Shown here: piece by piece, positions 1 to 64,000 of the stretch
Layout of the letters: each line of letters begins with the position of its first letter
Numbering within the stretch: the stretch's first letter is position 1
Origin: Azolla caroliniana
Taxonomy: Eukaryota; Plantae; Polypodiophyta
DNA: 64,000 nt
Reading direction: 5' to 3'
Assembly (NCBI GenBank): GCA_043228905.1
Contig: JBHGNT010000018.1
Coordinates: 1,240,001-1,304,000 of the forward strand
Made by a program: the position numbers and the translations under genes
The notes under the pieces: generated by a model
Seen by the model: the letters and a program-made list of their open reading frames with translations, nothing else
What the model was told of the DNA's origin: nothing
The model's database searches: none

Positions 1-1493
1 AAATAAGCTCCTCTTCTTCTTAGTTTTCTTATCCCAATCTTGTATTCTTTTATCCCACTTTTAATAGAGCAGGCTGATTTGGAAGATTTAGGCTTAATTG
101 GCCAAACTTCGATAAATTCTGGTTTGTTTTTCTTTTTTTACTCTATTTAATAGCTTTATTTTTGTTATATTTAGTTAGTTATTTTGCTATAAATAACTAA
201 GAATATTTTGACACTTCTGCAACAGTCCATACATGTATTCAGGTTTTGGTGCATGGGATTTTAGACGGGAATTACACATATAGATGCATTCAAGTGTTGA
301 TGAATGAACTTTTGATACTATATAGGGGGGAATTGTACATATAGATATGTGTGCGTTGTATAGGCATACATGTGGTCAAGCTTTTAGACATTAATGTCTA
401 AGTGAGAATGTGAAGACATCATACAGAGAGACGTCTTTCCATGCAGCCTTCGTCCATGTCATCAAACAAACAAACACCAGACAGAAAAAAACATTTGAGT
501 TTCATGCTTTCTATCACCCCACTACATAAGGAAAAGTGGTACAAAGCATGGAGACCGCACATATTCATCCAGATTGTTTCGGGACTTAAGAAATGATCTC
601 AATCTTTGTAGGGGCCTCTAATCGTGATAGCTTTCTAGAACATTTTCTAAGGAGATTCACAAAGGGGGATATCGTGATGGTTCAGATAATTATAACTATA
701 CAACAATAAGTTGAAAGTTCAACGCGTATCTCTCCATACCCAAAGGTAAAGGGTCCCCTCCATCAAAGCCTTCGTTGGGTATAAATTTGAGTGCCAAATA
801 TTGAATTCCAGCAATGTAAATTTTATTTCTTTTTATAACTTGCATCAATTGAAGGCACATTTATGCCATTTCCCCGAATTGCATTTTGCTGCTTCCAAAC
901 ATTCAAACTAGTGTCTCTCAAACTATACTTAGCAATTTTTTTCAGAAATAGGCCATTTTCCCATAAAATGTTTCATCTTTTTGTAAGGACCAAGTGAAGG
1001 TTGTATTTGAAAAGTAAACATAATGCAGCATAGGCAAGATGCCATGTATTCATCTAGGCAAATGTATCTTTTCAAAGACATTTTAGAATGCATATCCAGA
1101 GAGATGGAGATGAGCTTCTTTGTGTTTTGTTGTCGATAGTGGTCATTTGAGCTGGTGCTATATACCATTTTTAACATAATTAACAAGATATTATGAGAGA
1201 GAGCGAAAGTTAGCAACCCTTTCAATGAAAAAACAAGAGATATTACAGTAACTCAAATAGTAGCCTACGTTTTAGCCCATTGAAGTAGGTTGTGACTGTT
1301 TTTTTCCCATTACTTTCACACGAAGGTGTTTTTGAGCTTAGTGTTTTACCAAGAAGGTGAACTGGTTTTAGCACGAAAGCTACTCCCAAGTGAATCCCGT
1401 TTCACCCTAACATTGGTTTTTATGGGTTTGAAACAATATATTAAAGAATGCGGTTTCCAATATTGAACATGCATGTTTTCTATGTTCTTGCAG

Positions 1494-4217
<2,724 letters not shown>

Positions 4218-4606
4218 ATTGTTAATAGGGGTTCTCACCTTCGATTTCTTCTCTCTTTCCCTTCCCCCTAATGTGCTAATAGTTGGAAAGTGGTTAATTT
4301 AGCATGTTGCCATCATATGGTTAATTTACGAAGCTGATGATATGAGGTTCTTATAGCATATTGGTGAAATATTGATCTAAATCCTCAAACGTCATCATTC
4401 CAGGAGATCTAATTCATATAGCAAAGAATGTCAAGTGTCAAAAGTTGCCTTCGTTTTTGGTGCCCTGAAATTTTTTCAATTTTTTGCGATTCCAATAGAA
4501 TCTCTTTGTTCATTGTACTGTTGTGTACTCAAAATAGATTTAAGATGCTGGATACCCGGTTTGTCAGCCTTTTTAGTTTTTTTATTGAGTAGGTAAATTG
4601 TCCAGT

Positions 4607-5033
4607 TTGCAATTTCACTGATTCTTGCGATCAATTTTGGCTCAGATGCTTGGCTTGGATGTGTGCTTTCTTTGATTGGCTTATATGTGACTTGATGATG
4701 CTCTTTGTAGGCTGACCTGTAGAAATCTTGCTATAATTTGCCCTTCCCTTGCAATTTCACTGATTCCTGTGGTCAACGTTGGCTCAGATGCTTGGTTTGG
4801 ATGTGTGCTTTCTTTGATTGGCTCATATGTGAGTCAATGATGCTCTTTGTAGGCTGACCTGTAGAAATCTTGCTATAATTTGCCCTTCCCTTGCAATTTC
4901 ACTGATTCCTGTGGTCAACGTTGGCTCAGATGCTTGGCTTGGATGTGTGCTTTCTTTGATTGGCTCATATGTGAGTCAATGATGCTCTTTGTAGGCTCAC
5001 CTTTAGAACTCTTGATATAATTTGCCCTTCTCT
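4607..5033. repeat. Tandem repeat, 3 copies of about 142 bp, downstream of YY1
   Basis: The unit ttgcaatttcactgatt...gcccttccc starts at about 4607, 4749 and 4891; copies are nearly identical. Confidence 0.9.
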
Positions 5034-6190
5034 TGAACAATAAGGTTGAATGTATTTCTCGTCAGTGTGGATGATGCTTTCTGTAGGTTAATGTGTATAG
5101 ATCATGTTACAACCTGTCCCACTTTTTTTGTGATTAATGACATCATGGATTGAATGTGACTAGACGAGCCATAATTCAAGCTGATGTTTGGAAACTTCAC
5201 ATTATTGTGCTTACTCTTTTCTTTCGAGCTTAGGAGGCAATTCTATTTTCATATCTATTGACTATTTGCACATAACCTTATCTGCTTTCCTTTTGGAGAT
5301 AAACTTTCACTATTTTTAATCCTTCATTTGTTTTAATGATGATTACGATCAACATATATTTAAACATAGCAACCATAATTAACAAGGACAAATGGTGTAA
5401 TCTCATCAAGGTCAAGACAATAGCCATCAGCAATCATTGCATGGTAGCTATGATGCATTGCAGTTTCCTAATGATAACCACAAATGACAGCTCCAATGAT
5501 TTGTAGCTTTTTCCTAATGATAACCACCACATGGTAGATCCAATGCTTTGTTGTTTTCATAGTGATAGAGCATATGGTACCTTTAATTATCCACTTATTT
5601 TGACACCCAAGGATTGATTAGGTTGAGTTCCTGCCATGACATGCTCTATTTTCCTCCCACCATTCTCTGAGGTTGTAATTCCCCAGTGTCCTAGAACAAA
5701 AGCAGTATATACCCACAAAATCTCCATATTAGTGTAACCTTATCATCTGATGCCCTAGCTTGTATAGATATATATCTGCATCTGCAGATTCCTACATTTT
5801 GAGAGCTTTTATGTCTTTCATATTGCTGTCCTCAATACTAACAAACCTTTTGTGCCACTTCAAGAAACTCATTACTGGAAGACAAAACATCCAAATGACA
5901 TCAGCGAAAAAGGGCTTTTTTATTATTGCACAAAAAAAATCTCTATTTCAGTGTATGTCCTCAATAGACCAATGCATCCCAATCCAAAATACAAAATGTT
6001 CTTGACACTTAAAAAATGTTACTACCACTGTATTTTATATTTCCTGACACAATATAATGAACTCTTTCCTGGTCTCAACTCTTCCTATGTCGTCTTGAGT
6101 GAAGACCAGTACAATTAGGTCAATTCAATTCCTTTCAAAATGGCGTTCAAATGAAGAATGAGACATTTGACAGTTGAATGTGATTTTTCT

Positions 6191-8481
6191 TTAACCAGGT
6201 AACATTTCTTTCTCTTTTGCCTTACAACTGTCATCCACAAGCTTCACGAATTTCTTTGTCAATTCATCAATCTGCATTACGCCACAAAGACGATGATTTT
6301 TGACTCTCAAAGATTAGGCATTTAAACTAGGGACTTCACACTCACTTAAAAGAAATAACATGTTCAACATTTCAATAAATAATTAAACTAGTCCTCTTAA
6401 CATATAACTGATGGTTTTTTAATAATTGATCCAACCACTTGAATCAGCATATAGAGGAGTAGCATTAAACTCAAGTTAATATATAAACCAGTGGGTAATT
6501 CAATTCTTGATGCTAAAACAGCATTACCTCTTTCTCTCGACGTTTGATATCATCTTTTGATATATGTCCAGTAGATTTCTTTATTGCATCCATTGCCTGA
6601 CATTCAGAGATCGTTAGCTTTCTTTTCACCATGAATCACTCATAGAACTACAGTGGGGAGTAACTAGCATTAGCAAAGAATGTGGCATAAAGCAATCGAA
6701 AGATCACGAGAATAGTGACACCTGGGGGGAAATATAAGCTATTTATAACCCAATAGCTATTTTTCAAAGGATTTTGGCTGTATTTACGCTAATGTAAAAA
6801 TTACCTCAGTTTTAGCTTAAAATAATGAATTTCAAGTAATACTCACAAAAAATATGGCTAAATATTGTGTAATTTTTAAATATAAGCCCAAATACTAATG
6901 CCTTTCAGAGTTTTATATCCTATAAATTTGCACAACCATTTATATTACGTCCACGTCATTCCTTATTTTTTAGCATGAGTAACACTCCAAAAAATACATC
7001 ATTTTAAGTAGGTTAATATATAGCATATGGCTTCTTAGATAAAGATATAACTTTAGGAGAGGATCGGTATCCTACAGTCTGTCTTGCTCTTCGTATGCTC
7101 GTCTTTGCTGTCTCTCCAGCCTTCCCAACAACTTTGACCATTGTCTGCATATCATCATATGCTGGAGTTGGTAAGAGAAAGTGAGTAATTTGACAATGAA
7201 GGAATTTCGTAGACAGTGACATGCAGAAATTCTTGAGATTTTACCTCAATGTATTCCTTCGTTGGTCTGCAAGAATTATGAGAATTTTAGCAAAGTTATG
7301 CCAAGGAATATGGTAATGAAACATAACAAATAAGAGCAAAGTATAAGAACTGATACTTGGGTATCGGGACCGTAATTATTTCTCCTTCAGTAGAAGGATT
7401 AAGTTTCAATGGAGAGGTTCGAATCCCTCGTTCCACACACTTAACAATCTACAAAAAGCAAACAACAGATGAGAAAGATTTCATTTTTTTCTACATTTTC
7501 CATTTCGAACATAATATAATAGAAGCTTACAGCAGAATCAAATGGTGTGACTCGTAGCTTCTCATTGTCAATAACTGTAACTGCTGCAACATGTGTTAAT
7601 GGAGACCTAATCCCATTATTATCCACTACGGTGACATGATCCAGAGTTCCTGGAAATTAAAAAATATCTTTATATTTTATGGTTAGTTATCAATATTTGC
7701 CTTGACTATAGTAGCATTTAAAAACATTTACCTGAAGAAACCCTTCCTGTTCGAAGTTTACTAAGCTCTCGTGCCAGAGAATCTAATGAAGACTCCATTT
7801 GCTTCACTGTATTGTCCTTAACACTTGGATAGACATCTTCATAAACAGCCGTCGATTCCTCATCTCCTTCTACACATGCGGTGTGAATCAATCAAAACAA
7901 CCGAATAAAAATCAGGTTACATGCATATCACGGGCATTACGCAAGCATATCTACAGACAGCCAGCAAGAGCTATGGCTGAGGTTCACTTGTAAGTGTATA
8001 TAGTACGCTTCTTGAGAATATAGCCTCGGGATTTTCAAACAATTCAATACGTCAAATCTATCTGGTTTCCTTCCTAACCCTAACTTTAATCTCCCCACCC
8101 TTTCTCTCTCTATGCTTGGATGAGACGAAGGCAAAACTTTGTGTTACTGTGAATGACATAAAAGAAAAGAATTTATGCATTCTCTCTCTAAATCCCCCAA
8201 AACATAAACCCTAAATAGAGGTCAGTAGCATACTAACTTGATTTCTTGGCTTTGGCATAGGTTCTTCGGTTTTCTGCGAAGGAGCCCTGGATCCTCATCA
8301 TCAACGGTGAACAACGATTCATCTGGGAAGGAAAACCTTCGGATGGAGAGGCCGAAGGAGAATGATCGAGGTTGCGGGGAATGGCGGCGGGGTAACTTTG
8401 TGGTCCTCGAAGAAGATGAGAGGAGGAGGAGGAGACGCGGCGGAGGAGAGGGTGGGTCCTCCTGAAGCTCGACATCGCCAT
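6191..8481 (-). CDS. RRF: Organellar (probably mitochondrial) ribosome recycling factor. Eight exons: 8481-8238, 7869-7732, 7649-7531, 7448-7357, 7266-7245, 7144-7076, 6596-6528, 6271-6191.
   Basis: Spliced translation gives an Arg/Ser-rich transit-like N-terminus, then ARELSKLRTGR, TLDHVTV, LRVTPFD, IRTSPLKLNP, KTSIRRARQ and IDELTKKFVKLVDDSCKAKEKEM. All introns are GT-AG. Confidence 0.88.
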
Positions 8482-8541
8482 GAGAGCGACCACCACGGTT
8501 GCAGAAGCAGGAATCAGAGCAAGGTGGGGTTGGGGTCGAGA

Positions 8542-8562
8542 TTAGGGTTAGGGTTAGGGTTT
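8542..8562 (-). promoter_or_regulatory. Telo-box cluster (AAACCCTAA plus TTAGGG repeats) about 60-80 bp upstream of the RRF ATG; a second telo-box lies at about 8207 in intron 1
   Basis: The sequence is ttagggttagggttagggttt. Telo-boxes are established promoter/5'UTR elements of plant translation-related genes. Confidence 0.55.
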
Positions 8563-8709
8563 AAGCCAACATCATCATTATTATCCCCATTGGAGTGTGG
8601 TGTGGGTAGTAGTAAGTATATGTACATAGACAAAAGTACTCTGTTTCTAGGTTCTTTCTTTTCTTTCGGTTTCAGGAACTATCATAGAGAGAGAGAGAGA
8701 GAGAGAGGT

Positions 8710-10385
8710 ATGCTGCTTAATTAGCTGCTGAAGCAATTATCTCCGAAGACAGGAGGAAACTTGGTTGCCTTCTTTGAAATGGATGTTCTTCACAGATGTA
8801 CAAACACCGAGACGGAATCTAACATCCAATACATTTCTCCTGCGAATCTTCAGAGCATTGGGATGTATGTAATCAAGATTTTTTTACACAAGCAGATGCG
8901 TAACACGTGGGATGGTTGGATGAATCCGTTGCCTTTGGATGATTCTCTCGTCCGAGATTCTATTGGAAACGTATTGGGCCTTAGACCTTGTCTGGCATCG
9001 GGAAAACTTGACAATGGGCCAACAACATCAATAGGATCCTGGATTCATTTTCGACAGATGCCAGAAGTGGATCGGCTTAAGCAATTACACTCGATATATG
9101 GGACGAAAACAATGACAATGGATATTTCCGCGGCCTTCTCACATGTCTCAATGCGACTTCAACCAATGCAGTAGCATATGTGGTTTGGTTGCCTTACGAA
9201 TGGCATGATGCTCTTTGTTAAAGGAATTTCTATAGACGGGTGTATTTTTTATTTCCATATTCAACAAGATAATAAATTGCAGCCTTATACACCCTCAGAT
9301 AATTTACTACAAAACCTACTGGTTGTTCCAATTAGGGTGATTGCCAAAACTAGTAAGAAATGGCTCTTGGATCCACAACCATCAATAGCTCATATGTGGG
9401 ATATGCTTTGGTTATATGCACAACAACCAGGTAATAGGCTGATGTGGGACCCAGGGGGATAGTTCTAATTTTCTAAACTAGTCCCATGATGGATCCAATG
9501 CAGAAACTTCTGTTCTTTCAGTATACTGTAAAATTTGGTAGAACCTTACTCATGTCTAAGAATATTCCAACTCCTACGGCTCAAAAGCACTGGAGTAAGT
9601 GGGGTGTTTCGAGCAACCATTTAAAGGCTTATTGGAAATGGATTTGGTTTTTTACGGGACCAACAAAATTCATTCTCTTTAGATGGCTTTTACTACATGC
9701 AACAATACCAGTAGGTCAGTCATTGAAAGGAAATGCGGCAACCATTCTTAGACAATGTAGTTATTGTTGTGATTGGTCCTGTTCACTAGTCTAGCAGGTA
9801 TGGAATAAAGTTCTTTCTTTATTCTTAACAATTAATGCAGGTTGCCTCTTCTCCTGGGGATCAACGGTATGGGGGTTGTCCATTCCAGTCTCTTATTGTA
9901 TGAGACAGATGATGCTCTAGAGGCTAAGATAGTCATCAATAGGCATTTAATATCAGTCTCCCCTTTTTAGCAACCTTGAAAGCAAATGCATGCAACCCAT
10001 GTATGGAAAACAATATCTACAATTACACTATGGACCTTATGGAAGTATCATTGTAAAAGACGATATGGTTCCATAATCCCCCTTCTCTTAGATATATTGC
10101 CAAAATTATGGGAGAGCTTATTGGTGGTAGTGTGTGGGCAATATGACAATTTGTTGGGCTCTTCAGAGGTTGTTCTTAAGAAAAGGAAAAAATTACTATA
10201 GTTATGGAGGAAGTTGCCTCTATTCATGATCTCCTCTCAAGGACCAATCTAGAAATATCATCACCCCTGACCCTTGTCATGATCATCCTTTTTGTATATA
10301 ACACTCTCTAATTGTACATTTTGTAGCCTTCTAGCGTTTTTTCTTAATATTAATGAAGGAAATCTTTTTGGAAAAAAAGAAAGAA
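8710..10385 (+). mobile_element. Degenerate, 5'-truncated L1-type LINE (3' part of ORF2 with zf-RVT-like region and A-rich tail)
   Basis: Broken Trp-rich ORFs (WKWIW..KFILFRWLLLHATIPVG..CSYC; WKTISTITLWTLWKYHCKRRY) resemble a plant L1 ORF2 C-terminus. The segment ends in an A-rich tract at about 10372-10384. Confidence 0.65.
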
Positions 10386-10433
10386 TTAGAATTAGATTTT
10401 TTTATCGTCCATAAAGAGGCTAGTTTTGACCTA

Positions 10434-11001
10434 TGGGTCGCAATGGGCCCGGTTTCGGCTCGAACCGAACCGAACCCTTAAGCCATGGTTAAAAGGTTTA
10501 TAAGTTCCAAAATAATTGAATGGTTTGGTTTGGTTTTAATTATTAATAAACGGTTTGGTTTGGTTCTGAAACTGAGATTTATTGGTTTATATGTTTAAGT
10601 GGTTTGGTTTAAAGGTTTATAGGCTTTTGGACTAACTTTTTTTATCCCTTGTTTATTTAATTTAATAGTTTAATTAATGTTTTTATTGATTTAATTCACT
10701 TAACTTAAATGTTTATTTAATCTAATGACTTAATTAATGCTTTTTTATTTAATTTAGTGTATTCTTATTTAATTAATTTTTAAACTAGTTTGGCTTAAAT
10801 GTGGTTAGGTTTAAACTTTTTATTAAATGGCTCGGTTTGGTTTCAACTTTTCCCTAAAAGGTTTTGGTTTAAATAGTTTAGTTTACCTTTTCTTAAATGG
10901 TTTGGTTTAATGGCTTGAAAGTTCATAAACGGTTTAGTTTGGTTTTTGTTTAATGGTTTGGTTTCAAGGCAAAGAAACCGAACCGGGCCCATTGCTACCT
11001 A
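10434..11001. mobile_element. Non-autonomous TIR element (hAT-type MITE)
   Basis: 21-bp TIRs tgggtcgcaatgggcccggtt / aaccgggcccattgctaccta match at 19 of 21 positions. Subterminal aaccg/ggttt arrays flank an AT-rich core. No clean TSD is visible. Confidence 0.75.
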
Positions 11002-11802
11002 TGGGACCAAAGTATACATGTGTTCTTGATATGTGTCTCCTTCCTACAAAGGGGTATTCATACATTGAAGCACAAAGTCTCTATGCATGAATAAAGCATA
11101 CACATAATAGGGCAAATATTTGACGTGTGTCATCATGCCCGTCAAAGGTCATTTTGCTCGTAAAAAACATACACCCATTGAAAATGTTCATCAAGTGACA
11201 TATAAAGTTTAAATTTCTATTTTCATGTGAAAGGTCCCTAAATTTTATATATGTCAAATGACATGCTAAAATTCTATTTTCCATGTCATGACTCATATAT
11301 GTATATATATACATTGTAATACACATATAAATGCATGTATGTACTATGGTGTGTATAATAATATATTATGTATATGTTTTTATATAACACTATAAAAATA
11401 ATATCACATAATAAGGCTATATATTCTTAAATCTTTATTCTCTTACTAAGAATGTTAGTTGAAACTTATTTTTGGAAAACAAGAAACTTAAAATTTAATT
11501 TACAGAAAAACCTTTATTAAATATTCTAAGAGTTTAGGTTTAATTTTAATCTTTTTAGTTTTAACTATTAAACCTGTTTTTTTCATACTTATTACTATCT
11601 TTTATTTAAAAAATTAGGTTAATAACAAAATGTGGATAGTAAATATCATAGTGTAAACTTACATATGTAATTTTACACTATAATTTTTGGAAAAAAATTT
11701 ACACTATAATATATAAGTTTACACTACCCTAAAAATAGTTACATATCTTGTTTGTGCTTTGGCTTAAAAAACATTAACATGATATTTAACATTTGCAATG
11801 TA

Positions 11803-12625
11803 TTATTCTAGCTTTGTCCTCTTAGCATCTTCCCACTTCATCCTTAATGATTTCACCAACCTTTCCTCAATCATTACATAATGCATAACATCGCCCGAAA
11901 GCTCTAAAAGATCATCTAGACCCCATCTTCTAAACCATTTCCTTATGTCAACAACCCAATCGAATGAGAGAATCTTACTCTTATGATTCTTTTGTAGCTT
12001 ATATCCAACATTCCAAGCAAGATGTGGTAATCGATAATTCGACATATTCTTGACTTTTGTAATGTATTTATATACTCAATCTCTTTGGAGTGCCAATATT
12101 TCTATGGGTCGAACACCTGTTTCCAAGAGCATAACATGGTAAGAGGTAGTGCATTTAACTCCTAATTGCCTCCTTAAAAACATCTTTTGAATTTTCTCAA
12201 TCTCATTCCATGCATTAACAAGGATGGTACCACCCCATACTTCTACTCCATAAAGCAATACTTGAGTTACCATGGCATTGAACAACATTAGTTTTACTTC
12301 CCATTCACAGTATCACTTTGGTTGCATTGGTTCTCCAAAAGGTAATATGATTTCCAATAGGCTTGGAGCCTAGAATCAAAGCATGCACTCCATTTATTTG
12401 TGGCGCGTACATCAATACCAAGATATTTAAAGCTTTGAACAAATTGTATACGTTCACCTCTATATGTGTGCATAGAGTAATGATGAGGTTGGATGGTTTG
12501 CACTACCATCATTTTTGTTTTCTCCACATTCATTGCTAGTCCACTACTATGGCAAAATTCGTCTAATACCCCAAGTAAAAGTTGCATACTATCAACATCA
12601 TATGAGAAGAGTACCACATCATCTG
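11803..12625 (-). mobile_element. RTEX/RTE-like LINE ORF2 fragment, cut at the RT YADD motif by the adjacent gypsy LTR
   Basis: Motifs DDVVL..GLAMNVEKTKMM..FKYLG and LFNAMVTQVLLYGVEVWG are present. It is similar to the LINE fragment at 57.6-59 kb. Confidence 0.8.
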
Positions 12626-14546
12626 TGTTGTGACTCATGAGTAGGAGAGAGAGGGAGAGAGAGAGGGAGAGAGAGAAGACAAGAAATGGAAATGATCTTA
12701 TATTATGAGAAAACAAGGTTACAAAGAGTAGGCTAAGGGTTAAAAACTAGTGTTGAACCGAATGAGTTGTGATGAATGTATAGACACCTATTTATAGATC
12801 CTTATGGAGTATTCTAGAATGTTCTAGAATATTTTAGATATTTATGATAATAAATATAATCATGAAATATTCAAGAATGTTTTAGAATAATCTAAAATGT
12901 TCTAGAATATTCCAAATATCTTGTAATAGCTAAAAATATAATTATTATAACTCACATCATACATGTTATTACAATGGTTAAAGGTTCAACACATAGACCA
13001 AGAAGTTGTGGGTTCGACTCTAGATAAGCCAAAATGTATGTCTTCATGACATTATCCCCCCTCTTTGACAACGAGTTCCACGAGTAAGAAGACAAGAGTT
13101 CAGACTTGGTTTATGGGGATATTTGTTGTGAATGGGAGCAACTATGTCGGAGGCATTAACAAGATGCTCGGTAGGCTCCCATGTTTGATCATTAGGTGTA
13201 TAACCTAACCAATCAACCAAATAATATAGTTTGTAGCGGATGATCTTGGAGTCGAGAATGGCAACAACCTCATATTCAGAGCCATTGGAATCTTCAATTG
13301 GAGGTGGGGGTGGTGTAACACGACCCGAAATAGAGCTTGGTGTGTAGGGCTCCAAAAATGAAACATGGAAGACCGGGTGACGCATATGAGGAAGAAGATC
13401 AAGGAAAAATGTCATATCATTGATCTTACCAGAGATCACATATGGGCCGAAACATTGATAATCCAGTTTGTAGCAAGGTCGGGTGGTTTTACTGCTACCC
13501 TGTAAGAGCCATACCCGATCGCCTACTTGAAACGTAGTCGTTGAATCACGTTGATGACGGTCAACAACCTTCTTGTGAGTGGTTTGAGCATCACATAAAT
13601 GGTGCAAAAGTATATCCTGAACTTCTTGAAGTCGGGTGAGCCGATCTTCAGTAGCCGGGTTTGATGGAAGTTCGAGATGTTCAAGCATTGTCCAACGAGG
13701 ATGGTCCCCAATGTTTGCAAAAAATGGGGAATATCTAGTAGAAGAATGTTCGGAGTTGTTGTAAGCAAATTCTGCAAAATGTAATAGATCAACCCAATCA
13801 TCTTGTTGATAGTTGACAAAACAATGAAGATATTGTTCGACTATTTGGTTGGTGTGCTCACTCTGCCCATTAGTCTCTAGATGGTAGCTAGAAGAGAGTT
13901 TACAAGAAGTATGTAAGAGTTTGAACATGTGCCGCCAAAATTTTGAGATGAATTGGGGACCTCGATCACTGATAATATCATATGGAAGACCGTGATGGCA
14001 AAAGACCTCCCACATGAGTAAATCGACTATCTCTTGGCTAATAATGGTCTTCGTGCATGGAAGGAAATGCTCCATCTTTGTAAAACGATCTACTACCGTG
14101 AGAATAGAATCAAAACCCTTTGAAGGTGGAAGATATGTAATAAAGTCCAAGGAAATAGATTTCCATGGGCTCTCGAGAATAGGCATTGGCTGTAATAAGC
14201 CATATGGATGATGTCGAGGATTTTTTGATCAGCAACATGTATCACAACTACGAACATAATCCGTAACAAAATGGCGAGGTTATGGCCACCAATATCAGCG
14301 AGAAATCAATTCAAAAGTCTTGTGGATGCCGAAATGTCTAGCCATTGGTGTGTCATGACATTGTCGCATGACTTCGAGTCGAGAAGGACCGTTCGACACA
14401 TACAAGAGAGTTTGTCAAAAAAGTAAACCATCATGCCAACTGAACTTGGTGTAGTCTAGAGTCCAGACGAGGATTTTGAGATTGGGAGCTGGAAGCACGA
14501 TCTGGGATAATATGATTCAAAATCTTTTGTGCAAATGCATCGATTT
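12626..14546 (-). mobile_element. Ty3/gypsy chromovirus (Tcn1-like), 3' half: integrase plus chromodomain (ORF 14186-13044), PPT about 13052-13066, 3' LTR 13051-12626
   Basis: An HHCC zinc-binding remnant is followed by WKSISLDFI, VVDRFTKM, IISDRGPQF and a GPY motif, then a canonical chromodomain (EYEVVAIL..YYLVDWLGY..TWEP). The LTR reads TGTCATGA...CACAACA on the minus strand. Confidence 0.9.
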
Positions 14547-17021
14547 TGTGGAAGTTAATATGCAGAAGCGTATGGCAAACCAGCTCAACTGGATACCAAC
14601 AAAACATAGAGAAGAAGGTTTAATGGAGACCTTACACAGAGAATACACGGGAGAGACAGAGAGAGCAGAACATGAACTCGATTCAAAATGATAATACACT
14701 CTATACATAGAATGTGCTTAGAGAGCACTTTTATACAAGTCCATAAAGGACTGACAGGTACTTCAATGCTCATACAAGCGACTGGCACTGACTCCCAAAA
14801 CTATGGCTACGTACTAGGCTAGATCCGTACACCTCTAACGACCTACCGGTTTCAATCCGATTCGGCTCTTCGATCCGGATACCGATTCGGATCCAGTTGA
14901 CCTTGCTTGCTCAACTTGAGGTCGGATCGTAGTGTTAGTGTCTACATTAGCCGGTACTTTCCTCCGGCTCCTTCTGGCGTCCTCCCGCCTTGCTTGCGCT
15001 CCTTGGTCGGTCTGATTCCGCTTCTCGCGACCCATCTGGTTCTGCGCACCCTGACCTCCTTGGTCGGCTTGTCTGCTCAGCAGGCCCATCTCAGCTCCTT
15101 TGCTACTATGACTCTGACACTTGTTGACCCATTGGTTCCTCCATATCGGTGTCGACTTCCAATGCCTTCTCGTCCGCTTGGCCTTTAGTTTATCTGACTC
15201 CTCCGAATCAAATTGTTGAACCGAATCAGCTTCCTCCGATTCATTCCAACTCTTGTCCGTATCGGTTGCCTGCGATTCATTTCGGCTCTTGTCTAAGTTG
15301 GTAGTCTCCAACTCATCTTCTGTTTTCAAGCCCTTCACCACATCAGACCACGTCCGGGTCTTGGCCTTCTTCCGGTTGGCTCTGTCCTTCATGAGTCTGC
15401 TATTGTTGCCGCTTGCACCAACTTGTTCGGATGTACCGACTCCTTCGGTCGGCTCGAATTCCTTTTTCTGCTCATCTTCCCCCTTGGTTCTTACTTCCTT
15501 TCTAGCTCCGTGTCTGGTGCCATCCGTTCTCCCCCTCAAGTGCGGCACGCCAAGATGTTGTAGACCAAGCATCTCGAAAAGTGTTGCAACTTGTCCAATC
15601 CAAGCGGCTTGGTGAAGATATTGGCGACCTGCCGATCTGTGTGAACATACCGAAGTTCAACTTCACCACTCAGGCCTCGCTCACGGACAAAGTGATAATG
15701 CACTTCTATGTGCTTTGTTCGGGCATGGAATATAGGGTTCTTGGCAAGCTGTATACTGCTTACGTTGTCACAATAAATCAGGATCGGGGTCGGCACCTCA
15801 ATCTGGAGGTCGTGCAGTAGTCGCTGAAGCCAGATGGCTTCACAGGTGGCAACAGTAGCGCCCCAATATTCAGCCTCAGTGCTCGATAGAACCACTATTG
15901 GCTGCTTTTTGTTGCTCCATGCAACAGTCGTACTACCAAGAGAAAACATGTAACAGGAGGTGGATCGGTGATCCGATGCATCACCAACCGAGTCATCATC
16001 GGTATATCTGACTATACCGTGTTGGTATAACAATCCTCGGTCCTTCGTGCCACTCACATATCGCAATAGTCGATGCGCGCACTGAAGGTGCTCCGTTGTC
16101 GGGTTCTGCATAAACTGGTTGATCACTCCGACCGGATAACTAATGTCGGGTCGGGTGATTGTCAAGTAGATAAGGCTTCCAAAAATTTGTTGAAACCGTT
16201 TCTCATTGCAGGCCGGTTTGGAGTTGGGACGTAGCTTCAAGTTCCGGTCCAAGGGTGTGGAGATCGGTCGGCATTCTGTCATGTCGAACTTGTACAACAT
16301 ATTCAACGCATAATGGCGTTGTGAGAGCAATATACCGTTGGGGGTCCAGATCACCTCGATCCCAAGAAAATAATGAAGATCCCCCAGATCCTTCATTTCA
16401 AAAGCGTCTGAGGGACTTCACACGACCGATTTCATCGAGTCCGGGTCTGGTGATGACTATATCATTTACATATAGTAGGATACAAACCGGACCGTCCGGA
16501 CTTTTCTGGATGAACAGTGAAGAGTCAGAATTTGAGGCCACAAACCCCATCTTACATGACCGGTGCGTGATTTTCGCATTCCAAGCTCATGGGGCTTGCT
16601 TCATACCATAAAGTGACTTTTTGAGTCGGCACACCGCTGACCTATTCAACTCCGATTGAAAACCGGGGGGTTGGATCATATAGACCCGTTCTTGAAGAAA
16701 CACTTTTTTCACATCCATTTGGTTAAGATGCCATCCCCTTGCCACAACAGCAATCAATACCACACAGATCGTCTCGTCGTAGTCGATTTTGTGCATATCC
16801 CTTTCCCACTAACCGAGCCTTGTACCGGTTGACCGAACCATCGACATTGTACTTTACCTTGTACACCCACTTGCAACCAATCAGTTTACATTGTCGAGGA
16901 GGGTCAACTAGGTCGCAAGTGTCGTTGACATCGAGTGCCCACATTTCTTCTTCCATAGTAGCACAAACCGATTTGCGGCATTCGCTGCTTCTGCATAGCT
17001 CTCCGGCTCACGTACTTCCGT
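14547..17021 (-). mobile_element. Ty1/copia family A, 3' half (degenerate RT/RNase H, C-terminal extension, 3' LTR about 14914-14547), inserted in the gypsy integrase region
   Basis: Motifs CKWVYKVK, SLYGMKQAP, MKDLGDLHYFLG and [12 protein letters not shown] are present. The LTR is homologous to 21067-21488 and 40155-40510. Confidence 0.9.
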
Positions 17022-19472
17022 TGTCATGATATGGCAAGACTCGAACCCATGACCTTATGTTACATGGGTCGAGCTCTTACCATTAACCTATGTATTGTAA
17101 TACGAACGTTATTATTTTCATTTAAGTTTTACTATAGAAAATTGATCTATATTCCAGATTTCTCTGGAACATTGTAGAAACTTCAGGAGTACTCCTGAGA
17201 ACACTATAAAAGGAGGCACAAGGCATTATTTCAAACCAAATCGGTTCAACGCCAGTCTTAAGCCTCCTAACTACTATTGTATATTCCCTTAACATAATAT
17301 ATCTTTTGTTATTCTCATTCTCTCTCTCTCACTCACTCTTTCCTTCCCTTGAGAGTTCTACACCTCCCTTAGTACTAATCCTCATCTTTTAGTACTAATT
17401 CCTTCTCTGTCTTAGTACTATTCCTGACGGTTTGAACCGATTTTGGTCTCCTTCCTTCTCTTCATTTATCTTGTTACTTCTCCCTCCCTTCATACTAATC
17501 TCTTATTCCTCTTTTCTCTCATATTATGGCCACTGTTAGCGCTCAAGAATATCAATCCGTTTTTTCAGAGTTGCAATGCTTGAAAGAGAAGTTTCTCGCA
17601 TTGGAACAAGAAAATCAACGATTGTTGGGGGAGCTTCAACAAATCTCCTTAGAGAAGCAGCAGATACAACAACAACACAAGGAACTAGCGTTACCCGTGC
17701 AATAGCTCGAAGCAACCATAGTAGCAATGCAACAACAAGGACCTAGTACGCAAGGGGTTCATAAAGAACCCAAGATCAACCTTCCCATGAAATTCGATGG
17801 AACGCGATCGTAGTTTAGAGGATTCCTTAATCAAGTACGATTAGTCATTCAAATGCATCCTTCTCGATATCCCACCGATGCATCACGAGTGGGACTAGTA
17901 GGCACTCTACTTAGTGGCACGACATTGGCATGGTTCACCCCCCTGTTAGAAAAAAGCTCTCCCTTGTTAAATAATTTTGAAGAGTTTATTACTGAGTTTA
18001 AAGCCTGTTTTGGAGATACCGATAGTGTTAGAACAACAATCAACAAAATCCGAAGATTGCGCCAAGGTGAGCGGCCGGCCTCGGCTTATGTTGTAGAATT
18101 CTGTCTTCTTGTCACTGATATTCCCTGGGATGACCAGGCAGTAATGGAGCAATTTCGTTTTGGCCTACGTAATGATGTTAAATATTTACTCTTAACTTTC
18201 CCTGAGGAGCCAAAGTCATTGACGGAAGCAATCAATTGTGCAATGCGATGTGATGCGATAATCGCCTCTTCGAACGACATTCGGAACGTCAATTTCAAAT
18301 GCCATGGACAAGATCGGAGCCCACCTACGTTTCAATTGTAGCAAAGCCTTTCCCAAGGGAGTCATTCAATATGTCTCCAACAAATACTCCGACTCCAATG
18401 GAAATCGACACGACACGTCGTCGTGGACCACTATCGGAAGAAGAAAAGCAGTGACACATGGCAAATCGATTATGTCTTTATTGCGGTGGACTAGGGCATA
18501 TTGCAATGAACTGCCCCCATCGGCTGAAAAGGCAGGTAAATCAAATAACTGCTAGTACTAATAGTACTAAACCCGAGTTTATTTCTCTAGGCGTGTCTGA
18601 TAGTCCTAATAGCCTAAGCCTTTCATACAAATTTGAAATCCTTAGTCAACTAGAAGAAGAGTTAAACGATTAAGTCCAGCCAAAATAGGAGTCGTTTGGT
18701 TGGACAACCCTAGATCTGTGCAGCCCATTAGTTGTTCCATTTCCTTTAAGCAAGTTAGCCATGTGTTCTTAGCTCAAGTAATGGTTAGTACTAAAAGTAC
18801 TCCTCCAGTACATGGCTTAACACTCTTAGATTCCAGAGCCAACTCTTGCTTCATGGATAGGAATTTTGCCCAAGCTCATCAGATATCCCTTAAAAAACTC
18901 CCGTGTCCAGCCTCTGTAGTACTCATTGATGGTCGTCCCACTGCTTCCGGAAATATTATAGAACAGTCTGAACCCGTTAATATTGTCCTAGATAACTTAG
19001 CGTGTGTAGTATCATTTAATATAATTAGTATCCCAGAACATCCCATTGTTTTAGGATTACCATGGTTCGAATTACATAACCCAACCATAGATTGGAGAAC
19101 AAGAGAAATACGGTGTCGACAAACCCGAGGATCTACTCATAAGATTGCAACCATTTCGCTACATCAATTGCGTGAGGAAGGATGCAAGGAAGAAACGTTT
19201 CTCTTCGCAATATCAGTAAACCCCTACAGTATCAACAAAGAGGAGTCCACCGTTCAACTTCCAGAGAAGTATTGTCATTATGCCGACGTGTTCGATAAAG
19301 TACAAGACAATACGCTTCCTCACCATCGACAGTATGATTGCCCCATTGATTTACAACCGGGAAAAGAGACACCATGGGGACCGATCTACAATTTGTCACC
19401 AACCGAGCTAGAAGTCCTTTGAACCTATATAGAGGAGAATTTGGCAAATGGTTTCATTCGACATTCAAAATC
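17022..19472 (+). mobile_element. Ty3/gypsy (Tcn1-like), 5' half: 5' LTR 17022 to about 17362, gag about 17526-18673 (disrupted), protease and RT start 18661-19472
   Basis: The LTR starts TGTCATGA and has a TATA box at 17205. Gag shows PKINLPMKFDG and a CCHC knuckle (CLYCGGLGHIAMNCP). Protease shows LLDSRANSCFMD and IVLGLPWF, followed by LPHHRQYDCPIDL and GPIYNLS. Confidence 0.88.
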
Positions 19473-21488
19473 TCTACCAGCATGGTATAACCTGTTGGGA
19501 GACAGGTTCCTCCGGATGGTGCAGACCCAGTTAGGAGTGCTCACCGGATGAAGAGACATATTCGTAAATATGTTTCCTAAGAGTCCATCGGGGCTATATT
19601 TGTAAATAGCCAGAAAGTCATATTAGTATAAATATGACTTAGGGCAAACTTATGGTAATGTTGTTATTCTTGTTTGCGCAAGATCAGAGTGTGTAACTGT
19701 GTACAGAGAGAGAGAGAGAGGAAGAGGTCGTTGCCTTTGTTGTAACCGCCGCCTGTGGCGAAGATAGAAAGCTCGAGGTTGTTGCCTCGGTGCTTTACTG
19801 TTGTACACTGTAACATAGTGATAGTTTGCAGCCTGTGGGCTGCCGTGGTTTTTCCCTAGTTTGGGTTTTCCACGTAAACATCCTGTGTACTCTTCTCTCA
19901 CTCTTGTGTCGTGCATTCATTCCCGTTTTCTGAGTTTGATCCTAGCTCGGTTGTGGCCGAGCGTTGTTCATAGGGGAGCGTATAGTTCCTGTCATAACCG
20001 AAGGACTAGTCGGATATACAGATGCTGACTGGCCCGATGATGCATCGGATCGCCGATCCACCTCTGGTTACATGTTTTCTCTAGGTAGCGCGGTTGTTGC
20101 GTGGAGCAGCAAAAAGCAGCCAACAGTGGCTCTGTCGAGCATTGAGGCTAAATACCGGGGCGCTACCAATGCCACCTGTGAAGCCATCTGGCTTCGGCGA
20201 CTACTACAAGACCTGCGGTTTGAGGTCCCGACCCCAATCCTGCTCTATTGTGACGACATGAGCAGCATTCAGCTTGCCAAGAACCCCGTGTTCCATGCTC
20301 GGATGAAGCACATAGAAGTCCACTATCACTTTGTGCGTGAGCGGTGAAGTAGAACTTCGGTATGTTCAGACGGATCGGCAAATTGCCGATATCTTCACCA
20401 AACCGCTCGGATCGGACAAATTGCAGCACTTCACTAAAATGCTTGGTGTTTAGCATCTCGACGTGCCGCACTTGAGGGGGAGAAAAGGAAAGGGAACGGA
20501 TGGCACTAGACAAGGAGTCGGAGAGGAAGAAAGAACCAACAAAGGGGGAGACAAGAGAAAAAGGAAGTCGACCCGACCGAAGGAGTCGGCACATCCGAAA
20601 AGGTCGGAACAAGTGGCCACGGCAAGAAGGACAGAGCCAATCAGAAGAAACAACCAAGACCCGAATTTGGTCCGGTGTGGTGAAGGGCCTGAAACCGGAA
20701 GACGAGTTGGAGAACACTGACTCGGACAGGAGTTGGAACAAATCGAAGGAAACCGATTCGGAGAAGCCAGATAAACTAAAGGCCAAGCGGACACAGACGC
20801 AGCGGAAGTCGACGCCAGCACGAAGGAACCGACAGGTCGACAAGCATCGGAGTCGTCGCAACGAGGGAGCTAAAATGGGCTTGTTGAGTAGACAAACCGA
20901 CTGAGGACATCAAGGTGCGCAGAACCAGAAGGGTCGCGGCAAACAAGACCGGACCGGACGAGGAACGCAAGCAAGGCGGAGCAATGCCAGAAGAAGTCGG
21001 GTAGAAGAATCAGTTGTCACGAACATTGACACCACGATTCGACCTAAAGTTGAGCTTGAGGGGGAGTGTTGAGCGAGCAAGCTCAACCGGATCCGGATTG
21101 GCTGAATAAGCCTGAGCCGGATCGGCATTTGGAAGGATGAGCCGGATTGGTATCCGGAAACAACCAACCAGATCGGAGAGCCGAATTCGAGCGGGAACCG
21201 GAAGCCTAGTAGTAGCCTAGACTACTAGGTAATCATTGTCTCGTAGTTAGTGTCAGTCGCACGTGTGAGAATTGAAGTACCTGTCAATCCTTTATGGACT
21301 TGTATAAATAGTGTTGTTTAGCACATTGTATGTACAGAGTTTTAAGGTTAATTTTTTAATATAGTTTTATGTTCTGCTCTCTCTGTCTCCTCTGTGTTTG
21401 AAGCTTTTCCATTAAACCTTCATCTCATTTTTTGTTGCTATCCGGCTGATCCGGTTCAATCTGACGCTTCCGCACATTAACATTCACA
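19473..21488 (+). mobile_element. Ty1/copia family A, 3' fragment (RNase H, extension, PPT 21055-21066, LTR 21067-21488)
   Basis: Motifs [20 protein letters not shown] and [12 protein letters not shown] are present. The LTR reads TGTTGAG...TTCACA after cttgagggggag. Confidence 0.9.
19493..19994 (+). mobile_element. Solo LTR inserted in the copia RT/RNase H junction
   Basis: TG...CA ends are flanked by a perfect 5-bp TSD TAACC (19488-19492 and 19995-19999). Removing it restores [12 protein letters not shown]. Confidence 0.9.
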
Positions 21489-22890
21489 ATCATGTTAATT
21501 GGTCTTTCCTCTCAAGTGTGATGTGGGGTTTGGTCCTCGTATGTGTCGACTTATCTTTTAGCTAGGGAAAAATGCAACCTCCCGTGTGATGTTTAATGGC
21601 GGAATCACTCCGAAAGTGTTTCTTACATGATTCGTGCGGCAAGGATGTCCACGAAGCTCATTGTTATTTGCTATTGGTACACATCCTTTGTTAGTAATGT
21701 TGTCAAATCTTGCGGCCAGTGGTGATATTGTGGGTTTGCATCTTCCTTCTGGTGGACAATTGGTGGCACAAGCATTGGCAGATGATTCTTTTATGTTTTT
21801 ACAAGCCTCAAAAGAAAATCTTAAAAGGAGTATGCAAGTTTGGAATCAATTTGCTTTGGCTTCAGGGTTGTATATAAATTGGAGGAAGTCTCGCCTTATT
21901 TCTTGTACGGAGAGTGATTTGGAATGTTTGGGATGGCGAGGGTCAGTGATTACTCGAGCTTCAATTTATCGACATTTGGGTTATCCATTGGGCATTCATG
22001 TTACAAATATTCAATTGATTGATTGGATTGGTAGTAAATTGAGGGACAAATTTATGTATTGGAAGTCTCAATTATGGCCCTTTCATGTACGACTCAAAGT
22101 GGTGCAATGTATATTGATACCCATGTTTTTATATTTTTTGCCTTTACTTCCTTGGACTAAGAAGGCATTACAAAGCATGTTACAACCTATTTGGTTCATG
22201 TTGTGGTAGAAGGGAGAAATGATGGGAGTTACATGGATTTCAAGGGACCATTTGGCTACTCCTAAAAGGTTAGGTGGTGCAGCAATATTGGATTTGGGAA
22301 GACATTTGATGGCTTGTAGATTTACATTATTACGAGATATAGGTCAACAAGATCAACCACGGATATTTATGATGCAATATTAAATTGAGCATGAAGGATT
22401 GGTGCATGGGAATACAAAGATTCAAGCATCATGGTGGTCACTACTGAATGGAAGTATTCCTCTAAAGATTCGACATTCTGTATGTGGACAACATTTGGTA
22501 AGATTGTGACAAGATGCATTATCTCTTTTTGAATGGGGACCATCAAGTGATCGAGAATATTGTAATTCATTACAAAACAAATTGCTTGTTTCTTCTCGAG
22601 TGTTGTTTTGGCATGGGAAAGAGAAGTTGAGATCTCAATTCAATCGTTTATTTCGATTGGGGATTGTACCTTTGGAAGATGTGGTTGATATGAATCTCAA
22701 CGGTTGTCAGATTTTGAAGATGCCAAGAGATGGTTATGTATTCCCCCAAATTATGGATTTATTTGGGAGAAATTACATGATATACCATTGTTGCAAGGAT
22801 GTTTGCCATTGAAAACCAATTTTGCACCTTGGGTAGATTGGCGGTTACAAGATGGTACACGCTTGTTACAGGTCACTACAAATATATTGT
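21489..22890 (+). mobile_element. Degenerate L1-type LINE RT fragment
   Basis: Motifs DHVNWSFL, RQGCPRSSLLF, ALADDSFMF, SGLYINWRKS, YRHLGYPLG and PKRLGG are present. Confidence 0.85.
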
Positions 22891-22964
22891 ATCTAAGAGG
22901 GGACTAAGAAGTGTTTTAACTAAGTGGATTTTACATACAATTAATATATATTGTGTGCTTTTAC

Positions 22965-23004
<40 letters not shown>

Positions 23005-23850
23005 TGCTGCATAGTAGAAAGTGGAAGACGAAGACCTGTTGTTGTCGCATGTGTGTGTCGTTCAGCCCTGAGCCTACACAGTGCATACCTCCATCCTTCA
23101 ACTTTTCAAGTAAGATTCACAATGCACATATATGATATAGTCAATTACTTTACCTCATACATTACCCACAATGTAATAAGTCATGATTAGAGTAGGACAT
23201 TTATATTGTTGGAAAAGATAGGATGAGCTTTTAATACAAAGGAAGAACTAACAATAATATACATAAAGGTAGGTTTTTACTAGCAACATGAGCTTGACAT
23301 ATTCATATGCAACCCAGTAAAACTAATAATCCATAATGGATTTTAAGTTAACTTTTTCATATAACAACATTTTATTGTCACACACACAGACACAAACACC
23401 CACCATTATCTCTTTTGCTGAATAACTCAATTAACACATACACGCACTAAGAACCATATGATCAAATGAAAAGAAGTAAATGAATATTGAAAATGACCTT
23501 CGAAGGCCAATCATTGTTAGAAGATAGTATGAGCTACAAATCGGTACTTTATTCTCCTAAAAGTTGTATAATGCTCTCTCCCATTTTCATATTATTTGGA
23601 AGTAATTGATTATCAAATTGTGGGTAATGTAATAAGTTACCTCGAATATACTATACTTTTCATTTTGGTGATGTAGGAACTTCCTACATTACCAAAATGT
23701 AGATGCTTACAAATGGGGCTTACACATGTAGTGTATGGATGGATGTAGTTGCTTGCATGTAGGTATGTACTTGTATCAGCCCCTAGAGGCAAAACAATAT
23801 CTTTTATGACCAAAATTTTATTTTATTTTGGTTATAGGTACATACATTTA

Positions 23851-26418
23851 TATGGAAGAGGCGACATCAATATCAACCCCTAGAGGCAAAACAAAGGCAA
23901 GAAAAAGAACTTCATGGACCGAGCAACACATGATCTCCATTAAGGACGGAGATGCATATAAGCATCGATGTGCCTATTGTCGCTTGTTGTGGGCAACCTC
24001 TACATCTACAGGTTCTATTGCCAAGAATTTATTAGATAAGCATAATATTAATAGCACATCACAACCACAAACTTCTGGCAATGTTCTTGTCCAAAGTAAC
24101 ATAGATGCTACTTCATCTACATTAGTTATATCTCGTACTCTAGAGAAGAAGTTTGATAGTACTATTACTAGATACATAGTCACATCAATGCTACCTCATG
24201 CACATATTGAGTCTTCTAGTTTTAAGAGATTATAGGATGAAGTCTTGCCCACTTATCAACTTAAATCAGCTCATACACTTAAGAGATTAGTGTTACGAAT
24301 GTATGTTGTTCTTCGCCATTTAGTTATTACTTATTTGTCCTCACAAAATTTTAGATATGCTATAACATTTTATGGGTGGACAAATGATAGTTTGAAAGGA
24401 TTTTATCCCGTGACTTTACATTGGGTTTGTTTCGAGTCTACTAAGCAGGCTAGTGTGCTTTTAGACTTCCTAGATGTCTTTCCAGGAGATGGGATACGAA
24501 AACGTGTCGAAAAAGCTTTATTCTCCCGTCTAAAATCATTTAGTATCTCTTCGCGTATTCTATCTACAACTTCTGACGGTGCTAGTGAATCTCTAGTTGC
24601 ATCAAAAGAATTAGCTAGGTTATTACTTAGTCATCATGGACAAGACATTTTACAATCATCACATATGTTAAGATGCACGGGGCATACATATCAACTAGGT
24701 GTAAAGTCTGCATTAGAAGTTATTACTCCTTCTACTATGAAGTTAAGGAAGACATTACATTCTATACACACAATTAAAGTGAGTAGAGCTATATTTAAAA
24801 AATATTCAAAAATCATGCATGAGAATGGAGAACAAGAACCACCATGTGTAGATTGCATTACTAGATAAAATTCAACTATAATAATGTATCAACAATCCCT
24901 AAAGTTAAGAGATGTCTTGATTTGTACCACAAGTGACAAGGCATTGCTAATGAGTTTGTGGACCATACACTCTCCATAGAAGATTGGAGTCATATACAAA
25001 GTATGGAACAATGGTTGCTTGTGCATGCTAAAATTTGTAATTACTTGAGTGGGTCAAAGTATCCTACCCTCTCAATAGCAGCGCTTGCATTCAACAACTT
25101 ATTAGCACATTGTAATAAATATATTTCTATGGATATGAACTCGGTTAATTCACCCTCCGAGAATATTACTCTTCAAGTGCAACAAGAGGCTAGTACCAAA
25201 TGCTTACAATATCTAATCAAGTACCAAGAATACCTTAAATCCATTCCATCTCGAATCGCAATGTTTGTTGACCCAAGGTACTAATGTTTTTAATTGAAAT
25301 TTTCCCTTTTTTAATATTTCTTTCTTACTAATAATGTTTTTTGTTTGAATGTAGAGTTCTGAAACCAACTAATCCAATTGAGAGAGACCCCGATATAGAA
25401 TTGGTGCAAAGTTTCTTGACAACCCAATATCATGATCCTAATGTCGAAGATTCTCTATCCGAAGATGCATATGAAGGATCTCCGTTTGAATTTTTGGAAT
25501 TTTGGGGTATGAACAATGAGAAATCTCATGAATCATCAGCTCGGATAGAAATTGACGGTTTCTTGAAGGTTCCACGAGTGAAGAGTACCGTAGACCCTCT
25601 ACATTGGTGGTCTACCAACATGTTTCAAGCTATATTGCATCATGTTTTATTAAACAAATTTGTTATTGTTAGTAATTAATGAACACATTTTGATAGTATC
25701 TTTTTTTATGATTTGAAACAGATCCATTTTTCCAAGGATGTATAAAATGGCATGCGATTATTTGGCTATTCCAACTTCATCAATGCCTTCAGAGGAAGCT
25801 AACTCCGAAGCTCGTGATAACTTCGAAGATAGGCAACTGTTGCATTCATGCACTTTCAAGGCAGAGATGTGCATACGATCTTGGATAGATCTACTTGATA
25901 GTGTAAACATTCCAATTCCTAAAGATATTAATGATGCATATGATACTTTAGATATCAATTTAGAAGAGATTATCACAGGGATGGTGTTATTGAATACTTG
26001 TACTTGGACAAGTGTTTTTTTTTGGAATATTATGACTTGGACAATTATGACAGTTGATTTTTGGAATAGTAGATTTTTTCTCGTTGTTTTTCTCCAAGTA
26101 TCTATTAGTTAAATTTGCCTTGCATTTCTCATTTTATGTTTTCTTGTTGATTTTCTCTAAGCCTTGTAACCATTCTACATTTGGGGCATATTGGAGGGGG
26201 ATTGTTCAATGATAAATTGTAATGGAATTGTGTTATGAAGTTCAATATTCAATGTATAGTATTGTTGTTTTCTCCCAAACCGGTTTCCAAGCCGGTTTAG
26301 GGATCGGTTTGGTTTGGTTTGGTTCAGGTTTGAAAACCCCTAAACGGTTTAGGCTTAACCGGTTTGGCTTGGATAGGCCAAACCGGCTAAGCCTAAACCG
26401 AACCGTTGCCGATCCCTA
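23851..26418 (+). mobile_element. hAT DNA transposon with a pseudogenised, intron-containing transposase and an intact right end; left TIR not found
   Basis: A BED finger (CAYC..H) is followed by a decayed DGW (FYGW), TSDGASE, RCTGH, TR* (TRW), YPTLS, MFVDPR and the dimerisation domain (DPLHWW..ACDYLAIPTSS). An intron spans 25279-25354. The end reads TAGGGATCGGCAACGG on the minus strand, with AACCG arrays. Confidence 0.88.
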
Positions 26419-27596
26419 CATGGGCCATAAAACGATAAAAGCACATTTTTCAAAGCTCATGCGACCTTGCCAAAAGCTTGTTATCGTGGAAAAGCTCATC
26501 TCTAAATTAAGAAGCTTGTCTATTAATTGCTCACAAATGAGCATACCCCTCAATGAAAGATCATTCGTGCAATTTTACTTAAGCCACAATTGGAATGGAG
26601 CATGTGGAGACCAATCAAACCCAATTAGATCCTTTGGGTTCTAACACCTTTGAAGTGTTTGCTACAACATTCATGGATGGCATTTTCATTAGGCTTTCTT
26701 TCATGTGTATCATGTCCCTCTTATTTAAAGTGTAGAGTTTTGCCATTTCACATGCATGCACCTCATGTATGACTATGACATGATCCCTACAAGGGTCATC
26801 TACGAAAAATGCTATTTTGAAAGGGTAATTGGTGGCACAGGCTAGAGAATTGTTGGCCAAACTCCAACGACTCACCTTTGCTAGTTTGAGAATTTATTAT
26901 TCTTGTTTATGCTATTTATTGGAATACATGCTTAGGGGTAGATTTGGATCGCGTTGCAAAACAATGTCATGTTATGGTTGATACCATCCTTTCTTTATAA
27001 GAGATCATTTTCATGCATAGATAAGCTGGGTTATTCTAGGTACTAACCTGTGCAAACAACATCACAAACAAATGCATTTGCGTGGACTTTCTTGTTATAT
27101 AATTATGCAACTATGTTTTAGGTACTACACAATATTTGTTATGTGATTACTAGCATTGCATATGATAAAGCTAGTTGCATAAGTTATATGCTTTTGGGAA
27201 TTCCTTGTGCAAATTGTCAAAGCTCAACTCAAATGACAAGCACCATATGGGACCCTAAACATGGGTTCTTCCATTTGATTACTTCTAATATCCACAAATG
27301 TATTGACTTTTACTTGGTTTTATTTCAAGATTTATATGAAATAAAGTTGGTCCGCACAAAATGTATGCTTTTGGGAGTTCCTTGTGCAAATTGTCTGATG
27401 TCAATTTAAATGGTAATAAGAACCTTTAAAATGGATGCTCCCATGCAATTTCTTCTAGATTTGTCATTGTATCATTTCTTTACACGTTGATCCACAAAGG
27501 CATTGACTTTCACTTTGTTTTCTTTCAAGAACCATATGAAACAAAGTTGGTTAAACAAATCATATACCTTTGGGAGCTCCTTGCACAAAAATCTAA

Positions 27597-29170
27597 GAGC
27601 TCCGTTTAAATGATAAACATTGTATGTGAACTTAAACATGGATGCTTCCATGTCATTTCCTCGAGATCAGTCAGTGTATTGTTTCCGTACACCAAAATGC
27701 TTCTAGGTGTACCTTCTGCAACTTGTTAAAACTCAACTTAAATGATAAGCATCATATGTGTTCCGTACACCAACATCCACGGAAGTGTTGACTTTTACTT
27801 TGTTTTCTTTCGAGGAGCATATGAAGTTGAATATCCTTCAAGTACAATCAATTGACTTGTTGAAATGTTTGTTTGCAAAATTAGCAAAAACACATTATGG
27901 GCAATACTTGTCATTGGCTTTATAGTTGTGCATGTTAATACATATATATCTCTAAAATTAATATCATAAAGTAAAATCCAATGTTGTTTTCAAGAACTAT
28001 GTTTTTATACTTGTATATAATTTGTGGTTTTTAATAATTTCATAGCAAATTGGTTATTCTATCAACATTCATAACTATCAATGTTTGCAAAGCACTAGTT
28101 TACCTCGAGACATTGTATGTGAACTTAAATTGGTTAAGCTCGGCCTAAATGATAAACATTGTATGTGAACTTAAACATGGATGCTTCCATGTCATTTCCT
28201 CGAGATCCGTTAGTGTATTGTTTCCGTACACCAATATGCTTCTAGGTGTACCTTCTGCAAATTGTTAAAACTCAACTTAAATTATAAGCATCGTATGTGT
28301 TCCGTACACTAACATCCACGAAAGTCTTGACTTTCATTTGTTTTCTTTCAAGGAGCATATAAAGTTGAATATCCTTCAAGTACAATCAATTGACTTTGTT
28401 GAAATGTTTGTTTGCAAAATTAGCAAAAACACATTATGGGCAATACTCATTGGCTTTACAGTTGTGCATGTGCATTGTGAATATATCTCTAAAATTAATA
28501 TCATATAGTCAAAAGCCAATGTTGTTTTCAAGAACTATGTTTTTATACTTGTATATAATTTGTGGTTTTTAATAATTTCATAGCAAATTGGGTAATCTAT
28601 CAACATTCATAACTATCAATGTTTGCAAAGCTCCGGTTTACCTCGAGACATTGTATGTGAACTTAAATTGGTTAAGCTCAACTTAAATGATAAACATTGT
28701 ATGTGAACATAAACATGGATGCTTCCATGTCATTTCCTCGAGATCTGTCAGTGTCTTGTTTCCGTACACCAATATGCTTCTAGATGTACCTTCTGCAAAT
28801 CGTTAAAATTCGGCTTAAATTATAAGCATCGTATGTGTTCCGTACTCTAACATCCACGAAAGTGTTGACTTTCATTTGTTTTCTTTCGAGGAGCATATAA
28901 AGTTGAATATCCTTCGAGTAGAATCAATTGACTTTGTTGAAATGTTTGTTTGCAAAATTAGCAAAAACACATTATGGGCAATCCTCATTGGCTTTACAGT
29001 TGTGCATGTGAATATATCTCTAAAAATTAATATCATAAATTTAAAAGCCAATGTTGTTTTCAAGAACTATGTTTTTATACTTGTATATAATTTGTGGTTT
29101 TTAATAGTTTCATAACAAGTTGGTTATTCAATCAACATTCATAACTATCAACGTTTGCAAAGCTCCGGTT
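27597..29170. repeat. Tandem repeat, about 3 copies of about 540 bp, preceded by older degenerate sub-repeats (about 27140-27600)
   Basis: taaatgataaacattgtatgtgaac recurs at about 27606, 28146 and 28684. Confidence 0.9.
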
Positions 29171-31267
29171 TTAATGGTAGTAGAACTCCTTGATCACGAT
29201 AGGTTCTTTTGAGCTTCAAACATTTTAAGCCCAAAGTCTTAAAACAATAGAAGCATTTGTACGACTTTGCCCATCAACCAAAAACGAACTCTGTTATCCT
29301 ACGGAAATATATTCCTTAGGATTCAGAATGACACACACTTCATTGTACTAAAAAAGACAAGTTCAACAAGGATTATCAAATGCCTTGCAATAATTTTGTT
29401 AGACATATTATGGCAATGCAAATCGATGCAATGTAACATCACTCAATGTTTCAATTTTCCAAGTCAATAATGCTTACTTTGTTTGTTGTTATGAAAGAAA
29501 CAACATTTTTGTAGGAAATATGACATTTTTTAAGCCTTTCGCTTGACAATTGTCAGGAAAATCACATTTTCACTGTATATGACATGATTTGCATGATCTT
29601 TTTCGTCCACTATATTTGTATGCATATTATAAAGGGAGTGTTGTGGCTCGTACGGAAGTACATGATCTTACCTTAATAGTGATAGATATATTCCATAAAT
29701 TTAGAATATAAAATTCCCTAGGCTAAAATTTTCAACATCATGCACCCTTGTTTCCATGTTAATTTTGTTTCCACATTAATATTGTACGATATTTAACATA
29801 TTTTATGAACTAGTTTCTCCCATGAATTAAAATGCACGAATGTAGGTTCATCAAAAGATCATGTGACATACGATGTATGTGAGTACTTCCACTTCTTCTC
29901 TTTATACACATTATATAGCTTTTTGGGTTGCTATGTAAACATGATCATGAATCATGAGAGAAGTACGATTGCCCACAATTTCCTAAGATGGTTGATGAAC
30001 ATGCTTTCAAAACATATGTTGCACCAAAAACAAAATTTATATCCTAATCATACATCACTTTTTCACGAAAGTAATGCATAATGGCCGAAGTTTGTTAAAA
30101 GATAAGAAATTTGTCACAAATTTGGATCTAAAAAGTACAAAGTGGTACATTACCCCACAAATCTAAAAGCATTTTTGCTTCGCTTACAAGCACCAAACCA
30201 CTTTGTAATTGTTTATATACGATTGCAAAAAGAGCAAATCTAACGATACACTATCATAATTTCCTCATGATAGTTATGGCTTGTATTTGGGGATTATTTA
30301 TTTTGGTGTAAATCATGAGAAATCCCCACATTTTTACATTGGATTTTAGTAGAAATTATTGCATGAAGATCTTCAACAAGAAGTTCGAATATTTGATACC
30401 ACTTTTTCCTGAACACTGAGTGTGGAATGAATATATGCTAGGTTCCCCTACATAGTGTACGTGTACCTAACAACAAATATAAAGAAACAATTACCACCTA
30501 CAATGCTACACTTCATAATAACATTGATACTTCTCAATTTCACAAAATATGTAAAACCGGTTCATAATGTTGGAATATAAGATTTATACTATATCAAGCA
30601 AGTCATGTTTTGCATCGTCGCCTACATTTCCCTTCCACATAAGATGATCGTCATGATTCATATAATCCAATTATATGTGTATTGCATATGTCTTTATTTG
30701 TTTTCATATGATTAAGTACATACTTGAAAACCTAAATGCTCGTATTATTAGTTATCTATCAATTAGAGAAGAGAAACCATAGACTCACCAATGCTTTGTT
30801 ATTTTGTGTTCTGACTATAGAATTTAGACTATCGTTATTAGGAACTTAGAATTTCATTATTGCATTCTTAGTGGTGTTCCCATTAAGGTAATGTGTCCTT
30901 AGCCTAAAGATATTATACATAGCTTCTGCTTCACTTGGGTTTCATCTTATGGTTCACTTAATATCAAGTATTTACTATTTTACTTATTAATGTTGAAGTA
31001 TTATCACACTTGATCTCATTAAATTGTTTTGAGAGATGACTTAACTTGATCGATTCATGTTCCCTCTTTTATTAGTGATTCACTAGTGTTATCATCACTA
31101 AGGATAAGCCTCTCAAGGGGTTCCGATCAAAACACTTTCCTAAATATATGAGCATTATATAGATCCACCATGCTTGAAATATGAGAAGACTAGGGTCAGA
31201 AAACTCTCCATGAAGTGAATTGTATATTATCATATCTATATAAATTTATACATACAACATCATTGCC

Positions 31268-33361
31268 TTAGAACCCAAAATCGCTTTTTTCCATCTCAAG
31301 GAGAAGGGAATTGGAGGACATCTGAAACGGCATCGGCACCTCGGGGGGAGATAAGCTCCTAATGAGAGCCCAATTGATGCCTTTGAAGAAAGGATGTTGC
31401 TTTATCTCCGATGCTCCGCGTGTGTATCCAAGCCTCTTCTCGGGATCTTTTACGAGCAAACGTCGAATAAGATCTCTCGCAGCCAAACTCGAATTGTGTA
31501 TCTCGGGAAACTGAAGCGGTTTCCCAAGGATATTCAACAAAGTGGCTTTGTTGTCTTGTCCTTTGAATGGGGTGGTCCCATAGAGAAGCTCATAGAGAAG
31601 GATGCCAAAGGTCCACCAATCCACGGCACTCCCATGCCCTTCTCCGATAATAATCTCGGGCGCGATATATTCATAAGTTCCAACAAAAGACATCGATTTG
31701 GTCCCCGTTGGCTCAATGAAGACCTCAGGCAAAGGAGCCACTTGATTACCGGGTTCATTCTTCCTTAGCCTCGACTTTGCGGATCTCAATAGCATTTTTG
31801 GAGAGAAACAAGAAGGTTGCATACATAGGGGATACTTGTCTTGAGAGGCATCTGGTTCTACCATGGATGGGGTACTAGAGTGAACTGAACACGATTTCAA
31901 CAATGTCGGTTTTACCGCACATTGCAAGGAGAGGTCAAAATCGGAGAGCATGATGTGCCCATCTTCTCTGATGAGAATGTTTTCGGGCTTTAAATCTCGG
32001 TAAATCACGCCCTTCATGTGTAAATACTCGAGCGAAAGGAGTACTTCCGCTGCGTAAAACCTGCGCATGGGGCAAATTAAGATGGTCATGTTTGAGACAA
32101 TATGGTTTATTTTAATCATATATATTCAAATTGGCACGGGGTTAATGAAAATTTACATGAAGCAATGATAGATGGGGGAAATAGCATTCAATATGCATTA
32201 GGCATGATGATGATTATGACACATGAGTGAGATGTATGGGTTGAAATGATCATAATTCCACATGCCCATGCTTCTTCATATAGAGGATTCATATGATAAG
32301 AGCCTCATGGCTAATGGTTTGGGTGGGGCAGTGGGCCATGATTCATTCAGGGTGTGCGCATAACGCAATGCACACAATGGATGCATCGAATCGAAATAGG
32401 ATGTATGTATGGTATGGTATGTATGTACGACATTCATGCGAAAATACGAAAGTATGTATGCATGTTTGATCAAGAATTTGCAATGTAAATTACTGGGGTC
32501 ATTGAGAAAATCCCTACTTTGCATCGCAAATTTTCGATCAAGCATGCATACATACTTTCATATATACATATATACACGCGCATGAATGTCGTACATACAT
32601 ACATACATAACATACATATATACACATGAATGTCATACATATATACATGGCGCTATGACCTCGAAGAATTCTTACCTTGTGGCGGATTCGGAGAAATGCT
32701 TGCAAGGTTGTTTCTGCCTAAGTGCATGAAGGTCTCCGCCAGCGCAAAACTCGATGACCAGGCATGCGAATCTATCCGTCTCGAAATCCGCGTAAAGTGT
32801 CGGCAAAAATGGGTGGTCGAGCGTCCGCAGGATGTCCCGCTCCGTGTGGACACGCTGGACCTTCTTCCGAGTCTCCAAGAGCTCCTTGTCCATCATCTTC
32901 ATAGCAAACCAACACTTGCTATGCTTACTCATCTCACTCTGATTAAAATTAGGTAATGGCCCCTTGAGCTCCACAAGATACACACTTCCAATGTCGCCAT
33001 ACCCGAGTTTCTTCAGGGGTGTGAAATTCTGTAACCCTAACCCTGACTGGCCTAAGCCAGCCAACCGGATCGCTTCGCTGCATTCGGGATTCTTTCCATA
33101 GCTTATCATCGGATCACGGTCGTTAGCTTCGTCGCGATTCCCGCGGGCCCTGTGATCGTTCTTGCTGGGTCTGGTTGATCTAGACCTTCTTAAATCCATG
33201 GTTTTGGAAGGGTTCTTGTGTCTGTGAGGGGAAGCCATGATGGAAACAGGGTGTGGAGCGGTGCTCTTGGATCTGAGGAGCACTGGGGAGGATTTGAGGC
33301 GATGGTTGGATGATTTTAAAGCCTGAGCGCTGTGGGGTTCCGGATTGATCTGGTCCATCAT
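31268..33361 (-). CDS. AGCVIII protein kinase (D6PK/KIPK-like), about 492 aa. Exons 33361-32676 and 32060-31268.
   Basis: [16 protein letters not shown] and [10 protein letters not shown] are followed by a spliced ATR|FYAAE junction and YRDLKPEN. The AGCVIII-specific DFD, an insert with CMQPSC and a basic patch, and [12 protein letters not shown] are all present. Confidence 0.93.
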
Positions 33362-33917
33362 ACTTTGGATGACTTCTGTTCCAAGTCTTTTGAAAAAAGA
33401 AAGAAAAGGGAAGGATTGGATTGGATTGGATTGGGCGTGAAGTTTCAGGATTATGTCAATTTCAAAAGGAGGAAGGAAGAAGAATGGATGGATGGATGGA
33501 TGGACTGTGTGTGTGTGTGTTTATTTTAGGGTTCCATGGAGAACTCGAAACCCCGATCAGAGAAATGCGGAGGAGATGATTGATTTGAATTCCTTCAATC
33601 TTCAGTCTTTTTATATATGTGTGGGATTTTGGATGGGGGATTGCCCTTCGTCTTTCTTCTCCTCCGTTTACTTCTTCTTTCTTTCTTTCCTTTCTTTCCT
33701 TTCTTTCTCTGTTTCTTTATGTTAATTAATGTGCCCATGTTTTTTTCATGCTCTTTTCTTCTTTTCTTTTTTTTCGCTTCACAAAAAGCAGGGCCTCCCC
33801 TCCCCCCCCCCCCCCCACACACACACACAAATTCACACACGTTTTGCAATGCTTTTTTTTCACACACGTTTTGCAATGCTTTTCTCCTTGCTCTCTGGCT
33901 TCTTGTCTCCCAGGGCA

Positions 33918-34145
33918 AACACTTCCTGCCTGGTCTTTGGCCGGCTTTGTCCCTTGACCCCCCAACTCCTCGTCCTGCCTCCTAATCAACAAACACTTCA
34001 TGCCTGGCCTTTGGCCGGCTTTGTCACTTGACCCTTGACTCCTCGTCCCGCCTCCTAATCAACAAACACTTCATGCCTGGCCTTTGGCCGGCTTTGTCAC
34101 TTGACCCTTGACTTGACCCTTGACTCCTCGTCCCGCCTCCTCATC
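33918..34145. repeat. Tandem repeat, 3 copies of 73 bp, upstream of the kinase
   Basis: aaacacttc(a/c)tgcctgg starts at 33918, 33991 and 34064. Confidence 0.9.
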
Positions 34146-35250
34146 ACTTGCCCCAGATTCGTCCCCCCCTCCCCTTACCAACCTTGCCTCATCTCTTGTC
34201 CTACATGTGTCCTCTTGGCCTCCGATGTCTGTCCGCACCACACTTCCTGTCCGTGCCACCCAACGGTTCAATTTCACATTACATACACCCCACCAACCTT
34301 CTGCCTCGATCACTTGCTCACCTCCTCGTTTAGACCGCTCTTTCAATGAATCTGTTTGCTCTCTCGCCACCCTGCCCTACCATGTCGTAATTCGCCTCCT
34401 GGTTTAGACCACTCTTTTGTTGACTCCATTTACTGCAATCAGTTGGATCTCCCATTCTTCTAATCGGTTCTAGCTACATTTTGTCGTACTATCATTCATC
34501 CGTCACCCACACCTACATGCGATTCGTTTCACCTTCTCTTCATTCATCCAATAAGCAATGAAATGTGGGCCATTCATCCAGCTGGTTCTAGCTACATTTT
34601 GTCATGTCATTCATCCATCGCCCACACTTACATGCGAATCATTTCACCTTCTCTTCATTCATACTATACGTTATTGGCTTGTTCATTAAGTTGTTCCGGA
34701 CTACACTTTTTCTACTTCTTTATTGACTTGTAGAGTTGTTCTCTCTCTTCTTCTTTCATGTTATACTCTTTACTTCGTTCTTTGTGTAGTTGGTCCACAC
34801 TACACTGTGAGATTGTTTGTCCACCTCCACATTAACCTACTTTCCTAATCATTCACCCTAGATTCAACTACATCATGCTAGGTTCTTTGTCCACATGATT
34901 TCAACTATACTTTGCCATATTGTTTTCCACCTTCATGCCAACTTGTGAAGTCACATGTGTGTGTATATATGGCTACCTTTATCACACCATTACCCATCTC
35001 CCATCTTGTTAACATTGTTCACGGTTTTTTGTTTTGCTAAAATTTCAAGTTCCCCTTTTACGTACTTATAATAATAGAAAATCACAAAAAAAGACAAACA
35101 ATTTACAAGCAAAAAAAAAATGCATTCATGATGGATATTTCCCTTTTAGGTATAGTTCTCTCGCAAGTTAAAAATGTGGGAATGCGAGCACCTTTTCATT
35201 AGACATTACAACATATGTACTTGAAATTGCACGTGTAGATCCATATAGAT

Positions 35251-35380
35251 GTGTGCTATGATATTAGCCACTATCCCAAAAAGTTTGTTAGCCATTTGAA
35301 CATCTACCTTTCTCGTGTGCTATGATATTAGCCACTATCCAAAAAAGTTTGTTAGCCATTTGAACATCTACCTTTCTCGT
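35251..35380. repeat. Tandem duplication, 2 copies of 64 bp
   Basis: gtgtgctatgatattagccactatcc...ctacctttctc occurs at 35251 and 35315. Confidence 0.9.
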
Positions 35381-38267
35381 TATATGGATTAAATCTTTGG
35401 AACGATCCAACTCATACGCCAAACCTCACCTTCTTGTTGACTAGTACAACCTCGAAAAGAAAATGAGTCACTTTTGAAAGATAATCTCCATTGCAAACAA
35501 GTGAGGTAAGCATTTTGCTAGTTGGTTCATTCAATGATCTTACTCTATTCATATATTCCATATCTATGTATACTTTCCATGTGGTATTGTTGACTTTGTT
35601 CATTCAGAAATGGTTTTGACATGTTGCACCGAGTTATGTGTGGTGTTCAGCCCCTTTTCTGCGTGATGTACACAAATTTGTCATATCATATAGATGGCAT
35701 TGCACATGGCATCTTGTGTTTAGTGTAGCCTTTTTGACGATTGATCACACCTCACATTCCCCGTGTGATTGAAATATGTTTGAGTTTACAAAAAAGGCAC
35801 GTACTCGACTTTTGTTGTTTTCTCCTATTTTTCCCACATTTGTCTTCTTTATATTTTTGTAGGGAGGACAATTCCAACTTTTCACATTTATTGATTAAAC
35901 TTAGCTAAAGTGGGCACCCCAAGTCATTGTTCATTTATTATATAAACTCGTCATTGATGACATCCTCCATATTGATCAATTACAACTCATGTCCATTTAT
36001 CTCATAGCTTTGTCACTAATGGCATTGCCCCTTATATTAAAAACTCAAAAATGTCAAAGCATTAACTTAACTAGAGGGCTCATGCAAGACTACCTCAACA
36101 TAGTGTTATTAGTGTCAACAATTGCCTTTGTAAAACCTTGTTCTTTGGAGCAATTTGTTACTATGCAATGATCTCAAACAAAACCTACAAGGAATTAATG
36201 TTACACCAAACCCACCGTGCAAAGGTTGATTGGATAAACCACACCATCATGTTTACATGCTAGAATGTTGAGATTCGAAACTAATAAGTTCACAATTTCA
36301 GTAACATAGTATTTTTGTAGATCTGATTGGTGGGGATGTTTCAAGTGTCATATGAGATGTATGCATACATGCAACAATTTCACATTGTGCTTTAGCATGT
36401 AAAGTTTGTTAACTTTGAAAATTGTAAAACACTAAGTATTCTACGTAACAAGGTCAAATAAATCGACCAATTCACATTTGACAATGAAGTCCTTGCAACC
36501 TTTTGTATTTGGATTTGAATCCAATAGATAGGATAAAATATTCGAGGACTCATTGAAACATTTGGTCTACCTTGAGCAAATCAAGAGTTTGATTCTCCTT
36601 AAATTGGTTAATCTCATAGCCTTGAGTTGAACTTCATACATAAAAATGAACGGTCACGACCACAATAAAAATTGGAACCAATTCAATTACATATGGTGTT
36701 TGGATACAACCAAGTTATTAGAGTAAGTATATTGTTTGGACGCGACCAACATAAAACATAAGGAAGCAATTCAGTATGTGCGGTGTTCAAATATAATATC
36801 TATCTATCTATCTATATATACATAGCATAATTAGAAACACTTTATCATGATGTATATTTTAAGATGCCTTATATTTTTCTCTAAAATTATTTCGCCTTCT
36901 TCGACTAACACTACACACGGCTAGCTAGTTGATGAATGTCATGTCAACGTGTCATTCTCTCCTTAGAATTCTACATATAACTACAAACAAGTCAAATTAC
37001 TTGGCCCAAACCTTCTTTCCTACTCTATTTTTCTATGCTTTGCAAACTTATTTAATCAAAATAAAACTAATATGTCTAATACTAGATCAAACCCTTTGTT
37101 TTAACTAATAATATCCAACATAGACATTTTGTACTGTGGATCAATATCATGATTTTGCACGTGAGGTAAACCTTTCATAATAGGCAATACAAAATGTGGT
37201 AAAGTCGTGATGCAAAATGACAATAATCATTTGTAATATTTGAGCTTGATTGGGTTCTATTTGTTTGTGTCATTTGCGACATGTGTCCTTTCTTTTCTCG
37301 CCTCACATGTTGATGATTTTGTGCCACATTAGCATGGGTTCCCATTACAACACTCAAATCTTACGCAATCCTTTATTAGTCTTCAACCCACCTAGATGGG
37401 TATTGATATAACAATGCATATTTATTAATATGTTTTCTTGTGTTTGCTCCATATTTTTTTATACCCATGCCACCTTGGCATGGATTTCCTTTGGCCACTA
37501 GGCTTTAAATTTAGTAAAATACTAATTCTTCACAAAGTTCCTAAGATATTCTTATTTCCAAAACTTCTAGAATATCCCACATTTTTCAACACTCCAAGAA
37601 TTTATTTCTATTAATATTATAAGTTATCCAAAATTATCTGCCTTAGTGGTCTATGATGTCAGCATCAAAGTAATCATTTTAAGAGATTTGATGTTTGATG
37701 TGCACCATGGGCTTGGCCCACCCGCGTTGGGAGGACATCAATAGTCTATCTACCTATCCACCTCTCCCTACACAAAAGTTTACATGTTGGGTATATCCAT
37801 TTATCCATGAGCTTGGCCCACACATAGATCACAAACTCATCCAATAGGTCATATTCGAGGCGGATCCTAGAAATTTGTATATCTCAAGCATCCCATGCAA
37901 TGTGTTTTATTTGTTAGGATGCCTCACAATTGGCTAAATCAATTGATTAAGTAACGTGACACAAATAAAAAATGCTATTGAATAAATGTGTTTGGTAACT
38001 AAGGCACATATCTGAACCAATTAGTTGTGCACTACTTGATAAACACCAACACCAAAACCAACCTCAACGTGTTGAGATGGAAGGATTTGAATTCAATATG
38101 ATCAGTGAATCCAAGGGCTATATAGAGGAGAACTCTGAGAACCTTGACTTTTCGACTGATTGGCATCAAATTACTTTGTCAGGTGCGAGGGTCAGAGCAA
38201 CACAACTACTCGGTCGTGCTCTAACAATTAAAGTTATGAGTGGCAGGTGATGAGGAGTCAGGAACAA

Positions 38268-38326
<59 letters not shown>

Positions 38327-38457
38327 AAGATATATTAACGTCTTCTAAGGCCAAATTTGGCCCATGAGACAAATGGTTTACAAAAAATGGGAAATTTACC
38401 CATTCATCAAAAGTAAAAAATGAAAATAAGATAAAAAATAATTCTAAAAAAAAAACA

Positions 38458-39715
38458 TGTTCTACAATGAAAAGATGTTATACTAGGCCTAATTTCATTT
38501 CCATCCAAGTCTCTCGAAGAGAAGTAGGAGGTCAAAGGGTTGCGATGTGGATGTGGCCCGTGGTCCCAATGTAAAAAGTACCCCAACCATAGCTTCTAGT
38601 CGACGTAGCTTATGTTGTTATGAAGATTTTCGGCAATAGTGTGAAAATCCCATAAAACGTACGAAATCGAGTATGAATCATGTAGTACAATAATTGTGAA
38701 GATAACATTTTAAATAGATTTAATATCTAAGTACAAAATAATGGAGGTTTCGAATGCACTTTATTACACGAGAAACGGACAACTAAATGTCAAGATATGA
38801 GGGTATAAAGTTTGTAAAAGGAAAGGAGAAAATTGTGAGATATCCCACATAGGCACGACAAATACAGCTCTCATCATATATAAGGTGGAGCAAAAGATGT
38901 TATCTTTGTGTCTATGTGTGGAGCATAGAGAGTTCAAGGTAACTTGAACTAAGAGTGGAGGTGGGCTAGCTACTCGTAAAGGGTTTTGGCCAACCAAAAC
39001 CGGACCGACGATGGAGCCGGTGATCCGGAGGCATCCGACGGTGATCCGACGACGACAACGGTAACCGACGGCATCCGGCGAACCGGCGTCCGGCGACTAG
39101 ATAAATAAATATATAAATATATATACATATTTACATATACAAGGAGGGCAAGTAAGGATTTGAACCTTGCACCTCCAAGTTAGGAGTCAATTGGCTTACC
39201 ATTAAGCCATGCTATTTAGTTGAAATTATATTTCTATCATAGTACTTTTACATGTAAATTCTCATACATGAGAACTAAAATGAGTGACATAGTTATCATG
39301 CACCACATGTAATACATAAGCGCCAAATGGCAAACATGCAATTTATGCATGTCTTGTACCCTCACATGCATCATATGCATGAGAGCATCTATAAAAGAGG
39401 GAAGGGGGAGGAGAAAAAACACGATTTTTTATGAAAATTAAGAGGGAGAAATTCGTTATCAAATTGATCGTGTAACTTGTTTCTTAAATCTAAAAGTTCA
39501 ATCAATCTCTCTCAATCGTGTAATCTCAACTTCTCTCTTTCCCAATCTATCTTAAGTACTTTCTCGCCAAAGCTTGTATCGACTCTAAATCCTTCTGGTC
39601 TAGAACCCCAGCGGTTCCGCCTCACGATCCGCGCGTAGTGACGGATCTTCACGACAACGTTCCCTTATCTTCTTAATCTTTTCTACTCCACGTCGACTTG
39701 TTTTGAAGCCCAACA
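38458..39715 (+). mobile_element. Probable solo LTR or LTR-like insertion in the LINE 3'UTR
   Basis: It has TGTT...AACA ends and a TATA box at about 39390 followed by a CT-rich leader, and it interrupts the LINE 3' region. No canonical TSD flanks these ends, so the left boundary is uncertain. Confidence 0.5.
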
Positions 39716-42700
39716 TCTGAGGGCGTTTGGTTGTTCTTTATATTTATGCTTCCTCAAGGGAGAGGCCGAGCGGCGTAAGTGTATCCACATTCATCGTCTC
39801 CCCTTGTTCCTGAAAAATTACACTAGTTACATGTTGATGAATAGTAAAAGGGTTATGATTAACACTTTGTAATTTATTCTCCCTATGTTGTTTTAGCTCT
39901 AAGATATACCTACCTAGTCTTTTTACACTCGGGGTATCTAATAGTTTGGAGAGGGTCCTAATATGTCTTGGTATTCCGCCCGTATCTCGGCATAAGTTGG
40001 GCACTTGCATGTGAAGTGATACTCATCCTCTATCTCTATGTGGCATAACCTACATAGCCTTTCCTCTCTAGGGACTTTATTAGCTCGACCATTCTCAATC
40101 TCAAGTTGGTGAGATGATATACTAAGTTGCCCAATGGCCACCCTTAGTGCATTTTGTTGAGCGGCAAGCTCAACCGGAGCCGGATCGGCTGAGTAAGCCT
40201 GAGCCGGTAACCAGTAAGGACCAGTAAGCAAGAGGAGCCGATATGCCGAATCCAATCCGTAACTGGAAGCCTAGTATAGGTTAGACTACTAGGCAATTAT
40301 AGTCTCGTAGTTAGTGTCAGATGCTCATGTGAGCATTGAAGTACATCGTACTTCTAATAGTCCCGTGTGGACTTGTATAAATAGCGCTGATGAGCGCGTT
40401 GTAGATACAGAGCACAGAGTATTAATATAATCTTGGAAAATAGTGTGTTTTGCTCTCTCACTCTCTCTGTGTATTGTTCTTTCTAACGCTTCCGCAAGCA
40501 ATCTTTCACATGGTATCAGAGCGCGTGGGTTGAGAACCTCTGCTGCAGACATCTACGCTTGTGAAGGAAACCCTAACAGATCGGAAAACAGACACAAAAG
40601 GAGAAATGGAGAGAGGTATGGCTATGTCACTCCCGGTGGAGAAGCTCGACAGAACCAACTACGCATCTTGGTCATACAAGATGCACCAGTACCTGCTTGG
40701 GCATGGCTACTGGAGTTATGTCAACGGAGTGAACGACTCAGCACTGGAGATGACACACAAGGACTTCCCAGTGTGGGAACAGGAGGCAAGCAGGGTGATG
40801 TACTACTTCGCGTCCAGTGTCGGTGACCAGCTGCTCAGCCATATCCGTGACGCCAAGACACCGAAGGATGCTTGGGGAAACTTGAAAAAGGTCTTCGCTG
40901 CAAGCACCACTGCCCGGAAGCTACAACTCAGACAGAAGTTGAGCAATGTTCGATAGAAGAACATGTTGGTGGCAGATTACATAGACCAGATCAAAGGGAT
41001 CTGTGACTCGCTTGCCTCTATTAATGTCACCGTAGAGGAAGACGAGATGGTGCAGGTCTGTCTTGGAGGCCTGGCGTCCAAGTTCGGAGCTTTCCGGATT
41101 GCGGTTTGTACAAGGGAGAATATGCCCTCATTTTTCGACTTACAGTCGATGCTCCTTGTAGAGGAGAACCACGTCGGTGCATCTACCAGTGCATCCCCAG
41201 ACAACCGGATGCTGTACACGGGAGCGGATCGGTTCCGCGGGCGTGGTGGATGAGGCAGCTCGGCACACAATGGAGGTGGCCGGCAAGAGCAGGAACGAGG
41301 GCACAGTGAGCGTGCCCACAACAGTTCCGAGACTTCCACAAGTAGGGGGAGTCAAGGTGGTGCCGGAGGCCGACAAGACAAACCCGCTACGGAATGCTGG
41401 TACTGTGGCAAAAAGGGCCACAGGGAAAGCGAGTGCAGGAGAAAGCGTGCCGATTCGGACAAATCCGTATCCGGCAAGTCCGGTAAGGAAGGTCGACAAA
41501 GCTCGCACTATGCAAACGGATCGGGAGGATCCAAGAACGGTAAGGGGCCAGCCTTGGTGATGAAGCACAAGGCAAACTCAATGAAGAAGACCACTTCCAA
41601 ATCGGAGGAAGTGTGGTACGTTGATTCCAGCGCATCAAACCACATGACGAGCCACGGGGAGTGGTTCTCCTTTTTGGAGAAGCCGGATCAACCGGGAGTT
41701 GTCGAAACCGGAGACGACACTCCCCACCCGATCGTGTACATCAGAGAAGTCCCTTTGAGTCACGTTGGACAGAAGGGGAAGCTGATGAATGTATTACATG
41801 TTCCAACGATCACGAAGAACCTGGTATCGGTCGGACAGATCGTTGACCAGGGGATGCAGGTGCGGTTTACGCACCTCGGGTGCTTCATTGAGGATGAGGG
41901 CGAAGTTATTGCGCAAGGGCGCAGAGATGGGAGGATGTTTATCCTCAACACCAATGATGTCGGCACCACACTGTTCGCCAAAGGACAGAAGGTTGAGTTG
42001 GATATCGACCTGTGGCACAAGCGCATCGGCCACGTCAACTACCGGAGGCTTCAAGACTTGCAAACGGAACAAGTCGTTTTCGGTTTGCCAAAGTTTTGCG
42101 GCCGGAGAGCCCAGATTTGTGAAGCCTGCCAACTCGGGAAGCAACACTGGCTTCCATTCCCCACTGAAAGAAATCGAAGCCGTAACAAGCTTGATCTTAT
42201 CCATTCGGATGTGTGGGGACCGGCACAAAATGTTAGCATTGGCGGGAGTCGATATTTCATCTCCTTCATCGACGACCACACGCGGCATACGTGGATCTAC
42301 CTCATTGAGCGGAAGAGCGAAGTCTTTGAGTGTTTCCGGAGCCTCCAGAAGATGGTGGAACGGGAATCAGAGAGGAAGATCAAATGCCTACGGTCGGATG
42401 GCAGAAAAGAGTACTTTTCCGGCCAATTCAACAACTATCTGCAACAAAAAGGAATTCGGCGAGAATTTAGCTGCAGATACACACCGCAACAGAACGGTGT
42501 GGCCGAAAGGAAGAATCGGTCGCTGATTGACGCGGATAGGGCAATGCTGGAAGAAAAGAGCATGCCCAAATCCTACTGGGCAGAGGTGGTCCAAACGACC
42601 GTTTACATCCAGAACCGGATCGGGGACAAGGTGTCAGCTCACGAGCTGTATTTCGGGCGCAAGACGAATTAGAGACACCTCCGGATATTCGGCATCATAG

Positions 42701-43469
42701 CCTATGTACATGTGCCGGATGAGAAGCGGAGAAAGCTGGATGCAAAATCGGAAAAATGCATCCTAGTCGGCTATGCTCAAGAGCAAAAGGGGTATAAATG
42801 TTATAACCCCCGGACGAAGCAGGTCCGAGTCAGCTGAGATGTCGAGTTTGATGAATCGGCATCGTGGTATTCCTTATCGACTTCGACTTCTGATCCCGAC
42901 CCGATGTCGGAGGATGGGGCTAGTGAGCCCGAACCGGCCGAAGTAGAGAAAGATGAAGTTGGGACTCAAGATGAGAGTCCGGAATCGTTCCGGTTAAGTG
43001 AACCGAATGAGAGATTGGATTAGTCCAAACAGTTGGATGATGAGACGACGAGTAGTGGAGACTCTGTCGTGCTCTCCCCGCGCAAGGAACCGAGGAGACG
43101 GTTCACACGCAAAGAGAAAGGGAAGCAAAAGATGCCGGAATTCGAGACCGGCAATGGTGAGTCGGATCGGTGCGTATCTGACTTCGACAAGGACATGGGC
43201 AGATCTTCGGGAACGAAGACCGAACCGGCCAAGAAGGGACTTATACCGGGTAATGGTGAGTTACGCCGGTCCACCCGCCAGAAGGATCCCGTTAAACGGT
43301 ACGGGTATAACGAGTACATGGCGCATCATTATGCGTACATGACCAAGGTCGCGGAAGTGCGTGAGCCGGAGAGCTACGCAGAAGCGGCAAAGGATGCAAA
43401 TTGGCGTGCCGCTATGGAGGATGAAATGCGGGCACTGGATGCCAACGGAACTTGGGACCTGGTTGACCC

Positions 43470-46400
43470 TGTTGCAGACATCGGCCGTCAATGCGGAAGA
43501 TCAAATAGCATTCGATTGAGGTTGAGTACCTGCGTATGACAGAATCGTAGGTCGTGCACAGAGATAGAGAGCGAGAGAGAGAGAGAGAGGCACAAAAAGA
43601 GTCTTTCTATTCGATAGAAACAATAATACAACCAACCTTACAAAAAGGTTACTAGGTCACTTTATATAGTGACAAACTTAGGGCAACTACCATTTATGCT
43701 AATTACACAAATGGCCCAAACTTGATCTATACAAAGGGATAGTGTGAATACGTCCATTATACACTTGTATTCGACACTCCCCCGTAATGGGCGTATACAT
43801 GGGTTATCTAAGATTACAGGTATAAACCTAGGTTCTCGGACATATCAGTTGTGTTCGAGTCGGCAGGGTCCGAAGGCAGAAGACCGAACTGGTCGGGTCG
43901 GAAGAGTTGAAGCCGATCATTAAGGAACTGATGTCGGTTGTCTGAAACCATCCTGCGCTGTGTCCGGCTCTAACCGGACTGGTTTGTCGTTACGCCCATC
44001 TGATGCCGAAGGGACCGAAAGCGGTCTGCCGAAAGACACTTGGTCATTCCATCTGCGACATTGTCGGTTGTGGATATTTTCTCTAGACCGATTTTCCTTG
44101 AAATGACGCAGTCCCGAACGAAGTGATATCGAACGTCGATATGTTTGGAGGCGTTGTGGTGAACCGGATTTCTCGACAAGGCAACAGCACCTTGACTGTC
44201 GCTATAGACAACTGGGGCCGAGTCATGGTCGACTTGTCGAAACGTGTGCGCCAGCCGGCCGAGCCACAAAGCTTCTTTTGCAGCGTCGGACGCAGCTACA
44301 TATTCTGCTTCGGTCGTTGAGGTCGCTGTGCACTCCTGAAGTTTCGACTTCCACGAAATTGCTCCATTGCCGAATTTGAAGCAGTATCCGGTTGTTGATT
44401 TCCGACTGTCTATACAGCCGGCGAAGTCCGAGTCGGTGTAACCGACTACGCCTGAGGTTGAGTTCGGACCGAAAAGAATGTCGTGATCTTTTGTGCCAGC
44501 CAGATATTTGAACACATGCTTGACTGCGTTCCAATGCGATCGGCCAGGATTGTGCATAAATCTGCTAACGACTCCTACGGCATGAGAGATATCAGGCCGT
44601 GTCGCGACCATCAGGTACATAAGGGAGCCGACTGCCGGTGCATACGGTACCGACTTCATATCTTCCCCCTCCGGACCGGATGTCGGGCAGTCTCGCTGAG
44701 AGAGCCGAAGATTCATGGGGAGCGGGGTTGAAGCAGATTTGGCTGATTGCATGTTGAAGCGTTCCAAGACACGTCCGATATAGTCGGTCTGAGACAAAAA
44801 AAGATGTCGTTTGTCGCGATGCCGACTAATCTTCATGCCGAGTATGTGTCGTGCCGGACCAAGGTCCTTCATGGCAAACTTCAACCGCAGTTGCCGAATG
44901 AGATCGGCAAGTTCGCCCGCGTGGCGTCCAGAAATTAGCATGTCGTCCACGTAGATGATGAGGAAGATGGGTGATCCATCTTGAGTTGTGTTGGTAAAAA
45001 GACAATGGTCCTCATCGCTTTTTGAGAAGCCGATCGATTGGATGAAGTCGTCGAACTTCTTGTACCATTGTCGCGGTGCCTGTTTGAGGCCGTATAGACT
45101 CTTCCTGAGTCGGCAGACTAGATGTTCTTGGCCAGTTGCCACGAAGCCTTTTGGCTGCTCCATATAAATTTCCTCTTCAAGATCACCATGGAGGAAGGCT
45201 GTTTTGACATCTAGCTGAATCAGCTCCAAGTTGTCGGCTGCCACTACGCCGAGTAGAAAACGAAGGGTTGTCATTTTCACCACTGGTGAAAAAATCTCGT
45301 CGAAGTCGACGCCATATTCTTGTCGGAAGCCCTTCGCAACTAATCTGGCCTTGTACTTTGGGGTGGTCGAATCAGACGTCTCTTTTAGTCGATAAACCCA
45401 CTTGCAAGGAAGAGCACGTCGATTCTTAGGTAGTTCGACCAGATCCCAAGTCTTGTTTGCCCGAATGGAGTGCATTTCCGACTCCATCGCCAGATGCCAG
45501 GTGGCTGAATCGACAGATGTCGATCCTTCTTCGTAAGACGTCGGTTCGCCGGCGTCGGTGAAGAAAATTCCAGGAGAATACCTCTCCGGAGGTTGCGACA
45601 GTCTCTCGGATCGTCGAGGTATGATTGGACTGGTCGCATCGGGTATCGAGGTCGGATGGTCCGAAAGCGAATTATTCTGCTGTGCCGAGTCAGAGTTGTC
45701 CGAGTCGGTGGTGTAAGGTTCAGCTACCCGTGAAGCTGACCGTGTGTTAAGAGCGGGGCCTTCTTGAAGGGTCGGCACATCGGAAAATGTTACCCTTCGG
45801 ACTTCGATCGGTTTTTCGACTGATGGATTCATAGCCGACTCGTTGAACACAACGTCCGAACTTCGAACGATTTGTCTGCGTTCGGGGTCCCAGAGTCGGT
45901 ATCCCATTTCGCCGTCTGATCCATATCCAAGGAAAATGCATTTCCTGGACCGAGGTGCAAGTTTTCGGTGATCATCTTTCGGAATAAGGGCGTATGCCTC
46001 GCATCCGAAGATCCTCAGCTTGTCGTAATTCGGCTTACTGCCGATCCATAGTTCTTGAGGAATTTGAAGTCCTAGAGGTCTGCTTGGCGACATATTGATT
46101 ATGTGTACTGCCGTGAGTAGAGCCTCTGCCCAGAAGCCATCCGACAGTCCGGAGTGTTGGAGCATGGAAACTATCCGTTCTTGGATTGTCCGATTCATGC
46201 GTTCTGCAATCCCGTTTTGCTCCGGACTGTGTGGTGCCGTAAATTCACGTCGGATGCCGCGTTGTCGGCAGAATTTGACGAATTCTTCTGATTTGAACTC
46301 TCCCCCATTGTCGGTCCGAAAGCATTTCAGTTTTCGGTCAGTTTGATTTTCTACCATAGCGAGCCAATCGGAGAAGATCGAGAAAACACGATCTTTGGTG

Positions 46401-49003
46401 CGAATTGGATAAGCCCACACCTTTCGAGTCGAATCGTCAATAAAACTGACGAAGTAAGAGGCACCGCCGAGAGACTGATGCGGCATTGGGCCACAGACGT
46501 CCGAGTGGACTAAATCGAGAGGTCTCGTTTCTCTTGGTGCTGATGTCGGGTGTGATGCGGTTGCTTGTTTGCCATACTGGCAATGTTCGCAGAATTGATG
46601 GTCCGAGAAGGAGAGTTTAGGGATGTATCCGGCTCTAGATAGGTGCGTAATGCCGGCCTTGCTGAGGTGTCCTAGTCTTCTGTGCCATAGTGATGACACA
46701 GGAATATCCACCAAAAACAGGTTACCCTCTCTGAGCGTAACATGTAACGGATACAGTGAGTGTATCTTGGGTCCTCTAGCAAGCAGGAGGTTCCCCCTGT
46801 GGAGTGTCCACCCTCCCGAAGAAAAACCGGCACGAATGCCGTCTTCATCTAGTTGTCCGACTGAGATCAATGGCCTTGAGAGCTCGGGTACATGTCAGAC
46901 ATTGTGAAGTACAAGTGTAGAGCCACCTGCAAGGTTGAGCTCTACTGTGCCGATTCCAATGATGTCACAGTGTTGCGAGTTGCCGACTCGAACTGAGTCG
47001 GAGTGACGGATCGTATATTGCCGAAATTGGGATCGATGAGGAGTCACGTGAAATGACGCGCCCGAATCTAAGAGCCATGTGCTCGATTCTTCAGTCGTGA
47101 GCAGAACTTCTGATCCGACTGGATTTTCGATGGATAGTATATTCGGGTCGTTTGGTAGCACATCAGCTGAGAAGCTGACGTAATTGATCTCCTCATGCCG
47201 GCCACTCTTCTTGTCTGATTTCTGAGACTTGTCGTTCTTGTTCTTGAGTGCGCGACAGTCGGCTTTGATGTGTCCGGGTTTCTTGCAATAGTTGCAGATT
47301 CGATTATCCCGTGACTGGCTCCGTCTTCGCTGATTGTTCGGCTGCCGTGAGGAATCTCTTCCTCGTATGTTCGATCGTTCTGTCGAACCTTGTACTACAT
47401 AAGCGTCGTCTGTTGAGTCTTTGGCGAAAGACTTTCTCCGAGCTGCTTCGGTCAGGATTGCGCTCGTGACTTCGGAGTATTTAACAGCCGTGGTTGACGC
47501 GTTGCACACGGTTGTGACGAAAGTTTCCCATGATGAGGGAAGGCTGCTCATGAGTATCATTGCTCTGAGTTCATCCTCGATTGCCGTCCCCTGAGATGAG
47601 ATTTGGGAGCTTATGCTTTCGTACTCATTGAGGTGTGCTTGAACCGAATCTGATTCTTTCATCCGCAAGTTGTAGAGGCGCCGGATTAGAAACATCTTTG
47701 TTGCAGCGACCTTCTTTTCGTAAGTGTCCGACAGTGTTTTCCACAGTTCGAATGCTGTCGTACACGATTGCACCGTAAAGTATACCGATTCCGATAGGTG
47801 CATCCGAATCGTGGCGCGGACGATTCTGTCCAGCTTCTGCCACTCAATTGGTTTGTATCCTTCTGGAGGTTCTTCATTTTCGATGGGATCGATTTGCCCC
47901 TTGACTATGAGATAGTCCTGCATTTGCTCCTTCCAGAAGTTGAAGTTCGATCCATCGAACTTTCGTAGACTCATTTCTGACGAGCCGGATGTTGATGCCA
48001 TCAAATTTGGTTTCGGTTGACGAAGCTCGGTTCGGAGTTGACTACGAACCTTGTTGGAGTGCAGCCGGTTGGCTCACCCGATATCGTTCTAGTCGGATTT
48101 GAACCCGAGTCGGTTCGGCTTCGGATATATGTATTGTTGAACTTGCTCGAATTGACTCCGGTAACTTGAGGGACAGAACCGACTGGTCTTCCCGAATGTT
48201 GCCGAGTCGGAGTGAGCCCGGTTCGCTTCCGAATATGTATGCCAAATACCGATTATTGAAACCGATTGTCTGGACCGATTCTGCTTCGGGTGACTGCAGC
48301 GACGAGAGAGACGGATCCAACTGATCCTCCCGAATGTCGATCAGCCGGATGAAGCACGAATTTGGGTTGTTGTCTTGAGACCGATCTGCACCGAGTGGTC
48401 ACACTGAGCGGCGAGCGGCGTTTGATGACCTCTTCAGATGCCGTTTAACCGAGTGGAGCACGATCGTGTCGATGTTGCACAAGGGGATTTCACCTCGAGC
48501 GGTTACGATCACAAGGAACAGAGTACAACCGGCTGGCTTACTCCAAGCGAAGATGATCTAACGCGATGAGATGCAAGCCTCGTTTTTCTTCTTCTTCTCT
48601 CTTCTTCGAATGACGCAAGAAACTGAATGTTGTGCAGGCTGAGACGACGGCCGACAGCGGGATGAAGGACCGAATACTGTGCAGGCTCTGATACCAGATG
48701 TTGCAGACATCGGCCGTCAATGCGGAAGATCAAATAGCATTCGATTGAGGTTGAGTACCTGCGTATGACAGAATCGTAGGTCGTGCACAGAGATAGAGAG
48801 CGAGAGAGAGAGAGAGGCAGAAAAAGAGTCTTTCTATTCGATAGAAACAATAATACAACCAACCTTACAAAAAGGTTACTAGGTCACTTTATATAGTGAC
48901 AAACTTAGGGCAACTACCATTTATGCTAATTACACAAATGGCCCAAACTTGATCTATACAAAGGGATAGTGTGAATACGTCCATTATACACTTGTATTCG
49001 ACA
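43470..49003 (-). mobile_element. Full-length, very young Ty1/copia family B element (Tnt1/Tork-like) nested in family A. LTRs 48699-49003 and 43470-43776; PBS 48685-48696; PPT 43777-43785.
   Basis: TSD GACCC at 43465-43469 and 49004-49008; PBS TGGTATCAGAGC. The LTRs differ by about 1 substitution plus one GA unit. Confidence 0.97.
43970..48004 (-). pseudogene. Copia B gag-pol polyprotein, intact except for one in-frame TGA at 46895-46897
   Basis: ORFs 48004-46895 and 46870-43970 are in the same frame. KFDGSNFNFWK, CNYCKKPGHIKADC, WLLDSGAS, HSDVCGP, RTDNGGEF, YVDD and KHIDVRYHF are all present. Confidence 0.93.
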
Positions 49004-52000
49004 GACCCTCCCCGTCACTGTAAACCGATTGGATGCAAGTGGGTGTACAAGGTAAAGTACAATGCCGACGGTACAGTTAACCGGTACAAGGCCCGGTTAG
49101 TGGCGAAGGGATATGCGCAGACCCACGGAATCGACTACGACGAGACCTTCGCCCCTGTAGCGAAGATGACGACGGTTCGTGTGGTACTGGCGGTTGCTGC
49201 GGCAAGGGGGTGGCATCTTCATCAGATGGATGTGAAGAATGCCTTCCTTCAAGGAGATCTTGAAGAAGAAGTCTTTATGACTCCGCCCCCCGGATTTCAG
49301 TCGGAGATGAACAAGTCGGCGGTATGCTGGCTGAGGAAGTCGTTGTACGGCTTGAAGCAAGCCCCCCGTGCTTGGAATGCTAAGATCACGCACCGGTTGC
49401 GAAAGATGGGGTTTGTTGCCTCTAAGTTAGACTCTTCCCTGTTCATCCGTCAAGGCTCAAACGGTTTGGTGTGTATCTTACTCTATGTTGATGATTTAGT
49501 CATCACTGGCACAGGTCTTCCAGAAATCAATCGCGTCAAGTCCCAGTTGTCGGACGCATTTGATATGAAGGACTTGGGGGACCTTCATTATTTTTTGGGG
49601 ATCGAGGTGATCCGCACCCCCAACGGCATATTGCTTTCTCAACGCCATTATGTGTTGAATATGATGTACAAGTTCGGCATGACGGAATGCCGACCTGTCT
49701 CCACACCCCTGGACCGGAATCAGAAGATCCGTCCCAACTCCGAACCAGCTTGTGATGAGAAACGGTTTCGACAAATAGTCGGAAGCCTGATCTACTTGAC
49801 CATCACCCGACCCGACATTAGCTATCCGGTCGGAGTGGTAAGCCAATTCATGCAGAAGCCGACCGTGGAGCATCTTCAGTGCGCGCAACGAATACTAAGG
49901 TATGTAAGCGGCACTAAGGACCGGGGGCTCTTATACTGGCAAGGTATAACCGAAGAGCTTGTCGGCTACACGGATGCCGACTGGGCTGGCGACGCAACGG
50001 ATCGTCGCTCAGCCTCCGGCTTTATGTTTTCTCTTGGGAGCGCGGTTGTTGCGTGGAGCAGCAAAAAGCAGCCAACAATGGCTCTATCCAGCACTGAGGC
50101 TGAATACCGGGGCGCGATCGTTGCCACCTGCGAAGCCATTTGGCTTCGGCGACTACTACAAGACCTGCGGATCGAGGTACCGGCCCCGATCCTGATCTAC
50201 TGCGATAACCTTAGCAGCATGCAGCTGGCCAAGAACCCTGTGTTCCATGCTCGCACAAAGCACATAGAAGTGCATTATCACTTCGTGTGTGAGCGGGTCC
50301 TGAGCGGTGAAGTTGAACTACGGTATGTTCACACGGATCGGCAAGTTGCCGACATCTTCACCAAGCCGCTCGGGTCGGACAAGTTGCAACACTTTACCAA
50401 AATGCTTGGTGTTCAGCATCTCGACGTGCCGCACTTGAGGGGGAGACACAAGGGCAAAGACACTACCGAAACAGGCAAAGGCAAAACTGTTGAACCCGTA
50501 GGTAAGAGAAGAACCAGTAGAGGTGGAGACAAGAAGAAAAATGAAGCCGAGTCGACGAAGGAAGTCAGTGAACCGGCTGAAGAAGCCAAGGGAAGCATGG
50601 AGAAGGCCAAGACCCAGACGTGGTCCGATGTGGTGAGAGGCCTGAAGCTGAAAATCGAATCGGAGGATACCGATTCGGACAAGAGCTGGAACGAGTCGGA
50701 GACAACCGATTCGGATCAACAGACGGATCCGGATGAGTCGGATCAACGAAAGGCCAAGGAGACACGAATGCAGCGGAAGTCGATGCCATCGCGGTGGAAC
50801 CGACAGATCGGCAAGCGCCGGAGTCATAGCAGTGAAGGAGCTGAGATGGGCCTATTGAGTAGACATGCCGAAGGTCGAGGCGCGCAGAACCAAAGGGGTC
50901 GCGGCAAACGGAACCGGACCGGACAAGGAGCGCGAGCAAGGCGAAGCGACACCAGGAGAAGTCGGTTGGAAGAACCGGATGCCACAAAGGTTGACACTAC
51001 GACCCTACCTCAGGTTGAGCTTGAGGGGGAGTGTTGAGCGGCAAGCTCAACTGGAGCCGGATCGGCTGAATAAGCCTGAGCCGGTAAGCAGTAAGGACCG
51101 GTAAGCAAGAGGAGCCGATATGCCGGATCCAATCCGTAACCGGAAGCCTAGTATAGGTTAGACTACTAGGCAGTTATAGTCTCGTAGTTAGTGTCAGATG
51201 CTCGTGTGAGCATTGAAGTACACCGTACTTCTAACAGTCCCGTGTGGACTTGTATAAATAGCGCTGATGAGCGCGTTGTAGATACAGAGCACAGAGTATT
51301 AATATAATCTTGGAAAATAGTGTGTTTTGCTCTCTCACTCTCTGTCTCTCCCGCGTACTCTCTCTCTCTCTCTGTATTGTTCTTTCTAACGCTTCCGCAA
51401 GCAATCTTTCACACATTTGATAAGAATGTATCTAGATATGTTGGTCATGTAATAAAACCTAACTTAGAGAAGTGCAAGAAATGTTCCTTATAGTACAACA
51501 TTTTAGATGAGAGTGGCTCTTGTGGGGTGATCCATTTATATCGAGTGTAAATTTGCCATATTTCTTGGCGTATCACTTTATTACGATCTTCATGAGAGAT
51601 TAGAGTTTGATCAGTCCCATGGTTGTACTTAAGGGGAGGTAGGTTATTAATGTCTATGCCGTTTGCAAGTAACCAACTCACCACAATGCTATACCAAGAG
51701 CTAGTGTCTCCAGATGCATGTAGGGATCGGGATGCCTCAAAGGCTCGACAAGATATCCTATCTTGTGGTTGGCTATGTATCCGATGAATAAAAACTACCA
51801 TTTGAAAGAGTGCTTCTACTAACATCGGGGGTAGACTAAACTCTGCTCTAATAATGTCATGCGGTACTGTCGATTTGCTTCGGAGTTGATGTGATAACAT
51901 CATCATCAAAGGTCTCTCTAATTGCGTCCACATGAAGGATGGTAGACATGGAGCCCATACTACTGATGCATACATGAGGGAAAGGGTCACTAATGAGTCG

Positions 52001-55000
52001 AAGAGCCATCCCTTAGTTCGTGGCTCTTGAAAGTATGCCTGGTGGCATTGTCTCTCTAAGAGTGAGAGGGATGCATACCCTCTCGTTAGCCTATCTTTGG
52101 TTGCCTGGGTCATCAAGAGTTTACCCAAGTGAGCACTAAAAGTGACTCCCAAGTATACATATGATCCCACTACCTTAACTAGTTTATGAGAGAGGGTTAG
52201 GTGACATTTACTCCTAACTCGGGACGATGTATGAAAGATAAGGACTTTAGTTTTCGTTAGATTCACTACCAGTCCTCGTTGTGTACAAAAGTCATCTAGG
52301 GCATTAAGATGCTTTTGTAGGTCGTGTTCCGACTCTGAGAGCAAGACAATGTCGTCTGCGTAGAGTAAGAGACTAACTTGAGTATCCCCAATAACTACTC
52401 CCGTGCCTCCCTTTCGAGCAATAAAATTAGTGATCTCATCAATGTAGATCCCAAAAAGAGTTGGTGATAAGGGGCATCCTTGTTTTACACCAATGATGCT
52501 AGTGAAACAATCAAATAGGCCACCTGGGCATTGTACGCACCCAAAGACTTGCTCATATAAGGCATAAATGGCCCAGATAATGTCATTTGGTATCTCCAAG
52601 CTCTTAAGTCTATCAAACAACCTCTCCCTAGGAACCATGTCAAAGGCTTTGCATAAGTTCACAAAGCAACAATATAGTTTCTTCTTACGAGCCTTTGTCT
52701 GGTCAATTAAGCACCTAAGTGTGAAGATATGGTCAATAGTGGAGAAGGCTCGTCTAAAGCCAGCCTGCTCAGGTGCGCGAAGACTTAAAGTTTCCATATA
52801 ACCGCTGAGCTCTGCTTCCATTACTACACCATATAGTTTAGCGAGTGTATGAACTATCATAATGGTCCTATATGTATTTGGGTCCATTGGGTCCCCTCCT
52901 TTATGTATAGGGGCCACTGTGTTCATGGCCCATTGTGGTGGAAAACCCTCGGCGAGGGCACGGTTGAAGATTAGAGTGAGAAGGGGGGCTAGGCACTCTC
53001 AAGCATATATGATGTGCTCGGCTCGCAATCCTGTGTGGTCCATGGATTTCCTATGTTGTAATTTTTTTATGACCTTCGTGACCCTAGAGGTCGTGAAAAG
53101 TGTCCCCATGGTAGGTCGAGGTGTGGAAGGCATTGGAATGGGTGGTTGGTTCGGGACATGGTAGAGTCTCTCAATATATGTGTGCCAAATATTGGGATCC
53201 TCGATGGGTGTTTGTGGTCTCGGTTCTCGTTGTCTCTTCCATGCAAGGGTGCAGTCCCTACTCATGAACATATGGTAGAGTTCCCAATATTGAGATGCTT
53301 CCCAAGCTCATCTTTTACGACGTGTCATCTTGCGCATCTCTTTGCGAGCCTGTACTGAGGAAATAGTACCACTAAGTTGCGACACCTTAAGTTGTCTATA
53401 CAACTCTCTACAATCCTCATCATACCACTTGTTCTGTGGCATAGACCCTATTCTACTATGATTGGAACCTTTCGTGCATGGGAAGCTACTAGTTGCTGTT
53501 GAGTGAAGGATGTGTGTGTTATGTAGTGAGGTTCTCTAAAGGCAAGGAAGAATCAAAAGAGGAGAGATGGGCTTGTACATGTCGAGAATAGATGTCAGCG
53601 ACCTCATGCGTGAAATGTATTATGGTGTGATGGGTTGGTTGACTAGAGTTGGTGGCGTGGGAGATGTCACATTTTAGCTCAAAGTATAGGAAGCTATGGT
53701 CTGCACCAATGGGGCATGGGGCCACTCGGAAGGAGTTAACCATGTGGGTAGCTTCAGGACGTCCTATTAGGTAATCAGCTATGCTTTCCCCTCCTCCATA
53801 TGGGAAACATGTGAGCTCTTCCGAGCTTGGCCACTTGGCTAAGCCATTATACATTATCATCTGGTGTCAGCTTCCAAGTTCAAGTAGATGATGGCCAAAG
53901 CTTGTGGCGTCCGCACCTTGATCTTTTGATGTACGTGTTATGTCTAAGGCTAAAGGGTCGGCATTCACCATTTCTAAGTTTCTATCCATCTGAAATATTG
54001 TGCATTGTCGGGATTGGGTTCTCGCATTAAAATCCCCTACAAGGAAGACTTCCCCTTGAGAAGAATATCAGATTATGTCATCCGATAAAGGTTTGTATGG
54101 AGAAGGCCCATGTGGTGTTCCTTCATCAACTATACTCGCCTCTCCAGCCGTATTATATCGGGATCCTTTCGGGGGGAAGTAACAAATGATGATAAATATC
54201 ACCTGATCCTTGCTAGTGAGGATTTTCACCCACATAAAATGGGCTTCTGGGTCTTTCTTTAGTATTTCTATCCTATTATGTATCTCTCTCCGAAATAATA
54301 TCACAACCCCTCCAGAACCTCTAGTAGTGTGTCGACGTGATGCTTGTCTAAAGACAGATTCCCAACGAAAACCGTCAACTCGTGGCAGTCCTCGATTTGG
54401 ACTCTGATGTGTTTCTACTAAAAAAAGTATATCAGATACCTTCAAAATGTCCTCTAGACGGCCAAGGTGTGTCCAAAGTGCACCATTACAATTCCATAAG
54501 GTCATCCTAAGTTTATTGTCTATCACATGGGCCACACGCCGTCAATTGGCGGCACTATCATTAATTATCACACGCCCGTCTCGGTAAAAAGCATGGTGCC
54601 CCTCTTTACGAGCTTGTATGACTCGTGGCATACAAGTTTTACGATGTTCAATTTGCATCTTGGTCAAGTCTTCATCGAGGTAGATAGGGTCCTCGCCCAA
54701 TCCTCAAAGAATTGGTCTCTTTTTAAAAAAGGTGATCCTAGATTCTGAGTCCTTAAACTTAAGGACTAAAGCTCTTTTCCTAGTGGTGTCACATCCTACT
54801 CTCCAAGTTTTAGTGATTGGTAGGGCTTCGTACCCCAACATCTTCCCTAATGTTTGTGCATCTTTGTCAGGAGATGCCCCTTCCTTGAGCCCAGTAACTC
54901 TTACGTTTAAGCGTCGAGCTTGACACATTTTTTCCTCCTCAAGGGTGGTGTTTACAATATTTTCATCCTTTAGTTCCGTTGTAATATTACGTTTTACTAC

Positions 55001-55690
55001 ATTAATTCCATATCGCTTTTAACCTCTTCCTTAACCTTTTTTATCTCGTCCTTAATATCCTCTAGGGAAGATATTTCACCATCTTCCCTAGATGTCTCAA
55101 GGTCCTTAACTTGTTTTTGAAGGTTCATGTTGTCTTCCTTAAGTTTCGCTATTTCAGCAATAAGTAGTTCTTTTTCTTCCTTATCTTTTTGTTTTTCAGC
55201 TTCAATCTCTTTTGCCCATTTTTCCATTTAAACTAACCGGTTAAGGACATCTAAAAATTCTTCCTTACTTATAATTTCGTCGTGTGTTTCCTTATGGTTT
55301 CATCGAGAAGTCATGTTGTAATTCAAAAGATAAAAGAAAGAAAAAGGACAGAAAAACTTAGCCGAGTATCGATGTCTTGCGCGCTAGGTACAAGTGTAGA
55401 AGCACATTTGTACTCTCTCGTCTATGTAACCGACAACGTTGTAAGAGGTGTAGGTGACAACGACGGTCGACAACGGCAACTGTGCCACAAACCAAAACCG
55501 AAAGGACGACAGACGGCGGTTACAACGACATTCGACGGTGGCGGCGACAAATGACGGTTGCAACGACAGACGGCGGCGACAACGACAGACGATGACGACG
55601 ACATGCAGACAACGACGATGTTAGCAACGACGACTACGATGACGGCTGTAGACAGTGACGGCGACAGAAAGAGCCGTTGAGAGAGGAAGT

Positions 55691-55754
<64 letters not shown>

Positions 55755-55980
55755 AGTATGTCACTTGATGCCACTCAAAAAAGGACTCTATCAGAAGCCA
55801 TTTACAAATAGGGGTAGAAAAGAGTGGCCATTTTTGTAAATATATACAAAAGAGTGGGCATTTTCATATGTAGAGAGCACAATGGAAGAAGAAGAAGAAG
55901 AAGAAGAAGACGAAGGAGATAAACTGCGCGGACTCTGTGTTCCGAGACAGACAGACAGACAGACAGCGAGCTGGCTGGCT

Positions 55981-58900
55981 ATGGTGTTCGTGCAATGCCC
56001 TACTCGCACTCTACCTCGTTTCCTTCTCTTTGCAAAACCTTTCTCTTCTTTAACCCTCGCGCCTTGCCAAACTGCGGTAAACCTTAAACCTCTCATATCA
56101 GCAGCAGCAGCAACAGAAGTTGCAGAAGGCGAAGAAGTGGCTCCTCTTCATTTTCCTTCTTCTTCTGATGATACTAATCATGAAACTGTCAATGGAGACA
56201 TGAAGCCTCGGAAGAAGGTTTTTGTTTTCCCTAAAAAAGGACAGAGACTGGAGATGCTTTGCGAAAGCCTTGCTTTCAAAGGGAAAGGTGTTTGCAAGAC
56301 AGTGGACACTGGCTTTGTTGTGCTCTGTGACAGAGCTCTACCAGGGGAGAGATTGATTGCCTTAATAACCAAGAAGAAAGGAAGCTTTGCAGAGGTACAC
56401 ATTTTAAATATTTATTTTCTATTTAATTAATTCCATTTAGCTTTGCTTCTTATATAGTTACTGTTTTGGTTTAGAGAGTAAATTTTGTTATTTGGGTTAT
56501 TATTTTTATTGAAGGAACTCTTATCTAGCTCTTGTATTTTTTCTTTTTTCACGAGCTCTTATTTCAAGTAGAATTGGATTAAGAGTTTAAGTGTTTTTTA
56601 GGGTTTATGGGTTATTAGGCTGAGAAAGATAGATAGATAGATTCTATTATCATCTTCAGAGGTCAAATATAACCTATGAGACCAAATTATTACATTTCAC
56701 ATAATACATCTAAAAGTGAGTAGCGACACTCGATGTTCAATAACTTTACCAATGAATGTTGCAATCGAGAGTGCGCATTGTGGCTGTGAGAGGAATTAGT
56801 GCAAAGATTGGGTGTGGTCAAAGATGTGTGGAAAGCGTGGTCGAATATGATCAAAGGTAGAGCATTGTATCAAAATGTGATACTTAGACTCACATAATAC
56901 ATTTGAAAGTGAGTAGCAACTCTTGATGTTCAAGAACTTTACCAATAAATGTTGCAATCAAGAGTGCACATTGTGGTTATGAGGAATTCGTGCAAAGATT
57001 GGGTTTGGTCAAAGATGTGTGGAAAGCGTGGTCAAATATGATCAAAGGTAGAGTATTGTATCAAAATGTGGTACTCAGACTCTCGAACTTGTTTAGGGCA
57101 AAGTGTGCATAGTCAACCACTGTCATCACTTGTGCCCCGACGCCCCGTCTCACATTGCAATGCATGTGAGCTAAGTCGCATGGAAGCAATGGTCTAAATG
57201 GCAAACAATGGGATGGGCTTTAGCATGTATCGAGTGTATGGTTTTCTTGTTTCACGAAGAATATGGTTTTGTAGTTAGGTGCAACATGTGTCGTGTAATG
57301 TGTGAAGCGTGAGCCTCCACATTTGTACCATGTTATGATATATTGGCATTGTGAAAATGGCTCATTTACAGAGGAATGTAGTGATGCATCATGAAGCAAG
57401 TGTGTTGCATCCCATCTACCAAACCATTTTTCCATATCTTGCATCTAACCAAAACACAAAGTTATTCTTTTGTGTCTTTTGGATCTTTTTGCTTGATTCC
57501 TATGCAAATCTAGAAAGCTGTTATGAGGGGCCTTTTTGAACCTTAAGTATGCATTCAACAACCCTTTCCATGGCCATGATCTCAATGCGTAGTGATCACC
57601 TCTTAAGGAGGAGGAGGGTGTATGCCATTTGTTTCTTAACTTGTACAAACTTTATAAGACAATGTTTTTGGAGATAGTAACACCCCAAGCCTTCACTCCA
57701 TAAAGCAACATTTGAACCACCATAACATTGAATAACATCAATCTCACTTCTTGTCCTCAAGTATCACTTTGGTTTTATTGATTCTTGAACATATAATAAC
57801 TTTCCAACCCGTTTGAAGTCGAGACTCATAGCATACATTCCACCTATTTGTCGATGGGACATTAATACCAAGATATTTGAAGCTTTGCACTTGTATTAGT
57901 TCTCCCTTGCATATTGTGAAGTCGATTTTTGCTCGTAGGAAAAGACTATGACAAATACATTGGATGCGAAGGTATAAAAGAATAGAGCACAATATGAAAG
58001 GTTCAAGAGTTAAAAGATGAATGAAATTGAAGAGATATAAAGTTAAAGGCGTTTTTCAAAAGTAGAAAAAGTAGAAAAGAAGAAAAACGCAGGGAAAAAG
58101 CAAGGTAAAGAAAAAAGCTCATAACTTCATCTCTTATCCAAATTTCAAAAGAAAAGATTCGTAAGAAAGCTGACAAAGGGAGCTTTCTTATATGACAAAT
58201 TTGGATGCAAACTAGAAATAATGATATGAAAAACGCACCGCACAAACTCGAGGATATGTTAAAGAAAAGAAAATTTAAAGAAAAAGCAAGAATAACACAA
58301 CTAAAAACCTATAAGTATGAGGGTATTCTTAGCGATTGGGAGAGACAAATGGGGAATAGAATAGTTACAAAGGAGAAAGAAGAATAGAAGATCTACAAGA
58401 AGTAAGGAAGAATAAGAAGATTAGAATAAGTGAGAAGATGATTAGTAGAAGAAAGAGAGAAGAAGGAAAGACTATTTTACGAATAGTATATTGAAGTAAT
58501 TATTTGGGGTTGTTACTTTTGGAGTCTAAGAGGATTGTATTCTTTCTTAATACTATATTGAAGTATTCTTTTCTCTGCCTCTTCTCTTCTCTATCTTTTT
58601 TCTCTCTCTCATCATCACATATAAATGCGGGGTAGTATCTTAGCTATATTGCCTTTATTGCCATCATTTTTGTTTTTGTCTATGTCAACAATTAGCCTGT
58701 TGATTTGACATAATATTTCCAAGACATAATATTTCCAAGATATTAAGGAAGTGTTGCATATCATCCAAGTTATATGAGAATAAAACAACATGGTCAACAT
58801 ATAGGAGTACAAAAATTAGCTCATGCATTGAGTTTTGGACCATCCAATCCTTCTTCTTTTGCCGCCTCGTTTACTATTTCTTCTATCAATGCATAGACCA

Positions 58901-60930
58901 AAGAATGTGGGAGGGAGAGGGCGCCTTGCTTGACCACCATGTTGCTCAAAAAATACTTTGTGAAACCTCTATACATTTTCATTTGGCACCTAACTCAATC
59001 ATGCTACAACTGCTCTATATGCTAATGGCATTCCAATCTCTATAATTCTTTTCCAAAGTTCACTCCTTGCTATAGTGTCAAAGGCTTTCTTAAAGTCCAT
59101 AGAACAACAATATAGTGTTTCCCCTTGAAGTCAACTTTCCTCCACAATAATTGAATGTTTTGGTCTAAGGCTTACTTGACCAAATGCTCGTTTGTGATGA
59201 TGTTCAGCCCATGAGCTAATCTTTTGCTCCATGATAGGGCTATATAACTTGGCCATAACTAAACTAACCACGATAGTTCGATTGTTGGATACCAACTTTT
59301 TATAGCCCCTTTATAAATTGGTTTAATCCAATTCATGAGCCAATCTTCTGGGAAACCTTGCTTCATAGCTTGGTTCATCATAGTTGCTATTCATTGACGA
59401 GTTTGTGATCTTGTTCATTTCAAGAGCTCATTTGTCATTACACTTGCATATGCCGCTTTGCCATTAGACATCGTTTTTGCCCCTCTATTAACATCTTTAA
59501 TAGATACACATGCCTTATATGGTGTTTCAATACTCAATGTCATAGGCATTATCATGTCATGCATATAAAGCTTACGTACATATTGTTCCATCTTTTCATT
59601 GGTGAATTCATTAATTCTATCTTCCTTTTTCCCCTTAAGTTGTCTCCATGCTAACTTTGGTTAGATTTTAAACATTGGCATATTTTTTTCTTTTGCATTT
59701 GATAGTATTGCCTTTTCATCCTCCTCACCATTCTTCAATACACTGTTAGGGCTTTCTCATCTTTATCTTTTGCAAGCTTGAACATTTTGAGATGAGCCTC
59801 ACATTCTTCATCAGACCAAGCATTGCATAGGAAACTAAGCACCCAATGTCCACTTGCACACACGCTAAAATGTTGATACCGTACCTTGAGAATGGCATCC
59901 TTCAATCTCTCCCAATTTGTTTTCGCATCTTTACTAAGGGAGAGGTTCATGACATATCCCTCTACCTCATTTGCATATATATTAGATTTTCCATAGTGAG
60001 GTTGCATAAAATTGCATAGTGACCATAGTGCACCGCTTTTCCGTTTGTACTGTAATGCATTAGTAAATGTGTGAATTTTTGTTTGCAATGTGCAAGTATG
60101 AAGGCTTGTGGTCCGAGGTAGGTGACAATCAGCCAATACTGAATGTATTCACTATGAATGCATCACATTCTTTCACCAATACATAATTAACTACACTTCC
60201 TCCTCTAGAGGCTAGAAGACATGTCAGAACATTTCTCAATCACCAACAATGTGTGCTCCACATACCATAACATCACACATAGCAAAGTGATCTTCAAAGA
60301 ATTTTGCGATGTTCTTAGCAAGGGTGAGTGCATTCTTTGATGTTTCTTCTTACATCCCTCTAATAGTAACATTTTTCTTTTGTTTTTCTCTTTCATATAG
60401 CTCTTTGGCATCTAACACATTCTTAGAAGTAGATTTGGTTGCACAAACTTCATCGAAATTTTCTTTTGTTGTCTTCTTAATGAGGAAATATTTCCATTTT
60501 GTCATGATTGCATCTTCATTTGCCTCGAGGCTAGATTTATTCTCAACATTTGCTTTGATTAGTTAAGAAACAATGCTTGCTTCTTGATTCTTGAAGAAAG
60601 AAAGATATATTAATGTCTTTTAAGAGGCCAAAATGGCCTATAAGACCAAACAATAGATTACATCTTAAGTGTTGTCTTGTCTTTGAGAAGAACAAATCAA
60701 AATAAAGTAAATATCACTCAGTAAATATACAAGTAAATAAGATAAAAAGAGACAAGGGAATCTGGTTTTCAGCACATGTGAGATTCTCAAGTTAGATATA
60801 TTGTAACTTTTGTCTTCGGAGAGAGAGAAAGAAAGATATATTAATGTATTCTAAGACAAAATTGGTCCATGAGACAATTGTTTCACAACAAAAATGGGGT
60901 ATTTAGCCATTCATCAAAAGTAAAACTAAA

Positions 60931-60977
<47 letters not shown>

Positions 60978-62874
60978 GGTATCAAAATCTTGACAGGCAA
61001 TCAAAATAGAAACACTTTCACCTCACCACAATGCTGTTGTTGCTCCATGTGAACATGCAGCAGATTGTGGAGGTTGTAAAATGCAGAATTTGGCGTATGA
61101 CGCACAACTTGAAGCCAAAGAACAACAAGTCTTTGATTTAATTTCAAGGCTTGGAAGATTTGGGAGTGACTCTGGGAGCTTTATGAAGGGGATTATAGGA
61201 TGCAAATCTCCATTTCATTATCGTAACAAGGTATGAACCTTCATGGGGCTGAATTTTAAGATTCACAGCATGTTTGTAAAATGAATCATAAAGTTTAAAT
61301 TCTTGGCAATTATTTAAATAATTTAGTTTGCATAAACTATAATGTCTTCCCGTTGTTTGGTTTTGAACTATCCATACTTGCTGATTCAATATTATATAAA
61401 TCTCGCTTGACCATTGTAATGGATTGTTTGCTCTTTGAGCAGCCCCTTGGGTTTAATTTCACTGTAGAACATTGCTCTTGATGTAAATTTCAGCCCCTAC
61501 ATTGTCATTTACTTTAGCCATGTTGGATTCTTATCACTTGTTCAACTCATCTAAACTGATACTGCTACCTACATGTTTCTCTGTAGTAGTTCAAAAGTAA
61601 CATATATTAGGTTGTCTAATCTTTGTATACCCAACAAACACACTTTAGGATCCAATTTTCATGAGATACATGGATATATGGAAGGCATCTCAGCCACTTT
61701 GAGATGTATCACATCTGATTAGTATCCAAACAGTCTCTAGTAGGGGCACTCCTTACAAATTCTAATCTCTCCTCGGGACTAATTTTAGCATTCAAAGTTT
61801 TCTTCACAATATTCACACTACTTGTGTCCATTACCTGTTAAATTCTTTCGTTCATCATTGCTCTTGAGGCTTTAAAAGTCCATCTGTTTCTTGCTGATGC
61901 TCCACTTTGGAGTGTAAGGTCTTGTAAAATTTGTCCTAATTCTGTATCAGCAACTGAGATGGTCCATGTATCCAAAAACATGTGCTAAATAGCCAGTAGC
62001 AACAGGAGCATAGTCATAGGTTAGGTGGTGAGAAAATATGAATGATCAAACTTGACACACTTGCTTTCTAGATTTTTAAACATTGAGCCATTACAATAAA
62101 GTTTTATCTCATCTTATCTTCTATTCACTACACACATATTACAGATGGAGTTCTCTTATGGCACAAAGAAATGGACACCAAGAGATGAATTTGACAGTGC
62201 AGTACAATCTAACGAGAACGGATTTGCTTTAGGGCTACACGCACCAGGACGCTTTGATAAAGTTCTCTCCATCAATAAGTGCTTGTTGCAACAAGACTCT
62301 GCTAATAAGGTTCTTTAACAGCTGTACCTAATGCTACACAGAGTGAAAATAACTCTATGCATATATTTTTCTACAGAAGGGATTTTTTTTCCAGCTGGGT
62401 GTGTTTTGTTATCTCTAAGAAGATTGGCAGTTCATTCCAAAGTTGGTATTAAAATTTGCAAGAAGAAAGTTGCAAGTTATGAAGATATACTTCTTGCAGG
62501 TTCTTGAGATAGTTCAACATTATTGCAGTACTCGTACACAGGAGCTCCCACCATATGACACACATACACATCAGGGTTTTCTGAAACATCTCGTTATACG
62601 ATCTGGCAGGTATACTCTTTGTTGCCTACTCCTTGCTGTTTTTTGGGTTTTTATGTCCCACTTATACCAGGAAAGAAAACAACATAAAGACCTCAAAAAT
62701 AATGTGGAAAGTTACTTTCAACAGATTATTTTCAGTAACAGCTTAATGATTGATTGGTATAGAGAACCTGAAACAGGTGATATCCAGCTCATGGTGAATT
62801 TTGTGACTTCAGCATATGAACCTATGCTCCTACAGCCTTTAGTAAATGAGCTGGTAGCTGGAGTGCATGATGTG
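55981..62874 (+). CDS. TRAM-domain RNA (uracil-5-)-methyltransferase (TrmA/RlmD family) with an organellar transit-like N-terminus, 3'-partial. Exons 55981-56394, 60997-61230, 62145-62309, 62500-62609, 62763-62874.
   Basis: The TRAM domain (LEMLCESLAFKGKGVC..ALPGE) is followed by an Fe-S motif (PCEHAADCGGC), YRNK|MEFS, LGLHAPGRFDKVL..CLLQ and GFLKHLVIR. Introns are GT-AG. The SAM-binding C-terminus is not in the window. Confidence 0.9.
56697..57082. repeat. Tandem duplication, 2 copies of about 193 bp, in intron 1
   Basis: tcacataatacat..aaagtgagtagc occurs at 56697 and 56890. Confidence 0.9.
57090..60300 (-). mobile_element. Degenerate RTEX/RTE-like LINE ORF2 inside intron 1 of the methyltransferase gene
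   Basis: Motifs VQSFKYLGINVP and WSDEECE are visible, with a remnant CSMDFKKAFDT. It is homologous to 11803-12625. Confidence 0.75.
57915..58617. mobile_element. Solo LTR inserted in the intronic LINE
   Basis: TG...CA ends are flanked by TSD CATAT (57910-57914 and 58618-58622). The LINE sequence rejoins across it. Confidence 0.8.
60594..60932 (-). mobile_element. Two stacked short 3'-end fragments of the RTEX-like LINE family, within a (GA)n tract
   Basis: aagaaagatatattaatgt...ccatgagacaa...cattcatcaaaagtaaaa at about 60828-60932 matches 38323-38430. The same start recurs at about 60598. Confidence 0.7.
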
Positions 62875-62941
62875 GTAAGTTCAAAGTAGTGGTGTGTCCA
62901 TGTCTTTCTTCACCATTTTCAAATATGTATTTTTTATATAC

Positions 62942-63220
62942 CCAGAGAAGCATCCTTATCTGTCTTCTAGTTTCTGGATGATGTGATTTTCATAGGTTTT
63001 CCTAAAATGAGTCTTCTAAAAGTGTAAGAATTTATATTTCCAGAGAAGCATCCATATCTGTATTCTAGTTTCTGGATAATGTGATTTTCACTGGTTTCCT
63101 AAAACGAGTCTTCTAAAAGTATAAGAATTTATATTTCCAGAGAAGCATCCATATCTGTATACTAGTTTCTGGATGATGTGATTTTCACAGGTTTTCCTAA
63201 AGTGAGTCTTCTAAAAGTGT
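62942..63220. repeat. Tandem repeat, about 3 copies of 98 bp (intronic)
   Basis: ccagagaagcatcc starts at 62942, 63040 and 63138. Confidence 0.9.
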
Positions 63221-64000
63221 GTGGAAGGAAATCTGGTGGGGTATATCATCATGATATGGGGGTCTGGCAGTGGCCAATGGAATTTAATAGAGCTACAGTC
63301 AACACGAATCACTCAAGAGTTTCTTACATTTTTTTTTTGCTTCAGGTTATGTTGAATAGGATGGAGATCCTTATCAAATAATGATATTAATTGGTCCTCC
63401 AATCAGGACATTCTGAGATTTCTGATTGTCTTTCTTGGACTGGGTTGTTTTTCTCCACTTTTCCATGCCATCTGCCTATTTTCTTTTACAGCTGAGAGAC
63501 CATCAAATTTATAGATGTGGTAGAAACTTGGATTGGTGGCACTACCTACTATATGAATGGGTGGCTATCTGGCATTCAAAGTTATGTATCATGCATGATA
63601 CTGTAGTTTTTCAACTGTGTGACTTAATCTGGGAATATTGATATTTTAGAATATTTATGTGTTTGTCTCGTAGACATCCAAGGGTTCTGTAGATAAATCT
63701 AGGCTGGAGAGACATCTGCATTCCAACCAATATGTCTAGCCATTTGCACTCACATTGCTATATAGCTCTCTCATAATACGTGTTTTTCACTATTATACAA
63801 TCAGCGACACATTTCTTTGCATGTTTTTGAATAATTTTCACACAAACCTGCACTCTTAGTATAGATAGTTGAGCATTACAATAAGACGGGGTGAATGTTA
63901 AGTAAAACGTTTGAATAGCTGTTTGTTTTATATTGTTGAGAACATCCAACTATAGCAAATCAAATCTCAGAATCTATGCACATGGCTTCATATAATTTGC

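Follow-up and report, generated by a model that had tools for sequence, protein, structure and literature searches.

tRNA-type A and B boxes in the LTRs of Tcn1-like and Phygy-like gypsy retrotransposons of Azolla caroliniana

Three box pairs and the LTRs that carry them

We analysed a window of 64,000 nucleotides of Azolla caroliniana (contig JBHGNT010000018.1, positions 1,240,001 to 1,304,000) in which three LTRs of gypsy-type retrotransposons each carry a pair of tRNA-type A and B boxes (Table 1). A motif check recovered all three pairs at the positions given in the first-pass annotation. The third position of the A box of site (a) has T instead of G. The spacing between A and B box, previously put at a tRNA-like 43-44 nt, was measured as 44, 43 and 43 nt for (a), (b) and (c), and the A box is located 170, 115 and 181 nt, respectively, from the predicted TATA box, in agreement with the earlier estimate of about 115-180 nt. 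The proposed limits of LTR (a) were retained, whereas LTR (b) ends at 17429 rather than 17362 and LTR (c) spans 38616-39656 rather than 38458-39715.

Table 1. Features of the three module-bearing LTRs and their elements in the window.
Feature	Position	Strand	Remark
LTR (a), 3' LTR, Tcn1-like chromovirus, 426 bp	12626-13051	-	Ends common to genome copies; preceded by polypurine tract and integrase-chromodomain ORF
(a) TATA box (Pol II), predicted	12791-12796	-	Invariant in Tcn1-like families
(a) RNA start region, predicted	12752-12762	-	Complementary to family PBS (self-priming)
(a) A-box-like motif, degenerate	12967-12977	+	Antisense to LTR (a)
(a) B box	13011-13021	+	
(a) polypurine tract	13052-13064	-	
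Element (a) integrase with SH3 and chromodomain	13044-14228	-	Pfam rve, SH3_Tf2-1, Chromo
LTR (b), 5' LTR, Tcn1-like chromovirus, 408 bp	17022-17429	+	
(b) B box	17037-17047	-	
(b) A box	17080-17090	-	
(b) TATA box (Pol II), predicted	17205-17211	+	
(b) RNA start region, predicted	17239-17250	+	Complementary to PBS (self-priming); layout as in SM-Tcn1
(b) self-priming PBS	17430-17442	+	
Element (b) gag and start of protease/RT	17733-19539	+	Broken
LTR (c), solo LTR, Phygy-like non-chromovirus gypsy family, 1,041 bp	38616-39656	+	
(c) target duplication, 4 bp	38612-38615 and 39657-39660		NCGT-type
(c) second candidate TATA box	38877-38885	+	Homologous to TATA box of module-less relative
(c) first T4 run past B box	38994-39001	-	Possible Pol III terminator
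(c) B box	39156-39166	-	CpG decayed to CpA in this copy
(c) A box	39199-39209	-	
(c) TATA box, predicted promoter	39390-39396	+	Homologous to sole TATA box of module-bearing relatives
(c) relic of second A/B module, sense	39457-39503	+	Decayed; downstream of TATA box

The assignment of (a) and (b) to Tcn1-like elements rests on the chromodomain integrase and the self-priming primer binding site (PBS), both of which are described for Tcn1 in the available part of Neumann (2019; PMC6317226). The Pfam Chromo domain was detected in element (a) and in a further locus of the (a) type, and the integrase of (b)-type elements matches the (a) query up to residue 416 with 55-62% identity. Both types are without a tRNA primer site, and their R-start/PBS layout is identical to that of SM-Tcn1 (PMC2864245). 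The 440-bp LTR of SM-Tcn1 differs in that no A/B module was seen by eye in the sequence as given in the accessible portion of that paper. In Tcn1-like elements the module directly follows the polypurine tract (PPT). The three LTRs had been described as different and poorly alignable; LTRs (a) and (b), however, are homologous and can be aligned through U3, TATA box and R. Three separate captures are thereby ruled out for (a) and (b), and a single acquisition accounts for both.

The earlier description of the hosts as chromoviruses applies to (a) and (b), whereas (c) belongs to a non-chromovirus family. An empty site of the (c) insertion was found in another sequence, and two loci of the (c) family encode a pol without chromodomain and a gag with a DUF4100 domain. 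We refer to (c) as Phygy-like on the basis of its NCGN insertion preference, 4-bp target site duplication, compactness and absent chromodomain, a likeness by description to the Phygy elements in PMC6317226, the available part of which mentions no module. Named protein relatives come from the liverwort Riccia. The PBS of the (c) family is presumably of the tRNA-Trp type and differs from the self-priming PBS of Tcn1-like elements. The ORFs of one candidate (c)-family locus were discarded, as they belong to a nested module-less element. The second candidate TATA box of (c) sits across the module from the main one, and this LTR looks chimeric. When the relic of a sense module in (c) was aligned with the sense-strand module that a related LTR carries, the score was 45, compared to a maximum of 41 in 1,000 shuffles; the relic is deleted in 7 of the 21 copies shown.

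Distribution of the module within families and across the genome

The proposal that the module is an integral part of U3 was supported. It is present in 30 of the 30 closest copies of each of the three families and in both LTRs of 6/6 whole elements. In Tcn1-like LTRs which were collected without the module as a criterion, the B box was found in all 17 having a 5' end. The opposite case, presence in a minority of copies with a target duplication or tail of their own, was checked and does not apply: the flanks of the module run continuously into LTR sequence, which together with the presence in all copies rules out separate SINE insertions. Module-bearing elements encode gag, protease, RT, RNase H and integrase domains, with a distance between the LTRs of 3.5-5.3 kb in the elements examined and about 6.9 kb for full-length (c).

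The search pattern yielded three box-pair matches in the window compared to none in each of 100 shuffles, a count that is circular on its own because the pattern was derived from these three sites. This does not hold for the genome-wide count, in which 3,120 exact and 6,166 CpG-decay-tolerant matches were obtained versus 0 and 2, respectively, with the reversed pattern. About half of the genome-wide matches have a decayed CpG. The module had been reported as always antisense and upstream of the TATA box, which is correct for the three sites in the window and fails genome-wide: among sampled LTRs of the two lineages it is antisense in 48/52 and sense in 4/52, numbers that represent only few independent events. 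In several Phygy-like LTRs, outward-pointing modules flank the TATA box on both sides.

On a pol tree of sampled elements of this genome, with Riccia-named and other proteins as outside relatives, the Phygy-like families that bear the module are spread across the deepest splits. The module is absent from 8 of the 18 informative Phygy-like 5' LTRs, including that of an element with 100% identical LTRs, and is therefore dispensable there. Young Phygy-like families without the module exist, and whole clades lost it yet stayed active. Outside this genome, no A/B match was found in 82 viral or metagenomic loci that share 35-55% identity with the (a) integrase, nor was the module found at 37 putative LTR starts of metagenomic relatives; searches for Phygy-like elements returned 0 viral loci and two genome contigs, both without LTRs.

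Conservation and decay of the boxes

Between distant Tcn1-like families, sequence identity is 0.75 for the B box, 0.69 for the A box and 0.62 for the spacer, whereas three stretches in the flanks reach 0.51, 0.40 and 0.37; with 0.65, conservation of the TTCTAGAA zone of U3 is about equal to that of the A box. For nine Phygy-like modules the values are 0.81 (B) and 0.68 (A) versus 0.37 and 0.42 for the flanks, a comparison in which detection favours the boxes. The Phygy-like box pairs and their spacing persist despite a pol identity of about 55-70% (versus one reference), and the LTRs of these families are nearly unalignable apart from the boxes. The expectation that the boxes are more conserved than flanking U3 thus holds between families, whereas within families they are preserved no better than the remaining LTR.

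A functional tRNA gene is ruled out by ARAGORN (0 tRNAs in the window), by the absence of a tRNA match to Rfam in the window and by the decayed stems. The anticodon stem of the modules has on average 2.7 of 5 pairs compared to 2.8 in shuffles, and the T stem has 3.5 (3-4 of 5) compared to 4.9 in tRNAs. With the anticodon stem at shuffle level and the T stem weak, it is not the RNA fold that has been preserved. Between families the boxes outlast their flanks and the cloverleaf decays, a pattern that suggests selection on the module as a DNA element. The spacers vary widely between families. A module common to Tcn1-like and Phygy-like LTRs was not supported, at a mean spacer identity of 0.37 and a maximum of 0.52 (91 pairs); this mean equals the identity of the modules to tRNAs (0.36-0.38). 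Free tRNA-derived repeats are present in this genome, and the spacer identity to such a SINE-like repeat is at most 0.55, which does not establish it as direct donor. Comparison with 10 tRNA types (30 of the 62 tRNA genes listed) gave a weak lead for (c) only, the spacer of which is closest to tRNA-Arg(TCT) (0.53).

The B-box CpG is decayed in 11/29, 5/28 and 15/29 copies of (a), (b) and (c), and other CpGs are decayed at 26%, 24% and 9%, respectively. Protection of the copies from methylation is not supported by these data: B-box decay of 18-52% is no lower than that of other CpGs, and this heavy decay indicates that most copies are not shielded. Among the first 100 matches listed, two families have the TTCAA variant of the B box only (8/8 and 6/6) and none has TTTGA only. 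TTCAA matches the B-box consensus, whereas TTTGA departs from it. In three sampled LTR pairs TTTGA is found in both LTRs, which suggests that the parents of these pairs may have moved with a weakened B box.

A candidate TFIIIC site beside the Pol II promoter and alternative explanations

We tentatively favour the explanation that the boxes are fixed in Tcn1-like and Phygy-like LTRs, were probably gained from tRNA-derived repeats on two or more occasions, and are kept as a predicted TFIIIC site that aids the Pol II promoter. A SINE or tRNA copy would have inserted into an ancestral LTR, likely at least twice, after which the module would have spread by normal LTR copying. Selection would keep the boxes as a candidate DNA-binding site of TFIIIC, and TFIIIC on the module may keep the adjacent Pol II promoter usable, either as a boundary or as an aid to open chromatin. 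The benefit would fall on the small number of copies that later transpose. In mouse, TFIIIC sites and B2 SINEs act as chromatin boundaries, according to the available part of PMC8136502; B2 SINEs are likewise mobile, tRNA-derived B-box DNA adjoining Pol II promoters, with the difference that they are free insertions acting on host genes, whereas the modules described here lie inside the LTR of a plant element itself. A general insulator role is argued against by the B-box CpG decay and by the module-less young Phygy-like families. The more far-reaching claim, that tRNA-gene promoters were co-opted independently by two unrelated gypsy lineages, serve as docking sites for TFIIIC next to the Pol II promoter (flanking it in some families) and let the elements evade silencing by means of the Pol III machinery of the host, is rather doubtful; if true, it would represent an anti-silencing device that autonomous plant retrotransposons have built out of a housekeeping promoter.

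That the module acts as a Pol III gene with a relevant antisense RNA, for instance one that limits the copy number of the element or feeds small-RNA pathways, is unlikely. The tRNA-like box spacing throughout agrees with such a gene, as do a T4 run that follows the B box at 143-171 nt in 28/30 copies of (c), giving a predicted RNA of about 230 nt, and a T4 run within 54 nt in 14/15 copies of the 3' LTRs of (b), where the predicted RNA covers the PPT. However, T4 runs are frequent in the AT-rich DNA here, (a) and the 5' LTRs of (b) are without a consistent terminator so that the RNA would enter random flanking sequence, and the wide differences between spacers mean that there is no shared product.

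We also consider it improbable that the boxes are functionless remains of old SINE or tRNA-copy insertions hitchhiking in LTR lineages. The free tRNA-derived repeats, the activity of whole clades after loss of the module, the strong CpG decay without extra conservation within families and the preference of detection for intact boxes are all in line with neutrality. They are opposed by the persistence of boxes and spacing across the diverged Phygy-like families, by the equal persistence in Tcn1-like LTRs collected without regard to the module, and by the antisense bias in two lineages, though the latter reflects few events.

Pairing of a tRNA-complementary stretch in the 3' U3 with a host tRNA, serving strand transfer or packaging, has been proposed for HIV-1 U3 and Ty3. 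A similar role at the RNA level is highly improbable here. Pairing requires the antisense orientation, the Tcn1-like module lies right after the PPT, and the (c) spacer has its nearest match in tRNA-Arg(TCT), all of which would fit. On the other hand, Tcn1-like elements self-prime and the PBS of (c) differs, the spacers match the 10 tRNA types with an identity of 0.41-0.58, insufficient for long pairing, sense modules do not fit, and our literature search for the HIV-1 and Ty3 precedent yielded no paper. Finally, the module cannot be the promoter of the element itself, since it faces in the opposite direction to the 5-7 kb of coding sequence and the elements have kept their TATA box.

The Pol III promoters described in LTRs belong to tiny non-coding elements, where they take, or are predicted to take, the place of the Pol II promoter. 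In Helenus TRIMs ('TRIMp3'; Kojima, 2024; PMC10886601, as far as its available text goes), which are non-coding and 311-1,263 bp long, a tRNA-like sequence conserved around boxes A and B is present in both LTRs; it is not a working tRNA, is proposed to originate from SINE insertion into the LTR and is expected to drive transcription. Selaginella is the only plant case named in that text, autonomous partners of TRIMp3 are argued to depend on Pol II and to have no extended LTR segment in common with them, and 'not a few' Repbase LTRs are said to resemble part of a tRNA, of which only TRIMs under 1 kb were followed. The LTR pairs described here also carry tRNA-type A and B boxes in both LTRs, but their hosts are 5-7 kb gag-pol elements with a retained, invariant TATA box and a mostly antisense module, which at the three sites in the window faces away from the internal region. 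Cassandra TRIMs are similar in that a Pol III promoter was captured into plant LTRs; according to the available parts of PMC10853983 and PMC10886601 they are non-coding and their 5S-derived promoter replaces the Pol II promoter, whereas the present elements are coding and keep the TATA box. Boxes in coding elements of two lineages that keep their TATA box therefore need another explanation. The presence of module-bearing and module-less close relatives in one genome makes the question of TFIIIC boundaries in plants testable. In addition, the more than 6,000 box pairs could draw on TFIIIC, and could cause errors when tRNAs or SINEs are annotated in genomes of this type.

Box pairs and their host LTRs

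The window (G000:C18:1240001-1304000, genome size 523 Mb) consists of nested copia, gypsy and LINE fragments and one protein kinase gene. A tRNA-type A box and B box pair (module) was present at all three sites listed in the first-pass annotation, with the 43-44 nt spacing noted there (44 in LTR (a), 43 in (b) and (c)). The module itself is real: a search pattern derived from the three sites themselves matched the window three times and none of 100 shuffles. Genome-wide, 3,120 matches were found, or 6,166 when CpG decay was tolerated, versus 0 and 2, respectively, for the reversed control pattern. No tRNA gene was called in the window by ARAGORN or Rfam.

Window features discussed in the text
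Feature	Position	Strand	Type	Remarks
LTR (a)	12626-13051		3' LTR	preceded by integrase-chromodomain ORF and PPT
LTR (b)	17022-17429		5' LTR	followed by PBS complementary to own predicted RNA start (self-priming layout)
LTR (c)	38616-39656		solo LTR	4-bp NCGT-type target duplication
Relic in (c)	39457-39503		sense module	decayed
Target of (c)	38458-38615, 39661-39715		repeat	TG...CA ends; uninterrupted form in contigs of sequencing run X4
Protein kinase gene	31268-33520	-	gene	two exons; intron with long hairpin-forming stretch (~32418-32601)
Young copia	43470-49003	-	copia	LTRs 99% identical; nested in older copia
Older copia	40155-51413	+	copia

The hosts are all high-copy (1,408, 3,551 and 2,220 first-look candidates for (a), (b) and (c), 40 scored per LTR). 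They had been described as three different, poorly alignable LTRs, which does not hold for (a) and (b): their alignment runs through module, U3 repeats, TATA box and R, so that one ancestral module is common to both. The proposed chromovirus hosts stand for (a), with its chromodomain ORF, and for (b), but not for (c), whose family lacks a chromodomain and has gag with DUF4100 and a tRNA-type PBS, which we take to be of the tRNA-Trp type; these features fit Phygy. The empty site of (c) is present in run X4. A self-priming PBS layout is given for Tcn1 by Neumann et al. (PMC6317226), and the reference element SM-Tcn1 has the same layout as (b) (PMC2864245, supplement). Together with the retrotransposon lineages present, the named relatives, which come from Riccia, a liverwort, suggest that the window is from a seedless land plant.

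An inherited, mostly antisense module

Coding gypsy elements carry the module as an inherited, mostly antisense part of the LTR beside a retained TATA box. It was present in 30 of 30 copies per family (best matches including the window copy, not a random sample) and in both LTRs of all six whole elements. The module is thus built into the LTR and is not a set of separate SINE insertions. A less biased sample comprised 24 blocks of 50 kb at self-chosen round positions, mostly mid-contig, with 5' LTRs located via the PBS. The module lay inside seven of eight Tcn1-like 5' LTRs (one split by a nested insertion), the eighth being cut by a nested insertion, and inside 10 of 19 Phygy-like ones, with one cut and eight lacking it. 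None of the 34 tRNA-Met-primed LTRs in the blocks, most of them copia, had it, nor did any of the 10 gypsy LTRs primed by Asp. Anchoring on TATA and self-priming site yielded 22 Tcn1-like LTRs in the same blocks, 17 with a recognisable 5' end; the B box was present in each of these 17, altered at a single position in one of them, and the A box was deleted in two.

Seven of the 59 block matches were left out (one spurious, three tRNA-Arg pieces, three free repeats). Among the 52 LTR-borne modules, 48 were antisense in U3 and four sense, judged by eye from termini, TATA and PBS; "always antisense" is thus true of the three window sites but not of the blocks. Several Phygy-like LTRs combine one or two antisense modules upstream of the TATA box with a sense module downstream.

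Conservation and possible function

The boxes outlast both flanks and fold. Among distant Tcn1-like families (five families, ten copies), identity was 0.75 in the B box, 0.69 in the A box, 0.62 in the spacer, 0.65 in the TTCTAGAA zone, 1.00 in TATA and 0.51, 0.40 and 0.37 in other flanks. Nine Phygy-like modules, a set biased by detection, gave 0.81 (B), 0.68 (A), 0.47 and 0.59 (spacer halves) and 0.37 and 0.42 (flanks); in one Phygy-like family pair the module was the only block aligned by blastn at E 1e-5. The cloverleaf is lost. The claim that boxes are better conserved than flanking U3 is therefore upheld between families but not within them, where they were no better conserved than the LTR overall.

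In a pol tree of 11 elements, with support of 49-64% at some inner nodes, module-bearing Phygy-like families occupy four branches. The deepest branches of the elements sampled from this genome are among the four, and families that lack the module, including a young clade, are nested within these. Since the spacers of Tcn1-like LTRs resemble those of Phygy-like LTRs no more than either resembles tRNAs, the module was likely acquired at least twice.

The B-box CpG was decayed in 11/29 (a), 5/28 (b) and 15/29 (c) copies; the corresponding values for other CpGs were 26% at one site, 24% across six sites and 9% across 43 sites. Seven of the 15 decayed (c) copies carry the window copy's allele, a retrieval bias, and copies are not independent. 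These results go against the suggested insulator function in every copy; together with the within-family conservation, any benefit would be confined to the few parent copies. Phygy-like elements without module exist with 100% identical LTRs, so the module is dispensable in that lineage.

We tentatively lean to capture from tRNA-derived repeats into the LTR, followed by selection for putative TFIIIC binding that would aid the Pol II promoter; a free high-copy tRNA-derived repeat family is present in the genome. Production of an antisense Pol III RNA seems unlikely, and a neutral relic equally so. Pairing of the module with host tRNA within genomic RNA is improbable.

Related elements and other tRNA-related repeats

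Inspection by eye showed no module in the SM-Tcn1 LTR. The module was also absent from 82 viral and metagenomic loci whose integrases are related; a PPT and an LTR start could be proposed for 37 of these, in some cases doubtfully. Judged from these comparisons, the trait looks lineage-restricted. Module (b) also occurs in contigs from runs labelled organism A and organism C, and module (c) in contigs from organism C; they may be from the window's own species. Short contigs in two prokaryote genome assemblies (L388, L389) code for Phygy-like pol and are probably plant contamination.

Helenus (TRIMp3) and Cassandra, the LTR elements known to have Pol III promoters, are non-coding (PMC10886601, PMC10853983), unlike the coding gypsy hosts here, and are the sole cases of such LTR motifs named in the available part of PMC13570524. 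In searches of the open-access literature, no paper was found that describes coding Tcn1 or Phygy elements as having tRNA A/B modules in their LTRs. Kojima notes a resemblance to part of a tRNA for "not a few" LTRs in Repbase (PMC10886601), so comparable cases may already exist unexamined in Repbase.

A free SINE-like element of ~200 bp (G000:C10:7042860-7043060 (L223) and loci L224-L247; 2,415 first-look candidates) is located in (GA)n tracts; its head is tRNA-like, a second tRNA-like module lies inverted at the 3' end, and LTR termini are lacking. In gypsy elements whose PBS is of the tRNA-Asp type, a sense tRNA-Arg 3' end occupies the expected PPT position (G000:C1:5038195-5048122, C11:10028439-10043766, C16:13034849-13044776 and others), which suggests that tRNAs prime both strands. 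At G000:C2:12004232-12018033, three copies of this type have a longer, 46-nt tRNA-Arg(TCT) piece adjoining the LTR. Tandem tRNA-Lys(TTT) arrays with Asn(GTT) variants, and tRNA-Ile(TAT) and tRNA-Arg(TCT) genes, were found at loci L101-L109 and L118-L120.
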